Below are positions 1-64,000 of a stretch of DNA of 64,000 nt, one piece after another. How positions within the stretch are numbered: the stretch's first letter is position 1; every line of letters starts with the position of its first letter. The notes under the pieces were generated by a model. It did not search any database and was not told where the DNA came from. It saw only the letters and a program-made list of their open reading frames with translations. The stretch is from Candidatus Omnitrophota bacterium (lineage in GTDB: Bacteria; Omnitrophota; Gorgyraeia; Tantalellales; Tantalellaceae). The position numbers and the translations under genes were made by a program. The DNA is taken from assembly GCA_035403965.1 (NCBI GenBank), contig DAONGE010000002.1:466-64465 (forward strand), in the 5' to 3' direction.

Positions 1-9
1 AAGGTAGTT

Positions 10-1056
10 ATGGCGGAAAGAAAACGGGATGACAGGAATTTACTGGTCCTGACGCACATTATCAGGTTGTATGTTTCCACGGCCGCGCCGGTCAGTTCTA
101 AGGCGGTTGTGGAACGTATGGGGAACACCGTTTCCAGCGCTACCGTGCGTAACGTTATGGCTGAACTTGAGGAAAAGGGGCTTATCGAGCAGCCGCATAC
201 TTCGGCCGGAAGGATACCGACCGATCGCGGGTATCGGAAATACGTTGATCACATAAAAGAGAGGCTTAGGACGGAAAAACGTACGGTTGAGCATCTCGCG
301 AAGCAGTATTCGGAATGCATACAGACGATACAGGAGCTTATATCCGAGACCTCGATGATCATAAATAAGGAATTGCGTCACGCGAGTCTTATTATGTTGC
401 CCACGATAGGGAATCTGTATCTGAAAAAACTGGAGCTTATTAAGATCAGGGCACAGAATATCATGGGTGTTCTTGTGACCGTGCCGAACGTAGTGAGAAA
501 CTATATCATAACTTTGGACCGGGATGTGGATAACGGCGAACTGGAAAAAGTGGCCAATTATATTAACGATAAATGTGAAAAAAGGGAAATGGCTGGGATC
601 CCGTCGTATCTTGAGAGTTTGATAGCCGATGAAGAGGCCGGCGAAATGATAAAGACCGCCGCCACGGCGCTGGAAGTAATGAGGAACATAGTCAGACAGA
701 ACGCGGAGAATGAGATATTTTTCGATGGTGTGAACTTTTTCGGACAGGAACCGGAATTCGGGCATCCGGAGATAGTGCGGAGGCTTCTCCGTATAGTAGC
801 CGACAAAAAAGAAATAGCGCGTTTGATGAGAGAAGAGCTTCCGTATCGAGGAGTGAAAATATATATTGGCAGGGAGAACCATGCGGATGAGCTTATGGAT
901 TTCAGTCTTATCACTTCGGGATACGATCTTGGAGGGAATACGGTCGGGCGGATAGGCGTCATTGGGCCAACGCGAATGGATTACGATAACGCGCTGACCG
1001 TTATAGATTGTCTGTCGGGGCTTATCAGCTCAAAACTTGAAGAGATGAACGGATAA
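10..1056 (+). CDS. hrcA: Heat-inducible transcription repressor HrcA
   Basis: 348 aa; N-terminal winged-helix region then HrcA C-terminal domain; sits immediately upstream of grpE-dnaK-dnaJ, the classic hrcA-grpE-dnaK-dnaJ operon order. Confidence 0.85.
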   Translation: MAERKRDDRNLLVLTHIIRLYVSTAAPVSSKAVVERMGNTVSSATVRNVMAELEEKGLIEQPHTSAGRIPTDRGYRKYVDHIKERLRTEKRTVEHLAKQYSECIQTIQELISETSMIINKELRHASLIMLPTIGNLYLKKLELIKIRAQNIMGVLVTVPNVVRNYIITLDRDVDNGELEKVANYINDKCEKREMAGIPSYLESLIADEEAGEMIKTAATALEVMRNIVRQNAENEIFFDGVNFFGQEPEFGHPEIVRRLLRIVADKKEIARLMREELPYRGVKIYIGRENHADELMDFSLITSGYDLGGNTVGRIGVIGPTRMDYDNALTVIDCLSGLISSKLEEMNG

Positions 1057-1094
1057 TAACCGGGCCTATAGAGAGAACACAGAGGTGAGAATTT

Positions 1095-1739
1095 ATGGAA
1101 GACAAAAAAAATAATATGAATAGTAATTCGCAGAAAGAGAATCCGGAAAAAACCGTCGACAATGCGGCCTCCGTGAAGAATAACAATAAAAAAACTGAAC
1201 ATAATAACGAAAAAAAAGAAAAAATGGCGGTTATCGGCGAGAATGAGTTGGCGCAGCTTAAAGCAAAAGCTGCGGAGCGTGATGAGTATTATGAAAGAAT
1301 GCTGAAAACGTTGGCCGAGAGCGATAATCTGCGTAAAAGACTTGAAAAAGAGAAATCGGAACATGTCAAGTACGCGAACGAAGGGATCATCCTGGAATTT
1401 CTGGGGATACTGGACAATTTTGAGCGCGGAGTGAAATTCGCCGAACAGAAAAAAGATTTTGATCTGTTGCATCAGGGCGTCGAAATGATACTTAAGCAGA
1501 TATACAAATTGCTTGAGGAAAAAGGGCTTAAAAAGATAGCCAGCAAGGGTGAGAAATTCGATCCGTACAGACATGAGGTTTTGGAGGTAGTGGAGGGTGA
1601 AAAGGAAGAGGACGGTAAAGTGTCCGAAGAGCTGCAGTCCGGGTACGAGCTGAACGGACGTGTTATACGTCCGGGTAAGGTTAAGGTCATAAGGGCGAAC
1701 GAAAATAATAACGAAAAAGATAATATAAAGGAGGAGTAA
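1095..1739 (+). CDS. grpE: Nucleotide exchange factor GrpE, with a roughly 50-aa N/K/E-rich low-complexity N-terminal extension
   Basis: 214 aa; coiled-coil plus C-terminal beta-domain typical of GrpE; lies between hrcA and dnaK; GGTGAG RBS upstream. Confidence 0.85.
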
Positions 1740-1740
1740 T

Positions 1741-3609
1741 ATGGCTAAAGTTATAGGGATAGATCTTGGAACATCAAATTCGGCGGCCGCGGTTATGGAA
1801 GCGGGTCGTCCTGTGATCATACCGTCGGCGGAAGGCGCGGGTGTTGCCAGCGGAAAGGCTTTTCCTTCGGTGATATGTTTCACTAAAGACGGACAGCGCC
1901 TTATCGGCGAACCTGCCAGAAGGCAGTCTGCTGTTAATCCTGAGGGAACGATAATGGCGGCAAAGAGGAAGATGGGGATGGATCATAAATTCAAGATATA
2001 CGGCAAAGAATATACGCCGCAACAGATATCGGCGTTCATTCTTCAGAAGATAAAACAGGACGCCGAGGCGTATCTTGGCGATACCGTTAACGAAGCTGTT
2101 ATCACGGTTCCTGCGTATTTCAATGATAACCAGAGACAGGCGACGAAAGACGCCGGAGAGATAGCGGGTCTAAAGGTTTTGAGGATAGTGAATGAGCCGA
2201 CAGCGGCGTGTCTCGCGTACGGGCTTAATAAAGTCGGGAAAGAAATGAAGATTCTGGTATTCGACCTCGGTGGCGGTACGCTGGATGTTACGATCATGGA
2301 AATGTGGGCCGAAGGCGGATTCGAGGTTCTTTCTACAAGCGGAGATACTCAGCTCGGTGGAACGGATATGGACAACGTGTTTTTGAACTATATCGCCGAT
2401 GATTTTAAAAAACAGACAGGTATAGATATTCGGAACGATAAGATGGCGATGCAGAGGTTACGCGAAGCCGCAGAAAAAGCGAAAATAGAATTATCCAGTA
2501 CCGTAACGACGGATATAAATCTTCCGTTCATTACCGCGGACGCGAGCGGACCGAAACATCTTACTATGTCCGTGAACAGGGCCAAGCTGGAAGAGCTGAT
2601 CGGTTCTATCATCGAAAGATGTAAAGCCCCGTTGAAGCAGGCATTGGATGACGCAAAGCTTACACCGCAGAATATAGATAAGATCATCATGGTCGGCGGA
2701 CCCACGAGAATGCCGATTGTTCAGAAATTCGTCGAGGAATACGTAGGTAAGAAAATAGAACGAGGTATCGATCCGATGGAATGCGTCGCGCTCGGCGCCG
2801 CTGTACAGGCCGCGATCATTACCGGTGAGACGAAGGATGTGGTTCTTCTGGATGTTACCCCGCTTTCTTTAGGTCTCGAAACACTTGGCGGCGTATGCAC
2901 AAAACTTATCGAGCGGAATACTACGATACCGACGAAAAAGAGTCAGGTGTTCTCGACGGCCGGAGATAATCAGACCGCAGTGACGATACGCGTTCTGCAG
3001 GGCGAACGAGAGATGGCCGACGGTAACGTTGAGCTTGGCAGGTTCGATCTTGTGGGTATACCTCCCGCGCCGCGCGGTGTTCCGCAGATAGAAGTAGCTT
3101 TCGATATAGATAAAGACGGTATCGTTCATGTTTCGGCTAAAGATCTCGGGACGGGGAAAGAACAGTCTATAAGGATAACCGCTCCCAAAAAACTGTCTAA
3201 AGAAGAGATCGATAAAATGGTGAAGGAAGCGGAGAAATTCTCGGATCAGGATAAAAAACGCAAAGAGGTCATCGAGGTCAAGAACCAGGCGGATTCAATG
3301 ATGTACGCCACAGAAAAAACGATGAAGGATCTCGGCGATAAGATCTCAGCGCAAGATAAAACTAACATCGAGGAAAAGATAAAGGATCTTAAGGAAAAAG
3401 TTAAAACGGATAATCTGGACGAGATAAAGAAAGGTATAGACGAACTGACGAAGGCGTCTTACAAAATATCCGAGGAAGTGTATAAACAGGCCGCTCAGAA
3501 TAAACAGGGGGCTTCGGGGGCCGGTGCTCAAGGGGCGGCTCAGCCGGAAGGTAAAAAGAAAGACGACGATGTCGTGGACGCGGATTTCAAGGTTGACGAC
3601 GGCAAATAA
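1741..3609 (+). CDS. dnaK: Molecular chaperone DnaK (Hsp70)
   Basis: 622 aa; [18 protein letters not shown] and other Hsp70 signatures; one-base gap after grpE. Confidence 0.95.
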
Positions 3610-3631
3610 AGAAGGATAGAGAAAGGTATCA

Positions 3632-4768
3632 ATGTCCAAAAAAGATTATTATGAGATACTCGGTGTGAGCCGGGATGTTTCGGAGGAAGAATTAAAAAAG
3701 GCGTATAGAAAACTCGCGGTGAAATATCACCCGGACAAAAATCCGGGTGATAAGGCCGCTGAGGAGCATTTCAAGGAAATCGCACACGCGTATGAGATGC
3801 TGAGCGATCCGGATAAGCGCCGTAAATATGATCAGTATGGTGAAGCCGCGTTTCAGTACGGCGGCGCGGGGGCCGGAGGGTTTCACGATCCTTTCGATGT
3901 GTTCCGGGATGTCTTTTCGGGGAATTTTGGCGATATGTTCGGCGACGTGTTCGGTTTTGGCGGAGGCTCCGGATCGAGGAGAGGGCACAATCGCGGCAGG
4001 GATCTTGAATATTCCATCAAACTTGAGTTCATGGAAGCCGTGAACGGCGTGGAAAAAGAGATAAACGTTCGAAGGTTCGAGGCCTGCGAAGCGTGTAGCG
4101 GCAGCGGCGCTAAAAAAGGAAGCGGGCATACGACATGTCAGAGGTGCGGCGGCAGCGGCATGATAAGGCAGAGTGCCGGATTTTTCAGCATAAGCCAGAC
4201 TTGTGGCGCGTGCTCCGGGACCGGAAAAGTGATAAAGGATCCTTGTTCCTCCTGCGGCGGCAGCGGCAGAAAAGAGAATACGCGCAAGATCAAGGTGAGG
4301 ATCCCGGCAGGTGTGGATAACGGTATCCGTGTGCGACTTTCAGGCGAAGGCGAGGCCGGTCTTAACGGCGGGCCCAGCGGAGATCTTTATGTGTCCATGT
4401 CGGTTAAAAAACATGAGGTTTTTTCTAGGGAAGAATTTGATATTTATTGCGCGATCCCGGTCTCTTTTGCCGAATTAGTGTTGGGCGCGGAGATAGAAAT
4501 CCCCACAATAAGCGGGGTTACGACGGTAACGATACCGGCGGGAACAGCTTCCGGGCATGTGTTCCGGCTAAAAGGTCTTGGCGTGACACGGCTTGACGGC
4601 AGGGGTAAAGGGGATGAATTTGTTAAGATCGAGGTCGAGATCCCGCACGGTCTTAGCGCCGAACAGAAAAGGTTACTGAACGAATTTAACGACAGCATCA
4701 GCAAAAATAAAGATTATATGTCCGGAGCGAAAAAGATAGTAGATAAAATAAAAAAGGTTTTTGAATAA
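3632..4768 (+). CDS. dnaJ: Molecular chaperone DnaJ
   Basis: 378 aa; J-domain with HPD, G/F-rich linker, four CxxCxGxG zinc-finger repeats, C-terminal substrate-binding domains. Confidence 0.95.
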
Positions 4769-4789
4769 ATAAAAAAGCAAGGAGATAGT

Positions 4790-5032
4790 ATGCCGACGTA
4801 CGAGTATAAATGCGAGAAATGCGATCATGTTTTCGAAAAATTTCAGAAAATGACCGACGAACCCGTTAAAGAGTGCCCTAAATGTAAATCGCCCGTAAAA
4901 AAGGTCATCAATCCCGGGGCGGGTATTATCCTGAAGGGATCCGGGTTTTACCAGACAGACTATAAAAATCCTTCTTCAGGGAAGAGCCCTTGCGGTAAGG
5001 ATACTCCCTGTTCTTCATGCGGCTTGGATTGA
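4790..5032 (+). CDS. FmdB-family zinc-ribbon protein with an additional C-terminal Cys-rich tail
   Basis: 80 aa; MPTYEYKCEKCDHVFE...CPKCKS is the canonical FmdB putative regulatory zinc ribbon; extra CGKDTPCSSCG at the C-terminus. Confidence 0.7.
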   Translation: MPTYEYKCEKCDHVFEKFQKMTDEPVKECPKCKSPVKKVINPGAGIILKGSGFYQTDYKNPSSGKSPCGKDTPCSSCGLD

Positions 5033-5033
5033 A

Positions 5034-5429
5034 ATGCCCCGATCAACGAATAAGATAGTCTTCTTAAGATGGGCCATGACCGTTGGATGGGCCGGTATGG
5101 TTACTTTTCTGTCGCTTTGTCCAAGTGAGACTTTTCAGAATATCCAAACCCCGTTCTACGGGGAGGATAAACTTGTGCATTTTGTGATGTATATGGTTTT
5201 TTCGTTACTTTTGATCCGGGCGTTTTTGGTTTCCAGGGCTTGGAAAAAGGATAAAATACGCATTTTTTTGTTTACAGCGGTGTTTACCATAGGATATAGT
5301 ATCGTAATGGAAATCGCCCAGGGATTTCTTGCTACGAGGGTGGCAAGTTTCGGGGATATTGCCGCTAATGCGGCCGGGGTTGTAGCGTCGATCCTGTTGG
5401 TGAGAGAGGCAAAAGAATGGTTAAAGTGA
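5034..5429 (+). CDS. VanZ-like small membrane protein
   Basis: 131 aa; 3-4 predicted TM helices; size and hydrophobic pattern resemble the VanZ-like family; weak assignment. Confidence 0.4.
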   Translation: MPRSTNKIVFLRWAMTVGWAGMVTFLSLCPSETFQNIQTPFYGEDKLVHFVMYMVFSLLLIRAFLVSRAWKKDKIRIFLFTAVFTIGYSIVMEIAQGFLATRVASFGDIAANAAGVVASILLVREAKEWLK

Positions 5430-6697
5430 TCCCTTTCAGAGGGCTGCTTTACGATAAAAAGAAAGCCGGTGCAGATCTTTCTAAAGTGTGTGCGCCGCCG
5501 TATGACGTAATATCTGAAGATATGAGACGCGAACTTCATGACAAAAACGCATACAATATAATACGAGTGATACTGGGGTATTCCAATCCCGGGGACACTT
5601 CGGATGATAACGTATATACACGTGCTGGAAAGACTTTCGGAGGTTGGGTAGATAACGGCATTCTTGCGAGAGACGGACAGCCGGCGTTCTATGTTTATCA
5701 GCAAAAGTATAAATTGAACGGAAAAACCCTCAGTCGCATAGGGTTCATCGGCCGGATGAAGATTGAGGATTTCGGCAAGAACAAAGTTCTTCCGCATGAG
5801 CATACGCTTTCTTCGCCCAAGACAGATAGAATGAATCTTATAAAACAGGTCGGCGCAAATCTCAGTCCCATATTCGGTCTTTTTTCGGACTATAAAGGCA
5901 ATATAAGCGCCATACTTAAAAAGGCGGCGGCTAAAAAACCGGCGATCGATATCGTGATAAACGGGGAACGTCATAAACTTTGGCGGATTGACGATGAAAA
6001 ACAGACCGGCAAAATATCGGAACTCATGAAAGATAAGAGGATATTCATCGCCGATGGGCATCACCGTTACGAAGTGGCGAAGTCCTACCGGGATGTCGCG
6101 AGCGCCGAGAAAAAACATAACGGGAACGCGGATTATATCATGATGTATTTTGCCGATATGGACGGGGCCAATAAACTGTCGGTTCTTGCCACACACAGGG
6201 TCATTAAGAATATGCCGATGCTGAGCGATGACGATGTGGTCTCGAAGGTAAAAGGTGTGTTCAAGGCGGTCGAATGTAAGAACTGGAAAGAACTAGCTTC
6301 AAAGATGGCGAAGAAAACAAAAAAACACGTGTTTGGTTTTTGGGGCGGGAAAAAATATATATTTCTCGAGTTGAAAGACGAGAAGAAGGCCCTGGAAATG
6401 ATAGAAGAGAATAAATCGGTAGACTGGAAAAAACTGGATGTCAGTATTTTGCATTATTTGCTATTTAAAAAACTGCTGGATGTCAGGGCCGAGGAAGGCA
6501 ATATAACTTATGTAAAAAATCCGGAGGAAGCTATATCTCTGGTGAACAAAGGGTCACACGCGTGCGCTTTCTTTCTGAATCCAACAAAGGTTCAGGAACT
6601 TACGGCGGTAGCTGAAAGCGGGGATATGATGCCCCAGAAATCGACCTATTTCTATCCTAAATTGTTGACGGGTCTTGTGATGAATAAATTTGATTAG
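5417..6697 (+). CDS. DUF1015 family protein
   Basis: 426 aa; N-terminal V(I)PFRGLLYD...PPYDVIS is the hallmark start of DUF1015 proteins. Confidence 0.8.
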   Translation: MVKVIPFRGLLYDKKKAGADLSKVCAPPYDVISEDMRRELHDKNAYNIIRVILGYSNPGDTSDDNVYTRAGKTFGGWVDNGILARDGQPAFYVYQQKYKLNGKTLSRIGFIGRMKIEDFGKNKVLPHEHTLSSPKTDRMNLIKQVGANLSPIFGLFSDYKGNISAILKKAAAKKPAIDIVINGERHKLWRIDDEKQTGKISELMKDKRIFIADGHHRYEVAKSYRDVASAEKKHNGNADYIMMYFADMDGANKLSVLATHRVIKNMPMLSDDDVVSKVKGVFKAVECKNWKELASKMAKKTKKHVFGFWGGKKYIFLELKDEKKALEMIEENKSVDWKKLDVSILHYLLFKKLLDVRAEEGNITYVKNPEEAISLVNKGSHACAFFLNPTKVQELTAVAESGDMMPQKSTYFYPKLLTGLVMNKFD

Positions 6698-6730
6698 AGG
6701 ACAGTCAGCCGTTCGGATGAAAGGAGCAAT

Positions 6731-7585
6731 ATGTCATTTTTTGCGAAGAAACCTAAAATATTCAAGATCGAGAGAAAAAAGGATATGCCAGGAGGGCTCT
6801 GGACAAAGTGTCCGGAATGCGGCGAGCTTTTGTATAACAAACGCTTGACGGAAAACATGGAGACATGCCCTAAGTGTGATTACCATTTTCGCATCGGGGC
6901 GTATGAACGTATACAGGTTGTGTTGGACGCCGATAGTTTTCGTGAAATGTTCCAGGGAATGCAGAGTAAAGATCCATTAAATTTTAAAGGACCTAAAGAT
7001 TATCCTTCCAAGATCAAAAAAGACCAGAAATTGACCGGGCTTAATGAGGCCGCCGTCGTGGGAGAAGGTACTATTAACGGGCGTCGCGTCGCTCTCGGTG
7101 TTACCGACTCACGTTTCATTATGGGATCGATGGGATCTGTGGTTGGTGAAAAAATAACAAGATTGATAGAATATGCCAATGCGGAAAGAATCCCGCTTAT
7201 AGTTATTTCCGGTTCAGGCGGAGGTGCGAGGATGTATGAAGGAGTCCTTTCTCTGATGCAGATGGCCAAGACAAGCGCCGCGCTCGAGAAGCTTCATAAG
7301 AACGGAGGCTTTTTTGTTTCGGTTCTGACCAATCCCACAATGGCCGGTATAATGGCCAGTTTCGCTTCATTGGGCGATATCATAATGGCCGAACCAAGGG
7401 CACTTATCGGGTTTACCGGGCCGCGAGTTATTCAGCAGACCATAAAACAGGAATTGCCGGAAGGATTTCAAAGCTCGGAGTTTCTTTTGGAACACGGCCT
7501 TATCGACATGGTAGTTCGGCGGTGTGATATGAAAGAAACCTTATTCAAGCTGATGGAACATTTCAAGGTATTGGCCCGCAAATAA
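6731..7585 (+). CDS. accD: Acetyl-CoA carboxylase carboxyltransferase beta subunit AccD
   Basis: 284 aa; N-terminal CxxC...CxxC zinc ribbon (CPECGE...CPKCDYH) followed by the carboxyltransferase domain. Confidence 0.9.
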   Translation: MSFFAKKPKIFKIERKKDMPGGLWTKCPECGELLYNKRLTENMETCPKCDYHFRIGAYERIQVVLDADSFREMFQGMQSKDPLNFKGPKDYPSKIKKDQKLTGLNEAAVVGEGTINGRRVALGVTDSRFIMGSMGSVVGEKITRLIEYANAERIPLIVISGSGGGARMYEGVLSLMQMAKTSAALEKLHKNGGFFVSVLTNPTMAGIMASFASLGDIIMAEPRALIGFTGPRVIQQTIKQELPEGFQSSEFLLEHGLIDMVVRRCDMKETLFKLMEHFKVLARK

Positions 7586-7653
7586 GGACAGATGCAGTAT
7601 TTCCGTGTATTGTCCGGTGGGAAGTGTTCAAGGGGGCGCGGGTGTTATACTTA

Positions 7654-7682
7654 TTGACATCATAGGGTATATATAGTATATA
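7654..7682 (+). promoter_or_regulatory. Putative sigma70 promoter (TTGACA-17-TATATA) in the 154-bp gap upstream of the ABC ATPase gene
   Basis: TTGACA at 7654-7659, 17-nt spacer, TATATA at 7677-7682; largest intergenic gap in the housekeeping part. Confidence 0.45.
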
Positions 7683-7739
7683 GAAATGATGTTTTAAGTT
7701 GGCACAGTCTGATTTTTTAGAACGGTAATAGGTGGTGGA

Positions 7740-8843
7740 ATGGCTCAAGTAAGTCTACGGCATGTTAAGAAAACGTATCCGGGAGGAGTCTGCGCCGTCA
7801 ATAATGTCAGTTTTGGCGTCGATAACAAGGAATTTGTGGTTCTTGTAGGACCTTCGGGGTGCGGAAAATCCACGACTTTGCGTCTGATAGCCGGTCTTGA
7901 AACCCTTACTGAAGGAGATGTATACATTGGAGACCGAAAGGTCAACAATGTCCAGCCAAAAGACCGAGATATAGCGATGGTATTCCAGAATTATGCGTTA
8001 TATCCGCATATGAATGTGTATGAAAATATGGCTTTTGGGCTCAAGCTTAAGAAATATCCTAAAGAAGAAATAGTATCTCGTGTTAAAGAAGCCGCGTCGA
8101 TATTGGGCCTGGAACAGCTGTTGGATAGAAAACCCCGTGAGCTTTCAGGGGGGCAGCGGCAGAGGGTAGCCGTCGGCAGGGCCATAGTCAGAAAACCGCT
8201 GGTGTTTCTTTTCGATGAACCGCTAAGTAATCTTGACGCTAAACTAAGGGTGATGATGCGTACGGAGCTGCACCGGATACACATACGGTTACAGTCCACG
8301 ATGATATATGTTACGCATGATCAGACCGAGGCCATGACGCTTGGGGATCGCATAGTCGTGATGAGGGACGGCGAGATACAGCAGATCGATACGCCGAACA
8401 ACGTGTATAACAATCCGGTAAATAAATTTGTAGCGAGTTTTATCGGAGAGCCTCCGATGAATTTTATGGAAGGGCGCATAATAAAGAAAGACGGGAAATT
8501 TTATTTTGACGAGGGCAATTTTAAGGTAAAGATAGTTGAAAGCATGTATGATATCCTGCGCGAGTATGCGGATATGCGTATCATAATGGGCATCAGGAGC
8601 GAGGACATATACGATAAACTTTTTGTCTCCGAAGCTCCTCCAGAGAATATAGTTACGCTGACCTGTGATGTGGTGGAACATCTCGGGTCGGCTGTTTATA
8701 TACACCTGAATACCGGCAAAAATTTTCTTGTTGCCAGGGTTTCCGGCGAGGCGGATCCGCAGATAAATCAGGATATGGATGTTGTTCTGGATATGAGCAA
8801 GGTTCATTTCTTTGATAAATCGACGGAAAAAACAATTATATAA
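7740..8843 (+). CDS. ABC transporter ATP-binding protein, MalK/UgpC/MsmX-type (carbohydrate importer ATPase with C-terminal TOBE domain); orphan, no permease adjacent
   Basis: 367 aa; Walker A GPSGCGKST, signature LSGGQRQR, Walker B LFDEPLSNLD, H-loop; C-terminal regulatory/TOBE-like region. Confidence 0.85.
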   Translation: MAQVSLRHVKKTYPGGVCAVNNVSFGVDNKEFVVLVGPSGCGKSTTLRLIAGLETLTEGDVYIGDRKVNNVQPKDRDIAMVFQNYALYPHMNVYENMAFGLKLKKYPKEEIVSRVKEAASILGLEQLLDRKPRELSGGQRQRVAVGRAIVRKPLVFLFDEPLSNLDAKLRVMMRTELHRIHIRLQSTMIYVTHDQTEAMTLGDRIVVMRDGEIQQIDTPNNVYNNPVNKFVASFIGEPPMNFMEGRIIKKDGKFYFDEGNFKVKIVESMYDILREYADMRIIMGIRSEDIYDKLFVSEAPPENIVTLTCDVVEHLGSAVYIHLNTGKNFLVARVSGEADPQINQDMDVVLDMSKVHFFDKSTEKTII

Positions 8844-8849
8844 AAATTC

Positions 8850-10286
8850 ATGACTCCTTTCGTAAAAAGGAATCTTCTAGTACCATTCTCGACCGTATTT
8901 TTTGTGGGACTTCTATGCGGGCTGGTATATCTTGTGCCGCTCCTGAACAACAGGGTCCAGCATCTCGAGCTTTTTATACTAAGCTTTCTAGTTATGCTCA
9001 CACTTGCGGTCATGCTCTTCTGGGCGCTTCTTGGCGCGGTAGGAGGGTTGCTTGCTTTCCTTCTGGCGATGATATTCATCTATAAACCCCTCACGGGGAT
9101 GAACCCGTACTATTACAGCATTCTGCTTATGGCGTTTTTCCTTAACGGTATACTCGGGCACTATATTTATAAAAAAATAAACCGTTCAAAACAGGAATAT
9201 ACCGTTACGATCGAAAAAGTGGAGGAAGACACCAATCTTATCAAAGATCATTTCGAGAACAGAGTGGCCGAGATCTCGGCGATGGAAGAGAAGATAGACA
9301 GCTTGATTAAGCTGAAGGGGATATCGGATGAGCTAAATCTTTCCCTTTCGACCGAAGAGGTCATAAAAATATCCGTCGATCGGACGTTCGACAAATTTAA
9401 AGGCGATGTGCGCGTTATGCTTTTTCTTGTGGATGACAAAACCAAGGAACTGGTTCTGTCGACTACCGTAAAAGCCGATAACAGGGAAACCCCTCAAATG
9501 AAGAAAGGCGGCATATTTGAACGTTGGGTCATGAAAAACATGCAGAGTCTTTTGGTGAAAGACATCAACAAGGATTATAGGTTTTCTGTAGAGGGCGAGG
9601 ATAGAGGGGAGAATATAATATCGTTGATGTGCAAACCGCTTATCAGCGAAGGATATCTGTGCGGAATACTAAGAGTTGACAGCACGGAGCATGACAGGTT
9701 CAGTCAGCATGATCTCAGGATACTAGATATCGTTGGGGAACTTACGGCTGTAGGGCTTGAGAACGCGAAATTATACAAAAAGACGGAGGAGCTTGCTATA
9801 AGCGATAGTCTGACCGGATTATATGTTCATCGTTATTTTATGGAAAGGCTCGAGGAAGAGGTTAAAAGGGCTTTGCGCAGCAGCAGTGTCTTTTCGCTCT
9901 TGATTCTTGATATAGACGATTTTAAGAATTTCAACGACAGATACGGTCATATCGCCGGAGATATTGTGCTTAAGAACGTAAGCCGTGTGCTGAAAAATAA
10001 ATCTTCAGCTGGTGATATCATATGCCGTTACGGCGGAGAAGAGTTCGCGTTTATCGCGTTGAATCATAACAGAGAATCGGCGTTGAAATTGGCCGAAGAG
10101 ATCCGTGAAGAAGTGCAAAATAGTTTTGTGACGATACGGCGCGAGAATAAATCAGTGACCGTTTCTATAGGGATTGCGGTTTTCCCGGACGATGCTAAAC
10201 TCAGAGAAGATCTGATATGGGAAGCCGACAGGCGTATGTATCAGGCCAAAACAAAGGGTAAGAACAGGGTAGTATGTTCAAAGTGA
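8850..10286 (+). CDS. Membrane-anchored GAF-GGDEF diguanylate cyclase; GGEEF intact, no RxxD I-site
   Basis: 478 aa; N-terminal TM helices, central GAF-like region, C-terminal GGDEF with RYGGEEF; SAGD in place of the RxxD I-site upstream of GGEEF. Confidence 0.8.
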   Translation: MTPFVKRNLLVPFSTVFFVGLLCGLVYLVPLLNNRVQHLELFILSFLVMLTLAVMLFWALLGAVGGLLAFLLAMIFIYKPLTGMNPYYYSILLMAFFLNGILGHYIYKKINRSKQEYTVTIEKVEEDTNLIKDHFENRVAEISAMEEKIDSLIKLKGISDELNLSLSTEEVIKISVDRTFDKFKGDVRVMLFLVDDKTKELVLSTTVKADNRETPQMKKGGIFERWVMKNMQSLLVKDINKDYRFSVEGEDRGENIISLMCKPLISEGYLCGILRVDSTEHDRFSQHDLRILDIVGELTAVGLENAKLYKKTEELAISDSLTGLYVHRYFMERLEEEVKRALRSSSVFSLLILDIDDFKNFNDRYGHIAGDIVLKNVSRVLKNKSSAGDIICRYGGEEFAFIALNHNRESALKLAEEIREEVQNSFVTIRRENKSVTVSIGIAVFPDDAKLREDLIWEADRRMYQAKTKGKNRVVCSK

Positions 10287-11668
10287 ACAAGCTTATATTT
10301 TTTGTCGTAAACATCCTGCTGATAGTAGCGAGCATCGGACTGCGAGTAGTTCCGCGGGGCGATGAGTATATTATCCTTTTCGTTATCCCGCTTTTATTCA
10401 TTATATCCCCGTATGTTCTTGGTGTGCGCCAGACGATCTTTATGATATCCATCAACGCGGTATTTTTTGTATCCGGGGTTTTCTTCAGGATACTCGAAGT
10501 CGAAGACGTTATAATGTTGACGACGTTGCTTGTGGTGTGCGCCGGTGTAAGCAGGACGTTGATGACGCTTGGCAGGGAATTTGATATCTATAACAGGTCC
10601 AAGATCATCGACGAGGAAAGAAAATATAACGGCATAGTGAAAGAGCTGGAAGGAGTTGAACGCGAAGGCCGCGTAGTGGAGAAGGAACTTGTCAGGATAT
10701 CCAGACTTTATGAGATTACAAAGCAGCTCGGGTCAGTTCTGAAATTTGGCGATCTTCTCGACGCGTTGCTTGATTTTTTGGAGAACAACTTTCGGTTCGA
10801 GACGGCGCATTTGCTGGTTTTCAGCAAAGGAGAATTTACGCATGGCGTTTCGCGCAGTGTTTCTCTCGGTAAGGATAGCCCGGGCGCGCAGCAGGCAAAG
10901 ATAGAATACAAAGCCCTGGTGGAGTATATGAAGGAAAGAGACTTCAAACCTTTTTATCTTGAAAGGGAAGAAGCTAAGGAATTTTTCGAGAAAGTTTCTA
11001 TTAAATCGGATACTTTTTTTGCTTTCCCACTTTTTGTGGAACACATTTCCGCGATACTTGCCCTTGAGGGGGCTAATAAAGTAGGTTTCAGCAGGTTCGG
11101 TATAGTTGTGCCGCAGATCGCGCTTGAGCTCAGGAAAGTCGAATTATATGAACAGGTGGAAAAACTGTCGATAATAGACGGTCTGACCGGTATATATCTC
11201 CGACGGTATCTGATAGACAGACTTGAGGAAGAAGTAGACAGGGCAAGACGTCTTAATCTGACATTTTCTGTCGGGATGATAGATATAGATCATTTTAAAA
11301 AGATCAACGATACATATGGGCATCTTGTTGGTGACGCCGTTCTTAAGGAGATAGCGGAAAGGCTTAAATTGTCGGTTCGCGAGGTCGATATGGTCGCCAG
11401 ATACGGCGGAGAGGAATTCTGTGTGGTTCTTCCGGAGACGACAAGCGATCTCGCTCGGACAGTAGCTGAACGTTTGCGAAAATCCGTGGAATCCGGTGTC
11501 GTTAAAGCTTTTGATGAAAAAATAAAGGTATCGGTCAGTATCGGCGTGGCGACATATCCGGCCGACGGGAACTCGGCGTCGGTTCTTATAGATTCCGCGG
11601 ATAATGCTCTGTACAGAGCGAAAAGAAAAGGACGGAACAGGGTGTGTCTTGCGGGAAGTAAGGAATAA
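10274..11668 (+). CDS. Membrane-anchored GGDEF diguanylate cyclase; GGEEF plus RxxD I-site
   Basis: 464 aa; TM N-terminus, sensor region, GGDEF with RYGGEEF preceded by REVD (I-site); overlaps the upstream paralogue by 13 nt. Confidence 0.8.
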   Translation: MFKVNKLIFFVVNILLIVASIGLRVVPRGDEYIILFVIPLLFIISPYVLGVRQTIFMISINAVFFVSGVFFRILEVEDVIMLTTLLVVCAGVSRTLMTLGREFDIYNRSKIIDEERKYNGIVKELEGVEREGRVVEKELVRISRLYEITKQLGSVLKFGDLLDALLDFLENNFRFETAHLLVFSKGEFTHGVSRSVSLGKDSPGAQQAKIEYKALVEYMKERDFKPFYLEREEAKEFFEKVSIKSDTFFAFPLFVEHISAILALEGANKVGFSRFGIVVPQIALELRKVELYEQVEKLSIIDGLTGIYLRRYLIDRLEEEVDRARRLNLTFSVGMIDIDHFKKINDTYGHLVGDAVLKEIAERLKLSVREVDMVARYGGEEFCVVLPETTSDLARTVAERLRKSVESGVVKAFDEKIKVSVSIGVATYPADGNSASVLIDSADNALYRAKRKGRNRVCLAGSKE

Positions 11669-11669
11669 G

Positions 11670-11697
11670 TTGCGATATGACGCAAAGTATGTATAAT
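11670..11697 (+). promoter_or_regulatory. Putative sigma70 promoter TTGCGA-16-TATAAT upstream of the lptD-like gene
   Basis: TTGCGA 11670-11675, TATAAT 11692-11697, 16-nt spacer. Confidence 0.4.
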
Positions 11698-11748
11698 AAT
11701 CACGTTGATATATAAACCTGTGCAATTCAACGAGAAACCGGACAGTAG

Positions 11749-14004
11749 ATGAATAAGAGATCGGTGTCATTTAAAGGAATAGTTTGCAAAAAACTCGCGG
11801 CAGTTTCTGCCTTTTTATCTTTTAGCCTTGCCCTTATGCCCGTACAAAATTCTTTCGCTCAGGATCCGAGCGTGCTTGCGAGTAAAATGAAAAAAGATAC
11901 GCCGGTCGTTGTCGACGGCGACAAGGTGGAATATTTCGATAAGGAGAACAAAATAACCGCCGACGGAAATGTTGTCGTTACATATGGGGATGTGACGTTG
12001 AAATGCGATAGGATAGAAGTTTATACAAAAGCCCAACAGGCCGCGTGTTACGGGCATGTAAAGATAGAGCACCCGGACGGAGTTCTTACCGGTGATCATA
12101 TAATTTACGATCTTAAAAATAGAAAAGGTGAACTGGCAGGCGCGGATGTCAAGGCGTTCCCGTGGTTCGGCCAGGCGGATGAAACCAGGCGCGTTTCCGA
12201 AACCGAGTATGAAATGAAGAATGGGTATATTACAACGTGCGATCTGGACGAACCGCATTACCGCATCAAGGCCAAGGAAATAAAAGTTTTCCCGGACGAT
12301 AAGATCATTGCCAAAGATACGATCATATATATCGGCGATACGCCGGTCATGTGGTTGCCGTACTATTATCACCCCATAGTGCAAAGCCGGTCCAAAGTAC
12401 AGTTTATTCCCGGCTATAGTAGCGACTGGGGATATTTTTTATTATCTTCGTGGAGATTCTATATAAAAGGGAACACTAAGGTGGATGTCCTTCTTGATTA
12501 TAGAACTAAGAAAGGGTTTGCCGAAGGGGCCAATTTTTATTATTTCGCCGATGATCTGGGGCTGGAAGGTCTTGGGAGCGGGATTTTTAGGGGATACTAT
12601 GTGGAGCAGAATGGATGGGGTACATACGACAAAACGGCGTTCAGAGACGAAGAGGGAACGGATCCGAAACTTCGCAACAGGTTCCAGTGGCAGCACAGAG
12701 TCGATTTTGATGAAAATACGCTCGGCCTAATAGGTATGAACAAGATAAGCGACAAATATGTACTAAAGGATTATTTCTACAACGAATATGAAGAAAACAG
12801 CCAGGACGCGCAAAATTATGTATATTTTACGACGGGACAGGAAAATTTCATTGCGAGCGTGCAGGCAACTCCGAGAATAAACGATTTTTATACACAGGTG
12901 CAAAAACTTCCGGAAGCCGAGATAGTTGTTCCAAACCAGAGACTTGGCGAAACATCTTTTTTCTATACTTCCGAAACTTCCGCGACATATTTTGATAAGG
13001 AGTATGAGGACGGAAGCTCAAATCCTTCCGAACGTGTGGCGCGATTCGATACATGCCACAGGCTTTCTTATGTGGAAAAATTGGGCTGTATGCGGGTTAT
13101 CCCGTACGGGGAGTTCCGCGAGACCGCGTATAATAGAAAACGTTGGCAGAGTGAGGGCGCGTATGACCGCCAGACCTTCGGTGGCGGCCTTGATACCTCG
13201 ACACGATTCTACAATTTATACAATGTAAAAACAGATTTCGCGGGAATGGATATAAACGGGCTTCGTCATATTGTTATGCCGGGTGTGGAATATTTTACAC
13301 GGCATCAGCCTACGATAGGACCGGACAGCCTTTATCAGATGGATGACGTGGATGCGATCAGTAAAAGCAACGGGATGACGTTTTATTTGGAGAATAAATT
13401 GCAGACCAAGCGCCACGCAAAAGACGGAAGTCTCTATACTGTCGATTTTATCCGGTATATTTTTAGCACCGACTACTATTTTTATATGAAAAAAGACGAG
13501 TGCGCGTTCGAGAGAAAGAGCGCATTGCTTGACAATATGAAGATGCAGGGTGATTTTAATCCGTATGAATGGTTATACCTCAGATCAGAGATGGAATTGG
13601 TGCCGAATAATCAGTCGGTTAAGACCGGTATAGCCGAATTTACCGTTACGCCGCCGGGAAAACGGTTTCATGCCACCTGCGGTTATAGGTACGAGAAAAA
13701 AGCGGATGATCCCCGTAACCAGTTTACGTTTGATACAAGCTATATTTTGAGTCCTAAATGGCGGTTTGACTGGTATGAAAGAGTCAATTTCCAGGATAAT
13801 AATATCGAATATCAGCAATATACAATCGTAAGGGATCTTCATTGCTGGGAAGTGGAATTTTCTTATTCCGTAGAGGGAGATAATTTTTTCAAAGACAACT
13901 ATACGGTCTGGATAGCATTCCGTATTAAGGCGTTCCCCGATCTTCAATTGGGGCTTAACCGAGGATTTTCCAACCGGCCGGCCGGTTCATCTATCGACCA
14001 TTGA
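11749..14004 (+). CDS. lptD: LPS-assembly protein LptD/OstA-like outer-membrane protein
   Basis: 751 aa; signal peptide; N-terminal OstA/LptA-like beta-jellyroll (DGDKVEY...GNVVVTYGD...) followed by a large beta-rich domain with aromatic-rich strands, ending in a terminal aromatic. Confidence 0.6.
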   Translation: MNKRSVSFKGIVCKKLAAVSAFLSFSLALMPVQNSFAQDPSVLASKMKKDTPVVVDGDKVEYFDKENKITADGNVVVTYGDVTLKCDRIEVYTKAQQAACYGHVKIEHPDGVLTGDHIIYDLKNRKGELAGADVKAFPWFGQADETRRVSETEYEMKNGYITTCDLDEPHYRIKAKEIKVFPDDKIIAKDTIIYIGDTPVMWLPYYYHPIVQSRSKVQFIPGYSSDWGYFLLSSWRFYIKGNTKVDVLLDYRTKKGFAEGANFYYFADDLGLEGLGSGIFRGYYVEQNGWGTYDKTAFRDEEGTDPKLRNRFQWQHRVDFDENTLGLIGMNKISDKYVLKDYFYNEYEENSQDAQNYVYFTTGQENFIASVQATPRINDFYTQVQKLPEAEIVVPNQRLGETSFFYTSETSATYFDKEYEDGSSNPSERVARFDTCHRLSYVEKLGCMRVIPYGEFRETAYNRKRWQSEGAYDRQTFGGGLDTSTRFYNLYNVKTDFAGMDINGLRHIVMPGVEYFTRHQPTIGPDSLYQMDDVDAISKSNGMTFYLENKLQTKRHAKDGSLYTVDFIRYIFSTDYYFYMKKDECAFERKSALLDNMKMQGDFNPYEWLYLRSEMELVPNNQSVKTGIAEFTVTPPGKRFHATCGYRYEKKADDPRNQFTFDTSYILSPKWRFDWYERVNFQDNNIEYQQYTIVRDLHCWEVEFSYSVEGDNFFKDNYTVWIAFRIKAFPDLQLGLNRGFSNRPAGSSIDH

Positions 14005-14021
14005 TTGGGCCATTTTCCCGC

Positions 14022-14050
14022 TTGTAACTTGCGCACACAGTTGATATAAT
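14022..14050 (+). promoter_or_regulatory. Putative sigma70 promoter with extended -10 (TTGTAA-17-TGaTATAAT) heading the first glycosylation module
   Basis: TTGTAA 14022-14027; TG 14042-14043; TATAAT 14045-14050; AT-rich leader, then GGGGG RBS before ATG 14116. Confidence 0.5.
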
Positions 14051-14115
14051 CAAACGATAAATTCATATATTGTTATAAACTATTATAAGTAATAATAATA
14101 TGTCCGGGGGAAACC

Positions 14116-15420
14116 ATGAATATCGCAATCATAGGGGCGGGATATGTCGGCCTTGTTACGGGTACTTGTTTTTCGGAATTGGGGAACAATGTGTTCTGTG
14201 CCGATAATGATGAGCGTAAGATAGCGGTTTTGAAAGAAGGCGGCGTTCCGATATATGAGCCGGGACTAGAGGAATTGATTCGGAAAAACATGACGAAGGG
14301 GCGGCTGAAATTCACGTCGGATATCAAAGAAGCGGTTCGTGCGGCACAGGTCGTATTTATTTGTGTGGGAACTCCGTCCAGAGAAGACGGTAGCGCGGAC
14401 CTTACTGCGATAGAAAAGGTCTCGAAGGCAATAGCCGAAAGCATCGATTCATATAAGCTGATAGTTGAAAAAAGTACAGTACCGGTCGAGACCGGGGAAT
14501 GGGTTAAGAAAACCATCAACACTTTCAAAAAGAATACCGTTGAATTCGATGTCGCCTCGAATCCCGAGTTTTTAAAAGAAGGGTCGGCCATTGAGGATTT
14601 TATGAAGCCTGACAGGGTGGTTGTTGGCGTCGAGTCGAAAAAGGCCGAGGAAATATTCCGGGAACTTTACGGACCGCTGGGGACAAAGATAGTAGTTACG
14701 AATATTCAAGGCGCCGAAATAATAAAACACGCCTCTAATTCATTTCTTGCCATGAAGATCTCGTTCGCGAACGCGCTTAGCAATATCTGCGAACGTACCG
14801 GTGCCGACGTGAATGCCGTCGCGGAAGGGATAGGTCTGGATAAAAGGATAAATACGCATTTTCTCAAGGCGGGTATAGGGTTTGGAGGGTCGTGTTTTCC
14901 GAAGGACCTTAAAGCGTTCATTTATATCGCCGAAAAACTCGGTTATCCGATGCATCTTTTGGAAGAAGTAGAGAAAATAAACGACATGCAAAAAACTCTT
15001 GTCATAAAGAAAATAAAAGAACTTTTGTGGAATATACCAGAAAAATGTATCGGGGTGTGGGGGCTTGCATTTAAACCCGATACGGATGACATCCGATCCG
15101 CTCCGGCCATTGAGATAATTAAGATGCTGCTCGCGGAAAGGGCGCACATAAAGGCGTTTGATCCGGCGGCGATGAAAAGGACGAAAGAAGAATTAGGCGA
15201 TAAGATACAATACTGTCAGGATATTTACGATGTGGCTAAGGATGCTGATTGTGTGATACTTATGACGGAATGGAATGAATTCAAGGAAATAGACTGGGAA
15301 CGCCTTAAAAATATTATGAAACAGCCGGTGATCCTTGATGGTCGTAATATATATGATCCGGACAAACTTACAAAATTGGGTTTCAGATATGCAGGTATAG
15401 GACGAAAGAATAAGGCATGA
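14116..15420 (+). CDS. ugd: UDP-glucose 6-dehydrogenase
   Basis: 434 aa; N-terminal GAGYVG Rossmann motif; catalytic GFGGSCFPKD. Confidence 0.9.
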   Translation: MNIAIIGAGYVGLVTGTCFSELGNNVFCADNDERKIAVLKEGGVPIYEPGLEELIRKNMTKGRLKFTSDIKEAVRAAQVVFICVGTPSREDGSADLTAIEKVSKAIAESIDSYKLIVEKSTVPVETGEWVKKTINTFKKNTVEFDVASNPEFLKEGSAIEDFMKPDRVVVGVESKKAEEIFRELYGPLGTKIVVTNIQGAEIIKHASNSFLAMKISFANALSNICERTGADVNAVAEGIGLDKRINTHFLKAGIGFGGSCFPKDLKAFIYIAEKLGYPMHLLEEVEKINDMQKTLVIKKIKELLWNIPEKCIGVWGLAFKPDTDDIRSAPAIEIIKMLLAERAHIKAFDPAAMKRTKEELGDKIQYCQDIYDVAKDADCVILMTEWNEFKEIDWERLKNIMKQPVILDGRNIYDPDKLTKLGFRYAGIGRKNKA

Positions 15421-15442
15421 TGAACAGAACTGTGAATAAATT

Positions 15443-16756
15443 ATGAGCATATATTCGGTGTTGAAAACGAAAATAGAAAAGAAATCGGCGGTTGTCACCG
15501 TAATAGGCCTTGGATATGTAGGGCTCCCGATGGCGATGGAGTTTTGCAAGAACGGATATAAAGTAAATGGCCTCGATACGAGCGAAAAACGTATTGCGAA
15601 GCTCAAGAAAAAAGAATCATATATCAACGATATATCATCCGGCGAGATCGCAAAAGTTTTTAAGACCGGACGATTCAGCGTTACGTTGGATGACAGCGTG
15701 CTATCCGCGTCGGATGCAATAGTGATCTGCGTGCCTACGCCTTTAAGGAAGACGTATCAGCCGGATGTTTCGTATATCGTAAGCGTGGGAAAAACATTGG
15801 CGAAAAGAGTCAAGCGCGGACAGTTGATAATACTTGAAAGTACAACATATCCGGGAACGACCCGTGAAATAATACTGCCTATGCTTGAAAAAAACAAGCT
15901 CGTTCTGAATAAGGATTTTTATCTGGCGTTCTCGCCGGAAAGGATCGACCCAGGCAACGCGAAATATGATTTTACAAATATCCCGAAAGTCGTTGGAGGT
16001 TTTACTGCTGAGAGCACGGAATTGGGAAGGATGTTATATTCCAAAGTTGTTAAAAAGGTAATTGGGGTATCAAGTCCTGAAACAGCGGAAGTAACGAAAC
16101 TGCTTGAGAATACATTTCGCATAGTGAATATCGGTCTTATTAATGAATTCGCGAATCTGTGCCATAAGCTGGAAATAGATGTGTGGGAAGTTATACGTGC
16201 CGCCGAGACCAAGCCTTTCGGTTTTATGCCGTTCTATCCGGGGCCTGGAATAGGAGGGCATTGTATCCCGGCAGATCCGATATATCTTTCTTGGAAAGCG
16301 CGTAAAATAGGTTTTGAGACTAAAATGATCGACCTGGCAGCTCTTGTTAACAGGGAAATGCCCGGGCATATAGTGGACAGGACCGAACAGATGCTGAAAT
16401 CCCGCGGGAAAAAGATAAAAGGCGCCAAAGTATTTATAATGGGAGTGACATACAAGAAGGATGTGAATGATCTAAGAGAGTCTCCGGCACTGGAGATAAT
16501 TGAGAATCTTGAGAAGAAAAAAGCTAAAATAGCGTATTATGATCCATATATTCCTTATCTCGATCTTTATAAGATAAAGGGTTGTTCTGTTGCCCCCAAG
16601 CCGGATATCCTGAAAAAACAGGATATAGTGATAGTTGTGACCGATCATTCTAACGTTGATTATGGATCGATTGCCAAACATTCGAGGATCGTGTTCGATA
16701 CGCGCAACGTATTCGAGAGAAAAGGTATCCGATCCGGCAATGTAATAAAACTATGA
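15443..16756 (+). CDS. Nucleotide-sugar dehydrogenase, UDP-N-acetyl-D-glucosamine/mannosamine 6-dehydrogenase-like (WbpA/WecC family)
   Basis: 437 aa; GLGYVGLP Rossmann; GPGIGGHCIP active-site motif typical of the UDP-GlcNAc/ManNAc dehydrogenase subfamily. Confidence 0.8.
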   Translation: MSIYSVLKTKIEKKSAVVTVIGLGYVGLPMAMEFCKNGYKVNGLDTSEKRIAKLKKKESYINDISSGEIAKVFKTGRFSVTLDDSVLSASDAIVICVPTPLRKTYQPDVSYIVSVGKTLAKRVKRGQLIILESTTYPGTTREIILPMLEKNKLVLNKDFYLAFSPERIDPGNAKYDFTNIPKVVGGFTAESTELGRMLYSKVVKKVIGVSSPETAEVTKLLENTFRIVNIGLINEFANLCHKLEIDVWEVIRAAETKPFGFMPFYPGPGIGGHCIPADPIYLSWKARKIGFETKMIDLAALVNREMPGHIVDRTEQMLKSRGKKIKGAKVFIMGVTYKKDVNDLRESPALEIIENLEKKKAKIAYYDPYIPYLDLYKIKGCSVAPKPDILKKQDIVIVVTDHSNVDYGSIAKHSRIVFDTRNVFERKGIRSGNVIKL

Positions 16757-18582
16757 ACGAAAAAAACATCTATATTCTGGGGATATCGGCGTATTATCAT
16801 GACGCGGCCGCTGCGCTCCTTTGCAACGGTGAAATAATCGCTGCGGCACAGGAAGAACGGTTTACGCGGAAAAAGCATGACCCGTCTTTCCCTTCCAACG
16901 CGGTAGCATATTGTCTTAAAGAAGCCGGAGTGTCGATCGGAGATGTTGCAGTCGTTGCTTTTTATGATAAACCGTTCCTAAAATTCGAAAGACTTCTTGA
17001 GACCTATCTTGCTTTCGCGCCAAAGGGGTTAAGGTCGTTTATATCGTCGATGCCGGTATGGGTCAAAGAAAAAATATTTATGAAGGACCATTTGAGGTCC
17101 GAATTGGGGTATTCAGGAAAGATAATATTCCCTGAACATCATCATTCGCACGCAGCCAGCGCTTTTTATCCGTCGCCTTTTAAAGAAGCCGCGATACTTA
17201 CGGTTGATGGAGTGGGTGAATGGGCAACCGTAAGCTTCGGCACGGGGTGCGGGAATAAAATAGAACTTTCGCATGAGATGCGTTTTCCGCATTCACTAGG
17301 CCTTTTGTATTCGGCATTCACATACTATTGTGGTTTCAAGGTCAACTCGGGTGAATATAAACTTATGGGACTTGCGCCGTACGGCGAACCCAAATATGTC
17401 GACCTTATTCTTAAACACCTGGTGGATGTAAAAGAAGACGGTTCTTTTAAACTAAATCTGAAATATTTTGATTATTGTACAGGACTTCGTATGACGAATA
17501 AATATTTTCACGATCTTTTCGGAGGCGAACCCAGAAAACCGGAAGATAAGCTCGAAGAAAGGCATATGGACATCGCCCGGTCAATACAGGCCGTTACCGA
17601 AATGATAACGATGAAAATGGCCGTACATGTCCATCATGTTACGGGTATGGATAATTTATGTCTTGCGGGAGGGGTCTCACTTAACTGTGTTTCAAACGGG
17701 AAAATATTAAGGGAAGGACCTTTTAAAAATATATGGGTACAGCCCGCCGCGTCTGATGCCGGTGGCGCTCTCGGAGCCGCGCTTGTGGCGTGGCATAAAT
17801 ATCTGGGAAATGAGAGAAATGTTGTTCCAGAACATGACGCGCAAAAGGCAACGCTTTTGGGGCCGTCTTTCACAGATGACGATATAGAAGGATATTTTAA
17901 CCGCGAGCATATCCCATACAGACGCTTTAAATATTCGGATATTCCGGATATCACGGCCAAGCTTATAGCGGAACAAAAAGTAATTGGCTGGTTTCAGGGG
18001 AAAATGGAATTTGGTCCCAGGGCTCTCGGGGCACGGAGTATTCTTGGGGATCCGAGGTCTGCGGAAATGCAGTCATTGATAAACAGAAAAATAAAATTCA
18101 GGGAATCCTTTAGGCCTTTTGCTCCGTCCGTGCTTCTTGAGAACGCCGAAGAGTATTTCGACCTCAAAGCGGAAAGCCCGTATATGCTTATCGTGGCGAT
18201 TATCAGCGAGGGGAAAAGGCTGAAGATCGACGGGTCTGATAACCTGACAGGCCTCAATAAATTAAAGGCCAAAAGGTCGGTCGTTCCGGCAGTGACCCAT
18301 GTCGATAATTCCGTAAGGGTGCAGACCGTAAAAAGAGAAGATAATCCACTCTATTACGATGTGATCAAAAGATTCAAGGATAATTATGGATGTCCGCTCG
18401 TGATAAACACCTCGTTCAATGTGAGAGGGGAGCCTATAGTTTGTACTCCGAACGATGCGTATAGATGTTTCATGCGCACGAATATCGATTATCTAATAAT
18501 TGGGTGTTTTGTTGTGGATAAAAAAGAGCAGGATCCGGCGCGGTTAAAACTTGAGGAAGTGAACGAATTCGCCCCGGATTAA
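16753..18582 (+). CDS. Carbamoyltransferase (NodU/CmcH/NovN family)
   Basis: 609 aa; N-terminal ILGISAYYHDAAAAL..EERFTRKKHD is the characteristic carbamoyltransferase N-domain; start overlaps the upstream stop (ATGA). Confidence 0.9.
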   Translation: MNEKNIYILGISAYYHDAAAALLCNGEIIAAAQEERFTRKKHDPSFPSNAVAYCLKEAGVSIGDVAVVAFYDKPFLKFERLLETYLAFAPKGLRSFISSMPVWVKEKIFMKDHLRSELGYSGKIIFPEHHHSHAASAFYPSPFKEAAILTVDGVGEWATVSFGTGCGNKIELSHEMRFPHSLGLLYSAFTYYCGFKVNSGEYKLMGLAPYGEPKYVDLILKHLVDVKEDGSFKLNLKYFDYCTGLRMTNKYFHDLFGGEPRKPEDKLEERHMDIARSIQAVTEMITMKMAVHVHHVTGMDNLCLAGGVSLNCVSNGKILREGPFKNIWVQPAASDAGGALGAALVAWHKYLGNERNVVPEHDAQKATLLGPSFTDDDIEGYFNREHIPYRRFKYSDIPDITAKLIAEQKVIGWFQGKMEFGPRALGARSILGDPRSAEMQSLINRKIKFRESFRPFAPSVLLENAEEYFDLKAESPYMLIVAIISEGKRLKIDGSDNLTGLNKLKAKRSVVPAVTHVDNSVRVQTVKREDNPLYYDVIKRFKDNYGCPLVINTSFNVRGEPIVCTPNDAYRCFMRTNIDYLIIGCFVVDKKEQDPARLKLEEVNEFAPD

Positions 18583-18728
18583 AGGATGGAAGGTATAACG
18601 AAAAGAAGTAGTGTGCGATCTTGCGAGGAGAAACGCGGCGAAGCAATCTTTGCAAAAATCAAACCCATGAGATGCTCATTATCAGTCGTTCGCAATGACC
18701 CGGGAAATGGCAATGTTAAAATTGAGGG

Positions 18729-19145
18729 ATGGAAAACAATATGGAAAAGAACAAAGAAGTTACAATAAAAGACCTTAAACAATTCGGCATTGTGCTGGCG
18801 CTGATACTCTGGGTATTCGGGGCCATCCAATTTTTCAAAGGCAGGGATATTTATATCTGGTTTGCCGCGGCCGGAATGGTTTCCGCCGGGATGGCAGTAT
18901 TCGCCGTCCCGGGACTTAGACCGGTATACAAAGGATTTATAAAGTTAGCACATGCGATCGGATGGGTAAATGCCAGGGTTATACTTTTCCTTGTATATTA
19001 TCTGCTGGTGTTCCCGATAGGTGTTTTGATGCGGTTGGCCGGGAAAGATTCGATGTCAGCTAATTGGGATAAAAAATCGGATACATATTGGATCGAACGT
19101 CCTTTGGTAGTGGATACAAAGGAAAGTTTGGAAAACCAGTTTTAA
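18729..19145 (+). CDS. SxtJ-like small membrane protein (alternative start at 18741)
   Basis: 138 aa; 3 TM helices; resembles the SxtJ family that typically follows carbamoyltransferase genes. Confidence 0.55.
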   Translation: MENNMEKNKEVTIKDLKQFGIVLALILWVFGAIQFFKGRDIYIWFAAAGMVSAGMAVFAVPGLRPVYKGFIKLAHAIGWVNARVILFLVYYLLVFPIGVLMRLAGKDSMSANWDKKSDTYWIERPLVVDTKESLENQF

Positions 19146-19157
19146 TTTTGGAGAGCA

Positions 19158-19316
19158 ATGGGAAAGATGGAGATATTAAAAGAACTTTGGGATTTCCTGA
19201 AGGTCAGGAAAAGATGGTGGCTGTTGCCGATAATAGTTTTTCTGCTTCTTTTAGGGCTTCTGATAATATTTTCCGAATCGTCGGCTGTGGGCCCTTTTAT
19301 CTATACGTTGTTTTAA
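19158..19316 (+). CDS. DUF5989-like 52-aa membrane protein; not in the ORF track because it is under 60 aa
   Basis: My translation MGKMEILKELWDFLKVRKRWWLLPIIVFLLLLGLLIIFSESSAVGPFIYTLF; single TM; conserved KxRKRWWL motif of the DUF5989 family seen beside SxtJ/carbamoyltransferase genes. Confidence 0.55.
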   Translation: MGKMEILKELWDFLKVRKRWWLLPIIVFLLLLGLLIIFSESSAVGPFIYTLF

Positions 19317-19332
19317 TTGACGGGAGAACATA

Positions 19333-20283
19333 ATGGATGTTTTGATCACAGGTGGAGCGGGTTTTATCGGATCTCATCTTGCGGATAGATTGCTGGCGGA
19401 CGGTCATTCTGTTATTGCAGTCGATAATCTGATAACCGGCAGTACGGACAATATCGCGCATCTTATGGGTAACAAGAAATTCGAATTTATCGAACATGAT
19501 GTGTCTAACTACATTTTTGTAGGGAAAAAGATAGATTTTATCCTGCATTTCGCATCGCCGGCAAGTCCGGTGGATTATTTGACGCATCCTATCAAAACAC
19601 TTAAGGTAGGTTCTTTAGGTACGCATAACGCGCTCGGGGTGGCGCGTAAATACGGAGCCAAATTTCTCTTAGCTTCGACCTCAGAGGTTTACGGCGATCC
19701 GCTGGTTAACCCGCAGCCGGAAACTTATTGGGGTAATGTTAATCCCGTCGGACCGCGTGGTGTTTATGACGAAGCTAAACGTTTTGCGGAAGCGATGACG
19801 CTTGCGTATTACAGAAGCCACGGCATTGACGCGAAAATAATCAGGATATTTAATACATATGGGGAGAGAATGCGTAAGAACGACGGTAGGGTGATACCGA
19901 ATTTTATAGATCAGGCGTTGAACGACCAGCCTATTACGGTTTACGGCGACGGTTCTCAGACCAGAAGTTTTTGTTATGTTTCAGATCTTGTCGAAGGGAT
20001 CGTGAGACTTATGAAGTCGGATCTTAACGAGCCGGTGAATATTGGCAATCCGAACGAGATGACAATGAACGAGATCGCCGCGAAGATAAAAAATATCACA
20101 GGCGCAAAAAGCGAGATCGTATATGAGCCGCTTCCGGTAGACGATCCTAAAAAAAGACGGCCCGATATTACGAAAGCCAAGTCAAAATTAGGATGGGAAC
20201 CTAAGGTGTTATTGGAAGATGGGCTCAAAAAGACGATAGAATATTTTAAAATGAAAAAAAACGAAGGAAATGGCAGTGCATAG
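19333..20283 (+). CDS. UDP-glucuronate decarboxylase (UDP-xylose synthase-like extended SDR)
   Basis: 316 aa; [10 protein letters not shown]; catalytic YxxxK (YDEAKR); high similarity pattern to UXS/ArnA-decarboxylase-type enzymes. Confidence 0.85.
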
Positions 20284-20291
20284 GGAAGTAC

Positions 20292-20316
20292 CATGTGTCA
20301 AAGTGTCATGTGTCAT
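20292..20316 (+). repeat. Direct repeat CATGTGTCA x2 (three GTGTCA cores) in the UXS-gmd intergenic region
   Basis: CATGTGTCA at 20292-20300 and 20307-20315, with a third GTGTCA at 20303-20308. Confidence 0.5.
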
Positions 20317-20366
20317 ATGGGTAGGAGGATTGAGGATTTGTTTACGAGTACGACAGGGGAATAATT

Positions 20367-21356
20367 ATGAAAAAGAAAAAAGCATTGATTACTGGAATTA
20401 CCGGGCAGGATGGAAGTTATCTTGCGGAATATCTGCTGGATCTCGGGTATGAAGTGCACGGTATTATCCGGAGAGTGGCGATTGAGGACCAATCGCACAG
20501 ACTCTGGCGCATAAAAGACATAAAAGATAAAATAAAACTCCACTGCGGTTCGCTTGAAAGCTATCCCAGCATATTTAAGATTGTGACAGACGTTCAGCCT
20601 GACGAGTGCTATCATCTTGCCGCTCAAAGTTTTGTAAGCTATGCCTTTGAAGACGAATTCTCGACATTGAACGCCAATATGAACGGTACGCATTACGTCC
20701 TGTCGTCTATAAAAAATGCTGCGCCTCATTGTCGGTTCTATTTCGCGGCCTCAAGCGAGATGTTCGGTAAGGTTGAAGAAACTCCGCAGAGCGAAAAGAC
20801 AAAGTTTCATCCGCGTTCGGTATATGGGATATCAAAAGTTGCGGGGTATGATCTCACAAGAAATTACAGGGAAGCTTATAAAATGTATGCCGCGAGTGGT
20901 ATACTTTTTAACCATGAATCGCCGCGAAGAGGATATGAATTCGTCACGCGTAAAATAACAGCTGCGGCTGTTCAGATAAAATTAGGGGTTATGGACAAAT
21001 TGTATTTAGGTAATCTCGATGCTAAACGCGATTGGGGACACGCAAAGGAATATGTAAAGGCCATGCATTCGATGATGCAGCTGGATAAACCCGAGGATAT
21101 CGTGGTCGGAACAGGGGCAACACACTCCGTTCGTGAATTTGCTGATATAGCGTTTAGGCTGATGGGGCTTAATTACAAGAAGCATGTGATCGTTGATAAA
21201 AACCTTTTTCGTCCTGCGGAAGTCGAGCTTTTGGTTGCGGACTGTCGTAAAGCGAAAAGACTGCTAAAATGGAAATATAAACTTACGTTTGAGAATTTGA
21301 TAGAGGATATGATAAGGAATGACTATGACCATTTCAGCAGTAAATTGAAACAATAA
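20367..21356 (+). CDS. gmd: GDP-mannose 4,6-dehydratase
   Basis: 329 aa; ALITGITGQDGSYLAEYLL N-terminus and FNHESPRRG motif are diagnostic of Gmd. Confidence 0.9.
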   Translation: MKKKKALITGITGQDGSYLAEYLLDLGYEVHGIIRRVAIEDQSHRLWRIKDIKDKIKLHCGSLESYPSIFKIVTDVQPDECYHLAAQSFVSYAFEDEFSTLNANMNGTHYVLSSIKNAAPHCRFYFAASSEMFGKVEETPQSEKTKFHPRSVYGISKVAGYDLTRNYREAYKMYAASGILFNHESPRRGYEFVTRKITAAAVQIKLGVMDKLYLGNLDAKRDWGHAKEYVKAMHSMMQLDKPEDIVVGTGATHSVREFADIAFRLMGLNYKKHVIVDKNLFRPAEVELLVADCRKAKRLLKWKYKLTFENLIEDMIRNDYDHFSSKLKQ

Positions 21357-21368
21357 AACGGAGAAAAA

Positions 21369-22499
21369 ATGCAGATACCATTGTTGGACCTTAAGGCACA
21401 GTACGCTTCTATTAAAACTGAAATCGATAAAGCTGTCGCTAGGGTTGTGGAAAGCCAGTATTTCATACTGTCGGACGAAGTGTCTTCACTGGAGAAAGAG
21501 GTAAGCGTATATACAGGAATAAAATATGCTGCGGGTGTTGCATCGGGAACGGATGCGCTGATATTGGCGTTAAGGGCTGTTGGAATAGGGGAAAAGGACC
21601 TTGTGCTCACGACGCCGTTTACTTTTTTCGCTACGGCGGAAGCCGCGTCGCTTTTGGGTGCGGAACCGGTATTTTCGGATATAGATCCGGAAACGTACAA
21701 TATCGATCCGGTCAAAGCGGAAAAAACGATAGGATCCTTGCCTGCGGAAAAAAGGAAAAGATTGAAAGCGATAATCCCGGTTCATTTATATGGACAGTGT
21801 GCGGATATGGACGGAATAATGGAGTTGGCTAAAAAGTATAAACTAAAAGTGATCGAAGATTGCGCTCAGGCTATAGGGGCGACATACAAAGGCAGACAGG
21901 CAGGGACCTTCGGGGATATTTCGTGTTTCAGCTTTTTCCCGAGCAAGAATTTAGGTGGATTTGGCGATGGAGGAATGGTGTTGTCAAACGATGAAGACCT
22001 GATAAAGAGTGTGAAAAAACTCAGGGTGCACGGCAGTGATAAACAGTATATCCATGACGAAATAGCGTATAATTCCCGTTTGGATAGTCTTCAGGCGGCT
22101 GTACTCAGAGTAAAACTCAAAAAATTGGACGAATGGCTCGATGGCAGGCGTAAGGTCGCGGAAAAATATAACGCCGCGTTGGCCGGGCTTCCGGTGGTTA
22201 CTCCGAAAGTCGCAAAAGAGTGCGTCCATACATATCATCAATATATGTTGGCGACGGACAAGCGTGACGCGCTTATGAAACATCTTAACGATAATGGCGT
22301 AGCGTCCCGTATTTATTACCCCGTACCGCTGCATATACAGCCATGTTATAAAGATCTTGGCTATAAGAACGGCAGTATGCCAGTATCTGAAAAAGCGGCT
22401 TGTGCGGTTTTATCTCTGCCGATATATCCGGAGCTTACCGGCGAGCAGATAAAATATATAACCGATACGATAAAAGCATTCTTTGGGGATGTCAGGTAA
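21369..22499 (+). CDS. DegT/DnrJ/EryC1/StrS-family PLP-dependent sugar aminotransferase (GDP-perosamine synthase-like, given gmd upstream)
   Basis: 376 aa; DegT fold with conserved FSFFPSKNLG lysine region. Confidence 0.8.
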   Translation: MQIPLLDLKAQYASIKTEIDKAVARVVESQYFILSDEVSSLEKEVSVYTGIKYAAGVASGTDALILALRAVGIGEKDLVLTTPFTFFATAEAASLLGAEPVFSDIDPETYNIDPVKAEKTIGSLPAEKRKRLKAIIPVHLYGQCADMDGIMELAKKYKLKVIEDCAQAIGATYKGRQAGTFGDISCFSFFPSKNLGGFGDGGMVLSNDEDLIKSVKKLRVHGSDKQYIHDEIAYNSRLDSLQAAVLRVKLKKLDEWLDGRRKVAEKYNAALAGLPVVTPKVAKECVHTYHQYMLATDKRDALMKHLNDNGVASRIYYPVPLHIQPCYKDLGYKNGSMPVSEKAACAVLSLPIYPELTGEQIKYITDTIKAFFGDVR

Positions 22500-22559
22500 A
22501 ATATGCGCCTGTCTGCAGGGATAGGGCGGCAAGTTAAAATTGTATGAGCTGATAACTTA

Positions 22560-23294
22560 ATGTGTAGTATGAGGATGGAAATGATAAGAAAAGTTTCGAT
22601 AATACTTCCGACGTTTAATGAAAAAGACAATATAGGTGCTCTTATCGATGGGCTGAGCGATAGCGTCAAGGTTGCGGAACTTGAGATAATCGTTGTTGAT
22701 GACGATTCGCCCGATATGACATGGAAGATTGCGCAGGATATGCACCGTGCGAATGTGAAAGTGAAACGACGACAGGGTGAGCGTGGACTGGCGACGGCGA
22801 TCGCTTGTGGACTGGATATCTCTTCGGGCGATGTTGTCGGCTGGCTGGATGCCGACATGTGCCATCCTCCGGCGGTAATGTCCGAAATGCTGGGTTTGAT
22901 CGGCCAGTATGATATTGTGATCGGATCTCGGTATGTCCCGGGAGGGGCGGATAAAAGAGGAAGATTGCGTGTCATGACCAGCAGAATAATAAACTGGTTT
23001 GCCGGATTGATGTTGGGCTTTGAGATCAAAGATTATGACAGCGGTTTTATCGTGATGAAAAAGGATGTTTTCGGAAAAGTGGATTTCCCGGCCGATGGAT
23101 ATGGTGATTATTTTATTGAATTAATGGCTAAAAGTAAAAAGGCCGGATTCAAAATAAAAGAAGTGCCGTTTGTGTTTTTCGACAGGGCCAAAGGCGAATC
23201 TAAAAGTGCCGGCACTATATTTGATTTTTGCCGGCTCGGATTCGGATACGTGTGGCGTATTATAAAAATACGGTTTAAAGTACAATCGATGTAG
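22560..23294 (+). CDS. GT2 family glycosyltransferase, polyprenyl-phosphate sugar synthase type (DPM1/ArnC-like)
   Basis: 244 aa; SIILPTFNE...VVDDDSPD (DxD); soluble single-domain GT2 typical of Und-P/Dol-P sugar synthases. Confidence 0.75.
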   Translation: MCSMRMEMIRKVSIILPTFNEKDNIGALIDGLSDSVKVAELEIIVVDDDSPDMTWKIAQDMHRANVKVKRRQGERGLATAIACGLDISSGDVVGWLDADMCHPPAVMSEMLGLIGQYDIVIGSRYVPGGADKRGRLRVMTSRIINWFAGLMLGFEIKDYDSGFIVMKKDVFGKVDFPADGYGDYFIELMAKSKKAGFKIKEVPFVFFDRAKGESKSAGTIFDFCRLGFGYVWRIIKIRFKVQSM

Positions 23295-23309
23295 AGGCGG
23301 AGGTGGATT

Positions 23310-23714
23310 ATGGAATGTATAAGCTCGCACAAAAAGAATATAATCGCGATAGTGATCCGGAGTAATGAGAAAAGTCGGGGGGTTAAGTTTTTTACGCCTC
23401 TGGATTTTTCCCAGCAGGTAGGACTCCTGGGGCATAAAAAAGGCGCCGTGGTGAATCCGCATGTCCATAAACTGGTAAAACGTAAGGTTGAAAGGACGCA
23501 GGAAGTATTGCATATGAAAAAAGGGAGAGCCGCCGTATATTTGTATGATGAAACAAAGAAGCATATAGCGACGCGTGTTTTGAAGGCAGGGGATACCATT
23601 ATCCTGGCGAGCGCAGGGCACGGTGTGAAAATTCTGGAAGACAGTTTGATCCTTGAGATAAAACAAGGGCCGTATGCCGGTTTTGAGGATAAGGAATATA
23701 TCGCAAAATTTTAA
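23310..23714 (+). CDS. WxcM-like/FdtA-like cupin (putative NDP-4-keto-6-deoxyhexose 3,4-ketoisomerase)
   Basis: 134 aa; small cupin with NPHVHK His-cluster resembling the RGxHAHK motif; directly precedes a DegT aminotransferase, the usual FdtA-FdtB arrangement. Confidence 0.45.
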   Translation: MECISSHKKNIIAIVIRSNEKSRGVKFFTPLDFSQQVGLLGHKKGAVVNPHVHKLVKRKVERTQEVLHMKKGRAAVYLYDETKKHIATRVLKAGDTIILASAGHGVKILEDSLILEIKQGPYAGFEDKEYIAKF

Positions 23715-23722
23715 GGAGAAAG

Positions 23723-24847
23723 ATGATTCCAGTTAACGCTCCGTTTTTGGGAAAACAAGAACTTTGTAATGTGGCGGATTGTGTGAAATCCGGTTGGATA
23801 TCGTCCAAGGGAAAATATATAAAACAATTTGAAGAGGAATTCGCACGTTTTTGCGGAACTAAATATGCGATCTCGACCACCAGCGGGACGACGGCTCTGC
23901 ATCTTGCTGTAAGTGCATTGGGAATAGGCAAGGGCGACGAGGTTATTATGCCGACATTTACGATGATCGCCACCGCCTATGCCGTTCTTTATACTGGCGC
24001 TAAGCCGGTATTCATAGATTCCGAGCCAAGAACATGGAATATAGATGTTACAAAGATCGAACGTGCGATCACGAGGAAAACACGCGCCATATTGCCTGTG
24101 CATATTTACGGACATCCTGCCGATATGGACGCGATCCGCAAGCTTGCCAGAAAGTATGATCTTTTTGTCATTGAAGATGCCGCGCAGGCTCACGGTGCCG
24201 AATATAATAGTGAAAAATGCGGCGCAATGAGCGATATCGGGTGCTTCAGTTTTTACGCGAATAAGATCATAACTACGGGTGAAGGTGGTATGGTTATTAC
24301 CGACGATAAAAAACTTGCCGAACGATGCCGGCTTTTGAAAGACCTGGCGCATTCTCCGAAAAAAAGGTTTTTACATACAGATCTTGCGTACAATTATAGA
24401 ATGACCAACATGCAGGCTGCCGTCGGGTTGGCCCAGCTCGAACGCATAAAAGAATTCATAAAAATAAAACGGGATATGGCTGAACTTTATAGCGAGAAGT
24501 TATCGGGTATACCCGGTATTACCCTGCCAGTGGAAGAAAAGTGGGCAAAAAGTGTTTATTGGATGTATTCGATAATGATCGAAAAAGAATTTGGAATGAC
24601 AAGAGATGAGCTGATGTCCGAGCTTTTAAAGAATGGGGTAGAGACCAGGGCGTTTTTTGTGTCGATGCATGCACAGCCGGTCATGAAAGGTATGAAGATT
24701 TCCGGGCTGGCACAAAAATATCCTGTCGCAGAAGAGATATCCGAAAAAGGTTTATATCTCCCGTCCGGTCTAAGCCTTAAGAAAAAAGAAATTATCGCCG
24801 TATGCGATACGATGAAAAAACTTTCCTCTGGAGGGTTTAAAAAATAA
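23723..24847 (+). CDS. DegT/DnrJ/EryC1-family sugar aminotransferase
   Basis: 374 aa; DegT fold; FSFYANKIITTGEGG lysine region. Confidence 0.8.
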   Translation: MIPVNAPFLGKQELCNVADCVKSGWISSKGKYIKQFEEEFARFCGTKYAISTTSGTTALHLAVSALGIGKGDEVIMPTFTMIATAYAVLYTGAKPVFIDSEPRTWNIDVTKIERAITRKTRAILPVHIYGHPADMDAIRKLARKYDLFVIEDAAQAHGAEYNSEKCGAMSDIGCFSFYANKIITTGEGGMVITDDKKLAERCRLLKDLAHSPKKRFLHTDLAYNYRMTNMQAAVGLAQLERIKEFIKIKRDMAELYSEKLSGIPGITLPVEEKWAKSVYWMYSIMIEKEFGMTRDELMSELLKNGVETRAFFVSMHAQPVMKGMKISGLAQKYPVAEEISEKGLYLPSGLSLKKKEIIAVCDTMKKLSSGGFKK

Positions 24848-24850
24848 TCG

Positions 24851-26251
24851 ATGAACTATAGAAAAAAGTTATATATATATTACGGTTTGTTTTTGTGCTC
24901 GTTTCTGGTGTTATTTTTTATCCCTAAATTGGCGGTGTTTTTTAACGATACGTTTTTGCCGCCGATGACCAGGATGGTCAGATTTCCGTTGGTAGGGCTG
25001 TTCTTTGTGATGAGCTGTTTATACGTTCTTTTTTTACGCGCGTATAAGATAGAAAATATAAGCTTTTGGGGCTCAGACTCAGGTTCCGTTTTTTTTCGTA
25101 CCAGCGGAATAGTGTTTCTGTTGATTTTATGTTCTGCCGCCGCAGTTTTATCCTCGGATCTTTATGAATATCCTATGCGTGCCCGCATGCTTTCGATATA
25201 CGGACTAAACCCGTATCTGCATGTCCCAAGTGAGGTTCAGCAGGATCCGTTTTATCAGCTGATATTTTGGAAGGATATCCCGGAGTGTTATGGTCCGGGG
25301 TGGGTATTGTTAGGGGCGCTTAGTTCGCTTTCGTTCAAAAACAATGTGTTTTTAACGGTTTTTGCGCACAAGTTGTTGTTGATGCTGTTTTTTATAATGA
25401 GCGGATATTTTTTTAAAAAGATAGCCGATGAACTTAGACTGGAAAAAGCGGATATGTTGTCGGTGGCGTTCGTTGCGAATCCAATTTTATTGACGATGAC
25501 GATGATAGACGGACATAACGAAATAGTCATGATAGCATTTTTAATGGCATCGGCTTATTTTCTGCTCAAAGAAAGATATGCATTGTCGCTTGTGATCATG
25601 GCCGCTGCGATAAATGTTAAATTTGTTTACGTTTTACTTATTCCGTTCTGGCTTCTGTATATTCTATTTAAAAAGGGCGGGAGCAGTTTGATAGGGCGAA
25701 TTGTAAAGATCGCGATCGGCGGCATATCGTCATTGCTTCTCACAGTATTACTGTGGAGCCCATTCGGGGTAGAAAGTGTTTCGGCTGTACTGAAATATTA
25801 TAAGGAACTTAGCAGTAACCTGTGGCCTGATTCCATCCCATATGCGGTGTGTGCATTAATCGGGTTTTTGGGATGTGCAGTTTCTTTAAAAACGGTCGCA
25901 TATATATTTTCGGTAATTTTTGCAGTCGTGTATTTCGGATCCGTTTTTTGTTTTGTAAAAAAGATAAATGATGACAGACAAATACTGTTCGGCATAGGCG
26001 GCATGGTTCTTTTGACTTTACTTTTTACGAATGCTACGCCATTCCAGACGTGGTATGTGCTATGGGCGGTTCCGTTGGTGTTGTTGAGCAGGATAAAGAC
26101 AAAATTTATTCTGGTTACTTTGTTGACGACGTTCTTAATGCTTACATTCTGGAAAAGAATGTCGGTATTGGCGGTGCCGATGTGGAGCATGTATTTTATA
26201 GCGTTAAAGTTCAAAGAAAGCAAAATAGTACGGTTAATTAACCTGGATTAA
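24851..26251 (+). CDS. Polytopic membrane protein, putative GT-C-fold glycosyltransferase
   Basis: 466 aa; about 12 TM helices; no soluble domain; sits between the DegT gene and a GT2 Und-P-sugar synthase. Confidence 0.35.
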   Translation: MNYRKKLYIYYGLFLCSFLVLFFIPKLAVFFNDTFLPPMTRMVRFPLVGLFFVMSCLYVLFLRAYKIENISFWGSDSGSVFFRTSGIVFLLILCSAAAVLSSDLYEYPMRARMLSIYGLNPYLHVPSEVQQDPFYQLIFWKDIPECYGPGWVLLGALSSLSFKNNVFLTVFAHKLLLMLFFIMSGYFFKKIADELRLEKADMLSVAFVANPILLTMTMIDGHNEIVMIAFLMASAYFLLKERYALSLVIMAAAINVKFVYVLLIPFWLLYILFKKGGSSLIGRIVKIAIGGISSLLLTVLLWSPFGVESVSAVLKYYKELSSNLWPDSIPYAVCALIGFLGCAVSLKTVAYIFSVIFAVVYFGSVFCFVKKINDDRQILFGIGGMVLLTLLFTNATPFQTWYVLWAVPLVLLSRIKTKFILVTLLTTFLMLTFWKRMSVLAVPMWSMYFIALKFKESKIVRLINLD

Positions 26252-26267
26252 AAATAGGGGTTTAATA

Positions 26268-26993
26268 ATGTATCTTTCAATTGTGATCCCAGCATATAAC
26301 GAGGAAAAGAGAATAGGTATGACTTTGGATCGGATCCGTGAGTATGTGGACGGAAAAACATACGGATATGAGATTATTGTGGTGGATGACGGCAGTGTGG
26401 ACGGAACGGTCGATGTCGTCTGCAAAAGCAAATTATTTAAAACAGGGAAAATTAAAATAGTCAGGAATATTCAGAACTTAGGGAAGGGGTTTTCTGTCAG
26501 GGCCGGTGTACGTGAAAGTGTGGGAGAGTATGTTCTGTTTACCGATGCTGACCTGTCTACACCTATAAGCGAAATCGATAAGCTGTTCAGTGCCATGAAC
26601 AACGGGACAGATATTATTATCGGATCCAGGAACACGGCAGGATCTATGGTGAATTTGCGCCAGCCATGGTACAGAGAGATCATGGGCAAAACGTTTAATG
26701 TGTTTGTAAAGAAGATCATGCTGCTGGCTTTTAACGATACACAATGCGGATTTAAATTGTTCAGAGGAAATACCGTGCGAAAGATCGCCGAAATGGCTGT
26801 GATAAACGGGTTTTGTTTTGACGTGGAATTCTTGTATATCGCCAGTATCCTCGGGTATGAGATCAGAGAAATTGGAGTGGCCTGGGAAAATTCCGCGGAA
26901 AGCCGTGTCAAAATATTGTCAAGCCCGGTTAGTATGTTCGCGGATCTTATCAGATTAAGGATGAGGAAGGAGAAGCTGAAATATGTTAAGTGA
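26268..26993 (+). CDS. GT2 family glycosyltransferase, dolichyl/undecaprenyl-phosphate beta-glucosyltransferase-like
   Basis: 241 aa; LSIVIPAYNEE...VVDDGSVDGT; DAD motif. Confidence 0.75.
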   Translation: MYLSIVIPAYNEEKRIGMTLDRIREYVDGKTYGYEIIVVDDGSVDGTVDVVCKSKLFKTGKIKIVRNIQNLGKGFSVRAGVRESVGEYVLFTDADLSTPISEIDKLFSAMNNGTDIIIGSRNTAGSMVNLRQPWYREIMGKTFNVFVKKIMLLAFNDTQCGFKLFRGNTVRKIAEMAVINGFCFDVEFLYIASILGYEIREIGVAWENSAESRVKILSSPVSMFADLIRLRMRKEKLKYVK

Positions 26994-28290
26994 GATCCTT
27001 CCCGCGGTATTTATGGCGCTTTTTTATGCCTGCGCATGTTTTATATTTTTTAAGCGAAAAGAGTATATCGTCTACTTTATGTGTTTGACCGTCCCGTTAT
27101 ATGATTATTTTCCGGGTATTTTCTATAAGATAAACATGTTTGGGATAGCATTCACTTTAAAACCATATCTATTTTGCGAATTGGTGCTTCTTGGGGTATA
27201 TGTTCTTGATATGATAAAACATAAGCGAATGATCGAAGAAATCAGGAATATAAATGTCGTTTTTTTCCCGTTGGCTCTATTTGGGGTATTAGCATTATTT
27301 TTTACGGCAAAGGAACGAGAAAATTATTTTTGCGGGGTTAATCTGTGCCTGATGATCCTGACGGTAGCGGCATTGCCGTATTTTGTCAAAAAAGTATCCA
27401 TAAATGTCAACAAGGCACTGCGGTTCCTGATTTTAGGTTTTTTTATCAGCGCTGTGCCTATGATGAGTGCTATTTTTCTGTCAAAGATCGGCCTGTGCGC
27501 GGTGCGGTACGATTCTTTCAAGATATATGGCATGACGTTTTCAATTATAGCGATAATTATCATATTTAAATACATCACTGAAAACGATGTGCGAAGGTTT
27601 TTAAAAAAAACCGGTGTATTGTTCCTTGTCTTTGTTTTGATATTTTTAACCAGAGCGAGGGCCAGTTGGTTTAGTTTGTTTTTTTGTTTGCCGCTATTCG
27701 CTTTTTTTTCTCTAAAATATTGTTTTGCGCGAAAGGACAGGATAGTGTTGGCAAAAACCGCTATGGTTTGTCTTGTTTTAATTGCGGCTTTTTTTTGCGC
27801 CGTAAATATAGAAAAAAACATATATGGGGAATTTGTATCGTTGGATCAGATGTTTGATGCAAATAAACATATAACAAACAATGCAGACCCGATGATGTGG
27901 GGGATAAAAAATAAGGTTTTAAGGATGATATGGGCCTATTTGGCGCATGAAAGAACAATGGCCTGGCAGAAGGTTTTTAGCATTATGTATCAGAACCCTT
28001 TTCTGGGACATGGTCTAATTTATCTGCCGACGCACAATATTTTTATGGAGGCTTTTTTAGCTGGTGGCATCATTGGGATGATATTGTTTGTTTCCGGAAT
28101 GGTAAGTTTCTGTATTGAGCGTATTCATCAGATGTTTGTCTCCAGAAAGAATTTAGGGATGTATTATCTGAATGGGGCGTTTATGATATGCATTATGGTC
28201 TGGGCCATAAATGGGTTGTTTCAGACTAACTTGAATGAATATTTACCGTGGTTTATAATTGCACTGAGTTCATCGGATTTGAACTTATGA
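26983..28290 (+). CDS. Polytopic membrane protein, O-antigen ligase/polymerase (Wzy_C)-like
   Basis: 435 aa; about 10-12 TM helices with one larger periplasmic loop near the C-terminal third; start overlaps the GT2 gene end. Confidence 0.35.
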   Translation: MLSEILPAVFMALFYACACFIFFKRKEYIVYFMCLTVPLYDYFPGIFYKINMFGIAFTLKPYLFCELVLLGVYVLDMIKHKRMIEEIRNINVVFFPLALFGVLALFFTAKERENYFCGVNLCLMILTVAALPYFVKKVSINVNKALRFLILGFFISAVPMMSAIFLSKIGLCAVRYDSFKIYGMTFSIIAIIIIFKYITENDVRRFLKKTGVLFLVFVLIFLTRARASWFSLFFCLPLFAFFSLKYCFARKDRIVLAKTAMVCLVLIAAFFCAVNIEKNIYGEFVSLDQMFDANKHITNNADPMMWGIKNKVLRMIWAYLAHERTMAWQKVFSIMYQNPFLGHGLIYLPTHNIFMEAFLAGGIIGMILFVSGMVSFCIERIHQMFVSRKNLGMYYLNGAFMICIMVWAINGLFQTNLNEYLPWFIIALSSSDLNL

Positions 28291-30002
28291 GATCACTCAA
28301 GCCTTTATTTCTGATAATCGCCTTCATGGCGGTTGCTCTCCGATTATGGGGGATAGGTTTTGCTCTCCCGGATATTTTGCATCAGGATGAACCGATAATT
28401 GTGAATCATGCGTTGGCTTACGGTAGCGGTGATTTAAATCCCCATTTTTTTATTATTCCGCCGACCTGCTCATATCTTTTGTTCGTTGTATATGGTTTAT
28501 GTTTTTGTGTCGGCATTGTATTCGGATTTTTTTCAAATGCTGCGGATTTTGCCAGAGTTTTTTTTGCCGATCCTACGGTGTTTTATTTAATGGCTCGTCT
28601 TGTGCTGGGTTTTCTGCCTAGTCTCGGTAGCGTGTTCTTGACGTATCGGATATATATGAGATTTTTCAGCGATAGACGCGGCGCGATGTATGCTTCTTTA
28701 TTGTCAGCGGTAGCGTTTCTGAATGTCGTTAATGCGCATTATGCATACGTTGACAATATGCTGGTTTTTATGGTGCTTTGTGCGTGCATGATGTTTAACC
28801 GTGTGCTGGAAAGACATGACTTAAAAGGATATCTTTTGTCTGCGGCGTTCATAGGGCTGGCTGTCAACGTGAAATATAACGCTGTGATACTTCTGGTGGG
28901 ATTGTTTACGGCACATATCCTATCAAGGCGTAACATCACCGACCCGTTCACTAAAAGTACGGTTAACCGTTATTTTTTAGGGTCATTCATAATGCTTCCC
29001 GTGGTTATTGCTATAACGAATCCGTTCATGATATTCGATGGCGGACTTTTTATAGAACAACTTATGAAAATACGAAGTGAATCTCCGGGCTGGTCTCATC
29101 ATTTGTTGTACTCTCTTGCGGAAGGTATAAGCTGGCCGATTTTAGCCGCGGCTTTCGCCGGAATAGTTGTTGCATATATGAAAACAGACAGAAGGCGATT
29201 TTTTCTTTTGATTGGTTTCCCAGTATGTTTTTATATCCATCTGTCGCTGAAAAGCCAGTTGTTTTCGAGATATGCATTACCTCTCATACCGTTTTTGGCG
29301 GTGTATAGTGCGTATTTTATAAGTAATTTATACGCCAGTGTGGTGAAGAAGGGAGGTGTATGGCTGAAATTCACGGCTACGGTATGTGTGTTGCTTGTTT
29401 TAGCGCCTACATTTGTTAAATCCGTAAAGGCTGACCTATTGTTTTCTAAACCGGATACACGTAGTATCGCGAGGAAATGGATGGAAGAAAACTTACCGGC
29501 TAAGACCGCGGTCGTTGTCGATCATACGTCTTTTCGCCCCGCTATATTTCAGACTAAAGAACAGATCGAAAGCAAGAAGGCTATTGCCGGTACTGAAAAC
29601 GGATTGGAAGGGATAAAAAACCGTAAAATACAGATGATGTCGGATGCTATCGGAAATAAGAAGACATTTACGGTATATTTTCTGAATCAAAAAGGAAACG
29701 AAGAAATGAGATTTTTGGCGCAGTCGCCGACGATAAATCCTTCTTTGGATGAGTTCAAGGAGCATGGGGTAAGATATGTTACCATTAATTATAATAATCG
29801 CGACTGGGGAAACGATGAGTTTTTGCCGGAATTAAAGAAACAAGCGGTTCTGATAAAGGAATTTAGTCCTTATAACGATGGCGGGATGAGAATGCCCAAG
29901 GATAGAATAGACTACACGTATATGCCGATTTCCGGTTCCGAATTGTTTTCTAGGTGTGCTACCGGGCCGTGTATGGCGATTTATATGCTAAAAGATGAAT
30001 AA
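28287..30002 (+). CDS. GT39/ArnT/PMT-family polyprenyl-phosphate-sugar-dependent glycosyltransferase (GT-C)
   Basis: 572 aa from the ATG at 28287 (ATGA overlap with the upstream stop); N-terminal TM then DE motif (HQDEP) in the first periplasmic loop; multi-TM core plus C-terminal soluble domain. Confidence 0.6.
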   Translation: MRSLKPLFLIIAFMAVALRLWGIGFALPDILHQDEPIIVNHALAYGSGDLNPHFFIIPPTCSYLLFVVYGLCFCVGIVFGFFSNAADFARVFFADPTVFYLMARLVLGFLPSLGSVFLTYRIYMRFFSDRRGAMYASLLSAVAFLNVVNAHYAYVDNMLVFMVLCACMMFNRVLERHDLKGYLLSAAFIGLAVNVKYNAVILLVGLFTAHILSRRNITDPFTKSTVNRYFLGSFIMLPVVIAITNPFMIFDGGLFIEQLMKIRSESPGWSHHLLYSLAEGISWPILAAAFAGIVVAYMKTDRRRFFLLIGFPVCFYIHLSLKSQLFSRYALPLIPFLAVYSAYFISNLYASVVKKGGVWLKFTATVCVLLVLAPTFVKSVKADLLFSKPDTRSIARKWMEENLPAKTAVVVDHTSFRPAIFQTKEQIESKKAIAGTENGLEGIKNRKIQMMSDAIGNKKTFTVYFLNQKGNEEMRFLAQSPTINPSLDEFKEHGVRYVTINYNNRDWGNDEFLPELKKQAVLIKEFSPYNDGGMRMPKDRIDYTYMPISGSELFSRCATGPCMAIYMLKDE

Positions 30003-32265
30003 TATATCAAAAAAAGAAAACTGTGTTTTTGCGATATTGTTTATCGGTATCGTTTGTGCGGTATTTTTTGATGTCGTTTCATTAAGAAAAACTTTTTTAA
30101 AAGGTGATTATCTGCAGCAGTTTTTCCCGTGGTATGAGGTATACGCTTCAAACTTGAAAACAGGGCATCTGACATTTTGGATGAAAGAGATACAATGCGG
30201 GTTCCCCTTATTTGCGGAAGGGCAGATAGGACAGCTATATCCGTTAAATGTGCTATTTTTTCTTTTATTACCGTTCAAGGCGGCATATAACTATTCGTTT
30301 ATCTTTCATTTTATTATCGGGGGAATGGCGACTTATTTTTTTGCCAGAAGAAAAGGCGCCTGTTTATTGGGAGGGTTGTTATCGGCCATTCTGATCTCTT
30401 TCGGGAGCGTGTATTCCGGATGTTTTGTAAATATATCCGCGATGAAAACATTGGTATGGTTCCCGTTCGTGTTAATGCTTTATGATATATATTTAAGTAC
30501 ACAAAAGAAGAAATTTATCCTGTTTGCCGGGTTGATCCTCGGCTTGCAGTGTCTGGCCGGTTCGATGCAGATGTCGCTTTACTCGGCATTCTTCTACGCG
30601 ATCTATTTCTTTTATCAAAATCATGAAAAAGGGAACAATCCGTACTGTGCTGTCAAAGATATCATTTTGGTGGGGATGATTGCTGCTCTTGTTTCTTTGC
30701 CGCAGACGGTTGAAACTTATATTTTATCGGGCTTTTCCAATAGGGCGGCGCGAACTGTAGATTTTGCCCTGTGGAATTCGTTATCCCCGGTCGCGTTAAC
30801 GGGAACGGTACTGCCGTCTATAGGTTCAATATTTTCTCGGGGGAACATGATATATGTCGGGTCTCTGAGCCTTTTTTTTGCCATGATAGCCGTGTGGCTT
30901 TCAAAGGACGACCGCAGACAACGTATATCCGTCATTTTTCTTGCTGTAGCGTTGTTTTTTGCGCTGGGGAAATTTAACCCGCTTTATGTGGTGGCTTTAA
31001 AAATATCGGGATTTTATTCAATGCGCGCACCATCAAGATTTTTGTATTTTGCAGTGTTTGCGTTAGCTATATTGTCCGGGATAGGATTTACATATTTTCT
31101 GAAAAACAGATCGTGCGTGCCCAATCGGATCATTAAGATATTTACAGGGCTTATTTGTGCCACGGTGGGGGTGATTGTGGCTGCCAGATTGACGCTGATA
31201 TTTTTTGGGGAAAAGATACTAACGTTAGCTAAGGATTATGTATCGATGAATATATACGGCAAACCTTTTCACCGGTATGATATCGACGTATATATGGCTA
31301 AAACTGAGGGGATCTATAACGCGATCGTCAAAAACTTCTCGTTTAATAATTTTGATCTATGGATGAGCATATGTTTTCTGATCGGCGCAGTGTTTTTGGT
31401 GTGTGTGGGCACAGTATATTTTTTGAGGTCAAAAAAGTTTATAGGAATTATTTGTTTATGTTATGTGGCGGCGGAATTATTGTATTTTTCCAATTTCTCT
31501 GTCGGAGTATGGCCCGAACTGGATGATTTTAACTCTGTGTTGCCTCGTGAACAAAAAATATATCAGAAGATCAAGAATGATGCCGATAATTTTAGGATAT
31601 GTCCTTTTGGGGAATTCTCAAAAATGCCTTTCTGGATAAGGCCCGCGATGAATGCCGTCTACGGGATTGATAGCATATCAATATATACCCCTTTGGCCGA
31701 CAGTAGGTACTTTTTTATGATGGAAGGACTGGGGACAGTCGATGATTCCATGGGGATATTCCCGGCCGACAAAGGTGCATTATATAAAAAACTTAATATG
31801 TTGTCGGAACTGAACGTGAAATATATTGTTTCTACGATGGACTTGAGCGATCCGTCGCTGGAATTTGTCCTAAAAGAAAACAAGATCTATCTGTATCAAC
31901 TGAAAAAGTTTGTTTCCAGATACAGGTTTCGTACAAATGTCGTATCCGGAAATGCTCCATCTTTTGATCTTTTAGTGGAAAAAGAAACAAGTGGACTCTC
32001 TATGCTAAAGATTTTTTCAGAAAACGGCGGACGCCTTGTATTCGCACAGAAGTGTTATCCGGGATGGGAGGTTTTAGTGGATGGCCAGAAACAAGTCCCG
32101 GAATTTTCAAACGGAGTATTGCAGGGTGTTGTTTTATCCGGCGGTGTGCATAACGTTATTTTTAGGTATCGGCCGATATGTTTTAATGTATTCTTTCCGA
32201 TATCTTTAACGATATTTATCGTCGTAGCGCTATTGGCAATAACGGGGGATCGGAAAGATGAATAA
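29995..32265 (+). CDS. YfhO-like large polytopic membrane protein (GT-C superfamily)
   Basis: 756 aa; many TM helices with a C-terminal periplasmic beta-rich domain and a final TM; architecture of the YfhO family. Confidence 0.45.
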   Translation: MNNISKKENCVFAILFIGIVCAVFFDVVSLRKTFLKGDYLQQFFPWYEVYASNLKTGHLTFWMKEIQCGFPLFAEGQIGQLYPLNVLFFLLLPFKAAYNYSFIFHFIIGGMATYFFARRKGACLLGGLLSAILISFGSVYSGCFVNISAMKTLVWFPFVLMLYDIYLSTQKKKFILFAGLILGLQCLAGSMQMSLYSAFFYAIYFFYQNHEKGNNPYCAVKDIILVGMIAALVSLPQTVETYILSGFSNRAARTVDFALWNSLSPVALTGTVLPSIGSIFSRGNMIYVGSLSLFFAMIAVWLSKDDRRQRISVIFLAVALFFALGKFNPLYVVALKISGFYSMRAPSRFLYFAVFALAILSGIGFTYFLKNRSCVPNRIIKIFTGLICATVGVIVAARLTLIFFGEKILTLAKDYVSMNIYGKPFHRYDIDVYMAKTEGIYNAIVKNFSFNNFDLWMSICFLIGAVFLVCVGTVYFLRSKKFIGIICLCYVAAELLYFSNFSVGVWPELDDFNSVLPREQKIYQKIKNDADNFRICPFGEFSKMPFWIRPAMNAVYGIDSISIYTPLADSRYFFMMEGLGTVDDSMGIFPADKGALYKKLNMLSELNVKYIVSTMDLSDPSLEFVLKENKIYLYQLKKFVSRYRFRTNVVSGNAPSFDLLVEKETSGLSMLKIFSENGGRLVFAQKCYPGWEVLVDGQKQVPEFSNGVLQGVVLSGGVHNVIFRYRPICFNVFFPISLTIFIVVALLAITGDRKDE

Positions 32266-33910
32266 GGATATTGTAGTTAAGTCAGCAGTTGTTGGCTTGT
32301 TGCTTGTATTTGCTTTGCTGGTTTTTTCAAGTATTTTCCCGGCTAAGAAGTCTCCCACATGTGATGAGCTTGCTCACCATGTTCCTGTGGCGTACATCCT
32401 TTTGACAAAATGGGATTTTAAAATGGATCCCTCGCAACCGCCGTTGGCCAGATATATTATGGCGATCCCGCTTAAACTTTTTTTAAATCTACATGTGCCG
32501 GAAAAGAAATCAGACTGGAGACGGGAAGACCGTTCGGAATACGGCCATGATTTTTTCTATGTTTATAATAGCGATCCCGATAAGATCATTCTTTTGGCGC
32601 GCACCGCTATGATTTGTGTCGGTATTTTTACGGCGTTCCTTGTTTTTTATGCCGCCAGAAGATTTTATGGGAATGCCGCCGCTCTTTTCAGTCTCTTCCT
32701 GTTTGTTTTTTGTCCGAATATGATAGCTAATGCCCAGCTGGCAACAATAGATATGACGGCGTCATGTTTTATTCTGCTTTCCGTTGTTATGTTTTGTGAG
32801 TTCGCAGATAATCACTCCCGGATAAATATTATCTTGGCGGGAGTTGCTCTCGGGCTGGCGCAATTATCCAAATATACTTCGATATTCCTGTATCCGTTTT
32901 TTTTGCTGATGATAATCCCAAGGGCGTATTCGGATAAGGGGACGAAAAAGATTTTGATCCGGACAATGTATGTTTTTGCAATATCGGTCATGATCGTTTG
33001 GGCAGGTTATGGGTTTAACTCGGACCCTATATTATCAGACTCGATGCGTATAGATGAAAAGCTCTCGCTTGTACATAATATGGTCCAAAAAATACCTTTT
33101 TGGCAGACGGCGTGGGATCCGGCGCTTGATAACATGTTTTTAAAATGGCCTTTTCCGCTCGGGGCTCATGTAATGGGGATACTGGGGGTGGCACGTCACG
33201 GATATGAAGGCCATAGCGTCTATTTTATGGGGGAATGGGGAAAAGGGAGCCCCTTTTATTTTTTAATCGCCTTTTTGATAAAAACTCCGGTGCCGTCGAT
33301 CATTTTTATTTTACTGGGTATTTGTTTGACGTTTTTTAAAATGCGCCCGGCATGGAGAGATAAATTTTTATTAGCCACTGTCCTGGTGATATTTTTGATG
33401 GCAAGTTTCAGTAAGCTGCAGCTTGGATTGCGCTATATTTTGCCGATGTATCCGATATTCTTTATATTGGCCGGAAGGAGTGTCGAGGCTTTTAGGTGGA
33501 AGTATTTTAAACCTATCGGGATAGTTCTTGCCGTATGGTATATTTTTAGCGCGGTTAATACATGGCCTAATTATCTAAGTTATTTTAACGAATTTATCGG
33601 CGGGCCGGCTAACGGCTATAAATATCTCAGGGATTCGAACCTCGACTGGGGGCAGGATCTGCCCGAGCTTTCGGCGTATCTTAAAAAAAATAAAATAGAA
33701 AATATCAAACTGCTTTATTTTGGGACGGCCGATCCCGATAGGTACGGTATAAAATATGAACCGTTGGACGCTAAGGAATATTTATCTCCGGCTGAAAGTA
33801 TTTATGCCATAAGCGTGCACAAACTGGATACCGTTAAATGGACAAAAGATAAAGAACCTATTGCGAAGATCGGATATTCAATATTTGTGTATGATTGCAG
33901 GAGCCGATAA
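32258..33910 (+). CDS. GT39/ArnT-like glycosyltransferase (GT-C)
   Basis: 550 aa; N-terminal TM, DE motif (CDELAHH) in the first loop, about 11 TM helices, C-terminal periplasmic domain. Confidence 0.6.
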   Translation: MNKDIVVKSAVVGLLLVFALLVFSSIFPAKKSPTCDELAHHVPVAYILLTKWDFKMDPSQPPLARYIMAIPLKLFLNLHVPEKKSDWRREDRSEYGHDFFYVYNSDPDKIILLARTAMICVGIFTAFLVFYAARRFYGNAAALFSLFLFVFCPNMIANAQLATIDMTASCFILLSVVMFCEFADNHSRINIILAGVALGLAQLSKYTSIFLYPFFLLMIIPRAYSDKGTKKILIRTMYVFAISVMIVWAGYGFNSDPILSDSMRIDEKLSLVHNMVQKIPFWQTAWDPALDNMFLKWPFPLGAHVMGILGVARHGYEGHSVYFMGEWGKGSPFYFLIAFLIKTPVPSIIFILLGICLTFFKMRPAWRDKFLLATVLVIFLMASFSKLQLGLRYILPMYPIFFILAGRSVEAFRWKYFKPIGIVLAVWYIFSAVNTWPNYLSYFNEFIGGPANGYKYLRDSNLDWGQDLPELSAYLKKNKIENIKLLYFGTADPDRYGIKYEPLDAKEYLSPAESIYAISVHKLDTVKWTKDKEPIAKIGYSIFVYDCRSR

Positions 33911-33926
33911 ATGGTAAAAATAATAA

Positions 33927-34202
33927 AAAATCCGATCTTCATTACAGTCCGATAGAAAAGCTATTTATGGCGGTCTTGATCCAAGAGAAACGGAAGTATA
34001 TTTGCTTAATAACGCTTTGGCCGATATTGCAAAAAAGAAAAATATACCTGTACTGGATTTGACGGATAAATTTGAGGAAAGTTGGAAAAAGGATGCGCAA
34101 CGTTTCGAGTTTAACGGAGATAATCATTGGAACCCTTATGCCCATAGGATTGTTGCAGCGGCTGTAAAGGAAAAGCTCGAAGAGTTGGGTTGGTACTACT
34201 GA
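33927..34202 (+). pseudogene. Truncated remnant of an SGNH/GDSL hydrolase (C-terminal ~90 codons only, no start codon, no GDS block)
   Basis: Open frame from 33927 reads ...AIYGGLDPRETEVYLLNNALADIAKKKNIPVLDLT...GDNHWNPYAHRIVA; the DxxH catalytic dyad block of SGNH hydrolases is present, the N-terminal Ser block is absent; upstream frame is interrupted. Confidence 0.5.
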
Positions 34203-34272
34203 TTTTGGCCTCTTTTTTGTTTGCCCTTGTTAAAGACAAGCCCTGATATCTAGTGACTACTATAGAATGTTT

Positions 34273-34301
34273 TTGACATCTAAAGACATATTTGCTATAA
34301 T
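34273..34301 (+). promoter_or_regulatory. Near-consensus sigma70 promoter with extended -10 (TTGACA-17-TGcTATAAT) heading the nonulosonic-acid module
   Basis: TTGACA 34273-34278; TG 34293-34294; TATAAT 34296-34301; AGGAGCGG RBS before ATG 34333. Confidence 0.6.
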
Positions 34302-34332
34302 TTCAATGCACACAGGCATTTAGGAGCGGAAA

Positions 34333-35793
34333 ATGTCACAAAAAAGTCTTAAGATCGCGTTTTTGCAGACGGGAGATGTCCCGTACCTGGGGATAATGAG
34401 CTTGTCCGCTGTCCTCAAAAAAAGAGGGTTCGTAACAGATGTGTTTTGTATCGGTATAGATAACGATATCGAGAACAAGATAATCGGATCCGGTGCGGAT
34501 ATCCTTGCCTGTAGCGCCATGACCCCTACTTTTTCCGGCATACGTAAAGTATATAGCGCCGTGAAAAAGAAAGCCCCTCATATTTATACCATATTGGGCG
34601 GGCCGCATAGCACCTTTTTCCCGAACGTTCTTCATGAAGACAAAGACCTGGATGCGATATGTATCGGCGAGGGAGAAGGCGCATTGATAGAACTTGCTAC
34701 GGCTTTACGCGATAAGAGCCCCAGGACCGATATCAAGAACATCTGGTTCAAGGATAAAGGACGCATAGTGGAGAACGAGATAAGGGACCTTATCGACGAC
34801 CTTGACGCTCTTCCTTTCCTGGACAGAGACGTGTTCTTTGAGAAGTATCCTTTTATGGCGGCAGGAACGGTACGTTTCATAACGGCCAGAGGCTGTCCCT
34901 TCCGGTGCACATATTGCTTTAATATCGGCATGCAAAGATTGTATAAAGGCAAAGGGAACTGGGTCAGATATCACAGTATAGAAAGAAGTCTTTCGGAAAT
35001 AAAGGATATTAAAGAAAGATATCCGCTTAAGTGGGTCTCTTTTATGGATGATACGTTCAACCTGGATAAAAAAAGGCTGAAAGAGTTTCTGCTTAGGTAT
35101 AAAAAAGAAATCGATGTGCCTTTTCTCTGCCAGCTCAGGGTGGATGTCACGGAAGAAGAGCAGATAGAATGGCTTAAGAACGCCGGAGTGTCGCGCATAA
35201 CCATAGGGATAGAACATGGGAACGAGACCGTCAGGAAGAACATCTTGTCGAGGAACATTAGCAACGAACAGATCCTTAACTGCGCGAAATGGATCAATGA
35301 ACGGAAAGTCCGTCTTACTACGCAGAACCTGATAGGATTGCCGTGGGAGACTGTCGATACGGCGCTTGAGACGATAAAGATAAATGCTAAAATAAAACCG
35401 GAGATCGCCAACGTTAACATACTTAACCCGTATCCTGGCACGGCGATATACAGCTTGCTGGAAAAAGAAGGATTATTGGCGGACGATTTCGATTTTAACG
35501 CGCTTTTGGACCACAGTAACTCTTATAGCAATTCACACGCCAGGATACATAGCTATGTTAAGAACAAGGTGATGCCGCAGCTTATAAGTTTACGTTGTTT
35601 TTTCTCGGTTCTTATCGCGTGCCCGTGGCTTGAGCCGCTCGTGCGGTTGCTGATAAAAATACGATATAACCGGGTCTATGAGTTCATATGGCAAGTGAGC
35701 ACCGGGACTTTTAGGGTGTCTTGGAAATACGGCGGATGGCGCGACCGAAAAGTGTTGATGAGAAAACTTTTTGCAGTTCTGATCAAAGGATAA
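34333..35793 (+). CDS. B12-binding domain radical SAM enzyme
   Basis: 486 aa; N-terminal cobalamin-binding Rossmann-like domain; CPFRCTYC (CxxxCxxC) radical SAM core. Confidence 0.85.
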   Translation: MSQKSLKIAFLQTGDVPYLGIMSLSAVLKKRGFVTDVFCIGIDNDIENKIIGSGADILACSAMTPTFSGIRKVYSAVKKKAPHIYTILGGPHSTFFPNVLHEDKDLDAICIGEGEGALIELATALRDKSPRTDIKNIWFKDKGRIVENEIRDLIDDLDALPFLDRDVFFEKYPFMAAGTVRFITARGCPFRCTYCFNIGMQRLYKGKGNWVRYHSIERSLSEIKDIKERYPLKWVSFMDDTFNLDKKRLKEFLLRYKKEIDVPFLCQLRVDVTEEEQIEWLKNAGVSRITIGIEHGNETVRKNILSRNISNEQILNCAKWINERKVRLTTQNLIGLPWETVDTALETIKINAKIKPEIANVNILNPYPGTAIYSLLEKEGLLADDFDFNALLDHSNSYSNSHARIHSYVKNKVMPQLISLRCFFSVLIACPWLEPLVRLLIKIRYNRVYEFIWQVSTGTFRVSWKYGGWRDRKVLMRKLFAVLIKG

Positions 35794-35809
35794 CGGGAGA
35801 AAAGGGAAC

Positions 35810-36061
35810 ATGGAGATAAACGAGAACGAAGTATATACCGTGCAGGAGGTGCAGAAGATCCTTAAAGTGAGCCCCAGCACGTCGATGAGGCTCATAAAAA
35901 AAGGCATAATCAGAGCCGCCAAAGTCGGGAAACAATACAGAATACTGGGCAAAGAACTGTTAAGGCTGGTCTCTCCGACGTTGGAAGACAAAGTGGGTAA
36001 AATATACAATAAAGGACGTCATTGGCTGCATGAGGACGATGATAAGGCAGAGAGCATATGA
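35810..36061 (+). CDS. Excisionase-family helix-turn-helix DNA-binding protein
   Basis: 83 aa; VYTVQEVQKILKVSPSTSMRLIKKG matches the MerR-like/excisionase HTH (TIGR01764-type). Confidence 0.6.
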   Translation: MEINENEVYTVQEVQKILKVSPSTSMRLIKKGIIRAAKVGKQYRILGKELLRLVSPTLEDKVGKIYNKGRHWLHEDDDKAESI

Positions 36062-37056
36062 GAGCCAGAGGGAAAAAGGTATTGGTGACGGGATCGGAAG
36101 GATTTATTGGGTCGCATCTGGTGGAAGGGCTTCTTGATGCCGGATATAAAGTACGGGCCTTCGTATTATATAATTCGTTCAATGCCTGGGGTTGGCTAGA
36201 TACTTTTTCAAAAGACCGGATGAAGAATGTAGAAGTATTTACGGGAGATGTAAGGGATCCTAACGGTGTGAGAAAAGCAGTAGAAGGGGTTGATACGATC
36301 TTTCACCTTGCGGCGCTGATCGGCATCCCTTTTTCATATAATTCCCCGGATACTTATGTTGACACGAATGTAAAGGGAACTCTCAATATTTTGCAGGCGG
36401 CGAGGATGTGCGGGACAAGAAGAATATTGATCACCAGTACTTCCGAGGTTTACGGGACGGCCAAATATATGCCGATAGACGAGAAACATCCTTTACAGGG
36501 CCAATCTCCATACAGTGCGACAAAGATTGCCGCGGATAAGATCTCGGAATCTTTTTACAGGTCGTTCGGATCGCCTGTCACTATCGTGCGGCCGTTCAAT
36601 ACGTACGGTCCCCGTCAGTCGGCCAGGGCCGTTATTCCGACGATAATCACGCAGCTTCTTGCCGGGAAAAAAGAGATCAGGTTAGGATCGACGTATACGA
36701 CGCGCGATCTTGTCTATGTAAAGGATACGGTAAAAGGGTTTTTGTCCATTGCCCGCGCCGACAATACGATCGGGGAGGAAATAAATATCGCCACGGGGAA
36801 AGGCCTGTCTATCGGGAAAATCGCCGAAAAAATAATAAACAGGATAAATCCTAAAACGAGGATAGTGTGTGATAAGGAAAGGGTCCGTCCGAAGAGAAGC
36901 GAAGTGGAGCATCTTTTAGGATCCAATAAAAAGATAAAAGAACTGGCGGGATGGAAACCGGAATATACGATAGATAGCGGGCTTGATGAAACTGTAAAAT
37001 GGTTTTCGGATGCAACGAATGTAAGAAACTACAAGGCGGATATATATAATGTCTGA
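36058..37056 (+). CDS. NAD-dependent NDP-sugar 4,6-dehydratase/epimerase (LegB/RfbB-like extended SDR)
   Basis: 332 aa; VTGSEGFIGSHL, STSEVYG, YSATKIAADK (YxxxK); RfbB/LegB-like dehydratase pattern. Confidence 0.7.
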   Translation: MRARGKKVLVTGSEGFIGSHLVEGLLDAGYKVRAFVLYNSFNAWGWLDTFSKDRMKNVEVFTGDVRDPNGVRKAVEGVDTIFHLAALIGIPFSYNSPDTYVDTNVKGTLNILQAARMCGTRRILITSTSEVYGTAKYMPIDEKHPLQGQSPYSATKIAADKISESFYRSFGSPVTIVRPFNTYGPRQSARAVIPTIITQLLAGKKEIRLGSTYTTRDLVYVKDTVKGFLSIARADNTIGEEINIATGKGLSIGKIAEKIINRINPKTRIVCDKERVRPKRSEVEHLLGSNKKIKELAGWKPEYTIDSGLDETVKWFSDATNVRNYKADIYNV

Positions 37057-38149
37057 GCGTATTTTTCTAGATGCCCCGGACATAGGAGTATTTGAAAAAA
37101 AGTATCTTTCTAAAGCCGTTGATTCGGGCTATGTATCAACGGTGGGGCCGTTCGTACCGGAATTCGAGAAGAAGTTCGCAAAATGTATAGGAACAAAGAA
37201 TGCGATTTCTACTCAAAGTGGGACTGCGGCCATTCATATGGCATTATATGAGATGAAAATTGGCAAAGGGGATGAGGTTATCGTGCCTGCTTTATCCTTT
37301 GTGGCAACCACAAATCCTGTGCTTTATGTCGGGGCAGAACCCGTGTTTGCCGATGTTGATCCGGACACATGGTGTATTTCGCCACTATCGATAGAAAAAC
37401 TTATTACAAAGAAAACGAAGGCGATCATTCCGGTTCATCTTTACGGAAACCCCTGCGATATGAAAACCATAAATCGTATCGCTAAGGAACATAAAATAAT
37501 GGTTATAGAAGATGCAACCGAAAGCCTTGGGGCTGTTTATTGCGGAAAATTTACCGGGGCACTGGGAAATTTTGGGTGTTTTAGCTTTAATGGAAATAAG
37601 ACCATAACTACCGGCGGAGGTGGTATGGTCGTAAGTGGCAACAAAGCGGCAATAGAGCACATAAAGTTTCTTGTTAACCAAGCCCGCGATGAGAAAAAAG
37701 GCTATTATCATCCGGAAATGGGATTTAACTATCGAATGACTAATATTGAGGCGGCACTTGGGCTTGCGCAGTTAGAACGGATGGAAAAGCTTCTTCAGAG
37801 GAAAAGAAGGATTAATGAGATATATCATGAAGAGCTTGATGGGAACGATAAAATATCGTTTCAGGGAGAATATGAGGGGGCGAAAAGTTCTGATTGGCTT
37901 AATAGCGTTCTGATCAGAGCCGATATTCGCCGAATGATAACGTTATTAAAAGAAAAAAATATTCCGGCAAGGCGGATATTCATGCCAATGACAATGTTCC
38001 CGTATTATCGTAATGCGAGGAAAGATAAACTAAGAAATACACTGGATATATATAAGAATGGCATCTGTTTGCCAAGCTCAACGCGGAACAGCGAGGATGA
38101 TATACGGTTTGTGTGCGATGTTATAAATAAAATACTTAAGGGCGCATGA
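37049..38149 (+). CDS. DegT-family NDP-4-keto-sugar aminotransferase (LegC/PglE-like)
   Basis: 366 aa; DegT fold; FSFNGNKTITTGGGG lysine region; follows the 4,6-dehydratase. Confidence 0.8.
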   Translation: MSERIFLDAPDIGVFEKKYLSKAVDSGYVSTVGPFVPEFEKKFAKCIGTKNAISTQSGTAAIHMALYEMKIGKGDEVIVPALSFVATTNPVLYVGAEPVFADVDPDTWCISPLSIEKLITKKTKAIIPVHLYGNPCDMKTINRIAKEHKIMVIEDATESLGAVYCGKFTGALGNFGCFSFNGNKTITTGGGGMVVSGNKAAIEHIKFLVNQARDEKKGYYHPEMGFNYRMTNIEAALGLAQLERMEKLLQRKRRINEIYHEELDGNDKISFQGEYEGAKSSDWLNSVLIRADIRRMITLLKEKNIPARRIFMPMTMFPYYRNARKDKLRNTLDIYKNGICLPSSTRNSEDDIRFVCDVINKILKGA

Positions 38150-38793
38150 TGAAAAAGAATAAAGATATAATCTTAATCGGTGGCGGAGGACATGCCAGAG
38201 TGATAATGGATGCTATCCTGTCGGGCGGAGTTTTTAAGATAAAAGGGATAGTTGATCCCGCGATGGGAAAAGGGACCATGGTTGCAGGGTATAAGGTTTT
38301 GGGAGGGGATGAGATCCTTGGGGAAATATTTTCTTCAGGCGTTCGCAACGCTATTGTAGCGGTTGGTTCTGTAAAACCATCAGAATTAAGAAAGAAACTT
38401 TATGAAAAAGCCAGGAAGATCGGTTTTAATTTTCCGGTAGTGATACATCCCTCTGCAGTTATCGCACGGGATGTTTTAATTGAGGAAGGAACATTTGTCG
38501 CCCCGTCAGCCACTGTAAATACCGGAAGTCGAATCGGTAAAAACGCAATAATAAACACATCGTCGTCTATCGACCATGATTGCTCCATCGGGGATTTTGT
38601 ACACATAGCTCCGGGGGTTGTATTATCCGGGGAAGTATGTGTTGGGTCGGGGACGCATGTGGGCACGGGGGCTGTTGTTGTTAACGATATTAGAATTGGG
38701 GAAAACTGTTTTATATCTGCCGGGCACAGGGTGTCCGTGGATTTGCGCGAGGGGATGAAACATTCCATGACTTTTAGGATGAAGGGAAAGTAA
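38146..38793 (+). CDS. Hexapeptide-repeat sugar N-acetyltransferase (PglD/LegH/NeuD family)
   Basis: 215 aa; N-terminal Rossmann-like ILIGGGGHARV then left-handed beta-helix hexapeptide repeats. Confidence 0.8.
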   Translation: MMKKNKDIILIGGGGHARVIMDAILSGGVFKIKGIVDPAMGKGTMVAGYKVLGGDEILGEIFSSGVRNAIVAVGSVKPSELRKKLYEKARKIGFNFPVVIHPSAVIARDVLIEEGTFVAPSATVNTGSRIGKNAIINTSSSIDHDCSIGDFVHIAPGVVLSGEVCVGSGTHVGTGAVVVNDIRIGENCFISAGHRVSVDLREGMKHSMTFRMKGK

Positions 38794-38804
38794 AGGAGAA
38801 GGAT

Positions 38805-39479
38805 ATGCCAAAAGTGCTATTTATTGCATGCCACCCGGATGATGAGACGCTGGGATGCGGTGGGACAATATTAAAGCATAAAGCCCTTGGCGATGAGATA
38901 TATTGGGCTATTTTGACCAACATAGACGAAAATAACGGATGGCCGAAGGATAAGGTTCTATCGAGACAATGTGAGATATCTGCAGTGGCAAGAGCATACG
39001 GTTTTAAAAAAGTGTTCAAACTTGATTTTCCGACGACAAAGTTAGATGCAATACCCATGAATACCATTGTGTCGGCAATTTCAAACACATTAAATGAAAT
39101 AAAACCGGAAGTCATATATGTTCCTAATAAGAGTGATATTCATAGTGACCACAAAACCACTTTTGACGCAGTTATGAGCTGCACAAAAACTTTCAGGTTC
39201 CCATATATCAAACGGGTTTTAATGTATGAGTGTCTTTCAGAAACAGAATTTGCCCCGGCTATTTCTAATTTGGCTTTTACGCCGAATGTATTTGTAAATA
39301 TAAGTGCGTACGTGTCAGAAAAAATAAAGATAATGAACATGTACGAAGGCGAAATGGGTGCGTTTCCATTTCCAAGAAGTGCGGAAAACATTGAGGCATT
39401 AGCAAGGTATCGCGGGGCGACGGCGGGTTTTTGCGGCGCAGAAGCTTTTGTTCTTATAAAGGAAAGATGTGATGATTAA
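38805..39479 (+). CDS. PIG-L/LmbE-family N-acetyl-sugar deacetylase
   Basis: 224 aa; N-terminal HPDDE motif (ACHPDDETLGCGG) and downstream His/Asp metal ligands. Confidence 0.75.
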   Translation: MPKVLFIACHPDDETLGCGGTILKHKALGDEIYWAILTNIDENNGWPKDKVLSRQCEISAVARAYGFKKVFKLDFPTTKLDAIPMNTIVSAISNTLNEIKPEVIYVPNKSDIHSDHKTTFDAVMSCTKTFRFPYIKRVLMYECLSETEFAPAISNLAFTPNVFVNISAYVSEKIKIMNMYEGEMGAFPFPRSAENIEALARYRGATAGFCGAEAFVLIKERCDD

Positions 39480-40494
39480 AAAAAATAGAACAATGATAAT
39501 CGCCGAGGCCGGTGTTAACCACAACGGGGAGATCGAACTGGCTAAAAAACTAATAGACGCGGCGGCTTTTGCAGGTGCCGACGCTGTGAAGTTTCAGCTT
39601 TTTGTCCCGGAATTATTGGTTTCTCCGAAAGCCCAGATGTCATTATATCAGCAAAATAATATGGGAAAAAAAATGTCCCAGATGGAAATGTTAAAACAAT
39701 ATGTATTTGACGAAAAGATTTTAATAAAACTGATAGAATATGCCAAAAAAAGACGGATATCTCTTTTGATAACCCCGTTTGATAATGAAAGCCTGAAAGT
39801 GGTCAAACGGCTTGGGCGGCCATACATTAAGGTTGATTCCGGCGCTATAACAGATCATCCATTCCTTGAAAAGATAGCCAAAACAGGCATCCCGGTTATA
39901 TTGTCTACGGGGGCTTCGACAGTAAAAGAGATAAAAGAAGCGGTGGCGGTGATAGAACAATATCACAGGAAGATCTGTATACTCCATTGTACTTCATTGT
40001 ATCCCTCCCCGTATAATAAAATAAACCTGAATGCAATTGTTACAATGATGAAAGCATTTAAATATCCGGTTGGATATTCAGACCATTCTATCGGCATTGA
40101 AGTAGCGATAGCTGCCGTTGCTATGGGGGCTAAGGTTATAGAGAAACATTTTACACTAAATAAAAAAATGAAAGGTCCGGATCATAAAGCGTCGATAGAT
40201 CCGTATGAACTGGTCGCAATGGTTAGAGCTATAAGAAATGTGGAAGATGCATTAGGATCTTTTGAAAAAAAACCTTCACCGGATGAAAAGACAGTGATGA
40301 AAAATGGGAGAAGAAGCATTGTTGCTTTGCAGAATATGGATAAAGGCACGATTTTGCGAGAAAAAGATCTGGCTGTTAGGCGTCCGGGTACCGGTATTTC
40401 TCCGAAATATTTCAAGAGGGTAATTGGTAAGGTTTTATTACGTAAAGTTGATAGAGATGAACCTCTAATGTTGTCACATATAGGAGATATCTGA
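39469..40494 (+). CDS. NeuB-family nonulosonic acid synthase (N-acetylneuraminate/legionaminate synthase-like)
   Basis: 341 aa; IIAEAGVNHNGEIELAKKLIDAA..GADAVKFQ TIM-barrel N-terminus and C-terminal SAF/antifreeze-like domain. Confidence 0.85.
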   Translation: MMIKKNRTMIIAEAGVNHNGEIELAKKLIDAAAFAGADAVKFQLFVPELLVSPKAQMSLYQQNNMGKKMSQMEMLKQYVFDEKILIKLIEYAKKRRISLLITPFDNESLKVVKRLGRPYIKVDSGAITDHPFLEKIAKTGIPVILSTGASTVKEIKEAVAVIEQYHRKICILHCTSLYPSPYNKINLNAIVTMMKAFKYPVGYSDHSIGIEVAIAAVAMGAKVIEKHFTLNKKMKGPDHKASIDPYELVAMVRAIRNVEDALGSFEKKPSPDEKTVMKNGRRSIVALQNMDKGTILREKDLAVRRPGTGISPKYFKRVIGKVLLRKVDRDEPLMLSHIGDI

Positions 40495-40496
40495 AA

Positions 40497-42326
40497 ATGG
40501 ATAGTTTACTGATCACAGTGCCGGTCTCAAGTCCCTTGCATCCTCAGGCGATGTTGCCTTGTTTGCAAGCTTTTTTGGAAAAAAAGGGTTTTTCCGTTAA
40601 GAGCATAGATTCAAATATTGATTTTTTTTGGTATATGCTGGGCAAAGATTATGACATATCGACGCTTAAGGCATTCGATGAAAGCCCCATTAACGTATTG
40701 TCATTTTATAATAAGATGGAAAGTGATCTCGCTAAAAAATCAGTTAAATATAAAGGGTGTAGGGTTGGGCTTCGTAGTGTGAAAGTTTGTTATAATAGAA
40801 CTTCTTTTGAAGACGTGGCAAAGGCGGTATATGATACCGAAGCCAATCCGTTTATTGAATATTATGACCAGCTTATAGAAAAAAAGATAGCACCTGAAAG
40901 TCCCAAAATAGTTGGGATTTCCATAACTTTTCAAGATCAGATCGTCGCGGCATTTACCTTAGCGCGTATGCTTAGAGAGAAAATGCCTTCGGTAAAAATA
41001 GTTCTTGGCGGACAAATGATTACGCGGTGCCATGACACTCTTTTTGGTTCCGACGAACTGAGAACATTTTGGGACTATCTTGTGTTATGGGAGGGGGAAG
41101 TGCCGCTATGGGATATACACGAAGAGATCATTAACCATAAAGAGGTGGAGTATATAAACGTGTTGGTAAATGGGAAACCATTCAAGGGTATTGACAGAAG
41201 CAAAAAAGGGCTTTCGGCGAATGAACAGTATCCGCCGGTTTTTAAGGATATAGAGTTCGATAGGTATTTTTATTCTGATTTTCTTATACCGATACAAACA
41301 TCGAGAAGCTGTTATGGCAAATGTGAGTTTTGTGCTATTCCCTTTGGTGCAAATTCTAATTTTAGGACAAAAACTGCCGATCAGTTATTGGAACATGTAA
41401 TGCGGATAAAAGAAGAAGTAAAGGCCAAATACGGGCGAGATGCCATATTCTTTAAATTTATGGATGATACTTCTTTGTCGAAAGTGCTATTCGAATTTTC
41501 AAAAAAAGTGGAAAAGATGGAAGTGAATATTAAATGGGAAGCATTTGTGCGACTTGATGAGGATTATGCGGACGACGAATTTATGGCCCAGCTTTACAGG
41601 GGTGGCTGCCGGAAACTTTGCTGGGGTTTAGAATCCAGCGATCCCGATATTCTTGAAAAGATGAACAAAAAAAATACCAATAATCGGAGCACCAGAATTT
41701 TAAACGCTTCAGCGAAAGCGGGCATTCTGAATTTTTGTTTCGTCCTTGTGGGCTTCCCGGGCGAGACACAGAAACAGAGAGATAATATGACGGAATACAT
41801 TATAAACAATCCGGACGTGCATGTTTTAACGATATCGACGTTTGATTTTACGAGGTTTTCAAATATGCACATAAATTATTCATATCCAAATAAATACGGC
41901 CTTTTTAGCGAAAAAGCTCAAGGTTTTGAAGTCAGGTTGCCATATGTAATTGATGGGTCAGATAATTGGAAGCATATGATAGTTACACAGGCTCATGAGA
42001 TGCTTTTTAAAATAATTTCAAAGCGCCCGGATATCGGTTTTATGAGCTTGTTTCCGGATCAGATCAGAATGACGTATTGCGATATTTTTGGGAATGGATG
42101 GGGAAGGGAATTTGTAAAAAAATATGGTGAAGATAATATCAGATCTTTTTTAACCGGAACGGAAGATTTTATTAAAGCTTTCAAGGATGGGGATGAATTG
42201 GATGTGTCAAAATTACCCGAACCTATTCTGAGGGAATATCATCGCGAAATAGAAGATTTAGAGGCGATCAGACAAGCTATTGAAAGAAGAAAAGCCTATG
42301 AAAATAGGCGGATGGATCAGGTATGA
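40497..42326 (+). CDS. B12-binding domain radical SAM enzyme (second copy)
   Basis: 609 aa; N-terminal B12-binding-like region; CYGKCEFC CxxxCxxC radical SAM motif. Confidence 0.75.
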   Translation: MDSLLITVPVSSPLHPQAMLPCLQAFLEKKGFSVKSIDSNIDFFWYMLGKDYDISTLKAFDESPINVLSFYNKMESDLAKKSVKYKGCRVGLRSVKVCYNRTSFEDVAKAVYDTEANPFIEYYDQLIEKKIAPESPKIVGISITFQDQIVAAFTLARMLREKMPSVKIVLGGQMITRCHDTLFGSDELRTFWDYLVLWEGEVPLWDIHEEIINHKEVEYINVLVNGKPFKGIDRSKKGLSANEQYPPVFKDIEFDRYFYSDFLIPIQTSRSCYGKCEFCAIPFGANSNFRTKTADQLLEHVMRIKEEVKAKYGRDAIFFKFMDDTSLSKVLFEFSKKVEKMEVNIKWEAFVRLDEDYADDEFMAQLYRGGCRKLCWGLESSDPDILEKMNKKNTNNRSTRILNASAKAGILNFCFVLVGFPGETQKQRDNMTEYIINNPDVHVLTISTFDFTRFSNMHINYSYPNKYGLFSEKAQGFEVRLPYVIDGSDNWKHMIVTQAHEMLFKIISKRPDIGFMSLFPDQIRMTYCDIFGNGWGREFVKKYGEDNIRSFLTGTEDFIKAFKDGDELDVSKLPEPILREYHREIEDLEAIRQAIERRKAYENRRMDQV

Positions 42327-43465
42327 ATATAGAAAAATATATATTGTCGAAGAAGACTGTTTTAGACAGCGCATCACAGTGCCAATGGAAGGCGCGTTTA
42401 GACACGAAAATGGGATTTTTTAACGGAATTAAAGAGAAACCGCATGAGCTCTATCAATATTTTGAAAGAAGAGTGCGAACCGAAGAATTAAAAGCTTGGT
42501 ATAGCTCTCCGGATCCCGGTGACCTTTTCCAGGGAACATCTATATCGTCGCTGGTTATCCCTGCAACATTCAAAAGGCCGTTGGAGATAAAAGGAGTAGA
42601 ACAGCTGGTAGAGGAGATAGCGGATTGCTATATCAGGTATCACGATAAATATGCTAAAGCCGTAAGTGATGCGATTGTTGAGAGCGTTGAGGGATGGATA
42701 AAAGAGGGGCTATTTTATGGAGTTGTTTTGCCGTCAAAGATCATTTCGCAGGCTTTTGATCTAGCTGTTGACACTCGGTCACTGGTAGTTGATATCGAAG
42801 GTGACGCGATCGATCCGCATGAAATTACCTCGTATCCCGCAGAGATAAGAGAAAAATATTTTAACTCTGTAAGGCCTGGTATTGAATGTTTAAGCGACAT
42901 GAATATTAGCAGACAGGAGTTTGAGGCGAGTTTAATTCTTGCCGATGTAAGCAAACCAAAAATACAAAAGTATAAAGGAAAGGCGCTCTTGGGCCCTATT
43001 AAATGTAACGAGATCGCGGCATATATGGCGCAGGATATAAAAGCCCTGATACGGTCTAAGACGAAAGGGAGGATTTCTCCGCGCAGTTTTGAAGTGGTCA
43101 TATATGATACCGATACACCATATACATATCATCATGTAATGGAGTATAACGGTGATCCAGACGCTCCCTGTTTACCCGGATTGACGCTTCTTGGAGCCAG
43201 CGGTTCAATAGATGCTTTTAGATGGTTGTATGCGTATAGAGTGAGCCTTGTTGCGCAAAAAATGATGAAAGGGTCTTTGTATTCGCAGTACAAGGCATCA
43301 TTTACGCCATTTGTTTTTATGGGAGTATTGGTGCCACGTGATGCGGAGATACTTATAGATATGAATGACCTGGATCTATTGCGCTACGAAGGTAATATTT
43401 CACCAAGAGTTGAGTTTGGATATCTTGCGGAAGAGATGATGAATTATATTAAAAGGGGTAAATAA
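42323..43465 (+). CDS. Hypothetical protein (380 aa), translationally coupled to the upstream radical SAM gene
   Basis: ATGA overlap with the upstream gene; no motif I can recognise by eye. Confidence 0.5.
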   Translation: MNIEKYILSKKTVLDSASQCQWKARLDTKMGFFNGIKEKPHELYQYFERRVRTEELKAWYSSPDPGDLFQGTSISSLVIPATFKRPLEIKGVEQLVEEIADCYIRYHDKYAKAVSDAIVESVEGWIKEGLFYGVVLPSKIISQAFDLAVDTRSLVVDIEGDAIDPHEITSYPAEIREKYFNSVRPGIECLSDMNISRQEFEASLILADVSKPKIQKYKGKALLGPIKCNEIAAYMAQDIKALIRSKTKGRISPRSFEVVIYDTDTPYTYHHVMEYNGDPDAPCLPGLTLLGASGSIDAFRWLYAYRVSLVAQKMMKGSLYSQYKASFTPFVFMGVLVPRDAEILIDMNDLDLLRYEGNISPRVEFGYLAEEMMNYIKRGK

Positions 43466-44215
43466 ATGTGTACCATCGGGACCGATCGGTCGTTAAATAT
43501 TATTTTTAAGAATCGGGACAAAAATATCGATACTACAGAGGAGGTTATACACGGCAAAGGGTTTCTTGCGGTAAGGACCAAAGGCGCCGGATATTACAGT
43601 TTGGGTTTCAATGATATGGGTTGTGGGTTTGTTAGTGCGGCTGTAAATTCCCCGGAATGGACGTATTTGGCAGAGAATGGGAAGGCCGAAGCCGCCAAAG
43701 AGCTGGCACAAAAAGAAAATGAGGGACTTGTGTCCCCGACGGTTATAGTTTCGTCCATGTTGTCGGAGATCAGTACGGTAGATGAATGGATAAATAGTAT
43801 TGAACGGCAGAAAGTTGCATATAAGGGTTATAAAGTATTAATGGCGGATAAGTGCAAAGCCTGCATAGTTGAAACGTATAAAAACAAAGTGGTTGTTACC
43901 GATTTTCCGTCTGGCAAGGGGGAAAGTACCAATCATTTTTTTAATATTAAATTTGGTCCGATTAAGTATGAAGATTATCCCAGTTCCTTCGACAGGTATA
44001 AATATATAACAGAGAAAATGAGATCTGTAAAAAAGATAGAAGATGTATTTTTGGTTTTAAATCCTAAGGATCCGTCGGATAGAGAGCGTATCTGGAGATC
44101 TGGTAAAAACGGAAAATTTTTTACTATTTCTTCAAGTGTGGTTGATTTGAAAAGGAAATGTTTGTATTTCCTGAAAAATGGCGAAAATCAGTATAAAAAA
44201 ACTTGTATTCAATAG
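43466..44215 (+). CDS. Hypothetical protein with an Met-Cys-Thr N-terminus (possible Ntn-hydrolase/acyl-transferase-type fold)
   Basis: 249 aa; begins MCTIG..; Cys2 as N-terminal nucleophile is typical of choloylglycine-hydrolase/IAT-like Ntn enzymes; assignment is tentative. Confidence 0.3.
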   Translation: MCTIGTDRSLNIIFKNRDKNIDTTEEVIHGKGFLAVRTKGAGYYSLGFNDMGCGFVSAAVNSPEWTYLAENGKAEAAKELAQKENEGLVSPTVIVSSMLSEISTVDEWINSIERQKVAYKGYKVLMADKCKACIVETYKNKVVVTDFPSGKGESTNHFFNIKFGPIKYEDYPSSFDRYKYITEKMRSVKKIEDVFLVLNPKDPSDRERIWRSGKNGKFFTISSSVVDLKRKCLYFLKNGENQYKKTCIQ

Positions 44216-44223
44216 GAGGAATC

Positions 44224-44988
44224 ATGAATAAGGGATTACACACAGATGTGTTTAAAGGAAATGCCAAAAAGATCGAGATGTCACGGTATATAGATCTTGA
44301 TATATACCACAGAGTTGAAAGAACCCATCCATTTTATGTTGAGATGGTCGGCGAAATGTGTGATCAGATCTCGAATAATGTAGAAGCGGTCGCTCAGCCA
44401 AGGATACTTGAGATAGGTGCGGGAACCGGGCTTCTCACTGCCGAGATATTGAAGCTCGGTAATATGAGAATAGATGCGGTAGAGTTGGATGAGGAGTGTT
44501 GTACCATACTTGAGAAATATGTGAGTGATCCCAGATGTAAATGTATTTGCGATAACGCGGTCACCTTTTCAGATACCGAAAAGTATGATGTTGTAGTTTC
44601 GTCTTTCGCCCATGATCATATTCATTATGATCAAAGATATGATTTTGCTAAGAATATTAAAAAGAATCTAAAACCGGGAGGCGTATATATAATGGGCGGC
44701 GAAGTTCTGCCATATTATACGAACGACATTGAGAGAGCAAAAGCCCTGTACGATTATCATGGTTTTATTGTAGATAAAGCTCTTAGAGACAGAAACTTTG
44801 AAGTGGCGCAGATCGAGATAAACGCGTTAAAGTCAGGGTTGGATATGACGGGTGATTTTAAAAGGCATGAGGCTATGTTCGAGGAGGAAATGGGTTCCTC
44901 CGGGTTGAATATGATTGTTAAGAAAAAAATAGGGCCGGTCGATAAAAATACGGTCGGCGGAGTTTTTGTCTATGTATACCAGAAATAA
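44224..44988 (+). CDS. Class I SAM-dependent methyltransferase
   Basis: AGGAGG RBS then ATG 44224; motif I ILEIGAGTGLLT, post-I acidic residue, motif II DVVVSS. Confidence 0.8.
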   Translation: MNKGLHTDVFKGNAKKIEMSRYIDLDIYHRVERTHPFYVEMVGEMCDQISNNVEAVAQPRILEIGAGTGLLTAEILKLGNMRIDAVELDEECCTILEKYVSDPRCKCICDNAVTFSDTEKYDVVVSSFAHDHIHYDQRYDFAKNIKKNLKPGGVYIMGGEVLPYYTNDIERAKALYDYHGFIVDKALRDRNFEVAQIEINALKSGLDMTGDFKRHEAMFEEEMGSSGLNMIVKKKIGPVDKNTVGGVFVYVYQK

Positions 44989-45214
44989 AAAGGATCTTGA
45001 TATTGCCATAAAAAAGATATTTGCGGAGACGTTTAACATCGCGGATGTCAGCGACGATGACTCTATAGAGACGATATCTTTGTGGGATTCTATGGGGCAT
45101 ATGGAGCTGATCTCCAGGATAGAAAACGATTTTAATGTTCGCATTGATCCGGAGGATATTATTAAACTAGTATCAGTAACGAGTATAAAAGAATTCTTGA
45201 GGGGGAAAGAATGA
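44966..45214 (+). CDS. Acyl/aminoacyl carrier protein (DltC/ACP-like)
   Basis: 82 aa; four-helix size; phosphopantetheine-attachment motif LWDSMGHMEL (DSx). Confidence 0.7.
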   Translation: MSMYTRNKKDLDIAIKKIFAETFNIADVSDDDSIETISLWDSMGHMELISRIENDFNVRIDPEDIIKLVSVTSIKEFLRGKE

Positions 45215-46692
45215 TTGGAACTTTTTATGAAAAGCTGATGGCCCCGTTTTTGAGATCTACCCGTATATTCTATAAGTATTTCGACGAGGAATATACATAT
45301 GGCCGGGCTTATTCCCTGATGAAGATAATAAATCATACGCTGAACCGTAATAATAAAAACCGTAAAAAGATAGTAGTATACGGGGGGAAAAGTTTTCCGG
45401 TATATTGCGCGATTTATAGCATTATATTGTCGGATAATGTGTGGATACCTATAACGCCGGGCATTCCGCCGGATAGACTTATGGCCATGATGGAGTTGCT
45501 TCATCCGGATATTTTTTTATATGAAGAGGAGATCCCTCAAGGGGTTGTCGAATCTGCGGGTAAAATCAAAATGGAAGTTATATCTTTGACTGATGTGGCG
45601 GAACGGAAAGAAAGTATGGATTTCGAAATGTGTAAATATTCCCCGAACGATTGGGCATATGTGATGTTCACTTCCGGGTCCACGGGTGTTCCTAAAGGCG
45701 TTCCGATGACCCATTTAAACTATATAAACTTCATAAATAATGCGATGGAGATATTACCTTTTCAAAAAGGTGAGATTTTTTCGGATTATCATGATTTTGC
45801 GTTTGATATTTCCATATTTTATATTTTCTGTGCGCCGCTTACCGAGGGTACTATTGCGCCGATAAGGAAAAAAGAAGAGCGCATGTTCCCGCTCAATCAC
45901 ATACAAAAGAACAAAATAACGGTATGGTCGTCGGTTCCGTCCGTAATAGCCTGCATACAGCGGCTCCGTCCCGCGGGCAAACTTGAAAACAGTATCAGGA
46001 TAATGTTTCTGTGCGGAGAGCCCTTCAGCCTGAGCATATTAAAATATTGCTATGAGAATTTAGATATCAAGGAAGTATATGATTTTTATGGTTTGACCGA
46101 AACCGGTGTTGAGAATTTTTACCATCATTGCTCTATAGACGATCTTGAACGCTTTAGGGAAAAGGGATTTGTCCCAATAGGCAGGCCATTGAAAGGGAAC
46201 GATATAAAGGTGACGGAGGAAAAAGAATTGCTTTTGAGCGGGTGCCAGGTGACGCCGGGATACTTAGGTAACATTGAACAGGGGCGTTTCGAGACAATAG
46301 AAGGGGATCGCTGGTATCACACCGGTGATATAGTTGAAAAATTTGAAGATGTTTATTTTTGTAAAGGGCGCATTGATTCCCAGGTGAAAATAAGCGGACA
46401 TAGGATAGAGCTGATGGATATTGAGGTGCATATAAAACAATTTCCCGGGATAAAAGAGGCGATATGTTTTGTGACCGAACAGACGATGGGTGTGAAACGG
46501 TTGGCATGTGCTGTAGAAACACAAGATCAGGCCGATACAGTTATTCCAGGGCTCGAAGGATGGCTTAGAGGCAAACTGCCGGAATATATGGTTCCCAAAG
46601 TGATACATCATATTAAGGCGATGCCTACTAATAATAACGGCAAGATAGACAGAAAAGCTATTCGGGAGATGTTTTCCCAAGGTGCGCGGTGA
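45211..46692 (+). CDS. AMP-dependent synthetase/ligase (adenylation enzyme, DltA/NRPS-A-domain-like) that loads the adjacent carrier protein
   Basis: 493 aa; core motifs YVMFTSGSTGVPKGV (A3), WYHTGD (A7), GRIDSQVKISGHRIEL (A8); start overlaps the ACP stop (ATGA). Confidence 0.85.
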   Translation: MIGTFYEKLMAPFLRSTRIFYKYFDEEYTYGRAYSLMKIINHTLNRNNKNRKKIVVYGGKSFPVYCAIYSIILSDNVWIPITPGIPPDRLMAMMELLHPDIFLYEEEIPQGVVESAGKIKMEVISLTDVAERKESMDFEMCKYSPNDWAYVMFTSGSTGVPKGVPMTHLNYINFINNAMEILPFQKGEIFSDYHDFAFDISIFYIFCAPLTEGTIAPIRKKEERMFPLNHIQKNKITVWSSVPSVIACIQRLRPAGKLENSIRIMFLCGEPFSLSILKYCYENLDIKEVYDFYGLTETGVENFYHHCSIDDLERFREKGFVPIGRPLKGNDIKVTEEKELLLSGCQVTPGYLGNIEQGRFETIEGDRWYHTGDIVEKFEDVYFCKGRIDSQVKISGHRIELMDIEVHIKQFPGIKEAICFVTEQTMGVKRLACAVETQDQADTVIPGLEGWLRGKLPEYMVPKVIHHIKAMPTNNNGKIDRKAIREMFSQGAR

Positions 46693-46696
46693 AATA

Positions 46697-47548
46697 ATGC
46701 CTAACGGTAAACCGATCGAAATAGCGTGTGTTCAAACGCCCAAAGAATTAATTGGGATCAAAGCGGGAGTGCAGGCCCTTTTCTTTGACGTTTTTGGGAA
46801 ACGTTTAAATGATAAAGCATGGGAACATTATTATCTGAACTCTCCGTATGGTAATGCTGCGGTGTTTATTGCGATGGTTGGGTCGAGAATAATCGCACAC
46901 GGAGGTATAATTCCGCAATTATTGGGTTCCGTAACGGGCGAAAGTATTCCATATTATCTGCAGACGGCTATTATGGTCGATGAAAAATACAGAAACCTTA
47001 TCGTATTTAAAAAACTCATGGATGCGATACATTCATATGTCGAAGCGAAAAAGACCTTTGTCATAGCTTTCCCTAATGATCATTCGTTCGGGCCATTCGT
47101 CAAACTTCTTAAATGGAAAAAAATCACAGAGTACAACATATCGCAGTATGAAGAATGTAATTCAAACTGTTCCGGGGCGACGGGTAGCGCGGGGGAGTAT
47201 AGATATGACATTAAGATCGATAGACAATTTCTTTCCTGGCGCGGAGAATTAAATGGTATTAAAAAAGAAGAAACATCTAATTATAAAATGATCTGCAAAG
47301 AATATGAAGGAGCGCTTGAGATATTATATGTGGATGGGCACGGAATTGATTTTAGGGAGATCATGAAAAGAACGGCGCATAAACGGATAAATATACCGGA
47401 TTGTTTCTTGCCGTATGGAAAAATGGACGGGCTGATACGCGTAGGACAGGTTGGCATACCGCAGAGGTTTTGCGCATATCCGGGAGAGTCCGATAAAATG
47501 AAATATTCCGATATCAAACCGTCATTATTGTTATCGGATGTTTTTTAA
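46697..47548 (+). CDS. Hypothetical protein, possible GNAT-fold/FemAB-like acyltransferase
   Basis: 284 aa from ATG 46697; alternating beta/alpha pattern reminiscent of GNAT; weak. Confidence 0.3.
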   Translation: MPNGKPIEIACVQTPKELIGIKAGVQALFFDVFGKRLNDKAWEHYYLNSPYGNAAVFIAMVGSRIIAHGGIIPQLLGSVTGESIPYYLQTAIMVDEKYRNLIVFKKLMDAIHSYVEAKKTFVIAFPNDHSFGPFVKLLKWKKITEYNISQYEECNSNCSGATGSAGEYRYDIKIDRQFLSWRGELNGIKKEETSNYKMICKEYEGALEILYVDGHGIDFREIMKRTAHKRINIPDCFLPYGKMDGLIRVGQVGIPQRFCAYPGESDKMKYSDIKPSLLLSDVF

Positions 47549-47558
47549 GGGGGATTGA

Positions 47559-48728
47559 ATGCGAAAAAAAATAGTGGCATTATCGGGCATACGTTCAGAG
47601 TATGATATATTGTTTCCGGTCATAGAAGCCATAAAAAGTGATGATGCTTTTGACGTTTCAATAATTGCCTGTGGAGCGCATCTTTCAGAGAGTTTTGGAT
47701 ATACCGTTAAAGATATTGAAAAGGATGGAGTCAGGATAGATGCCCGTATAAATAATCTTTTGGATAGTGATAGTGAGATTGGTAAGGCAAAAGGAGCCGG
47801 TTTGTTAGCGGTAGGGCTTAGCGATGTGCTCGATAGGCTTAGGCCGGATTATTTAATGGTTGTAGGAGATAGGGAGGAATCGGTTATAGCAGGAGTTATA
47901 TGTACATATTTAGGTATACCATTTGTGCATTTGTGCGGAGGAGATAGAACGGATCCTAAAGCAGGAGATGTCGATGAGCCTATCCGACATGCTGCCTCGA
48001 AAATGGCAGCGCTCCATTTTACAATGAATGAGCAGCACCGGGAAAGATTGATCAGGATGGGTGAGGAGCCATGGCGTGTTCATAATGTCGGAGATCCTGG
48101 GTTGGACAGGTTTGCTAAAGTAGAGAAAATGGAAAAACATGAGGTTTTGGGATATTTCGGTTTTAATGCAATCCCGGAGAAGCCCCTTATTCTTGTATTG
48201 CAGCACGTTATCAGCGGGGAGGCGGAGAAAGCACATGAACAGATCGAAGTTACCCTGGAGGCTGTGACAAAATTAAAAGCGAATTGTGTGATCAATTATC
48301 CGAATAGTGACATGGGAAGCCGTGCGATCATAAACGTTATAGAGAGTTATAGAGAATATCCGAATGTGAAGATAACTAAAAATATCCCAAGAAAGGAATT
48401 TGTAAATTTATTGAGGAATGTCGATCTTGTTGTGGGGAATTCAAGTATGTCTATTTTAGAAGGATGCTTTTTGAGGTTTCCCGCAATAAATGTCGGTGAA
48501 AGAAATCAGGATAGAATGAACGGCGGAAATGTTGTTTTTGTCGAAGAGAATTTCGCAAAAATAAAGGAAACAGCCGAGCGAATATTATCGGATAAAGTGT
48601 ATTCCGGAGAGCTTAAAGCATGCCGGCCGGTATATGGTGACGGGAATGCTTCAAAAAGAATTGTAGAAATACTTAAAGGGATCCCGAAGACGAGAACGGA
48701 ATTACTCGCAAAAAGGATGACCTATTGA
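47559..48728 (+). CDS. UDP/GDP-N-acetylglucosamine 2-epimerase (hydrolysing), NeuC/LegG family
   Basis: 389 aa; KIVALSGIRSEYDILFPVIEAI N-terminus and HVE/GGDR motifs typical of hydrolysing 2-epimerases. Confidence 0.8.
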   Translation: MRKKIVALSGIRSEYDILFPVIEAIKSDDAFDVSIIACGAHLSESFGYTVKDIEKDGVRIDARINNLLDSDSEIGKAKGAGLLAVGLSDVLDRLRPDYLMVVGDREESVIAGVICTYLGIPFVHLCGGDRTDPKAGDVDEPIRHAASKMAALHFTMNEQHRERLIRMGEEPWRVHNVGDPGLDRFAKVEKMEKHEVLGYFGFNAIPEKPLILVLQHVISGEAEKAHEQIEVTLEAVTKLKANCVINYPNSDMGSRAIINVIESYREYPNVKITKNIPRKEFVNLLRNVDLVVGNSSMSILEGCFLRFPAINVGERNQDRMNGGNVVFVEENFAKIKETAERILSDKVYSGELKACRPVYGDGNASKRIVEILKGIPKTRTELLAKRMTY

Positions 48729-49810
48729 TCGTTAAGAATCGGAGGCACATAGTGGATCGAAAGAAAGAAATGAAGGAATATATAGACAATTTTAGGGATA
48801 TGCCGGATCGGCTGCTGAAATATAACGAGATTTTACTGGAAGGAGCGGATGCTACTCCCGAGTGCTATCAAGATACGTTATCATATCGGCGCATAGCCGT
48901 AGCACTTACAACGCGATGCAACCTGAACTGCAAATGGTGCTATCGGTTGGATCCGCAATATAAGGAAATACTGAATAAAGAACTTGATTTCGATACCTAT
49001 AAAAACTTTGTAGCAAATACTAAAGGGAAGTTCAGAATGGTCCACTTTGGCGGTCTGGGCGAACCGACGTTATATCCTAAGCTGATGGACATTATTAAAC
49101 TTTCCAAAAACCTCTCGGATAAGCTCAAAATAACCACTAATTGTGCAGCGGTGAAAGAAGAAGATATTCTTGAATATGTTTCAGCCGGATTGACGCATAT
49201 TGAGATAAGCGCGGATGCTTTTGAAAAAGATAAGCTATTGGAATACAGAGGGGTTGATATTGACAATATACATCGAATCGCCAAGTTTATAAAAGAAAAA
49301 ACCCCGCTACATTTGCAGATCAACTCGGTTGTTTCTACAAAAAATTGCAAAGACCTCATTCGTATTGTTGATACGTTTGAAGATATCCCAAACCTTGATG
49401 TGTGGCATACGATCCCTCTTTTTGAGACGGCGCAGATGATATCTCAGAATATCAAACCATTAAGCATAGCGGATTATCAAGAGTTGTTGTTGTACGTTGA
49501 AAATGAAATAAAAAAGAAAGGTCTTAAGTGGAAGGTTTCTCCGAACGCACACGGCGTGCGCCTTGATCCGGTTATTGAGATGAAAAGAAGGCGGAATATA
49601 TGCTTTTCATGTTTTGAGGATCCATACATAAGCGTGACGGGACGATTAAATTATTGTTCCAGGCAGGAATATAGTTCTGTTGCGGATATTTCCGAAGGGT
49701 TCGAAAAATCCTGGAATCACCCGGAGCTTTTAAAGTTTCGTAAAGATATGCTGAATGGAAAATATCCGGAATATTGCGGAAGACTGTGTGTGCTGAAAAG
49801 GAAAAGTTGA
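48725..49810 (+). CDS. Radical SAM enzyme with C-terminal SPASM/twitch-like Cys cluster
   Basis: 361 aa; CNLNCKWC CxxxCxxC; C-terminal CFSCFED...YCSRQ...CGRLC auxiliary cluster cysteines. Confidence 0.7.
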   Translation: MIVKNRRHIVDRKKEMKEYIDNFRDMPDRLLKYNEILLEGADATPECYQDTLSYRRIAVALTTRCNLNCKWCYRLDPQYKEILNKELDFDTYKNFVANTKGKFRMVHFGGLGEPTLYPKLMDIIKLSKNLSDKLKITTNCAAVKEEDILEYVSAGLTHIEISADAFEKDKLLEYRGVDIDNIHRIAKFIKEKTPLHLQINSVVSTKNCKDLIRIVDTFEDIPNLDVWHTIPLFETAQMISQNIKPLSIADYQELLLYVENEIKKKGLKWKVSPNAHGVRLDPVIEMKRRRNICFSCFEDPYISVTGRLNYCSRQEYSSVADISEGFEKSWNHPELLKFRKDMLNGKYPEYCGRLCVLKRKS

Positions 49811-49817
49811 GGCAAAA

Positions 49818-50897
49818 ATGCAGAATATCGATCGATATAAAGTATTGCAGACTTTATCTATAAAGGATGCGATAAAAAAGATGGATGCCGGCGGGATAGG
49901 TGTGATCATATGTGTTGACGGCAATGATAATGTTGTAGGGATTGTTACAGATGGTGATTTTCGCAGAGCGGTTCTTGGCGAAGTTAGCCTGAAAAACAGG
50001 ATAAGCGACATAATGAATAAAGATTTTTTTGCCGTGCAATCGGGGTATACAAAGAGTGATGCCTTAAAAGTGTTTGAAAACCCTGTTTCGGGACACATCC
50101 CGGTATTGAAAGGGAAAAAATTGGTTGATATTTTGGTGAGAGAAAAGTTTCTTAGTTCAGAAGGCGTTGATATTTGGGATAAATCGGCGATAAAACAGTT
50201 GCAAGCCCCGGTTGTTATAATGGCCGGTGGTAAAGGGACGCGAATGGATCCTTTTACGCGTATTTTGCCAAAGGGGCTTATCCCTATCGGTGAAAAGGCG
50301 ATGGTGGAGATTATAATGGACGGCTTCGCTAAGTATGGAATAAATGACTTTTATCTAATGGTAAATCATAAAGCTGCGATATTCCGGTTATATTTTGAAG
50401 ATGCGGCTAAATCGTACACGATCTCTTTTATTGAAGAGGATAGGCCTATGGGCACAGCAGGGGCGCTTAAATACTTGGAAGGCAAGATACAGATGCCATT
50501 TTTTCTTATTAACTGTGATACGGTGATTGATACGAATTACAGTGATATCATGGATTTCCACAATGAGGGAAAGTATAAGGTTACACTGGTGGCCTGTATG
50601 CAACATCACGTAATACCGTACGGTGTCTGCGAAATAGAACAGGGCGGATGTTTGAGAAGTATTACCGAAAAACCCGAGTATGATATTTTGATCAATACGG
50701 GTATGTATGTGGTCGATCCGGATATCATTAGATTCATTCCCGCTAATTCCAAGTTTGATATGACAGATCTAATAAGTGTTCTTAAGAAAAATCGGCAGAG
50801 GATTGGTGTATATCCGGTTTCAGAAAAATCATGGAATGATATAGGCCAGTGGGATGAATATAAAAAAACAATAGAAAAGCTCAGGCAGATGTTTTAA
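49818..50897 (+). CDS. CBS-pair + sugar-phosphate nucleotidyltransferase (PtmE-like, GlcNAc-1-P guanylyltransferase candidate)
   Basis: 359 aa; two CBS motifs at the N-terminus; IMAGGKGTRM NTP-transferase G-rich loop. Confidence 0.75.
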   Translation: MQNIDRYKVLQTLSIKDAIKKMDAGGIGVIICVDGNDNVVGIVTDGDFRRAVLGEVSLKNRISDIMNKDFFAVQSGYTKSDALKVFENPVSGHIPVLKGKKLVDILVREKFLSSEGVDIWDKSAIKQLQAPVVIMAGGKGTRMDPFTRILPKGLIPIGEKAMVEIIMDGFAKYGINDFYLMVNHKAAIFRLYFEDAAKSYTISFIEEDRPMGTAGALKYLEGKIQMPFFLINCDTVIDTNYSDIMDFHNEGKYKVTLVACMQHHVIPYGVCEIEQGGCLRSITEKPEYDILINTGMYVVDPDIIRFIPANSKFDMTDLISVLKKNRQRIGVYPVSEKSWNDIGQWDEYKKTIEKLRQMF

Positions 50898-50911
50898 TAG
50901 GCGGAGGGCCA

Positions 50912-51631
50912 ATGTTCCGGGGGAAAAAAATACTTGCAATTGTGCCGGCAAGGAGCGGAAGCAAAGGGTTGCCAAACAAGAATATCAAGCTATTCTGCGG
51001 GAAACCACTTATATGCTGGACGATATCCGAGGCCAAGCGTAGTAAATATATTGATGATGTGACCGTAAGTACGGACAGCCCGCGGATAGCGGAAATATCA
51101 AAAAAAGCCGGCGCAATAGTACCTTTTTTACGCCCGCCCGAATTAGCGACTGATACAGCGTCGTCTATGGACGTGGTGTTTCATGCGATTAGTGAGTTTG
51201 AGAAAATAAACGGGCGATATGAAATCGTATTGCTTTTACAACCGACGTCGCCTTTAAGAGTATCGGAAGATATAGATAACGCCGTGGAACTGCTTATTAA
51301 ACAAAAGGCAAAAGCCATAGTTTCGTTGACGGAAGCGTTGGTGAATCCTTCGTGGGTGAATGTATTGCCAGCAAATGGGTGCATTAAAGATTTTTTGCAC
51401 TGTAGTGTCATCAATAAACGGAGACAGGTACTGCCAAAGTACTTCCAGCTTAACGGAGCGGTGTTTCTTGGTTACGCTAAATATTTGAAAGGTACAGGCA
51501 CTTTTTATACTGCTAAGACATATGCGTACATAATGCCGCGGGAAAGATCGGTGGATATAGATGATATTTTTGATTTCAAACTGGCTGAAATAATCATGAG
51601 AGAAAGAATGAAAAATAAAAGGAGAAAGTGA
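50912..51631 (+). CDS. Acylneuraminate cytidylyltransferase-family protein (CMP-nonulosonic acid synthetase, NeuA/LegF-like)
   Basis: 239 aa; ILAIVPARSGSKGLPNKNI P-loop-like motif of the CMP-NeuAc synthetase family. Confidence 0.8.
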   Translation: MFRGKKILAIVPARSGSKGLPNKNIKLFCGKPLICWTISEAKRSKYIDDVTVSTDSPRIAEISKKAGAIVPFLRPPELATDTASSMDVVFHAISEFEKINGRYEIVLLLQPTSPLRVSEDIDNAVELLIKQKAKAIVSLTEALVNPSWVNVLPANGCIKDFLHCSVINKRRQVLPKYFQLNGAVFLGYAKYLKGTGTFYTAKTYAYIMPRERSVDIDDIFDFKLAEIIMRERMKNKRRK

Positions 51632-52608
51632 TGAAAGGTATTTTAAAAGGGAAAACGGTGCTTGTTACCGGCGGTACGGGATCGTTCGGACAAAAGTTCA
51701 CACAGACTGTTCTTGCGCAGCATGCGCCCAAGAAACTTATAATTTTCAGCAGGGATGAAATGAAACAGTATGAGATGGCCAAGAAGTTCAAAAATGAGAA
51801 CATTCGTTTTTTTATAGGAGATGTGCGGGATACGGAGAGATTGTACCGTGCTTTTAACGGTGTCGATGTGGTCGTTCACGCGGCTGCTATAAAAATAGTT
51901 CCGACAGCGGAATATAATCCGTTTGAGGCGGTAAAAACTAACGTGATCGGCGCGGAAAATGTTATAAACGCTGCGATAGATAACAAAGTGAAAAAAGTCA
52001 TAGCGTTAAGTACCGATAAAGCGGCCAATCCGATAAATCTTTACGGTGCAACGAAATTATGCGCTGAAAAGATGTTCGTAGCGGCTAATAACTATTCAAC
52101 TTTAAAAGGAACCAGATTCGCCGTTGTGAGGTATGGCAATGTTTTTGGGTCCAGAGGCAGTGTTGTACCGTTTTTTAAGGAATGCCGTAAAACCGGGGTT
52201 GTTCCTATCACCGACGAAAAAATGACGAGATTCTGGATCACATTAAAACAGGGTGTCGCCTTTGTGCTGGAATGTCTTGAGGAAATGGAAGGCGGAGAGA
52301 TCTTTATCCCAAAGATACCGAGCATGAGAGTTACGGATCTGGCTAAAGCCATATGCCCCGATTGTAAACAAAAATTCATCGGGATAAGGGCGGGAGAAAA
52401 ATTGCATGAAACCCTGGTTCCTAGTGATGAATGCATGAATACTCGGGAATATGCCACACGTTTTGTTATATATCCGTATATAGTGGAGCACAGCAAAAAA
52501 GACGGTGGGAAAATAATGGGACCGGAGTTTGAAGGATATCGCAGCGATAATAACGATAAATGGCTTACTGTAAAGCAGCTCGCTGTCATGGCGGAAGAGA
52601 GAGAATGA
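51631..52608 (+). CDS. pseB: UDP-N-acetylglucosamine 4,6-dehydratase (inverting) PseB/FlaA1
   Basis: 325 aa; KTVLVTGGTGSFGQKF start and overall CapD/FlaA1-like extended SDR pattern diagnostic of PseB. Confidence 0.85.
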   Translation: MKGILKGKTVLVTGGTGSFGQKFTQTVLAQHAPKKLIIFSRDEMKQYEMAKKFKNENIRFFIGDVRDTERLYRAFNGVDVVVHAAAIKIVPTAEYNPFEAVKTNVIGAENVINAAIDNKVKKVIALSTDKAANPINLYGATKLCAEKMFVAANNYSTLKGTRFAVVRYGNVFGSRGSVVPFFKECRKTGVVPITDEKMTRFWITLKQGVAFVLECLEEMEGGEIFIPKIPSMRVTDLAKAICPDCKQKFIGIRAGEKLHETLVPSDECMNTREYATRFVIYPYIVEHSKKDGGKIMGPEFEGYRSDNNDKWLTVKQLAVMAEERE

Positions 52609-52609
52609 A

Positions 52610-53779
52610 ATGAAACGGATTCCGTACGGAAAACATAAGATAGAAGAAGACGATATTGCGTCGGTTGTACCGGTTCTGCGGGACGGCTGGATAACGCAGG
52701 GGCCTATGGTCGAAAAATTCGAAAAGGATCTTGCCGCGTATTGCGGCGCGAAATATGCCGTGGCCGTATCTAATGGGACCGCGGCTTTGCATCTTGCCCT
52801 TTTGGCGGCCGGTATAGGCAAAGGAGACGAGGTTATTACGACGCCTATAACTTTTCTTGCGACGCCGAATTCTGTATTGTATACGCAGGCTAAGCCGGTT
52901 TTTGCGGATATAAAGTCGTCTACCGTCAATATAGATCCTGACGATATCGAAAAGAAATTGACGAAAAGAACCGCGGCCATAATGCCGGTGCATTTTGCCG
53001 GACTCCCGTGTGCGATGGGGAAGATAAAAAATCTTGCAGGCAAAAAAAATATTGTAGTTATCGAAGATGCCTGTCACGCTCTGGGTGCCGGATATGTGTA
53101 TGCCGGAAAAAAAGAGAAAGTTGGGAGTTGTCGTCATTCCGACATGTGTGTTTTCAGTTTTCATCCGGTTAAGACCATAACCACCGGAGAAGGCGGGGCG
53201 ATAACTACAAATTCTGAAAAATTTTACGATAAAATGATGGCCCTGAGAAGTCATGGAAAATACAAAGATAAAAAAACGGCCGTAAAAGGGCCCTGGTATT
53301 ATGAAATGCGTGAATTGGGATATAACTACCGGATAACGGATATACAATGCGCGTTAGGGGTAAGTCAGCTTAAGAAAATTGATCGTTTTGTCTCTAAACG
53401 TAGAGAGGTGGCATCTTACTATGACGAAAGGTTTAGGGAAATAAGGGATCTGATAGAACTTCCGGATCAGGATCAAGGTGACTCGGTACATGCCAGGCAT
53501 TTGTATCTTTTGAGATTAAATCTCAAAAAACTGTCCTGTGGCAGAAAATACATATTTGAAGAGCTCGAGAGGAACGGCATAGGGGTGCAAGTGCATTATG
53601 CGCCGGTCTATAAACAGCCGTATTATCAGAAGAACGGTTATCGGGCTGTTCAATGTACGCAAGCCGAAAAATATTATGCCGGGGCGATATCGTTGCCGAT
53701 ATTTTACGATATAAGCAAAGAGGATATGACGTATGTGGCTGATACGGTTATAAAAGTGGTAAAAGCGGGATCAAAATGA
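52610..53779 (+). CDS. pseC: UDP-4-amino-4,6-dideoxy-N-acetyl-beta-L-altrosamine transaminase PseC
   Basis: 389 aa; IPYGKHKIEEDDI...GWITQGP N-terminus typical of PseC; DegT fold; immediately follows pseB. Confidence 0.85.
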   Translation: MKRIPYGKHKIEEDDIASVVPVLRDGWITQGPMVEKFEKDLAAYCGAKYAVAVSNGTAALHLALLAAGIGKGDEVITTPITFLATPNSVLYTQAKPVFADIKSSTVNIDPDDIEKKLTKRTAAIMPVHFAGLPCAMGKIKNLAGKKNIVVIEDACHALGAGYVYAGKKEKVGSCRHSDMCVFSFHPVKTITTGEGGAITTNSEKFYDKMMALRSHGKYKDKKTAVKGPWYYEMRELGYNYRITDIQCALGVSQLKKIDRFVSKRREVASYYDERFREIRDLIELPDQDQGDSVHARHLYLLRLNLKKLSCGRKYIFEELERNGIGVQVHYAPVYKQPYYQKNGYRAVQCTQAEKYYAGAISLPIFYDISKEDMTYVADTVIKVVKAGSK

Positions 53780-54696
53780 CCAAGAAAAAAGCGAAGGCTC
53801 CTTTTTTAACATTAGGAACGGCGCAGTTAGGGTTTGATTACGGCGTAGCCAACAAGTCTGGAGTCCCGGCGGAAAAAGAGGCATTGCGCATACTTGACGA
53901 AGCGTGGAAATGCGGGATACGCAGTTTCGATACAGCATCGGATTATGGGAGGAGCGAAAGGATCATAGGGGTTTTTATAAGGGAACGCGCCGTGAGTAAA
54001 GAGATTATAGTCGCTTCTAAGCTCCCAAGAGTAAAAGCTCCGACCGGAAGCTCCGAGGAAAAAATATACAAAATAGTCAAGAATCACATGGAAAGATCGT
54101 TGAAGGTGTTAGGTCTGGACAAAATGCCGTTGTATCTTATGCATAATGCGGCCGATATGACCTCTTACGGTGGAAAGGTATTTCGGAGCTTGATACGCCT
54201 CAAGGAGGAAGGATTGATAGGGACTGTTGGAGTGTCGATATATCATCCCTCGGAAGCGATAACGGCGCTGAAAAAAAAGGATATCGATGTGGTTCAACTG
54301 CCGATTAATTTGTTTGATCAGCGTTTTGTCAGGAAATCGCTTGTTAAAAAACTTTGTGATAGCGGGAAGAGTGTGTTTGCGAGAAGTGTATTTTTGCAGG
54401 GGCTGTTCTTCCTTGAGGAAAAGGAAGTTCCAAAAAAATTATTTCCGGCCGTGAAGTATTTAAGAAAACTGAGAGAGATGTCGCTTGCCGAAAAAATGGC
54501 GATTGATGATATCGCCATGCGTTTCGTTTTGTCCGTTCCAGGTGTTGCCAGTGTGATCGTAGGGGCGGAATCGGTGGCGCAGGTAAAAAGGAATGCCGCT
54601 ATGGGAGGGAAAGTTCTCTCTAGAAAAATCGGTAAAAAAATAACGGTCTGTTTCAAAAATGTACCACGCAAAATAATGCTTCCGTATATGTGGTGA
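53776..54696 (+). CDS. Aldo/keto reductase family oxidoreductase
   Basis: 306 aa; LGTAQLG..YG, FDTASDYG, AKR TIM-barrel signatures. Confidence 0.8.
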   Translation: MTKKKAKAPFLTLGTAQLGFDYGVANKSGVPAEKEALRILDEAWKCGIRSFDTASDYGRSERIIGVFIRERAVSKEIIVASKLPRVKAPTGSSEEKIYKIVKNHMERSLKVLGLDKMPLYLMHNAADMTSYGGKVFRSLIRLKEEGLIGTVGVSIYHPSEAITALKKKDIDVVQLPINLFDQRFVRKSLVKKLCDSGKSVFARSVFLQGLFFLEEKEVPKKLFPAVKYLRKLREMSLAEKMAIDDIAMRFVLSVPGVASVIVGAESVAQVKRNAAMGGKVLSRKIGKKITVCFKNVPRKIMLPYMW

Positions 54697-54709
54697 AAAA
54701 GGAGCGACA

Positions 54710-55498
54710 ATGACTATACAGGAATTGTTCGGGCTAAAAGGAAAAACGGCGGTTGTTACCGGCGGGACGGGGAATCTAGGCAGGTCGATGTGCGAAGTGT
54801 TGGCGGCGGCCGGGGCCAAAGTGATCGTAACCGGGAGGAATGAAAAAAAATGCCGCGAAGAAGCAGCCCGTCTTAACGGACTATACAATACGGATTGTTG
54901 CGGGTATAAGATGGATATCTCGGATATGAAAGACATAAAGAACGGCATGAAGAAAGCGGCCGGTAAAAAAGGCCGCATAGATATTCTTGTGAACAACGCG
55001 GTTTATTGCGAAATGGGAAATCCTGAAAGTATGACAGAAGAAGAATGGGCCTATGGGGTTGACGGCACGCTGAATTCTGCGTACAGATGTTTGAAGGCGG
55101 TGATCCCGTATATGGGTAATGGCTCAAAGATAGTTAATATATCGTCTATGTATGGAATGATTTCTCCGGACATGAGGATATACAGAGAGCATCCTGATTT
55201 TTTCAGCCCGCCGAATTACGGAGCGGCTAAAGCAGGGATAATTCAGCTTACAAAATATTTCGCAGTATATCTTGCCGCAAAGGGTATCGGGGTTAATTGT
55301 TTAACTCCGGGGTCATTCCCATCTAAAGAGGTCAGGAAGAGCAAAGGGTTTATAAAAGAACTGACAAAAAAGATCCCGATCGGAAGAGTCGGTGAACCGC
55401 ATGAACTCGGAGGTGCGGTTTTGTTCCTGTCTTCCGGGGCGTCTTCTTACGTTACAGGTCAGAATATTATAGTAGACGGCGGATGGACAATCTGGTGA
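54710..55498 (+). CDS. Short-chain dehydrogenase/reductase (SDR, classical)
   Basis: 262 aa; TGGTGNLG cofactor motif; NNAV; catalytic YGAAK. Confidence 0.85.
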   Translation: MTIQELFGLKGKTAVVTGGTGNLGRSMCEVLAAAGAKVIVTGRNEKKCREEAARLNGLYNTDCCGYKMDISDMKDIKNGMKKAAGKKGRIDILVNNAVYCEMGNPESMTEEEWAYGVDGTLNSAYRCLKAVIPYMGNGSKIVNISSMYGMISPDMRIYREHPDFFSPPNYGAAKAGIIQLTKYFAVYLAAKGIGVNCLTPGSFPSKEVRKSKGFIKELTKKIPIGRVGEPHELGGAVLFLSSGASSYVTGQNIIVDGGWTIW

Positions 55499-55508
55499 TA
55501 GGCGGTAA

Positions 55509-56231
55509 ATGATGGTAGGGGCTATAATACAGGCGCGTATTTCTTCGGAAAGACTTCCGGGAAAGGTCATGATGGATCTCCCGTACGGGACGGGTATTAC
55601 CGTTGTGGAGAATATAGTCTCGCGTATAAAAGGTGTTAAAAAAATAGAAAAAATAATACTTGCGACCACCGTACGTAAGGAAGACGATGCGCTAGAGAGG
55701 CTGTCTCGCAAATTGGGCATAAAATGTTTTAGAGGTGATAGGGATAATGTTTTGTCGCGTTTTATCGGGGCTTGTTCAAAATATGGCATAGGTACGGCGT
55801 TAAGACTTACAGCTGATAACCCGTGTATCGATCCGTCGGTTATAAAAAAGGTTCTGGATAATCATATAAGAAATACAGCTGAGTATACGTTGACCAGCGG
55901 GTATCCTCTTGGGACCAATATCGAAATAGTATCATTTGAAGCATTGAAAAAAGTAGAAAAAATGGCTTCCGACAAGTTTTCCCTGGAGCATGTGACGTCA
56001 TACATAAACGAACATCCGGATAGATTTAAAATTATAAAATTGAGCGCCGAAAAGCGTTTAAGGATGCCGCAGTTAAGATTTACTATGGATACGATGGCAG
56101 ATTATATATTTTTATGTTGTCTGTTCGGTCTCTCCGGGAAAAAAAATTTCGGGATAAAGGACAGTATAGATATTGTAAAGAAGAATAAGTATTTGACTAT
56201 GATAAATAAAGACATAAAACAACGAAGCTAA
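55509..56231 (+). CDS. pseF: Pseudaminic acid cytidylyltransferase PseF-like (SpsF/CMP-sugar synthetase family)
   Basis: 240 aa; GAIIQARISSERLPGKV N-terminal motif of PseF/SpsF-type cytidylyltransferases. Confidence 0.7.
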   Translation: MMVGAIIQARISSERLPGKVMMDLPYGTGITVVENIVSRIKGVKKIEKIILATTVRKEDDALERLSRKLGIKCFRGDRDNVLSRFIGACSKYGIGTALRLTADNPCIDPSVIKKVLDNHIRNTAEYTLTSGYPLGTNIEIVSFEALKKVEKMASDKFSLEHVTSYINEHPDRFKIIKLSAEKRLRMPQLRFTMDTMADYIFLCCLFGLSGKKNFGIKDSIDIVKKNKYLTMINKDIKQRS

Positions 56232-56243
56232 TGCAGGGGTCTG

Positions 56244-57230
56244 ATGGCGAAAAAAGTACTTATTATTACGGAAACGGGGACAAATATCGGATTGGGGCAC
56301 CTGTCAAGATGTTTTGGTTTATATGAAGCGCTTGAGGCCGTGGGTGCGGTGCCTGAGATAATACTGAAACTCGACGGCGCTTTTGAAATATCTTTTGAAG
56401 ACAAAAATATTAAAGTGCTCGACTGGTGGGAAGAGAATAATATAAACCGGATCGATAATAGCGGGTACGGGGCTGTGGTGCTTGATTCGTATAACGCCAC
56501 TCCTGGGATTTATGAGTATATGATGGGAGCCGACTTTCCGGTGTTTTTTGATGACATGGGATCGCGATATGAGAAAGGGACGGTGATAAACGGTGCCGTT
56601 AAAGCCGAGACATTGGATTATCCACAGAGGGGAAATGTCTCATATTTGCTCGGGACAAAATATCTTTGTTTGCGAAAAGTTTTTTGGGATATTGCGGACA
56701 AGAAAAACAAAAAGGATGTCGGTAATATTCTTGTGGCTTTAGGAGGCGGAGATCCACGGGGCATAACAAGGATTGTTTTGGAGGCAATCTCGGAAAATTT
56801 TCCTACGATCAGCAAAAATATCGTTCTTGGGAAAGGATCCGCAGGGTATGATGTTGAGAAATATGTTACTGGAAAAGACAAGGTGTTCCAATCCCTTTCC
56901 GGAACGGCTATGAAAAGGCTGGAAGAGAACGCGGATATATGTATCTGCGGCATGGGACAGACTTTGTATGAATGTGCATGCGTGGGTACCGGTGCGATAA
57001 GTATAGCGATGTCGGATAATCAGAGATATGACGTCGATAGGTGGCGGGATGTAGGATTTATGGAGTATGCCGGTATGTGGTCGGACGGGGATCTTACGGA
57101 AAAGTTGATCGGTAAGATAACCTTTCTTTTGGATAAAACAGAGCGAGAGCGAAGATCTTGCATCGGGAAAAAACTTGTGGACGGGCAAGGATCTTCCAGG
57201 GTCGCCGGATATATTGTCGAAAGAATATGA
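56244..57230 (+). CDS. pseG: UDP-2,4-diacetamido-2,4,6-trideoxy-beta-L-altropyranose hydrolase PseG-like
   Basis: 328 aa; VLIITETGTNIGLGHLSRC N-terminus (GT-B MurG-like, GxGHxxR) characteristic of PseG; lies between pseF and pseI. Confidence 0.65.
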   Translation: MAKKVLIITETGTNIGLGHLSRCFGLYEALEAVGAVPEIILKLDGAFEISFEDKNIKVLDWWEENNINRIDNSGYGAVVLDSYNATPGIYEYMMGADFPVFFDDMGSRYEKGTVINGAVKAETLDYPQRGNVSYLLGTKYLCLRKVFWDIADKKNKKDVGNILVALGGGDPRGITRIVLEAISENFPTISKNIVLGKGSAGYDVEKYVTGKDKVFQSLSGTAMKRLEENADICICGMGQTLYECACVGTGAISIAMSDNQRYDVDRWRDVGFMEYAGMWSDGDLTEKLIGKITFLLDKTERERRSCIGKKLVDGQGSSRVAGYIVERI

Positions 57231-57239
57231 AAGGTACGA

Positions 57240-58574
57240 ATGAAATATCAGGAAATGTTGGATAAAAAAATAGAAACGATGAGCATGGGCGAATTGTCGC
57301 AAAAAATAGAAAAGCCTCTTTTGAGTAGGCAGATCAAAAGGGTTTTTGAGAATTCTGTTTTTTATAGGGATAAATTCAAAAAAAACGGAATCAATAAAAA
57401 ATATTTTACTAGCGGGAAAATATCCATTCATGATCTGCCATTTACCGAAAAGGCCGAGATAATCGAGGATCAAAGAACAAATGCACCGTTTGGAAATTTG
57501 CTAGCCGTTCCGGCCGATAAAATTATAAGGATACACCGGACATCCGGATATTCCGGAAGGCCTGTTCTTATCGCGTTGACGGCTAACGATATAAAGGATA
57601 CGCATGAAGCCGGGGCGAGGATGTTCTGGTGTGCCGGAGTAAGGCCGGATGATATTGTTGTTCATTGTTTGAACTATTGTCTATGGATAGGAGGAATAAC
57701 CGATCATCTTTCTCTGGAAGCGGTTGGCGCTACGGTGATCCCTTATGGCGTGGGCAATACAAAAAAACTACTGGAACTTATGATACAACTGTCTCCGACG
57801 GCCATTTCATGTACGCCGTCATATTTGCGTAGGCTTGAACAAGTTTTGGCTGAAGAATTCAGGATGAAACCAAATGAATTGGGTATAAAGAAAGGCGTAT
57901 TCGGCGGTGAGGCCGGTATTCAAGATCCTGTCATAAGGAACAGTATAGAAAAAAAATGGGATATGCGTGCGATAGACGCAAATTATGGGGTTTCTGATGT
58001 TTTAAGCGCTTTTGGCTCGGAATGTGATGTACGTAACGGTCTTCACTACCATGCTCAGGGTATAGTACTTCCGGAACTTATTGATCCGGTAACCGGGGAA
58101 AAGCTTGAGATCAAAGCCGGGCAGACCGGTGAAATGGTATATACGAATCTGAAACGGGAGGCCCAGCCTCTTATCAGATTCAGAACGCGTGATACTGTGG
58201 AGATCGTGCATGTAGGAAAATGCCCATGCGGACGATCAGGTTTCAGATTCAAAGTTTTGGGACGAAGCGACGATATGCTGGTAGTGAAAGGGATAAATGT
58301 TTTTCCAGCGGCTATCCAGACGGTTTTGTTACGGTATCCGGAAGAACTGAACGGTGAATTTGAAATTGTCCTTTCCGGGAAACCTCCGTATGAGAGTCTT
58401 TCCGTCAAAGTTGAAATAAGAAAGGATATGAAACCGTGCGATGCCAGGCGCCTTAAGTGTAAAATAGAGAACGACATCAAAGAAGAACTTACCGTAAAGA
58501 CAGTCATTGAGCTTGTGCGGGAAAACAGCATTCCGAGAGAGGGAGATAAGGTAAAGCGTATCAGAAGAATTTAG
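57240..58574 (+). CDS. Phenylacetate-CoA ligase-like (PaaK/CapK/F390 synthetase family) adenylate-forming enzyme
   Basis: 444 aa; PaaK-type N-terminal domain and truncated ANL core (TSGYSGRPV P-loop analogue). Confidence 0.65.
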   Translation: MKYQEMLDKKIETMSMGELSQKIEKPLLSRQIKRVFENSVFYRDKFKKNGINKKYFTSGKISIHDLPFTEKAEIIEDQRTNAPFGNLLAVPADKIIRIHRTSGYSGRPVLIALTANDIKDTHEAGARMFWCAGVRPDDIVVHCLNYCLWIGGITDHLSLEAVGATVIPYGVGNTKKLLELMIQLSPTAISCTPSYLRRLEQVLAEEFRMKPNELGIKKGVFGGEAGIQDPVIRNSIEKKWDMRAIDANYGVSDVLSAFGSECDVRNGLHYHAQGIVLPELIDPVTGEKLEIKAGQTGEMVYTNLKREAQPLIRFRTRDTVEIVHVGKCPCGRSGFRFKVLGRSDDMLVVKGINVFPAAIQTVLLRYPEELNGEFEIVLSGKPPYESLSVKVEIRKDMKPCDARRLKCKIENDIKEELTVKTVIELVRENSIPREGDKVKRIRRI

Positions 58575-58594
58575 GTAAAGGCAAAGGGGATAAT

Positions 58595-59503
58595 ATGAGG
58601 AGAAAAAATTCAGTTAAAGCGTTAAAGATCGCAACATTCCTTAAGGCCAAGCTTTTCGGCAAGGACGTTGATATAAAAAAAGTAGCGTCGATAGGCGACT
58701 TGGAAGAAGGGGCATTGTGCTTTGTACGTAAATTCGATGAGCGTTATGTAGATGCGCTGAAAAAGTGCGGCAAATGTTTTGTTGTCTGTACCGATGAATA
58801 TAAAGGGAAAATAAATTGCTCCTATGTGGTTTCGGATGATCCCGGACTTGATTTTTCCAGGGCTGTAAAGAAATTTTTTTACGAACAAGATAAAAAAGGG
58901 GTAATAAATAAAAAAGCGGATATTGATAAAAAGGCCAGTATCGGTAAAGGCGTGGGTATTGGGGCGTACAGCGTGATCGGTCCGGAAGTCAAGATCGGCG
59001 ACGACACTGTGATACACGAAAATGTGGTTATCAAAGGCCGGGTAGTTATAGGTAAAGGGTGCACAATAAAGTCCGGTGCGGTTATCGGAGAAGAGGGTTT
59101 TGGTTTTGAATATGATGAATTCGGGTCGCCCGAGCATTTTACGCACATCGGAGGGATACAGATAGGAGACAATGTCTGGATAGGGGCGGGATCGACGATA
59201 GAGATAGCGCATATAGATAGTACTGTGATAAAGGATAATGTAAAAATAGACGATCTGGTACAGGTGGGACATAATTGTCTGCTCGGTAAAAACAGCATAG
59301 TTGCCGCCGGTACTATTATCTGTGGCGCGGTTACTGTCGGGGAAAATTGCTGGGTAGCTCCGAATTGCAGTATAAAAGAGAAGCTAAAAATAGGTGACGG
59401 ATCTCTTGTAGGATTGGGCTCGGTCGTTATAAACGATGTTCAGGAAAAAACGGTAGTCGCCGGAAATCCGGCTAAGATCCTGAGAACAATAGATAAAAGG
59501 TGA
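58595..59503 (+). CDS. LpxD-like hexapeptide-repeat N-acyltransferase (acyl-ACP-dependent family)
   Basis: 302 aa; LpxD-like N-terminal domain then a long left-handed beta-helix of [LIV]GxxxxI repeats. Confidence 0.7.
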   Translation: MRRKNSVKALKIATFLKAKLFGKDVDIKKVASIGDLEEGALCFVRKFDERYVDALKKCGKCFVVCTDEYKGKINCSYVVSDDPGLDFSRAVKKFFYEQDKKGVINKKADIDKKASIGKGVGIGAYSVIGPEVKIGDDTVIHENVVIKGRVVIGKGCTIKSGAVIGEEGFGFEYDEFGSPEHFTHIGGIQIGDNVWIGAGSTIEIAHIDSTVIKDNVKIDDLVQVGHNCLLGKNSIVAAGTIICGAVTVGENCWVAPNCSIKEKLKIGDGSLVGLGSVVINDVQEKTVVAGNPAKILRTIDKR

Positions 59504-59507
59504 TATT

Positions 59508-60632
59508 ATGCAGAAAAAAACGCAGGGAAAAGAAATTATATCGGATTTTTTAAAAGAAAAAATGAGCAAAATCGCCGATAAATACGGCAGGGACTCTAGG
59601 GAATATAAGGGCTTGGCATTACAGTATGTGTTCGATCCGCGGGAAGAAATAAGCGATTATAAGACGGAGCGGCGCAGACATTACGAGGCGGATATCGAGA
59701 AGGACTCAGAGGGTCACGTCCTTAAAGGCGTTGAGCGACTGTATCGGAGGGCGGCGGTGATCGAGCTTACGACCGCCTGTTTTGCGCGATGCAGGTGGTG
59801 TCTTAGGGCGAATTATAATCCTTTCACGCTCTCGGAAGATGAGATAGTTCTTGCCGCTAAGTATTTTGGCAATAAGGCAAACCGGGAAAATCTTCGGGAA
59901 ATACTGATCACCGGCGGGGATCCTCTGGCGGCGCCGGGGCTTCTGAATATCGCGATAAACGCGATAATGAAACATGCGCCCAATATAGAAATAATCCGAA
60001 TAGGAACGCGGCTCCCTGTACATAAACCATCGGCTGTTTTCAGCGATGATACCAAAAAAGTATTACGTAAAAGAGAAGGGATCAGGCTTGAGATCGGAAC
60101 GCAAATAAATCATCCGATTGAATTGTTTAAAGAATCTCAGGATGCGTATAAGTATCTGTTGGATTCTGTATCGAAGATATACAATCAGCAGGTTCTTCTT
60201 AAGGACGTTAATGATGATATTGATACGTTAGCGGCGCTTTATGACAGTCTGCGCCGGCTTAATATCGAGTCTCACTATATGTTCCATTGCGTTCCGATAA
60301 GGGGGATGCGCCATCACAGAACTACTATCGCAAAGGGGCTGGAATTAATAAAAAAGCTTACGTCTTCAGGTTGTATTTCAGGACGGAGTAAACCGATGTA
60401 TACGGCCATGACCGATATCGGCAAGATCACTTTTTATGAGAATACTATAATAGAGAAAAGAGCGGATCTTGTTTTGCTGCAAAGTTCTTATAAAAAAGAA
60501 GAAAGATTGAAGTGGAATCCGCTTTGGAAAATGCCGGAGTCTTGTGAAGTGGATGATGGCGGGTACTTGAGGGTATGGTACAAAGACGCTGAAATGCACA
60601 ATAAAGGATGGAGAGCGCCATATGCGCTTTGA
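59508..60632 (+). CDS. KamA-family radical SAM aminomutase (lysine/glutamate 2,3-aminomutase-like)
   Basis: 374 aa; CFARCRWC (Cx3Cx2C in the KamA-type context), TGGDPL motif, KamA-like length. Confidence 0.7.
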   Translation: MQKKTQGKEIISDFLKEKMSKIADKYGRDSREYKGLALQYVFDPREEISDYKTERRRHYEADIEKDSEGHVLKGVERLYRRAAVIELTTACFARCRWCLRANYNPFTLSEDEIVLAAKYFGNKANRENLREILITGGDPLAAPGLLNIAINAIMKHAPNIEIIRIGTRLPVHKPSAVFSDDTKKVLRKREGIRLEIGTQINHPIELFKESQDAYKYLLDSVSKIYNQQVLLKDVNDDIDTLAALYDSLRRLNIESHYMFHCVPIRGMRHHRTTIAKGLELIKKLTSSGCISGRSKPMYTAMTDIGKITFYENTIIEKRADLVLLQSSYKKEERLKWNPLWKMPESCEVDDGGYLRVWYKDAEMHNKGWRAPYAL

Positions 60633-60642
60633 GGGGAAAGGA

Positions 60643-61695
60643 ATGAAAAACTTTCGTGTTGGGAATAAGTCTGTCGGGGAAGACGCCCCAGCTTTTATTA
60701 TTGCCGAAATATCCGCTAATCACGGACAGGATTTTGACAGGGCCGTTCGGACGATCGCGGCGGCCGCCGAGTGTGGGGTAGATGCGGTAAAATTCCAGAC
60801 ATATACGCCGGACACGATCACGATGAAGTCTAATGATAAAAGTTTTAGGATAGATGAAAAACTTTGGAGAGGGAAGACGTTGTATGATCTTTACAAAGAG
60901 GCCTATACGCCGTGGCATTGGTTCAAAAAACTGAAACGTGCGGCGGAAGACCACGGATTGGTATTTTTCTCCACGGCTTTTGACAGAACCGCTGTGGATC
61001 TTTTGGAAGAGATCGATGTCCCGGCGCATAAAATTGCCTCGTTCGAGCTGGTGGACATACCGCTCATAGAATACGCGGCGGGTACCGGGAAACCGTTATT
61101 CATGTCGACAGGGATGGCATCGATACGTGAAGTGTCAGATGCCGTGCAGGCGGCCAAAAGGTCCGGCACCAAAAAGATATGTTTATTGAAATGCGTGAGC
61201 GGATATCCGGCCAGGCCGGAGGATTTCAATCTCAACACGATACCTGACATGGGGAAGCGGTTCGGCGCTGTGACGGGTTTATCCGACCACAGTCTAGGGA
61301 CAGTCGTTTCCGTGGCCAGTATACCTTTGGGCGCGAAGGTGGTAGAGAAGCATTTTACATTGTCGAGGAAGCTGAGAACGCCAGATAATTTCTTTTCGCT
61401 TGAACCGGCCGAGATGAAGAGTCTTGTGGAAAATGTCCGTTCCGTTGAGGCAAGTCTTGGCCGTGTTAAATATGGCTGTTCGTCCGAAGAAGAAAAGAAG
61501 AACATAAAATATAGAAGATCTCTTTTTGCCTCAGCGGACATAAAAAAAGGAGAGGCCTTTACAGAAGAGAATGTAAGATCCATTAGACCGGCAGGAGGTC
61601 TTGCACCCAAATATATGCGTAGTGTGATCGGAAAAAAAACTCGAATAGAGATCAAAAAAGGCACCCCGATAACATGGGGCGCTGTACAAAGGTAG
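60643..61695 (+). CDS. pseI: Pseudaminic acid synthase PseI (NeuB family)
   Basis: 350 aa from ATG 60643 (GAGGGGAAAGGA RBS); FIIAEISANHGQDFDRA...GVDAVKFQTY; C-terminal SAF domain; sits in the pseB/C/F/G cluster. Confidence 0.8.
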   Translation: MKNFRVGNKSVGEDAPAFIIAEISANHGQDFDRAVRTIAAAAECGVDAVKFQTYTPDTITMKSNDKSFRIDEKLWRGKTLYDLYKEAYTPWHWFKKLKRAAEDHGLVFFSTAFDRTAVDLLEEIDVPAHKIASFELVDIPLIEYAAGTGKPLFMSTGMASIREVSDAVQAAKRSGTKKICLLKCVSGYPARPEDFNLNTIPDMGKRFGAVTGLSDHSLGTVVSVASIPLGAKVVEKHFTLSRKLRTPDNFFSLEPAEMKSLVENVRSVEASLGRVKYGCSSEEEKKNIKYRRSLFASADIKKGEAFTEENVRSIRPAGGLAPKYMRSVIGKKTRIEIKKGTPITWGAVQR

Positions 61696-61699
61696 TGAT

Positions 61700-63535
61700 A
61701 TGGAGAAAGCTCCGGATGAACGAGTAAAAAAGACCCTGATCTTACAGGCGCCCGGGCGGGGGATCCTCCCGGGAGAGGGCCCGATATATCTGGGGCCATG
61801 GTGTTGCTTGGACAGGGACCGTGCGCTTGCGGGATCCGGTGCGATAACGGTATCTATACCCGGATATACTACGGATGATCTTTTGAAGAACGCGGAAATA
61901 TGCGAAAAGGCATACACCCATATGCTCGGCGTCCTGACGTCAACGCTTAATGGCATGCACGGTGTGAAAAAGAGTGCTGCATACTGGTCTGTTATGCTCA
62001 ATCCGTGGCTTATGTTCCACATCAATATGATGCATGAACGGTACGTCAGGATACGGGCGGCTCTGGAGAAGTACGGGAAAGATCTTTTTTTTGATCCTCT
62101 CCCGGAAATAAAATACTGTGCACCGGCCGATAACTATGAGTTCCTTGATACACGCGTGGGCAGCGAGGATTACAATCTGTGTTTATCGTCCGTTATCCTT
62201 TCTTTGCTGATCCCCGGCAGCGCAAAGGAGATCGCTGCGGACGATAAAGGTAACCCCGGGATCAGGGGTAAAAGCGCGGCAGTTTCGTTAAGATCCATGA
62301 TAAAAAAAACCGTGTTGACATTACAGCAAAGACTGCGTGGACAAAGCGATATCGCGATGATAGATATGTTACACATGGATTTCGGGGATATGACGAAGTT
62401 CAATACGCTCATGGGGGGCGTATGTTCGCTTGACCATATTTTCGGATCGGGGCGGCGCGCCATGCCGGCGCACGATATAAAGATGCGGTCCTGTCTTGAA
62501 TTCAAGGATCGGGATGAAGACGTTTTTACGGAGTCAGTCAAAAAGAGCATCAGGTTCACTATGCCGCGTTGTTGCGTGGAAGGGTATGCGGATACGGCCG
62601 GCCAGGTATCCAACATACGTCGTAAGCCGCCCAAGATGATACTTTCGGATACTGGCTGGTACTTTAACGAAATTTTCAAGTGTTACGCCGCCGAGATGCA
62701 GGAAAAGGGAGTAAAGCTCGTTGGCGTGCAGCACGGTGGGAATTACGGGTTCAGCCTTTATCACAGTGTGTTCGCTTTCGAAAAAGAGAATAAATATAAA
62801 TTCATAAGCTGGGGATGGGGGCAGGGCAGAGAGAACACCAAAGACCTGCCGGACCCGGCCCTTTCCGCTATCGGGCAGGTATCGGCGAAGAAGAACGGTA
62901 CGGTGCTTTATGTGTCGTTCAATGATCATGTGTATCCGTACTCTTTGTCCGGGTACCCGGGCGCCGACGGCATGGAAAAATATTTTGACGATCAAATGTT
63001 TTTTCTGGGGATGCTCGGGGATGATATGAAAAGGAAAGTGCGTTATCGTGCCGCCCGCTGTGATCACGGGAGGGGGATCCTCGCAAGGGTAAAGGCAGTG
63101 TCAGACCTTATCGGTTTTGCCGGAGAAGAGAAATGCACCCGCCTGATGGGCCGCGCGAGTATAGTCGTTGTGGATCACCCGATGACCGCGTTCATAGAAG
63201 CGCTGGTGATGAATGTGCCGCTACTTCTTTTTTGGGATAGGACGCTATGGAGGATGAACGAAGAAGCGAAAAGATATTTTGACGGGTTTAGGAAAGCCGG
63301 TGTTCTTTTTGACGGCCCTGCCGCGGCGGCCTCGCAGCTTAAAGAAGTATATGACGATCCCGCGTCATGGTGGGAAAGGAAAGAGATACAGGAACACAGA
63401 GAGAGGTTCGTTAATAGATACGGCCAGAATAACAGGGAATGGGCGGCCATATGGGTCCGGGAACTGAAAGCGCTGTGCCCGGGCACGGACGCAAACAGAG
63501 GAGGGACAGGATTTGTCGGTAATAAAATTTTTTAG
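61700..63535 (+). CDS. Large hypothetical protein (611 aa); candidate nonulosonic-acid/glycosyl transferase
   Basis: No motif I can assign by eye; soluble; terminal position in the Pse module directly before an ABC exporter. Confidence 0.5.
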   Translation: MEKAPDERVKKTLILQAPGRGILPGEGPIYLGPWCCLDRDRALAGSGAITVSIPGYTTDDLLKNAEICEKAYTHMLGVLTSTLNGMHGVKKSAAYWSVMLNPWLMFHINMMHERYVRIRAALEKYGKDLFFDPLPEIKYCAPADNYEFLDTRVGSEDYNLCLSSVILSLLIPGSAKEIAADDKGNPGIRGKSAAVSLRSMIKKTVLTLQQRLRGQSDIAMIDMLHMDFGDMTKFNTLMGGVCSLDHIFGSGRRAMPAHDIKMRSCLEFKDRDEDVFTESVKKSIRFTMPRCCVEGYADTAGQVSNIRRKPPKMILSDTGWYFNEIFKCYAAEMQEKGVKLVGVQHGGNYGFSLYHSVFAFEKENKYKFISWGWGQGRENTKDLPDPALSAIGQVSAKKNGTVLYVSFNDHVYPYSLSGYPGADGMEKYFDDQMFFLGMLGDDMKRKVRYRAARCDHGRGILARVKAVSDLIGFAGEEKCTRLMGRASIVVVDHPMTAFIEALVMNVPLLLFWDRTLWRMNEEAKRYFDGFRKAGVLFDGPAAAASQLKEVYDDPASWWERKEIQEHRERFVNRYGQNNREWAAIWVRELKALCPGTDANRGGTGFVGNKIF

Positions 63536-64000
63536 ACAGATATTCGCGAAGGCACCGTTCCGGATCGTCCAATTGATATTTTTCATGATCGTTGCCGGAG
63601 CGCTGGAGGGTATCGGGTTTACGGTGTTCATCCCTCTTGTTAAAGCCGTGACTTCACCCGGAGATACGGCCCGATCCGGCGGGGAGATACTTCCGGACTG
63701 GGTGTTCTCATGCCTTGGGCCGAATAACAGGCTATTCGTGATACTTGCTTTTCTAATCGCCGTTATCGCGTTCAAGAACATATTCACGTATTTTCAGAGG
63801 ATATGCACGGCGAAGATCAGCGTGGATTTCGAAGTGGACCTTAAAAAAGATATTTCCGCGTCTGTTTTGGCCTCGGACTGGAGGTTCTACTTGGACCAGA
63901 AGTCCGGAACGATAATGAACGCGCTGGGGCAGGGTTCCAAAATAGCCGCCATGGGTTTTCAAGTAGTGTCGCTTTTCTGCGCGGAGGTAGTCAATGTTAT
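63513..64000 (+). CDS. ABC exporter, N-terminal transmembrane domain (MsbA-like; partial, runs off the window; TTG or downstream ATG start)
   Basis: Open frame from TTG 63513 (not in the ORF track); hydrophobic TM helices with short loops typical of type I ABC exporter TMDs (FRIVQLIFFMIVAGALEGIGFTVFIPLV...). Confidence 0.5.
   Translation, partial: MSVIKFFRQIFAKAPFRIVQLIFFMIVAGALEGIGFTVFIPLVKAVTSPGDTARSGGEILPDWVFSCLGPNNRLFVILAFLIAVIAFKNIFTYFQRICTAKISVDFEVDLKKDISASVLASDWRFYLDQKSGTIMNALGQGSKIAAMGFQVVSLFCAEVVNV

Follow-up and report, generated by a model that had tools for sequence, protein, structure and literature searches.

We propose, with a probability of about 0.7, that a conserved gene island of the Omnitrophota encodes a multi-branch, three-component system for envelope glycosylation in the periplasm, one that would follow the logic of the Arn pathway without being an Ara4N pathway. 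Its products most likely charge a lipid carrier in the membrane with single sugars, which four or five large membrane enzymes would then attach to a target outside the cytoplasm. The lipid-carrier logic is already known; this arrangement of it is so far undescribed, and the amino-sugar branch is probably new. The proposal draws on assigned protein families and folds, on catalytic motifs, and on patterns of synteny and co-occurrence.

The window, i.e. the whole 64,000-nucleotide stretch of DNA that was analysed, comes from Candidatus Omnitrophota, a phylum that is uncultured. An ORF check placed 18 tightly packed genes in a single direction at their expected coordinates (Table 1), and the gene cluster outlined by the sequence-only reading is real: its edges coincide exactly with ORFs (the Ugd start and the stop of the last PMT_2 gene), all island genes lie on the + strand with intergenic gaps of -11 to +146 nt, and numerous independent metagenomic contigs keep the arrangement in synteny, far above chance. 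The core order GT2–PMT_2–YfhO–PMT_2 occurs in dozens of metagenomic loci; among the 42 unique loci with enough flank, a PMT_2 gene lies directly upstream of YfhO in 21 and directly downstream in 18. The number of GT-C genes differs between relatives. Genes were assigned from Pfam, NCBIfam and PDB-sequence matches; NCBIfam equivalog-level scores all fall below their cutoffs, and substrates are assigned by nearest relative only. An 81-aa ORF at 19088-19333, overlapping the DUF5989 gene, is spurious. For PMT2a, whose longest ORF runs from 28248, the ATG at 28287 is the likely start, which shares the letters ATGA with the end of the Wzy_C gene.

Table 1. Features of the island, the LptD-like flank and a less certain further member, by position in the window
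Feature	Coordinates	Strand	Supporting match or remark
LptD-like outer-membrane LPS-assembly protein	11749..14004	+	Pfam LptD_N E 2.4e-8; directly 5' of island, flank and not module
UDP-glucose 6-dehydrogenase (Ugd), product UDP-GlcA	14116..15420	+	three UDPG_MGDP_dh domains
Second NDP-sugar 6-dehydrogenase, UDP-HexNAc dehydrogenase-like (WecC/TviB/WbpA type)	15443..16756	+	TIGR03026 441 bits
NodU/CmcH-family carbamoyltransferase	16753..18582	+	Carbam_trans_N E 1.7e-100, Carbam_trans_C E 1.3e-72
SxtJ-like small membrane protein, carbamoyltransferase partner	18729..19145	+	Pfam SxtJ E 4.5e-12
DUF5989 (SxtK-like) 52-aa membrane peptide	19158..19316	+	Pfam DUF5989 E 7.2e-25
UXS-type UDP-glucuronate decarboxylase, product UDP-xylose	19333..20283	+	
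GDP-mannose 4,6-dehydratase (Gmd)	20367..21356	+	Pfam GDP_Man_Dehyd E 5.6e-113
DegT1 sugar aminotransferase, closest to C-3 aminotransferases	21369..22499	+	
GT2a, short DPMS-like polyprenyl-phosphate glycosyltransferase	22560..23294	+	TM segments absent
WbuC-family cupin metalloprotein	23310..23714	+	TIGR04366 45.2 bits, cutoff 42
DegT2, GDP-perosamine-synthase-like / LegC-like 4-aminotransferase	23723..24847	+	
MptA/B / PIG-M-like GT-C, 466 aa	24851..26251	+	TIGR03459 (alpha-1,6-mannopyranosyltransferase A) E 1.7e-12
GT2b, short polyprenyl-phosphate glycosyltransferase	26268..26993	+	
Wzy_C-family protein, O-antigen ligase/polymerase-like	26983..28290	+	Pfam Wzy_C 34.6 bits, cutoff 31.7
PMT2a, PMT_2 (ArnT/PMT clan) GT-C	28287..30002	+	PMT_2 44.2 bits, PMT 32.8 bits
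YfhO-family GT-C	29995..32265	+	Pfam YfhO
PMT2b, second PMT_2 GT-C	32258..33910	+	PMT_2 48 bits, PMT 38.3 bits
B12-binding radical SAM enzyme	34333..35793	+	B12-binding + Radical_SAM domains

The two short GT2 proteins are central to the proposal. The suggestion that they act as polyprenyl-phosphate-monosaccharide synthases for several periplasmic-face GT-Cs agrees with their nearest relatives: GT2a matches the P. furiosus Dol-P-Man synthase (5mlz, E 1.4e-38, residues 10-235), and GT2b matches DPMS, ArnC and GtrB (3e-19, 6e-15 and 7e-14). The top NCBIfam models, all below cutoffs, are AglJ, PgfS and Dol-P-hexose transferase for GT2a and PgfS (the best), ArnC, EpsD, PpgS and Dol-P-hexose transferase for GT2b. 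A DxD motif is kept in each protein (D97-x-D99 across 25 sequences of GT2a, D93-x-D95 across 42 of GT2b), and GT2b has no TM domain either, neither GT2 carrying the extra membrane domains that would have pointed to processive synthases. Because of these top-ranked structures, most of the top NCBIfam models, the DxD motifs and the lack of TM segments, we read both as polyprenyl-phosphate sugar synthases, and GT2b may well be the core lipid-donor synthase of the island. Relatives carry three such short GT2s versus two here; the third, GT2c, accompanies DegT1 in 7/8 relatives, whereas the window has DegT1 without it. Nucleotide-sugar routes outnumber lipid-donor synthases, so some of the sugars must go to other uses or to enzymes encoded beyond the window. 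Both points count against the proposal.

Were the GT2s instead Leloir enzymes building a repeat unit on Und-PP, the island would be an ordinary Wzx/Wzy O-antigen or capsule locus, in which Wzy_C would polymerize or ligate the glycan and the remaining membrane proteins would be incidental. The Wzy_C protein itself, the many nucleotide-sugar genes and the lptD neighbour fit such a locus; however, the GT2s' top-ranked structures are lipid-monophosphate sugar synthases, family searches of the 64-kb window detected no initiating phosphoglycosyltransferase, Wzx or GT4/GT1 glycosyltransferase, and no Wzz or ABC exporter was found there. Additionally, no island gene is less conserved than that for Wzy_C (missing in two relatives, elsewhere in a third, in the same position in a fourth), whereas the GT-C genes are the most constant part. 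We therefore hold the Wzx/Wzy reading to be quite improbable. The window yielded no flippase of the GtrA, ArnE/F-like or MATE kind, a point against our own proposal.

The membrane proteins themselves support the lipid-donor proposal. Five polytopic proteins had been described as a tandem run; five are indeed present, but GT2b sits after the first, the order being MptA/PIG-M-like, GT2b, Wzy_C, PMT_2, YfhO, PMT_2. They do not classify as transporters: four belong to GT-C or Wzy_C families, and the AF2 model of the YfhO protein (pLDDT 90.9) has significant matches to GT-C folds alone, the top 21 Foldseek PDB matches all being GT-C enzymes (STT3, ArnT 5ezm, AftD, DPY19, Emb and PglB among them, with ALG9 ranked lower), while transporters appear in this PDB comparison solely at E > 0.1 and probability <= 0.2. 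The one protein previously left unclassified is in fact MptA/B / PIG-M-like; its orthologues match PF26314 MptA_B_family, and its profile A1 matches GPI mannosyltransferase 1 (E 6e-11). It and the Wzy_C protein each have ~11 TM segments, and a PDB sequence search with Wzy_C gave no match. Acidic first-loop residues expected of GT-C enzymes are kept: D38 of YfhO is invariant across 38 sequences and D103 of the MptA-like protein is invariant, H45-x-D47-E48 of PMT2a (numbered from 28248) is kept in at least 90% of 40 sequences, and D36-E37 of PMT2b in at least 90% of 33. The two PMT_2 proteins share local likeness only (26% over 142 aa). Both had been labelled GT39 and both do match PMT, but PMT_2 is the better model (44-48 versus 33-38 bits).

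To what are the sugars attached? We would guess first at LPS or some other lipid-anchored glycan, and only then at envelope proteins. Homologues of the LptD-like protein match PF04453 and are called LptD in Omnitrophota, and the gene also lies directly upstream of the island in one relative, L097; because the whole dnaK...lptD neighbourhood is equally kept in that relative, adjacency to lptD is weak evidence for an LPS or lipid A acceptor. The same lipid-donor/GT-C mechanism could serve PMT-like O-glycosylation of envelope or surface proteins; conceivable targets are pili, S-layer proteins and the surface proteins of great length that have been reported from the phylum. Both PMT_2 proteins exceed the cutoff of the protein O-mannosyltransferase family PMT, PgfS, the best NCBIfam model for GT2b, belongs to a streptococcal protein-glycosylation system, and nonulosonic-acid genes, frequent participants in the glycosylation of proteins, come after the island in every case. 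However, ArnT and other transferases that act on lipid A or glycans also fall in the PMT_2 family, no acceptor protein gene linked to the island was found, and a discoidin-type carbohydrate-binding domain in a partner GT-C of contig L090 (see below) suggests a glycan acceptor there. On balance we regard protein acceptors as possible but the less likely choice.

The amino-sugar branch rests on a four-gene block (GT2a, cupin, DegT2 and the MptA-like GT-C) that is all-or-none, with all four genes in 5 loci and zero in 23, a pattern that in Omnitrophota may reflect just one or two evolutionary events. The sequence-only reading had paired Gmd and its adjacent aminotransferase as a perosamine route; PDB similarity reverses the pairing. 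DegT2, on the cupin side, matches perosamine synthase (3bn1/3dr4, E 1e-95, 324 bits) and the LegC family (373.8 bits, cutoff 420), and its nearest relatives, GDP-perosamine synthase and LegC, are both GDP-sugar 4-aminotransferases. DegT1, on the Gmd side, is C-3-like: its best PDB matches are 7b0d, QdtB (342 bits), WbpE (310 bits) and 2oga, versus 202 bits for perosamine synthase. The cupin, once taken for an FdtA-like isomerase, has no FdtA Pfam match and exceeds the WbuC cutoff; H51, H53, E65 and H104 do not vary across 38 sequences, and its AF2 model (pLDDT 91.4) gives only weak Foldseek cupin matches that include FdtD/FdtA/WlaRA (E >= 0.04). It is a candidate keto-sugar isomerase or epimerase; to our knowledge, its classic metal site is unlike known nucleotide-sugar ketoisomerases, which counts against the proposal. 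The nearest relative of GT2a is a GDP-Man-using DPMS, and those of the block's GT-C are polyprenyl-P-Man-dependent mannosyltransferases; since the aminotransferase and cupin always lie between these two genes, the cargo is likely a modified mannose-type sugar and not mannose.

Orthologues of GT2a, cupin and DegT2 (39%, 44-52% and 50-55% identity) recur as a triad in two contigs without the gene context of the island, and in both a different polytopic membrane protein is the neighbour: a DUF6311/discoidin protein in L090, and in L091 an unclassified 627-aa protein together with an EamA/SMR-like (ArnE/F-like) 4-TM protein. Neither triad has a Gmd gene within 10 kb, a point against the proposal. 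That the triad recurs beside other polytopic proteins, once with a small transporter, lends independent support to a lipid-carried amino sugar, as had been suggested. Most simply, and by analogy, the branch would be a polyprenyl-P-(4-amino-4,6-dideoxyhexose) route, Arn-analogous but GDP-based. Could each GT-C, instead of decorating a finished molecule, add the next sugar of a single chain, as in mycobacterial LM/LAM or lumenal ER/GPI-like assembly of a lipoglycan in the periplasm? Such stepwise assembly would suit a set of four to five GT-Cs drawn from several families with two or three lipid donors, the kinship of one GT-C to chain-extending MptA/PimE/PIG-M mannosyltransferases and the DPMS/Ppm1-like GT2a, but it is unlikely, for primer-synthesis genes (PimA-like GT4) were not found in the window and GT-C number varies among relatives, as one would expect of optional decorations more than of an obligatory chain.

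The cytoplasmic enzymes speak against a literal Arn pathway. Ugd scores 577 bits with the TuaD model and 483 bits with the NDP-sugar dehydrogenase subfamily. The decarboxylase matches human UXS1 (2b69/4gll, E 4e-117, 394 bits, residues 3-308) versus ~99 bits for ArnA and carries a YDEAKR motif; it is of UXS type, and its expected product is therefore UDP-xylose and not UDP-4-keto-pentose. In a true Arn pathway, UDP-GlcA would undergo oxidative decarboxylation and transamination to give UDP-Ara4N, an ArnC orthologue would load Und-P and an ArnT orthologue would modify lipid A phosphates. Ugd, a UDP-GlcA decarboxylase, DegTs, GT2s and PMT_2 proteins clustered beside lptD do recall it, but the ArnB model gives 191 and 244 bits versus a cutoff of 631, ArnC gives 47 and 70 versus 529, the aminotransferases resemble other enzymes as described above, and the ArnA formyltransferase, ArnD and ArnE/F were not found in the window. 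The literal Arn analogy is thus already largely refuted, and we consider it highly improbable. Two features had been overlooked, the second sugar dehydrogenase and the SxtJ/DUF5989 pair. The former shares 27% identity with Ugd, has UDP-ManNAc dehydrogenase and TviB as best equivalogs (all below cutoffs) and lies upstream of the carbamoyltransferase in three relatives, L097 among them. The carbamoyltransferase is 70-73% identical, and the DUF5989 peptide 81-85%, to counterparts in two relatives (L005, L007); the SxtJ-like gene, with 3-4 hydrophobic segments by hydropathy, follows the carbamoyltransferase in these two and in L097. Gmd reaches 381.8 bits with TIGR01472 (cutoff 415) and is followed by DegT1 in L001, L004/7, L011, L016, L026 and L038 as well.

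We infer the donor sugars, their flipping and the acceptor as follows. In the cytoplasm, Ugd would make UDP-GlcA and UXS would convert it to UDP-Xyl; Gmd would supply GDP-4-keto-6-deoxymannose, from which the two DegTs, one with the metal cupin, could form GDP-amino-dideoxyhexoses; the second dehydrogenase would yield a UDP-HexNAc uronic acid; and the carbamoyltransferase, with its SxtJ/DUF5989 membrane partners, may carbamoylate a pathway intermediate. The membrane-peripheral GT2a and GT2b would put single sugars on polyprenyl phosphate, the lipid-linked sugars would be flipped, and the GT-C enzymes would pass them to the acceptor at the periplasmic face. In the core branch, one lipid donor made by GT2b would serve PMT2a, YfhO and PMT2b; in the amino-sugar branch, GT2a, the WbuC cupin and DegT2 would feed the MptA/PIG-M-like GT-C. 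The radical SAM enzyme, whose homologues lie inside or adjoining the module in six relatives (L002, L006, L015, L018, L025 and L031), is probably an accessory sugar modifier; its membership of the module is less certain.

Among known systems, Arn (PmrHFIJKLM) shares with the island a transaminated keto-sugar, a GT2 that would load polyprenyl phosphate and a PMT_2-clan GT-C for transfer at the periplasmic face, and the small transporter beside the L091 triad extends the likeness. The island differs in its decarboxylase type, in lacking the formyltransferase/deformylase cycle and ArnC's two C-terminal TM helices, in an amino sugar that is likely GDP-derived (Gmd, perosamine-synthase-like DegT, DPMS-like GT2), in an amino-sugar-branch GT-C that is not ArnT-like, and in missing all Arn equivalog cutoffs. 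In Rhizobium, RgtE and RgtA/B/C/D galacturonosylate LPS core and lipid A, with one GT2-made polyprenyl-P-sugar serving several ArnT-like GT-C paralogues at different positions and Ugd needed upstream. GT2b with PMT2a, YfhO and PMT2b parallels this one-donor scheme, but the three GT-Cs come from two families, and a UDP-GlcA 4-epimerase was not identified in the island.

Three-component systems (Gtr; GT136 pentofuranose, Kelly et al. 2024, PMC11127046) combine a constant donor module with a variable GT-C partner. The island shares their polyprenyl-phosphate sugar synthase and a GT-C that would work after export, but has several branches fused, with amino-sugar and carbamoyl chemistry added, and no flippase gene found. 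A YfhO-family GT-C with a GT2 nearest to the PgfS model also recalls CsbB/GtcA/YfhO glycosylation of Gram-positive teichoic acids and Pgf protein glycosylation of S. mutans (PMC7389260; PgfS NCBIfam model); here, however, the LptD-bearing host is a diderm, GtcA is absent and YfhO lies between two PMT_2 genes. Finally, a DPMS-like GT2a near an MptA/PIG-M-like GT-C resembles actinobacterial Ppm1 with PimE/MptA/MptB and eukaryotic DPM1 with PIG-M/ALG, the difference being that in the island an aminotransferase and a cupin always separate the two genes.

The region at 14116-33910 is a real, strongly conserved glycosylation island that is characteristic of the phylum. It holds 18 genes with spacings of -11 to +146 nt, several of them overlapping by 4-11 nt, and the limits proposed in the sequence-only reading coincide exactly with gene boundaries. 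All 58 large ORFs of the window share the + strand, and GC skew stays positive across all 2-kb bins, ranging from +0.14 to +0.28. Two gene models required a choice. An 81-aa ORF that overlaps the DUF5989 gene in another frame is spurious, and the 52-aa DUF5989 reading is preferred. For PMT2a, the first of two PMT_2-type GT-C glycosyltransferases, the longest ORF opens at a GTG at 28248 and an ATG at 28287 overlaps the Wzy_C stop codon as ATGA; this overlap, together with a length of 571 aa that fits the orthologues (563-576 aa), makes 28287 the likely start. A promoter scan of the window found 53 candidates, no better than the 48.5 expected from shuffled sequence, and a terminator scan found 28 against 19.3 expected, a slight enrichment.

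Genes of the glycosylation island, with the basis of each assignment
Gene product	Position	Strand	Basis and remarks
Ugd	14116-15420	+	Pfam/NCBIfam
Second NDP-sugar 6-dehydrogenase (DH2), WecC/TviB-like	15443-16756	+	Pfam/NCBIfam; absent from the sequence-only reading
NodU/CmcH-type carbamoyltransferase (CarbT)	16753-18582	+	Pfam/NCBIfam
SxtJ-like small membrane protein	18729-19145	+	Pfam/NCBIfam
DUF5989 peptide, 52 aa	19158-19316	+	Pfam/NCBIfam
SDR, UXS-type decarboxylase	19333-20283	+	Pfam/NCBIfam and PDB similarity
Gmd	20367-21356	+	Pfam, 378 bits
DegT1 aminotransferase	21369-22499	+	Pfam/NCBIfam
GT2a, 244 aa	22560-23294	+	Pfam/NCBIfam
WbuC-family cupin, 134 aa	23310-23714	+	Pfam/NCBIfam
DegT2 aminotransferase	23723-24847	+	Pfam/NCBIfam
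MptA-like polytopic protein, 466 aa	24851-26251	+	Pfam/NCBIfam
GT2b, 241 aa	26268-26993	+	Pfam/NCBIfam
Wzy_C	26983-28290	+	Pfam/NCBIfam
PMT2a (PMT_2)	28248/28287-30002	+	Pfam/NCBIfam
YfhO	29995-32265	+	Pfam/NCBIfam
PMT2b (PMT_2)	32258-33910	+	Pfam/NCBIfam

Which parts of this island are constant among relatives, and which are not? The window was compared by blastp with nine loci obtained by look-up or genome scan and with 80 metagenomic loci; a profile search of genome contigs with the MptA-like alignment, for which one narrow peptide pattern was used, gave 3 loci only. The best homologues of the YfhO-like protein are 47-48% identical, and those that are named belong to Candidatus Omnitrophota. 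An exact-sequence look-up of the window's YfhO protein gave no record, but a cupin with 100% identity to the one in the window occurs in an Omnitrophota MAG at NCBI and on the 212-kb JGI contig Ga0116247_10000052. The constant core is GT2b-PMT2a-YfhO-PMT2b, usually followed by an HTH_17 gene and nonulosonic-acid genes. A further run, DH2-CarbT-(SxtJ-DUF5989)-UXS-Gmd-DegT1, recurs in loci L005, L007, L016, L026 and L097, and a third short glycosyltransferase, GT2c, which the window lacks, goes with DegT1 in 7 of 8 loci. The contiguous GT2a-cupin-DegT2-MptA-like block (the amino-sugar block) is all-or-none, with 4/4 genes in 5 unique loci and the window and 0/4 in 23, a pattern that may reflect few evolutionary events. 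Variable elements include Wzy_C, SGNH/GDSL genes, methyltransferases and, in L005, sulfate-activation genes.

The surroundings are conserved as well. LptD lies directly upstream, and the order dnaK-dnaJ-...-accD-ABC-GGDEF-GGDEF-lptD-island is kept in the relative L097, where LptD is 56% identical; since the entire neighborhood is conserved, the lptD adjacency is real yet unspecific for functional coupling. In full, the upstream order kept in L097 is dnaK-dnaJ-Zn-ribbon-DUF1015-accD-ABC-GGDEF-GGDEF-lptD, but L097 does not have the VanZ gene that the window carries. Downstream of the island are a B12-radical-SAM gene, a small HTH_17 gene and ∼27 kb of nonulosonic-acid genes of legionaminic and pseudaminic type. 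In the 422-nt gap at 33911-34332, a 66-aa ORF (34002-34202) aligns with just the C-terminal part of SGNH/AlgX/GDSL domains (ALGX E 7e-6) and is probably a gene relic; full-length GDSL/SGNH genes sit inside the module of L001, L004 and L006. A tblastn search of the window with the relatives' GDSL/SGNH proteins and methyltransferases gave no match, and the window is without the methyltransferase that elsewhere goes with the module or with GT2a/cupin/DegT2.

The general mechanism proposed in the sequence-only reading, short GT2s that make lipid-linked donors for GT-Cs at the periplasmic face, is supported by the assignments of both enzyme classes. GT2a matches Pyrococcus Dol-P-Man synthase across essentially its whole length (E 1.4e-38), GT2b matches DPMS, ArnC and GtrB (E 3e-19 to 7e-14), and for both proteins the top PDB matches are DPMS, ArnC and GtrB. 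Their top NCBIfam hits are mostly polyprenyl- or dolichyl-phosphate sugar synthases (AglJ, PgfS, Dol-P-hexose transferase, ArnC, PpgS), all below equivalog cutoffs, and the DxD motif is kept across 25-42 orthologues. These similarities assign GT2a and GT2b to the polyprenyl-phosphate glycosyltransferase type, at family level only. Neither has a membrane domain, so they are not processive synthases, and their reading as Und-P-sugar synthases stands.

On the membrane side, a structure model of the YfhO-like protein was built from 38 homologues (pLDDT 90.9, pTM 0.90). Its top 21 Foldseek matches in the PDB are all GT-C proteins (STT3, ArnT, AftD, DPY19, EmbA/B/C, PglB), with ALG9 lower, and transporters appear only at E > 0.1 and probability <= 0.2; the model thus matches GT-C folds. 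The same protein scores 31.9 bits on Pfam YfhO (cutoff 28.5). PMT2a and PMT2b score 44.2 and 48 bits on PMT_2 (cutoff 26.1) and 32.8 and 38.3 bits on PMT (cutoff 22.7); both pass the PMT cutoff, but PMT_2 outscores PMT, and their designation as GT39 is putative. Searches of PDB sequences with PMT2a, PMT2b and Wzy_C gave no match. Wzy_C, at 34.6 bits barely above its cutoff of 31.7, is of the ligase/polymerase type and not a classical GT-C. The polytopic protein earlier left unclassified can be placed as MptA/PIG-M-like: it matches the MptA model TIGR03459 (E 1.7e-12, below the model cutoff), its orthologues carry PF26314 (MptA_B_family), and a five-sequence profile matches GPI mannosyltransferase 1 (PIG-M) at E 6e-11. 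Acidic residues just after an N-terminal TM segment are conserved, namely YfhO D38 (invariant in 38 sequences), PMT2a H45-x-D47-E48 (in at least 90% of 40 sequences), PMT2b D36-E37 (in at least 90% of 33) and D103 of the MptA-like protein. The island thus appears to carry GT-C transferases with acidic residues in a putative first extracytoplasmic loop. Five polytopic proteins are indeed present, as had been described, but they do not form an unbroken tandem, as GT2b parts the first from the other four.

Is the island then an Arn pathway, i.e. one for lipid A 4-amino-4-deoxy-L-arabinose (Ara4N)? Taken literally, this reading fails. The SDR at 19333-20283 matches human UXS1 at E 4e-117 (394 bits) and ArnA at ∼99 bits, and scores 113 bits on the ArnA model NF005998 (cutoff 777); by similarity it is a UXS-type UDP-glucuronate decarboxylase, for which the expected product would be UDP-xylose and not the 4-keto-pentose required by Arn chemistry. 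The two DegT proteins reach 190.8 and 244.4 bits on the ArnB model NF008658 (cutoff 631), and the two GT2s 47.4 and 70.3 bits on the ArnC model NF007986 (cutoff 529). Pfam searches of the window's 58 large ORFs and the DUF5989 peptide gave no formyltransferase domain, ArnD deformylase or ArnE/F flippase, nor does any Pfam family of GtrA, SMR/EamA-like or MATE flippases occur in the window. The SxtJ-like/DUF5989 pair was weighed as a candidate for the flippase and, by default, turned down, as it tracks the carbamoyltransferase and not the GT2 and GT-C genes. A conventional O-antigen locus is disfavored too, because GT4/GT1 glycosyltransferases, Wzx, Wzz, an ABC exporter and an initiating phosphoglycosyltransferase all went undetected in the 64-kb window.

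The nucleotide-sugar enzymes point elsewhere. The sequence-only reading had paired Gmd with its neighboring aminotransferase in a perosamine-type route and the cupin, as an FdtA-like isomerase, with the other; judged by nearest relatives, the aminotransferase pairing is the reverse. DegT1, next to Gmd, has as nearest relatives in the PDB QdtB, WbpE and 2oga, which are sugar C-3 aminotransferases; we found no literature on its best match, PDB entry 7B0D. DegT2, next to the cupin, best matches perosamine synthases (324 bits), with the GDP-sugar aminotransferase LegC (NCBIfam) similar in score; the library holds no equivalog model for perosamine synthase, and the assignment is one of nearest relative. 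The cupin does not match the FdtA Pfam family even at E <= 1, and a profile search of PDB sequences gave nothing; it scores above the WbuC-family cutoff (NCBIfam) and keeps an invariant H51, H53, E65 and H104, the classic cupin metal site. Its AF2 model (pLDDT 91.4) confirms the cupin fold. The Foldseek matches of this model are weak, all at E >= 0.03, and include the ketoisomerases FdtD/FdtA/WlaRA (E >= 0.04, TM 0.40-0.48), seed globulins and generic cupins; because they are weak and generic, an isomerase role cannot be confirmed, and the FdtA-like label gives way to membership of the WbuC family. Could the cupin still partner DegT1, as ketoisomerase with C-3 aminotransferase? We rejected this pairing, as L005, L016, L026 and L038 have DegT1 but no cupin; in the compared loci the cupin invariably travels with DegT2.

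The GT2a/cupin/DegT2 triad also occurs outside the island. Among distant cupin homologues (44-52% identical), inspected on contigs where the gene context of the island is missing, L090 carries at 9256-14720 the order GT2-cupin-DegT-methyltransferase followed by a 793-aa polytopic DUF6311 protein that ends in a C-terminal discoidin (F5/8 type C) domain, all amid housekeeping genes. In the L091 cassette (10001-15580), cupin-DegT-methyltransferase stands beside an EamA/SMR-like 120-aa 4-TM protein, the only such gene among triad loci, a GT2 and an unclassified 627-aa polytopic protein. In both, the GT2 is nearest to GT2a (39%) and the DegT to DegT2 (50-55%), not to the window's other paralogues. 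In L095 the cupin occurs with a longer GT2, a methyltransferase and a DegT split into two ORFs, and in L096 only with methyltransferases and GT4/GT2 genes. As it recurs beside differing polytopic proteins, the triad behaves as a portable module whose partner among large membrane transferases changes. Such behavior is the mark of three-component systems, where the lipid-donor module stays constant and the GT-Cs that it supplies are acceptor-specific (PMC11127046). A possible lead to the role of the cupin comes from mcr-9, which encodes a lipid A phosphoethanolamine transferase: on IncHI2 plasmids, WbuC-family cupin genes lie downstream of it in a conserved position (PMC9495039).

We propose that GT2a and GT2b, and GT2c in relatives, would each make one polyprenyl-phosphate monosaccharide, and that the cargo of GT2a may be a GDP-derived amino-dideoxyhexose supplied by Gmd, DegT2 and the cupin; the GDP origin is favored because the DPMS-like, Per/LegC-like and MptA/PIG-M-like neighbors all indicate GDP/mannose-type chemistry. 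The sugars would be transferred on the periplasmic side, with LPS or some other lipid-anchored glycan as acceptor and proteins as the less likely one. The potentially new biochemical element is an amino sugar of GDP origin that would be carried on a lipid and made with the help of a WbuC cupin. In its complete form, we give this reading roughly three chances in ten: the GT2a/cupin/DegT2 cassette would make a new polyprenyl-phosphate-linked, GDP-derived 4-amino-4,6-dideoxyhexose donor that is used by different GT-Cs in Omnitrophota and in the L090/L091 organisms. It would be a convergent, GDP-based counterpart of the cationic-sugar envelope modification by Arn and, within Omnitrophota, would form one arm of a periplasmic glycan assembly resembling that of the ER, in which three lipid donors feed four to five GT-Cs.

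Several further features of these loci bear on glycan chemistry. The carbamoyltransferase-SxtJ-like-DUF5989 trio (16753-19316), an arrangement named after saxitoxin sxtI/J/K, is kept in L005, L007 and L097; the SxtJ-like and DUF5989 genes follow the carbamoyltransferase wherever detected, which suggests that carbamoylation may be membrane-tethered through them. In L005 (GCA_015231405.1, JADGBR010000002.1), genes for an APS kinase, a PAPS_reduct-family (CysD-like) protein and a CysN/C-like GTPase-kinase lie at 3782-7192 between UXS and DegT1, an insertion that hints at sulfated glycans in some lineages. The HTH_17 protein (35810-36061) is 66-84% identical across loci, compared with just 30-55% for neighboring proteins, and its gene is found in 20 of 38 unique loci whose sequence extends 6 kb or more downstream from YfhO; it is unusually constrained and a candidate regulator of the island. 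The nonulosonic-acid region (36058-63535) encodes two pathways, LegB/LegC/PglD-like/PIG-L/NeuB/NeuC/CBS-NTP-transferase/CMP-synthetase and PseB/PseC-like/.../NeuB. Among these genes are four radical SAM genes (one B12-binding), an acyl carrier protein, two AMP-ligases, a GNAT and methyltransferases, a content that suggests heavily acylated or methylated nonulosonic acids; Pfam gave no match for 42323-43465, 56244-57230 and 61700-63535.

Bacteria of the Omnitrophota are abundant and ultra-small, have not been cultured and probably depend on hosts; we know of nothing on their surface chemistry. The main text of the main phylum-wide genomic study is without LPS, lipid A, O-antigen, glycosylation or sialic vocabulary, a 2026 complete-genome preprint has only generic 'LPS/capsule glycosyltransferases' in hypervariable regions, and we found no description of this island in the literature. 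As the largest conserved glycan locus seen in this analysis, at a fixed place (dnaK...lptD-island-nonulosonic-acid genes), the island is a prime candidate for what governs contact between cells, susceptibility to phages and immune-like recognition in the phylum. The GT2/cupin/aminotransferase cassette may stand for a lipid-linked amino-sugar donor of a new type; if so, the orphan WbuC family, whose gene adjoins mcr-9, would gain a role in lipid-carrier amino-sugar chemistry. If the GT2a sugar is cationic, the cassette could be a new route to polymyxin-type resistance.

How does the island compare with known systems? In Rhizobium, a single Dod-P-GalA donor is common to RgtA-D. The donor from GT2b may likewise be common to PMT2a, YfhO and PMT2b, and such sharing by three GT-Cs would parallel the Rhizobium case. 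Overall, the island would work much as the Arn, Gtr, Rgt and CsbB-YfhO systems do, yet it falls outside the Arn pathway itself.

Follow-up and report, generated by a model that had tools for sequence, protein, structure and literature searches.

What does a bacterium build with a gene block in which two nonulosonic acid (NulO) pathways are interleaved with four radical SAM enzymes and a carrier protein? The window analysed here, a stretch of 64,000 nucleotides from an uncultured Candidatus Omnitrophota bacterium, contains such a block at positions 34333-63535, as delimited in an earlier note: 29 co-directional ORFs, all on the + strand, with gaps of at most 20 bp between neighbours, 13 overlapping pairs and a coding share of 29175 of 29203 bases. 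The note had described one operon-like block opening at a consensus promoter, and both points held. A sigma-70 promoter (34273-34301, + strand) matched the consensus at 12 of 12 positions (TTGACA, a 17 nt spacer with an extended -10 TG, TATAAT) and was followed, as read from the sequence, by AGGAG and then by the ATG at 34333; it was the only perfect match among six sites returned by a promoter scan (4.8 expected). The 29 genes are one operon within a surface-polysaccharide locus. Upstream lie genes for an LptD-like protein, UDP-sugar dehydrogenases, a carbamoyltransferase, GT2s, Wzy_C and PMT_2-type GT-C proteins, and on the parent contig the locus runs on past 63535, where the note had ended it, with an ABC transporter, a methyltransferase and glycosyltransferases. 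A flagellin island setting was rejected, as the genes around the block are those of a surface-polysaccharide locus. An assembly artefact was also rejected: the block's 3' end (window ~57.2-63.5 kb, from the PaaK-like to the LIC12162-family gene) and the ABC transporter after it recurred with identical proteins across five independent assemblies, the remainder of the block, 5' of ~57.2 kb, being seen in the parent contig only. Near the promoter, a small HTH_17/excisionase-type DNA-binding protein (35810-36061; Pfam HTH_17, 2e-13) scored 41 bits with a MamR-like profile, under its cut-off, and had no homolog among 135 related loci.

Genes were assigned with Pfam and NCBIfam profiles, and scores are given in bits against the curated cut-offs. 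By these scores, the predicted Leg-type core consists of PtmE-like, LegB, LegC-like, NeuD/PglD-type acetyltransferase, NeuC, NeuB and CMP-transferase proteins. The LegB-type NAD-dependent 4,6-dehydratase (36058-37056; TIGR04180, 486.5 against 475) is followed by the LegC-like aminotransferase (37049-38149; DegT Pfam, 372), whose best match was TIGR04181, though just under the cut-off (411.2 against 420), and by a NeuD/PglD-family N-acetyltransferase in the LegH role (38146-38793; TIGR03570, 189.7 against 160.8) with PglD_N and Hexapep domains. The NeuB-type synthase in the LegI role (39469-40494) scored 417.9 against 399.65 with TIGR03569 and only 276 with the PseI model. Further downstream were found the NeuC-type hydrolysing 2-epimerase in the LegG role (47559-48728; TIGR03568, 369.5 against 235.9), the PtmE-like sugar-1-phosphate nucleotidyltransferase (49818-50897; Pfam CBS and NTP_transferase, the latter 116) and CMP-nonulosonate synthetase 1 (LegF/PseF-like; 50912-51631; CTP_transf_3, 95), which remained below the cut-off of the PseF model TIGR03584 (169.8 against 205.7).

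The Pse-type core, assigned in the same way, comprises the inverting UDP-GlcNAc 4,6-dehydratase PseB (51628-52608; TIGR03589, 501.3 against 407.75), the aminotransferase PseC (52610-53779; TIGR03588, 488.4 against 423.5), a PseG-like UDP-sugar hydrolase (56244-57230; TIGR03590, 104.8 against 153.55, E 5.8e-30) and the pseudaminic acid synthase PseI (60622-61695; TIGR03586, 455.8 against 340.25). The PseG-like protein had no match in Pfam and PDB sequence searches, and a PseG-like gene occupies the same position in another locus (L009). The sub-cut-off scores of the PseG-like, PseF-like and LegC-like proteins were counted against the overall account given below. The last gene of the block encodes a LIC12162-family transferase (61700-63535; TIGR04331, 330.2 against 225), a candidate glycosyltransferase for nonulosonic acid, of which a homolog (26% identity) precedes PseC in L096/L097. 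The gene assignments of the earlier note proved right: the profile searches it had proposed placed NeuB, PseB, PseC, PseI, LegB, NeuC, the NeuD/PglD-type acetyltransferase and the PtmE-like protein above the cut-offs, and agreed with two NeuB-family synthases, two CTP_transf_3 genes, four radical SAM enzymes and a carrier protein with an adenylating enzyme. Its two complete pathways stood as a Leg-type and a Pse-type pathway in one operon, but the Pse branch falls short of the canonical set, as no PseH homolog was found in the block with Pfam and NCBIfam profiles.

Known NulO tailoring includes glyceroyl, di-O-methylglyceroyl, alanyl, glutamyl, lactoyl, formyl or free-amine groups and 8-epimerisation, a richer repertoire than the acetyl, acetimidoyl and hydroxybutyryl groups to which the note had restricted it. 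The Leg cluster of Kuenenia contains a deacetylase and a formyltransferase, leading to free-amine and formyl NulOs at the CMP-sugar level, and the PIG-L/LmbE-family de-N-acetylase of the block (38805-39479; Pfam PIG-L, 86.3) matches that deacetylase. PIG-L and the AKR, SDR and second CTP_transf_3 genes have precedents. The note's claim that such radical and carrier-protein chemistry, interleaved with Leg and Pse pathways, is undescribed was borne out: full-text searches of the library covered returned no paper in which radical SAM enzymes are tied to the tailoring of NulO, Pse or Leg sugars.

Comparison with the 135 related loci sorted most tailoring genes into recurring modules, A, B and C, of which A and B were often neighbours of a nonulosonic acid synthase, in archaea as well as bacteria. 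In the account that explains the block best, one operon carries two NulO pathways and three add-on modules, and its most likely products would be two sugars, one of Leg type bearing a modified amino acid as its new N5 acyl group and one of Pse type with a beta-aminoacyl group at N7. Taken as a whole, with the steps proposed below, this account is judged modestly probable, and the substrates in it are guesses because every tailoring enzyme scored under the curated cut-offs of characterised families.

Cassette B is anchored by the B12-binding radical SAM enzyme B (609 aa; 40497-42326), whose gene lies downstream of a PIG-L-NeuB pair (59-67% identity) in L103, L123, L130 and L131 as well. Next comes a CofE-fold protein, a putative amide-bond ligase (42323-43465) with no sequence family; the fold was reached by two independent methods, and the link stays at the fold level, as a search for a sequence bridge to CofE found none. 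The N-terminal-nucleophile (Ntn, Cys2) acyltransferase/hydrolase of C45/AAT-like type (43466-44215; Pfam AAT, 31.7 against 23.2; C45 family, 43 bits) starts with MCTIG...KNRDK, a start kept in 18 of 20 homologs, Cys2 and KNRDK being conserved, and its gene is fused to the methyltransferase gene in L094. The class I SAM-dependent methyltransferase itself (44203-44988; Methyltransf_25/11/12) had homologs of 51-61% identity in 22 cassette-B loci. An acyl/peptidyl carrier protein (44966-45214; Pfam PP-binding, 30.2 against 20.8) precedes a stand-alone amino-acid adenylating enzyme of the DltA/NRPS A-domain type (45211-46692), for which the AA-adenyl-dom (224) and DltA (227) scores were both under the cut-offs. 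Its closest solved structures were LgrA A domains, DltA and prolyl-carrier-protein ligase, and the alignment shows that both the Asp that binds the amino group, within the FDIS motif, and the A10 Lys are kept. The cassette further includes a GNAT-like protein (288 aa; 46682-47548; weak Acetyltransf_9, 24 against 25), whose homologs (42-48% identity) adjoin carrier protein/adenylating enzyme genes or NeuC in L090, L094 and L129, with another on the short contig L136.

Among 44 loci, the gene for B12 enzyme B was followed by those for the CofE-fold protein in 35, the Ntn protein in 21, the methyltransferase in 22 and the adenylating enzyme in 21, the GNAT-like and PIG-L genes accompanying the cassette in fewer. 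Cassette B occurred within complete Leg-type clusters (L094), adjoining Pse genes (L096, L119), in a second Omnitrophota genome and in Magnetovibrio, a magnetotactic alphaproteobacterium. It is proposed that PIG-L would strip the GlcNAc-derived N-acetyl group, i.e. that at N5 of the nine-carbon sugar, and that cassette B would rebuild it: the adenylating enzyme would load an amino acid on the carrier protein, the B12-radical SAM enzyme or enzymes and the SAM methyltransferase would modify it, the CofE-fold protein would form an amide bond, possibly a glutamyl-type link, and the Cys2 Ntn enzyme or the GNAT-like protein would pass the thioester-bound acyl group to the free sugar amine.

The four radical SAM proteins comprise two that bind B12, one distantly SPASM/twitch-related and one of the KamA family. 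B12-binding enzyme A (486 aa; 34333-35793; Pfam B12-binding 61.3, Radical_SAM 80.7) scored under every NCBIfam equivalog cut-off, with CysS (2.7e-14) and AprD4 (6e-14) as closest solved structures, and a homolog of 49% identity lies directly after a DltA-like gene in L128. The SPASM/twitch-related enzyme (361 aa; 48725-49810; Radical_SAM, 51.6) had no SPASM domain match in the profile searches, distant best NCBIfam matches, all under cut-off, and weak matches to solved structures; other NulO loci held only distant relatives (23-34% identity), one of them directly upstream of NeuB (L143). As the B12-radical SAM fold is common to methylases (TsrM, MgmA, CysS, TokK), the sugar diol-dehydratase AprD4 and OxsB, methylation by enzymes A and B is only putative, and their target could be the sugar skeleton instead of the acyl group. 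Perhaps together with the 361-aa enzyme, they would then act by C-methylation as GenK or deoxygenation as AprD4, giving an ulosonic acid that is either C-methylated (ten-carbon) or deoxygenated further. In keeping with this, both B12 enzymes have AprD4, an aminoglycoside-sugar dehydratase, among their closest fold and sequence matches, cassette B adjoins NeuB in Magnetovibrio, and as many as five radical SAM genes occur in related loci. Enzyme B, however, is linked most tightly to the CofE-fold, Ntn, methyltransferase and adenylation genes and not to the synthase, and the carrier-protein chemistry would need a separate purpose; action on the skeleton is regarded as unlikely.

Cassette A would serve the Pse-type sugar in the preferred account. 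Its PaaK-like acyl-CoA ligase (57240-58574; TIGR02155, 270.7 against 646) matched solved PaaK (1e-64) and 2-hydroxyisobutyryl-CoA synthetase (2.5e-48), and is by sequence close to true CoA ligases. The LpxD-like N-acyltransferase (58595-59503; PRK00892, 219.7 against 207) has hexapeptide repeats and a weak match to the LpxD N-terminal domain (24.0 against 30.8); LpxD structures matched it at 2e-30 over nearly its full length, and it probably stands in for PseH. Aligned with LAM 2A5H, the KamA-family radical SAM/PLP enzyme (59508-60632; KamA family, 118.9 against 199.2) keeps CxxxCxxC, Arg134 and Lys337 (the cysteines of the cluster, the Arg that binds the carboxylate and the PLP Lys) but not Asp293 and Asp330, which bind the lysine side chain; it is a putative amino acid 2,3-aminomutase without lysine specificity. 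It would supply a beta-amino acid other than beta-lysine, which the PaaK-like ligase would convert into a CoA thioester and the LpxD-like enzyme would use to acylate the 4-amino group of the PseC-made UDP-sugar, leading to Pse5Ac7(beta-aminoacyl).

KamA-like homologs numbered 1775, and 30 of 80 genome loci, which come from many phyla, contained all three genes of cassette A. The carboxylate-activating partner was PaaK-like in 36 of the 80 and DltA-like, with or without a carrier protein, in 12; an ATP-grasp partner occurred in a lone Streptomyces locus, the only one inspected. The order CTP_transf_3, PseG-like, PaaK-like, LpxD-like, KamA-like, PseI is the same in L009 as in the window. Among 43 KamA-like loci flanked by at least 18 kb, 18 had at least three core NulO genes and 16 had a NulO synthase within 10 kb; the chance expectation for such co-location, roughly estimated and not computed, is far below 1%. 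Seventeen KamA-like loci had no NulO gene nearby, which counts against the preferred account. That the synthase was this close in only 16 could also mean that the cassettes decorate another amino sugar of the same polysaccharide, such as the products of the upstream DegT aminotransferases (21369-22499, 23723-24847), the Leg/Pse interleaving reflecting shared regulation only. Further amino-sugar genes lie upstream in the window, and in a Poribacteria locus (L144) no NulO synthase lies within 10 kb of cassette B, whose neighbours there are DegT and sugar C-methyltransferase genes. Such a role is nevertheless quite unlikely, as PseH is missing and the LpxD-like gene lies between the PseG-like and PseI genes in both the window and L009, the order PIG-L-NeuB-B12 enzyme B is repeated in L103, L130 and L131, and translational coupling joins the genes within the NulO block.

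Module C consists of an aldo/keto reductase (AKR; 53776-54696; Pfam Aldo_ket_red, 124.9), an SDR (adh_short_C2, 262 aa; 54710-55498; Pfam, 170.4) and the second CTP_transf_3 cytidylyltransferase (55509-56231; Pfam, 96.6), to which the PseF profile gave no match; the triad was found again in L067, in the order CTP_transf_3-AKR-SDR. EpaA and EpaB 8-epimerise pseudaminic acid, as established by NMR (PMC12053666). The C-terminal half of EpaA is the domain of the AKR and its N-terminal half that of the second CTP_transf_3, while EpaB shares family and length with the SDR (PMC12053666), a likeness by domain content alone. In the preferred account, the three proteins would epimerise C8 like a split EpaA/EpaB, and the CMP-activated sugar would reach the polymer via the LIC12162-family protein.

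That the extra genes are inactive passengers or a recombination mosaic, with only standard di-N-acetyl sugars being made, is very improbable: nothing specific favours it, a hint of past rearrangement coming from the HTH_17/excisionase-type gene and, at the 5' edge, a degraded AlgX-like gene, whereas the 29 ORFs are all intact and closely packed, the cassette proteins are 44-69% identical over their full length across phyla with invariant catalytic motifs, and the PaaK-like to LIC12162 end is shared with its downstream flank by five independent assemblies. The case for functional cassettes is stronger because the tailoring genes recur widely; the novel modified sugar expected in the earlier note is itself inferred. 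The locus is not a one-off: its tailoring genes are members of widespread cassettes, found in many phyla, which probably attach unusual amino-acid-derived groups to both sugars.

The block at window positions 34333-63535, which carries two nonulosonic acid (NulO) pathways of legionaminic (Leg) and pseudaminic (Pse) type together with tailoring modules, comprised 29 ORFs, all on the + strand, with gaps between neighbours of at most 20 bp, overlaps in 13 pairs and 29175 of its 29203 bases lying within ORFs. In the 423-bp gap on its 5' side, a degraded gene remnant was followed by a perfect promoter, TTGACA-17-TATAAT with an extended -10 TG (34273-34301, + strand), then by AGGAG and the ATG at 34333, confirming the operon-like block and consensus promoter described in the earlier note. 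The remnant (33930-34202, + strand) was the 3' part of an AlgX-type SGNH acetyltransferase gene (…DNHWNPYAH…; Pfam ALGX, 26.3 bits vs a cut-off of 26.5), with in-frame stops upstream and no plausible full-length ORF; its location, after the last GT-C gene and ahead of the operon promoter, suggested a past rearrangement at this junction. Inside the block, an 83-aa HTH_17/excisionase-type (MamR-like) gene (35810-36061, + strand), placed after the first radical SAM gene and before LegB, had no homolog in any of the 135 related loci compared and thus appeared lineage-specific; it is perhaps a local regulator or a mobile-element relic. Neither an Rfam nor a tRNA scan gave a match in the window.

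The setting is a surface-polysaccharide locus. Upstream in the window were genes for an LptD-like protein, two UDP-sugar dehydrogenases, a carbamoyltransferase with an SxtJ-like partner, GDP-mannose-dehydratase-type enzymes, two DegT aminotransferases, GT2s, a Wzy_C protein and PMT_2/YfhO-type membrane proteins, and beyond the window end the parent contig encoded an ABC transporter, a large methyltransferase and further glycosyltransferases. A flagellin glycosylation island was ruled out by this gene context, a Wzy/ABC-type polysaccharide locus in which a flagellin gene is absent. The 3' end of the block, from the PaaK-like gene to the LIC12162-family gene, and its downstream flank encoded identical proteins in five independent assemblies, which ruled out an assembly chimera for that part. 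Three other features of the locus were observed. Two adjacent GGDEF diguanylate cyclase genes (8850-11668, + strand), the first with a GAF domain, lay just 5' of the LptD-like gene and the polysaccharide locus. The carbamoyltransferase gene (Carbam_trans_N/C) was followed by that of the small SxtJ-like protein (16753-19145, + strand), as SxtJ accompanies a carbamoyltransferase in the saxitoxin cluster (sxtI/sxtJ), and the pair hints at a carbamoylated sugar. Directly 5' of the NulO operon, three consecutive large membrane proteins (28248-33910, + strand; PMT_2-type GT-C, YfhO-like and PMT_2-type GT-C) may be the enzymes for glycan attachment outside the cytoplasm.

Core identities were based on Pfam and NCBIfam scans of all 29 proteins, with bit scores compared to curated cut-offs. 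On the Leg side, the assignments of the earlier note stood for the LegB 4,6-dehydratase (TIGR04180, 486.5 bits vs 475), the NeuD/PglD-family (NeuD/PglB/VioB) acetyltransferase in the LegH role (TIGR03570, 189.7 vs 160.8, a family-level match only), the NeuC-type hydrolysing 2-epimerase (LegG; TIGR03568, 369.5 vs 235.9) and the NeuB-type synthase (LegI; TIGR03569, 417.9 vs 399.65). The LegC-like aminotransferase stayed below its cut-off (411.2 vs 420) with TIGR04181 as its top model, above PseC at 275.6. NeuC and NeuB were attributed to Leg from the LegB/LegC context, as Leg and Neu enzymes are not distinguished by these models. The PtmE-like protein (CBS and NTP_transferase) was recognized at the domain level only, as was the first CTP_transf_3 cytidylyltransferase (50912-51631; 95 bits), a candidate CMP-Leg synthetase that reached 169.8 bits vs 205.7 with the PseF model TIGR03584.

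On the Pse side, PseB (501.3 bits vs 407.75), PseC (488.4 vs 423.5) and PseI (455.8 vs 340.25) exceeded their cut-offs. The PseG-like UDP-sugar hydrolase fell below (TIGR03590, 104.8 bits vs 153.55, E 5.8e-30) and had no match among PDB sequences, the PseF model did not match the second CTP_transf_3 protein, and the PseH model matched none of the 29 proteins. The sole GNAT-like protein in the block had no NCBIfam match and travelled with cassette B. The two NeuB-family synthases and two CTP_transf_3 genes expected from the earlier reading were thus both found in the profile scans, and its complete-looking Pse branch was reduced to PseB, PseC and PseI above cut-off, with PseG-like and PseF-like proteins below it and PseH absent. 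The branch is canonical in only four of its six steps.

Cassette A (57240-60632) possessed genes for a PaaK-like ligase, an LpxD-like N-acyltransferase and a KamA-family radical SAM enzyme. With no PseH in the block and the LpxD-like gene placed between the PseG-like gene and PseI, the simplest reading is that its product would N-acylate the PseC product with a CoA-activated beta-amino acid. This protein aligned with LpxD over nearly its full length, with a weak match to the LpxD N-terminal domain (24.0 bits vs a cut-off of 30.8), and the PaaK-like protein matched solved phenylacetate-CoA ligases (1e-64) and 2-hydroxyisobutyryl-CoA synthetase (2.5e-48). In the KamA-like protein, C91/C95/C98, K306 and R100 were invariant in 24 sequences and aligned with C125/C129/C132, K337 and R134 of lysine 2,3-aminomutase (LAM; 2A5H). 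LAM Asp293 stood opposite a variable column (V262) and Asp330 opposite a gap, and a lysine 2,3-aminomutase identity was ruled out by the absence of these side-chain-binding residues. The protein scored 118.9 bits vs 199.2 with TIGR00238 and was far below every cut-off of the NCBIfam models for lysine, arginine and glutamate aminomutases and EpmB. From its sequence, it belongs to the KamA superfamily and is probably an aminomutase, acting on an amino acid other than lysine.

The KamA-like protein had 1775 homologs at E ≤ 1e-10. At least 577 loci were found in a scan of one genome per species, and the best 80 were compared by tblastn with all window proteins. Among these best 80 of at least 577, all three cassette A genes occurred together in 30 loci; the partner of the KamA-like gene was the PaaK-like gene in 36 and a DltA-like adenylating enzyme, either alone or accompanied by a carrier protein, in 12 (mostly Alphaproteobacteria, including SAR11); 17 had no other window gene nearby; and, of 43 with at least 18 kb of flank, a NulO synthase lay no more than 10 kb away in 16, and three or more core NulO genes were present in 18. 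Phyla with cassette A loci included Acidobacteriota, Planctomycetota, Hydrogenedentota, Elusimicrobiota, Bacteroidota, Desulfobacterota, Omnitrophota, Calditrichota and Nitrospinota, and one related locus (L009) repeated the gene order of the window: CTP_transf_3, PseG-like, PaaK-like, LpxD-like, KamA-like, PseI. In marine Thaumarchaeota and SAR11, KamA-like genes adjoined Pse/Leg-type genes in loci of Nitrosopumilaceae (L034, L046, L076) and Pelagibacteraceae (L054, L060), with an LpxD-like partner in L034, L046, L060 and L076 and a DltA-like one in L054; tailoring of this kind may affect the surfaces of very abundant ocean microbes.

The KamA-like gene was commonly paired with a carboxylate-activating enzyme (PaaK-like, DltA-like or, in locus L071, ATP-grasp), which fits a free beta-amino acid as its product. 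L071 (9971-13593; Streptomyces aurantiacus) was the only locus inspected among the 17 in which the KamA-like gene stood without other window genes. There it overlapped an ATP-grasp ligase gene (PreAtp-grasp and PGM1_C), an MFS transporter gene came next, and sugar genes were absent from the surroundings; the product is probably a small metabolite containing a beta-amino acid, and a cultured strain of this kind offers a possible route to the aminomutase substrate. Amino acid 2,3-aminomutases of this family are known with a partner ligase (KamA/AblA, EpmB with EpmA, AblA with AblB). As in the EpmB/EpmA and AblA/AblB pairs, the KamA-like gene commonly comes with one for an enzyme acting on the beta-amino acid product. 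In the window, however, it is paired with a PaaK-like ligase and an LpxD-like sugar N-acyltransferase, and the predicted acceptor is a nucleotide sugar.

Beside the Pse genes, three adjacent genes (53776-56231) encoded an AKR (53776-54696; Aldo_ket_red), a 262-aa SDR (54710-55498; adh_short_C2) and the second CTP_transf_3 protein (55509-56231; domain match). In Acinetobacter baumannii prophages, EpaA, a CTP_transf_3-Aldo_ket_red fusion, and EpaB, a 262-aa adh_short_C2 protein, convert Pse5Ac7Ac to its 8-epimer, as established by NMR (PMC12053666). Compared by domain description, both systems have exactly the same three Pfam domains and an SDR of 262 aa, although the cytidylyltransferase and AKR are fused in EpaA and the window has separate genes in the order AKR-SDR-CTP_transf_3. 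Since the domain content matches and a CTP_transf_3-AKR-SDR triad recurs in a related locus (L067), the gene taken earlier for a second CMP-transferase is read here as belonging to a putative epimerisation module. When the SDR was compared by tblastn with a phage collection, only generic SDRs (~31% identity) were returned, an uninformative result.

Cassette B extended over 40497-47548, with a PIG-L gene at 38805-39479 and, probably, the ORF at 34333-35793, a 49% homolog of which lay directly 3' of the adenylating enzyme gene in a related locus (L128). Its first enzyme, the 609-aa B12-radical SAM B (40497-42326), had full-length homologs 44-69% identical in Nitrospirota, Omnitrophota, Poribacteria, Magnetovibrio and others, none of them named. 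The B12-radical SAM proteins possessed an N-terminal B12-binding domain and a radical SAM core; methyl transfer to an unactivated carbon is only a candidate activity, their fold neighbours including the non-methylases AprD4 and OxsB. Synteny was strong in the 55 metagenome loci compared, with counts from the 44 that held most of the B12-radical SAM B gene. A 380-aa CofE-fold gene was immediately downstream in 35 of the 44, and a methyltransferase (22/44), a C45-like (Ntn) gene (21/44), a DltA-like adenylating enzyme (21/44) and further B12-radical SAM genes (15/44) were found nearby; the carrier protein, the GNAT-like gene and a PIG-L-NeuB pair also recurred, in fewer loci. The third radical SAM enzyme (48725-49810) had only distant relatives in related loci, and no conserved partner was found for it there.

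The protein encoded at 42323-43465 had the CofE fold and no Pfam (F420_ligase), NCBIfam or PDB sequence match, even by profile (PDB profile search: 0). An exhaustive search of its profile against 1.84 billion representatives gave only 35 matches, the distant ones without a Pfam domain. It is described as a putative amide-bond ligase, linked to CofE by fold and outside the family by sequence. The C45-like protein starts with MCTIG...KNRDK, a start kept in 18 of 20 homologs, and matched Pfam AAT at 31.7 bits vs 23.2; this signature and profile match place it in the Cys2 N-terminal-nucleophile amide hydrolase/acyltransferase group. In locus L094, a 501-aa ORF (13054-14559) fused this Cys2 Ntn protein to the cassette B SAM methyltransferase, which links the two functions. 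The closest solved relatives of the adenylating enzyme were NRPS A domains, DltA and prolyl-carrier-protein ligase. In the alignment it retained the FDxS (FDIS) Asp and the A10 Lys of amino-acid-activating domains, the only residues that a reading of the specificity code by hand gave with confidence.

Cassette B was also tied to NulO genes elsewhere. It lay whole inside a complete Leg-type cluster in L094 and adjoined Pse-type genes in three further loci (L096, L097, L119). The set occurred with PIG-L, a formyltransferase, SPASM radical SAM enzymes and NeuB in a second Omnitrophota genome and in a Magnetovibrio MAG, in whose locus (L143) the formyltransferase and PIG-L stood together with it. 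The second Omnitrophota locus (L145; Logan SRR14739666_291502) had even heavier tailoring than the window, with five radical SAM genes around NeuB, three of them B12-type, and genes for an MbnB/TglH/ChrH-family protein, WbqC, an Antibiotic_NAT acetyltransferase and an M28-like peptidase.

The comparison with Campylobacter and Leptospira suggested by the earlier note held for the presence of two NulO pathways per cluster in both, and ended at radical SAM or carrier-protein tailoring, reported in neither. The Campylobacter jejuni flagellin island combines Pse and Leg pathways in one locus, with the tailoring genes ptmG/ptmH between legC and neuB. The window shares with it a PtmE-type CBS-nucleotidyltransferase, LegB/C/G/I/F and PseB/C/G/I/F homologs, of which the LegC-, PseG- and PseF-like ones are below cut-off, and tailoring genes among core genes. 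Campylobacter, in contrast, has PseH, its tailoring is acetimidoyl, N-methylacetimidoyl and di-O-methylglyceroyl, its target is flagellin rather than the product of a Wzy/ABC-type polysaccharide locus without a flagellin gene, and radical SAM, carrier protein, adenylating enzyme, LpxD-like and KamA-like genes are not described there. The products of the Leptospira interrogans cluster are di-N-acetylated NulOs and Neu5Ac. A table of phase-variable genes of Campylobacter fetus (PMC6321876) includes two radical SAM genes of MoaA/NifB/PqqE/SkfB type (CFT03427_1545 and _1558), whose locus tags are close to those of methyltransferase, SDR and formyltransferase genes also listed there, possibly a cultured-organism example of radical SAM in a glycan-modification locus.

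In the Leg cluster of Ca. Kuenenia stuttgartiensis, a deacetylase and a formyltransferase between the leg genes lead to free-amine and formyl CMP-NulOs (10.64898/2026.04.20.719630). The de-N-acetylase among leg core genes is common to both systems, but re-acylation in Kuenenia is a simple formyl transfer, whereas PIG-L in the window comes with seven cassette genes that would provide an amino-acid-derived group. The logic proposed for cassette B is that of clorobiocin/coumermycin CloN1-7, in which an amino acid is adenylated, carrier-loaded, modified, put on a deoxysugar by acyltransferases and methylated by a B12-radical SAM enzyme. This likeness is one of logic; the CloN acceptor is a noviose hydroxyl in an antibiotic, not a NulO amine, and the system is not known to include a CofE-fold or Ntn component.

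At the gene level the case is strong and general across phyla: the core enzymes were assigned to families, the operon structure was established, and the cassettes recur and lie together with NulO genes. The chemistry is entirely inferred. In the Leg branch, PIG-L would remove the GlcNAc-derived acetyl at N5, with the Kuenenia cluster as precedent. An amino acid, once loaded by the adenylating enzyme onto the carrier protein, would be modified by the B12-radical SAM enzyme(s) and the methyltransferase, the CofE-fold ligase could add or link a carboxylate-amine bond, and the Ntn or GNAT-like enzyme would move the group to the sugar amine. The Pse branch would proceed through PseB, PseC, the LpxD-like enzyme, supplied with beta-aminoacyl-CoA by the KamA-like and PaaK-like enzymes, then the PseG-like enzyme and PseI, and would end with activation and perhaps 8-epimerisation by the AKR-SDR-CTP_transf_3 module. 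The LIC12162-family protein, whose family is presumably named after a Leptospira interrogans gene, judging from the LIC locus-tag prefix, is a candidate transferase.

As a less likely alternative, the target of the B12 enzymes may be the sugar skeleton rather than a carrier-bound amino acid. Methylation of backbone carbon would supply a biosynthetic path, so far lacking, to the higher-carbon ulosonic acids that mass spectrometry has lately revealed in Magnetospirillum. The cassettes may also decorate another amino sugar of the polymer, in line with the DegT genes upstream in the window and with a Poribacteria locus (L144) in which cassette B lay beside other amino-sugar genes and NeuB was absent within 10 kb. 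Passenger genes or a recombination mosaic are unlikely, given that the genes are intact and conserved and the 3' end of the block encodes identical proteins in five assemblies.

Acylation of NulOs by amino acids as such has precedent, since alanyl and glutamyl NulOs are known; Clostridium botulinum reportedly carries an N-methyl-glutamyl Leg, although the literature searched states no more than that glutamyl modifications exist. A 2026 Clostridium Pse paper mentions neither glutamyl, radical nor carrier protein. Precedents also exist for two-pathway NulO clusters (Campylobacter, Leptospira), deacetylation (Kuenenia) and 8-epimerisation (EpaA/EpaB). For cassettes A and B none was found: the literature searched joins radical SAM with neither NulO, Pse, Leg nor flagellin glycosylation. 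The earlier view that radical and carrier chemistry on NulOs is undescribed was upheld, no paper in the literature searched being found to link radical SAM to nonulosonic, pseudaminic or legionaminic acids. Its restriction of known tailoring to acetyl, acetimidoyl and hydroxybutyryl groups was too narrow, alanyl, glutamyl and di-O-methylglyceroyl groups also being known. Matches in the aminomutase literature were a Legionella class-III aminotransferase and an osmolyte paper, neither relevant, and nothing relevant was found on Omnitrophota and sialic acid in the literature searched. A tentative and on balance doubtful reading is that cassettes A and B are general cross-phylum machines for never-described NulO substituents, adding radical-SAM beta-aminoacyl and C-methylated, carrier-built aminoacyl or glutamyl groups, or methylating backbone carbon.

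Nonulosonic acids form the outer tip of microbial surface glycans and govern charge, phage and immune recognition, and aggregation. Mass spectrometry surveys report many unassigned NulO derivatives, and their authors call knowledge of the modifying enzymes scarce. The window locus and the 135 related loci provide two defined, conserved cassettes, both with radical SAM enzymes, tied to NulOs. With them, what has been a question of chemistry can be approached by testing enzymes: a probable new specificity in the KamA family, a putative sugar N-acyltransferase in place of PseH, a B12-radical SAM family without a characterised member, and a putative CofE-fold ligase outside cofactor F420 biosynthesis. 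Modified NulOs are hard to synthesise chemically, so new enzymes would be useful for making them, and the cassettes are genome-mining markers for non-standard sialic-acid-like sugars in uncultured phyla. If the reading as cross-phylum machines is true, the surfaces of some of the most abundant uncultured microbes would be shaped by related cassettes, which occur in SAR11, Nitrosopumilus, Planctomycetota and Omnitrophota.

Follow-up and report, generated by a model that had tools for sequence, protein, structure and literature searches.

Nonulosonic acids such as pseudaminic and legionaminic acid carry varied N-acyl groups, which influence antigenicity, recognition by phages and the immune system, and the function of flagella or the envelope. 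To our knowledge, the genes that install aminoacyl substituents on these sugars are essentially unknown. A 64,000-nt stretch of DNA from a Candidatus Omnitrophota bacterium (hereafter the window) holds genes for a small carrier protein and an adenylating enzyme within a sugar biosynthesis locus, which raises the question of what this pair loads and which molecule receives the loaded group. The original prediction treated the two proteins as a DltA/DltC-like unit providing a carrier-tethered acyl or aminoacyl group, perhaps D-alanyl, for a nonulosonic acid precursor. We assign a probability of roughly 0.6 to the reading in which the two proteins form the loading unit for a thiotemplated side-chain pathway, resembling type II NRPS systems, whose product is attached to an aminosugar; in this window the acceptor is most likely a precursor of legionaminic acid.

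The pair is located between the genes for LegI/NeuB and LegG/NeuC (the latter at 47559–48728) in a single, tightly packed same-strand operon (Table 1). By its profile matches, this is a locus of legionaminic acid biosynthesis with a full gene set (LegB, LegC, LegH/NeuD, LegG/NeuC and LegI/NeuB, together with a PtmE-like NTP-transferase and a CMP synthetase). Scores exceeded the cut-offs of TIGR04180 (486.5 vs. 475), TIGR03570 (189.7 vs. 160.8) and, for NeuC/LegG, TIGR03568 (369.5 vs. 235.9), and came near that of TIGR04181 for LegC (411 vs. 420). The PtmE-like gene matched PF00483 and CBS domains in Pfam, and the CMP-nonulosonate synthetase reached 169.8 with a PseF-type cytidylyltransferase model, under the cut-off of that model. 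The PIG-L/LmbE-type deacetylase, with counterparts at the related loci L002, L090, L134 and L153, would likely free a sugar amine for later re-acylation.

Table 1. Genes of the legionaminic acid operon and the embedded cassette, in window coordinates; functions are predicted.
Feature	Coordinates	Strand	Basis or remark
LegB, LegC, NeuD/LegH-type acetyltransferase (early legionaminic acid steps)	36058..38793	+	TIGR04180, TIGR04181, TIGR03570
PIG-L/LmbE-type deacetylase	38805..39479	+	BshB1 model 1.1e-16, under cut-off
NeuB/LegI nonulosonate synthase	39469..40494	+	TIGR03569 417.9, cut-off 399.65
B12-binding radical SAM enzyme, class B methyltransferase-like	40497..42326	+	PF04055 + PF02310
Unannotated 380-aa protein, CofE (F420:gamma-glutamyl ligase) fold	42323..43465	+	putative amide-bond ligase
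C45/AAT-like Ntn enzyme, N-terminal Cys (MCT...KNRDK)	43466..44215	+	amidase or acyltransferase
Class I SAM methyltransferase	44203..44988	+	Methyltransf_25, _11, _12
Stand-alone phosphopantetheine carrier protein	44972..45214	+	80 aa from ATG 44972
Stand-alone NRPS-type amino-acid adenylating enzyme (A domain), presumed carrier loader	45211..46692	+	493 aa; PF00501 + PF13193
Eis-like tandem-GNAT N-acyltransferase	46682..47548	+	GNAT/Eis/AAC(2') fold; candidate sugar-amine transferase
NeuC/LegG hydrolysing 2-epimerase, radical SAM/SPASM protein, CBS+nucleotidyltransferase (PtmE-like), CMP-nonulosonate synthetase	47559..51631	+	

The carrier had been listed as an 82-aa ORF with a TTG start (44966–45214), and these coordinates were correct for that ORF; the ATG at 44972 is the likelier start and has a GGAG-like motif 9 nt upstream. 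Homologous carriers were 75–85 aa long. The protein scored above the gathering threshold of PF00550 (PP-binding; E 4.9e-7, 30.3 bits vs. 20.8), and the predicted phosphopantetheine-bearing Ser, described at the outset as part of a DSM site, lies in WDSMGH, within a motif (W/I-DS-[MLF]-x-H) that was kept in 34 homologous carriers. Searches against NCBIfam returned generic ACP models only and no match to a DltC model. The translational coupling that had been predicted could be read directly, the TGA stop of the carrier and the ATG of the adenylating enzyme overlapping as ATGA at 45211–45214. An accidental ORF was considered for the carrier and rejected, since the ORF is conserved and scored above the Pfam threshold. 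RNA folding of the carrier start region gave no signal (z 0.40), and a gene for a phosphopantetheinyl transferase was not found in the window.

The adenylating enzyme (hereafter the ligase) matched PF00501 (1.5e-42, 146 bits; gathering score 29.9) and PF13193 (25.9 bits; gathering score 24.5). Its translation contained the core motifs A3 (FTSGSTGVPKG), A4 (FDIS), A5 (FYGLTE), A7 (YHTGD), A8 (GRIDSQVKISGHRIEL) and A10 (NGKIDRK), in agreement with the earlier description of an ANL-family enzyme with intact A3, A7 and A8. The top NCBIfam matches were DltA and AA-adenyl-dom models at 222–227 bits, all under their cut-offs (TIGR01734, 222.6 vs. 559.85; NF003417, 227.1 vs. 476; TIGR01733, 224.4 vs. 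317.4), whereas acyl-CoA ligase models gave at most 125 bits. Within the ANL superfamily, this difference in score places the ligase in the amino-acid-adenylating (NRPS/DltA) branch and not among the fatty-acyl-CoA ligases. Judged from sequence, its family is a divergent stand-alone clade of amino-acid adenylation domains, and the closest relatives in the PDB were LgrA A domains, DltA and PltF, with CytC1 also among the best.

Alignment of the pocket to GrsA and DltA revealed the features of an alpha-amino-acid pocket. Asp235 and Lys517 (GrsA numbering), which contact the alpha-amino group and the carboxylate, respectively, were the same in all 106 family members that were aligned to GrsA. The specificity code, DIFSFCFVEK, is specific to the family and was nearly invariant over these 106 homologs; Glu at position 331 was taken from the ungapped TETGVE/TETTIC register, a MAFFT gap after GrsA Ile330 having given Cys. 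This code matches no specificity code known to us. Its three Phe residues and a Cys of the DltA/LgrA-A2 type point to a small pocket, and the substrate is probably a small alpha-amino acid.

These residues also bear on the alternative that the ligase is an acyl- or hydroxyacyl-activating enzyme of the FAAL or acyl-ACP synthetase type, which would deliver a fatty or hydroxy-acyl group, e.g., 3-hydroxybutyryl, or a lipid to the glycan. N-hydroxybutyryl nonulosonates do exist, and a role of this kind has been suggested for Acp/CaiC/LuxCE genes in the flagellin glycosylation islands of enterobacteria. Carrier and CoA-ligase-like genes are known in glycosylation islands and were interpreted there as fatty-acid related (PMC4875605). 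For the present ligase such an activity is improbable: the residue that binds the alpha-amino group did not vary in the family, Lys517 was conserved as well, and amino-acid adenylation models reached 224–227 bits, well above every acyl-CoA ligase model. A pocket of the fatty-acyl-CoA synthetase kind was not what the alignment revealed.

It is very improbable that the pair constitutes a true Dlt system, in which ligase and carrier would be DltA and DltC and D-alanine would be esterified extracytoplasmically onto an envelope polymer. DltA models led the NCBIfam matches, DltA structures from S. aureus and Bacillus matched the ligase with E values of 2e-49 to 3e-38, and the Cys of the DltA motif FCGE is kept in the ligase family as LCGE; however, the scores lay far under the DltA cut-offs, the LgrA A domains matched at least as well as DltA, and the carrier did not match a DltC model. 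Compared with the DltA code DLMT[M/L]CTVAK (B. subtilis, B. cereus), whose Cys selects D-Ala, the pocket shares Asp235, Cys301, Val330 and Lys517 and differs at six of ten positions (236, 239, 278, 299, 322 and 331, occupied here by I, F, S, F, F and E). Neither an MBOAT DltB nor a DltD was present among the window ORFs scanned, the conserved partners of the pair are predicted cytoplasmic tailoring enzymes and sugar N-acyltransferases, and the host carries an LptD-like gene, which indicates a diderm envelope. What the pair has in common with DltA/DltC is the logic of a stand-alone ANL amino-acid adenylating enzyme acting with a small carrier, Cys at GrsA 301 and, by prediction, aminoacyl decoration of an envelope glycopolymer; membership in the Dlt family did not hold, and D-alanine was not specifically indicated. 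The predicted chemistry differs too, being a cytoplasmic N-acylation of a sugar precursor rather than an extracytoplasmic esterification, and several of the partner proteins described below (the B12-dependent radical SAM enzyme, the CofE-fold protein and the C45::methyltransferase) are foreign to Dlt.

Related loci were collected from metagenome contigs by searching with only the specificity region of the ligase alignment. A search of genome contigs with the full-length ligase alignment yielded mostly generic NRPS A domains, in which the pattern AY[IV]MFTSGS is universal, and only two true family loci. On the gene content of these loci, the carrier/ligase pair is the core of a conserved, previously uncharacterised cassette of five to six genes. 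The pair described in the original prediction is real but was treated there in isolation; it belongs with a B12-binding radical SAM (B12-rSAM) enzyme, a CofE-fold protein and a C45::methyltransferase. In non-duplicate loci with at least 5 kb upstream, B12-rSAM, CofE-fold protein and methyltransferase were each found in 15 of 16 and C45 in 14 of 16; where 5 kb was available on both sides, three of the four partners occurred in all eight loci and C45 in seven of the eight. Hosts of the cassette included Omnitrophota, Nitrospirae, Magnetovibrio and other lineages, covering several phyla and many uncultured bacteria, and the cassette consistently lay among genes for aminosugars or nonulosonates. 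Literature searches that combined the names of nonulosonic acids, including pseudaminic and legionaminic acid, with DltA, carrier proteins, adenylation, cobalamin or radical SAM enzymes found no account of the cassette, and a 2026 Campylobacter paper did not mention Cj1307 or Cj1308. Because the pair sits within a conserved tailoring cassette, an amino acid that has been tailored, or a small peptide, is the probable group transferred.

The nearest NCBIfam models of the B12-rSAM enzyme were PhpK and a RiPP C-methyltransferase; CxxxCxxC was seen in its translation, and the protein was conserved at 640–700 bits in related loci. The 380-aa protein had CofE as its sole structural relative, and the match was one of fold. 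None of 32 members of its family matched Pfam at E values up to 10, a family-profile hmmsearch against the PDB and hhalign against A. fulgidus CofE were negative for a link to CofE, and a local alignment with CofE was not significant against shuffles. By eye, D-x-S and D-T motifs were collinear with CofE, in which we take Asp109, Asp150, Thr151 and Glu208 (A. fulgidus) to be the metal- and nucleotide-binding residues; an equivalent of Glu208 was not evident. The protein is accordingly related to CofE at the level of the fold only, and its role as an amide ligase is putative. This would be the first structural hypothesis, that of a CofE-like amide ligase, for a family with neither functional annotation nor a Pfam domain.

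The C45 protein scored above the gathering threshold of PF03417 (31.7 bits vs. 23.2) and below the cut-off of the C45 proenzyme model NF040521 (43 bits vs. 85). All homologs begin with (M)CT...KNRDK and keep the N-terminal Cys. Its role is ambiguous on these data and may be that of a transferase, a deprotecting amidase or a deacylase. In the window the C45 and SAM methyltransferase genes are split, the TTG start of the latter overlapping the former by 13 nt, while the fused state is usual among related loci, with C45::methyltransferase proteins of approximately 500 aa in at least 15 of them. The methyltransferase was conserved at 260–316 bits, and the fusions suggest that the two steps are tied together.

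In 18 of 36 loci an N-acyltransferase adjoined the carrier or ligase, and its fold was GNAT, AAC(3)-like or hexapeptide, three folds unrelated to one another; within 1.5 kb of the ligase, half of the 36 had no gene that could be recognised as an N-acyltransferase. At L107, L111 and L141, carrier::Antibiotic_NAT fusions (AAC(3)-like) were encoded directly downstream of the ligase (PF02522, E 6e-20 to 1.5e-27); L100 carried a fusion of a NeuD-like hexapeptide acyltransferase with a carrier, and at L152 an unfused NAT adjoined the carrier. No match to PDB sequences was obtained by phmmer for the GNAT-like and C45 proteins. Since N-acyltransferases adjoin the carrier or ligase, or are fused to the carrier, the gene arrangement supports transfer of the carrier-bound aminoacyl group to a sugar amine, and the fusions found elsewhere lend independent support to the original suggestion of such a transfer. 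It appears that different N-acyltransferase folds can replace one another in linking carrier-protein chemistry to sugar-nucleotide pathways.

Aminosugar genes were found in 9 of 11 loci of at least 15 kb, and a nonulosonate-specific marker within 10 kb in 5 of the 11; the acceptor may therefore be another aminosugar in some lineages. A nonulosonate precursor, the acceptor originally proposed, is likely in the window, where the cassette is interleaved with LegI, LegG and the PIG-L deacetylase as it is at L090, L134 and L153, but it does not extend readily to all related loci, only about half of the long ones having the marker. A rather unlikely alternative is that the product of the cassette is a small molecule in free form, for instance a modified amino acid or a dipeptide-like compound, or that its aminoacyl group is passed to a hydroxyl, a carboxyl or a non-nonulosonate aminosugar. 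The cassette has its own amide ligase-like protein, methylase and amidase, and neither NeuB nor NeuC lies within 10 kb at L003, L116/L151 and L131/L152, which would be in line with such products. The location of the cassette, in every case, in same-strand sugar operons, the fusion of carriers to sugar-type N-acyltransferases and the interleaving just described argue against them, and for a free product there is no condensation or thioesterase domain for release.

For the preferred reading, a thiotemplated side chain that ends on an aminosugar, the steps may be outlined as follows. The A domain, recognised by family and motifs, would activate a small alpha-amino acid and thioesterify it onto the holo-carrier. 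The B12-rSAM methylase, the CofE-fold ligase, the C45 enzyme and the SAM methyltransferase would tailor or extend this group, either on the carrier or after its transfer. An N-acyltransferase (the Eis-like GNAT here, AAC(3)-like or hexapeptide enzymes elsewhere) would then take it off the phosphopantetheine thioester and attach it to a free amine of the sugar, as position and fusions suggest. The acceptor would most plausibly be the amine exposed by the PIG-L enzyme, which would become N5 of legionaminic acid, and the NeuD/LegH enzyme would acetylate N7. The pathway is predicted to supply an envelope glycan with a sugar of the type Leg5(aminoacyl, possibly N- or C-methylated)7Ac.

Aminoacyl legionaminic acids do occur naturally, as the original prediction stated, in N5-(N-methyl-glutamyl) and N7-alanyl forms: Leg5GluNMe7Ac has been described from C. 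botulinum flagellin, and Leg5Ac7Ala and Leg5Ac7AcAla from E. coli O161 and V. vulnificus. An N5-aminoacyl-N7-acetyl product would be in keeping with the deacetylase, N-methyltransferase, gamma-glutamyl-ligase fold and LegH of the window. In E. coli O161, the proposal was of a single 'Lea3 alanyltransferase' (PMC7685785), in contrast to the multi-gene cassette described here, and homolog searches named no cassette homologs from Clostridium, E. coli or Vibrio. The cassette offers a concrete, conserved candidate gene set for aminoacyl installation that can be reconstituted in vitro, with a possible application in glyco-engineering of modified sialic-acid-like sugars.

A close functional parallel may be drawn with butirosin, in which an amino-acid-derived side chain is built on a free-standing carrier and lengthened by an amide ligase that is not of the NRPS type; an aminosugar amine then receives the chain, and an enzyme that cleaves amides trims it (PMC7183216). 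Its AHBA pathway comprises the BtrI carrier, the ATP-grasp ligase BtrJ, BtrK, BtrO/V, the BtrH transacylase and BtrG for deprotection; analogous roles could be filled here by the carrier, the CofE-fold ligase, the N-acyltransferase and the C45 amidase. Loading would be by an ANL A domain instead of an ATP-grasp enzyme, the putative amide ligase has a CofE fold, a B12-rSAM enzyme and an N-methyltransferase are added, and the target would be a nonulosonate or aminosugar nucleotide instead of an aminoglycoside. Pfam scans of the operon detected no ATP-grasp loader (BtrJ), BtrH (PF14399) or BtrG-type family. We tentatively put forward a more specific scheme, possible but doubtful in its entirety, in which six genes (for the A domain, the carrier, the B12-rSAM methylase, an amide ligase of a new CofE-fold family, a fusion of N-terminal-Cys amidase and N-methyltransferase, and an N-acyltransferase that varies from locus to locus) would assemble a methylated amino-acid or short-peptide chain on the carrier and deliver it to N5 of legionaminic acid or to related aminosugars, maybe through a butirosin-like sequence of protection, transfer and deprotection followed by methylation. 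If true, this scheme would provide the first genetic basis for aminoacyl nonulosonates, and the CofE fold would have gained a new use beyond the biosynthesis of cofactor F420.

Stand-alone A domains and carriers that work with tailoring enzymes are likewise a feature of the type II NRPS systems PltF/PltL and CytC1/CytC2, two of whose A domains were among the closest relatives of the ligase. The cassette differs from them in having no NRPS/PKS condensation machinery, offloading being predicted to occur onto a sugar amine by way of GNAT, AAC(3) or LbH enzymes. Both the LbH and the GNAT fold are used for transferring carrier-thioester acyl groups to an amine, as in LpxD and in LuxI/FeeM-type GNATs, respectively. 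In those systems the donor is fatty acyl-ACP from primary metabolism, whereas in the cassette loci LbH and GNAT genes flank a carrier that is predicted to be dedicated to an aminoacyl group.

In the window, which belongs to a Candidatus Omnitrophota metagenome-assembled genome, the carrier encoded upstream of the ligase matched the PP-binding family in a Pfam scan (30.3 bits vs. a gathering score of 20.8), with its serine in the motif WDSMGH. The carrier is probably 80 aa long, starting at ATG 44972, since a GGAG-like motif lies 9 nt upstream of this codon but just 3 nt from TTG 44966, and homologous carriers are 75–85 aa long. Its stop overlapped the start of the ligase gene (ATGA). Of 66 related loci gathered (duplicates counted), whose ORFs were searched with the proteins of the window, 34 contained carriers with the same DS motif according to an iterative search. 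Additionally, alphaproteobacterial-type loci contained a second carrier-type ORF (IDSLG or IDSMG motif) downstream of the ligase, followed by a PglD/NeuD-like hexapeptide acyltransferase. No Pfam match was obtained for it at E ≤ 0.1, so motif and position are what identify it as a carrier, probably one too divergent for Pfam to detect.

An NCBI entry labeled just "AMP-binding protein" matched the ligase at 100% identity. The ligase translation contained the motifs A3 (FTSGSTGVPKG), A4 (FDIS), A5 (YGLTE), A7 (YHTGD), A8 (GRIDSQVKISGHRIEL) and A10 (NGKIDRK), and thus the original prediction had described both proteins accurately. In NCBIfam, two DltA models (227 and 223 bits) and the model for amino-acid adenylation in general (224 bits) ranked first, all well under their curated cut-offs (476 and 560 for DltA, 317 for amino-acid adenylation). 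A fatty-acyl-CoA synthetase was unlikely, as acyl-CoA ligase models scored at most 125 bits. Among PDB sequences, two linear gramicidin synthetase A domains were closest, then S. aureus DltA and PltF (L-Pro); these were followed by more DltAs and by free-standing A domains, CytC1 among them.

Features of the window and of related loci (L handles). Gene-order assignments were made from Pfam/NCBIfam-type family matches; single values are start coordinates.
Feature	Position	Strand	Description
GGDEF diguanylate cyclases	8850–11668		two adjoining genes
B12-rSAM	34333–35793	+	HpnJ/BchE-like
HTH protein	35810	+
LegB	36058	+
LegC	37049	+
NeuD/LegH	38146	+
PIG-L deacetylase	38805	+
LegI/NeuB	39469	+
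B12-rSAM	40497	+	609 aa
Unannotated protein	42323	+	380 aa
C45/AAT-like	43466	+	with methyltransferase, 43466–44988
SAM methyltransferase	44203	+	overlap with C45, 44203–44215
Carrier	44966/44972–45214	+	80–82 aa; PF00550 PP-binding
Ligase	45211–46692	+	493-aa AMP-binding enzyme; PF00501 (1.5e-42) and C-terminal domain
GNAT-like	46682	+
LegG/NeuC	47559	+
rSAM/SPASM	48725–49810	+
CBS-nucleotidyltransferase	49818	+
CMP-synthetase	50912	+
Pseudaminic acid set	51628 onward (branch 51628–61695)	+
PaaK-like CoA ligase	57240–58574	+
LpxD-like N-acyltransferase	58595–59503	+	hexapeptide
KamA-family rSAM	59508–60632	+	2,3-aminomutase-like
LIC12162-family transferase	61700–63535	+	611 aa
Second-type carrier, L001	11479–11763		94–110 aa
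Second-type carrier, L002	11445–11780		94–110 aa
Second-type carrier, L129, L132, L135, L136	~10900–11220		94–110 aa
HisH/HisF-like set, L003/L004	15157–17644
HisH/HisF-like set, L153	18359–21064

The substrate pocket was aligned to the PDB references GrsA-PheA (1AMU, identical over residues 182–526) and the DltAs of B. subtilis and B. cereus, together with 106 family members, one MAFFT gap being corrected by inspection. The code of the window ligase was D235 I236 F239 S278 F299 C301 F322 V330 E331 K517. Asp235 and Lys517 were invariant in the family, which argues for an alpha-amino acid substrate. Cys301 (LCGE) also occurs in DltA (FCGE) and, by our reading of the PDB match, in the Gly-activating LgrA A2 domain. 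Apart from these positions and Val330, the code differed from that of DltA, DLMT(M/L)CTVAK, and we know of no matching specificity code. The three Phe that line the pocket would suit a small side chain such as that of Gly or Ala. The code was identical in 81 of the 106 members, and this near-invariance predicts one conserved substrate across the family.

The carrier and ligase would work like DltA/DltC, to which they had originally been likened as an aminoacyl donor. The carrier/A-domain logic and the alpha-amino-acid pocket agreed with that proposal, but identity with the Dlt system was rejected, as model cut-offs, DltC and DltB/DltD were all against it; the pocket agreed with that of DltA at four of ten code positions and gave no specific indication of D-Ala. 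Family scans of the ORFs in the rest of the window revealed neither DltB nor DltD, nor flagellin. Other functions there belonged to envelope glycans: an LptD-like protein, UDP-sugar dehydrogenases, a carbamoyltransferase, a GDP-mannose dehydratase, aminotransferases, GT2s, a Wzy_C protein, PMT_2 proteins and a LIC12162-family transferase.

The pair had also been regarded as a unit on its own; instead, it belongs to a larger conserved cassette. All ORFs from 34333 to past 63535 share the + strand, with adjacent genes overlapping or separated by short gaps. Of the 16 non-duplicate loci that extend 5 kb or more beyond the ligase on its upstream side, 15 each encoded the 609-aa B12-rSAM (640–700 bits), the 380-aa protein (400–458 bits) and the methyltransferase (260–316 bits), and 14 encoded C45; with 5 kb on both sides, the first three were present in 8/8 loci and C45 in 7/8. 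C45 and methyltransferase formed a single fused protein of ~500 aa in most related loci. Their separation in the window, where the genes overlap by 13 nt, could be real or could stem from a frameshift or from faulty assembly. Every C45 domain compared started with (M)CT...KNRDK, predicting a nucleophilic Cys at the N terminus, a feature of Ntn amidases and of acyl-CoA:6-APA acyltransferase. Ligase homologs at 45–69% identity were numerous, and those with a named source came from Omnitrophota, Nitrospirae, Poribacteria, Lentisphaerae, Magnetovibrio and Rhodospirillales. The recurrence of magnetotactic or related lineages among named sources of cassette homologs (Magnetovibrio, Magnetococcales, Nitrospirae, Omnitrophota) may be a product of biased sampling or point to a true ecological link.

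The 380-aa protein had no match in Pfam or NCBIfam, and only ~174 homologs were found, none with a functional annotation. An AlphaFold model built from 32 homologs was confident (pLDDT 90, pTM 0.92) and retrieved only CofE entries with Foldseek (probability 0.95–0.98), a relationship invisible to sequence-profile methods. A constrained alignment, made by eye and without statistical support, placed collinear motifs opposite those of CofE (SKIISQA/STVISKA, ADVS/IDAS, YDT/TDT, GASG/GISG), including positions that we take to be metal ligands. We regard the protein as probably a carboxylate-amine ligase that belongs to a new family.

Directly 3′ of the ligase, the carrier was fused to an AAC(3)-like aminoglycoside N-acetyltransferase domain (Antibiotic_NAT, PF02522; E 6e-20 to 1.5e-27) in loci L107, L111/L112 and L141, and in truncated form in L099; in L152 a separate Antibiotic_NAT gene abutted the carrier gene, and in L100 the carrier was fused to a NeuD-like hexapeptide acyltransferase. 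An N-acyltransferase was located within 1.5 kb of the ligase in 18 of the 36 loci whose sequence continues downstream for 1.2 kb or more (8 hexapeptide, 6 GNAT, 4 AAC(3)-like), i.e., three unrelated folds. Of the available evidence, this non-orthologous displacement at one position, together with the domain fusions, argues most strongly that the acyl group on the carrier would be passed to a sugar amine.

We favor, at a probability of roughly 60%, a carrier-tethered aminoacyl donor for sugar N-acylation. In the pathway that we infer from family memberships, motifs, synteny, fusions and folds, the adenylating enzyme would load a small alpha-amino acid on the holo-carrier, the B12-rSAM and methyltransferase would add C- and/or N-methyl groups, and the CofE-fold enzyme would make an extra amide bond. 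The Ntn-Cys C45 domain would remove or transfer an acyl group, its fusion to the methyltransferase fitting deprotection of an amine followed by immediate methylation of that amine, and the adjoining N-acyltransferase would move the group to the sugar amine. Carrier-dependent glycan acylation is already known from Dlt, butirosin and lipid A (LpxD). The closest precedent for the cassette logic is the butirosin side-chain pathway, in which a carrier and an amide ligase operate with a transacylase that targets an aminosugar amine and with an enzyme for deprotection (PMC7183216). Another case of such acylation is the Acp/CaiC genes recorded in islands for flagellin glycosylation (PMC4875605). Legionaminic acids with aminoacyl groups have been described structurally (Leg5GluNMe7Ac, Leg5Ac7Ala, Leg5Ac7AcAla). 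No literature was found in which a cassette of A domain and carrier, a B12-rSAM or a CofE-like protein is linked to these sugars or to any other nonulosonate. The cassette includes a protein family still to be characterised and offers a testable lead on the genes behind such substituents.

In the window, L090, L134 and L153 (a second Omnitrophota genome), genes of the cassette alternated with those of a full Leg set and with a PIG-L deacetylase gene. The established route to Leg derives N5 from the acetamido group of GlcNAc and N7 from the amine that LegC introduces. Because the window encodes the deacetylase and retains the NeuD/LegH acetyltransferase, an N5-aminoacyl, N7-acetyl product is suggested. 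Among 11 loci of at least 15 kb, only 5 had a nonulosonate-specific marker, so the cassette may serve other aminosugars in some lineages; an aminosugar gene was present in 9. In L003/L004 and L153, HisH/HisF-like genes and an unannotated gene (~373–385 aa) adjoined the cassette, an arrangement like the WbuXYZ-type acetamidino-forming set, and these loci may combine several N-substituent chemistries.

The Leg operon encoded two more radical SAM enzymes, B12-binding and SPASM-type, homologs of which recurred in related loci, for instance L119 (530 bits) and L133 (566 and 521 bits). The Pse branch of the same operon contained PseB, PseC, a PseG-like protein and PseI (456 bits, above cut-off) and no PseH-type GNAT. 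In the place of PseH were the PaaK-like CoA ligase, the LpxD-like N-acyltransferase (above the NF002060 cut-off) and the KamA-family enzyme, which may provide Pse with an N-substituent other than acetyl (beta-aminoacyl?) by a second route that needs no carrier. The LIC12162-family protein directly after PseI (TIGR04331, 330 bits vs. a cut-off of 225; no Pfam domain) is a candidate for the enzyme that transfers nonulosonate in the envelope glycan. The two GGDEF diguanylate cyclases, one of which contained a GAF domain, were encoded upstream of both the LptD-like gene and the glycan locus.
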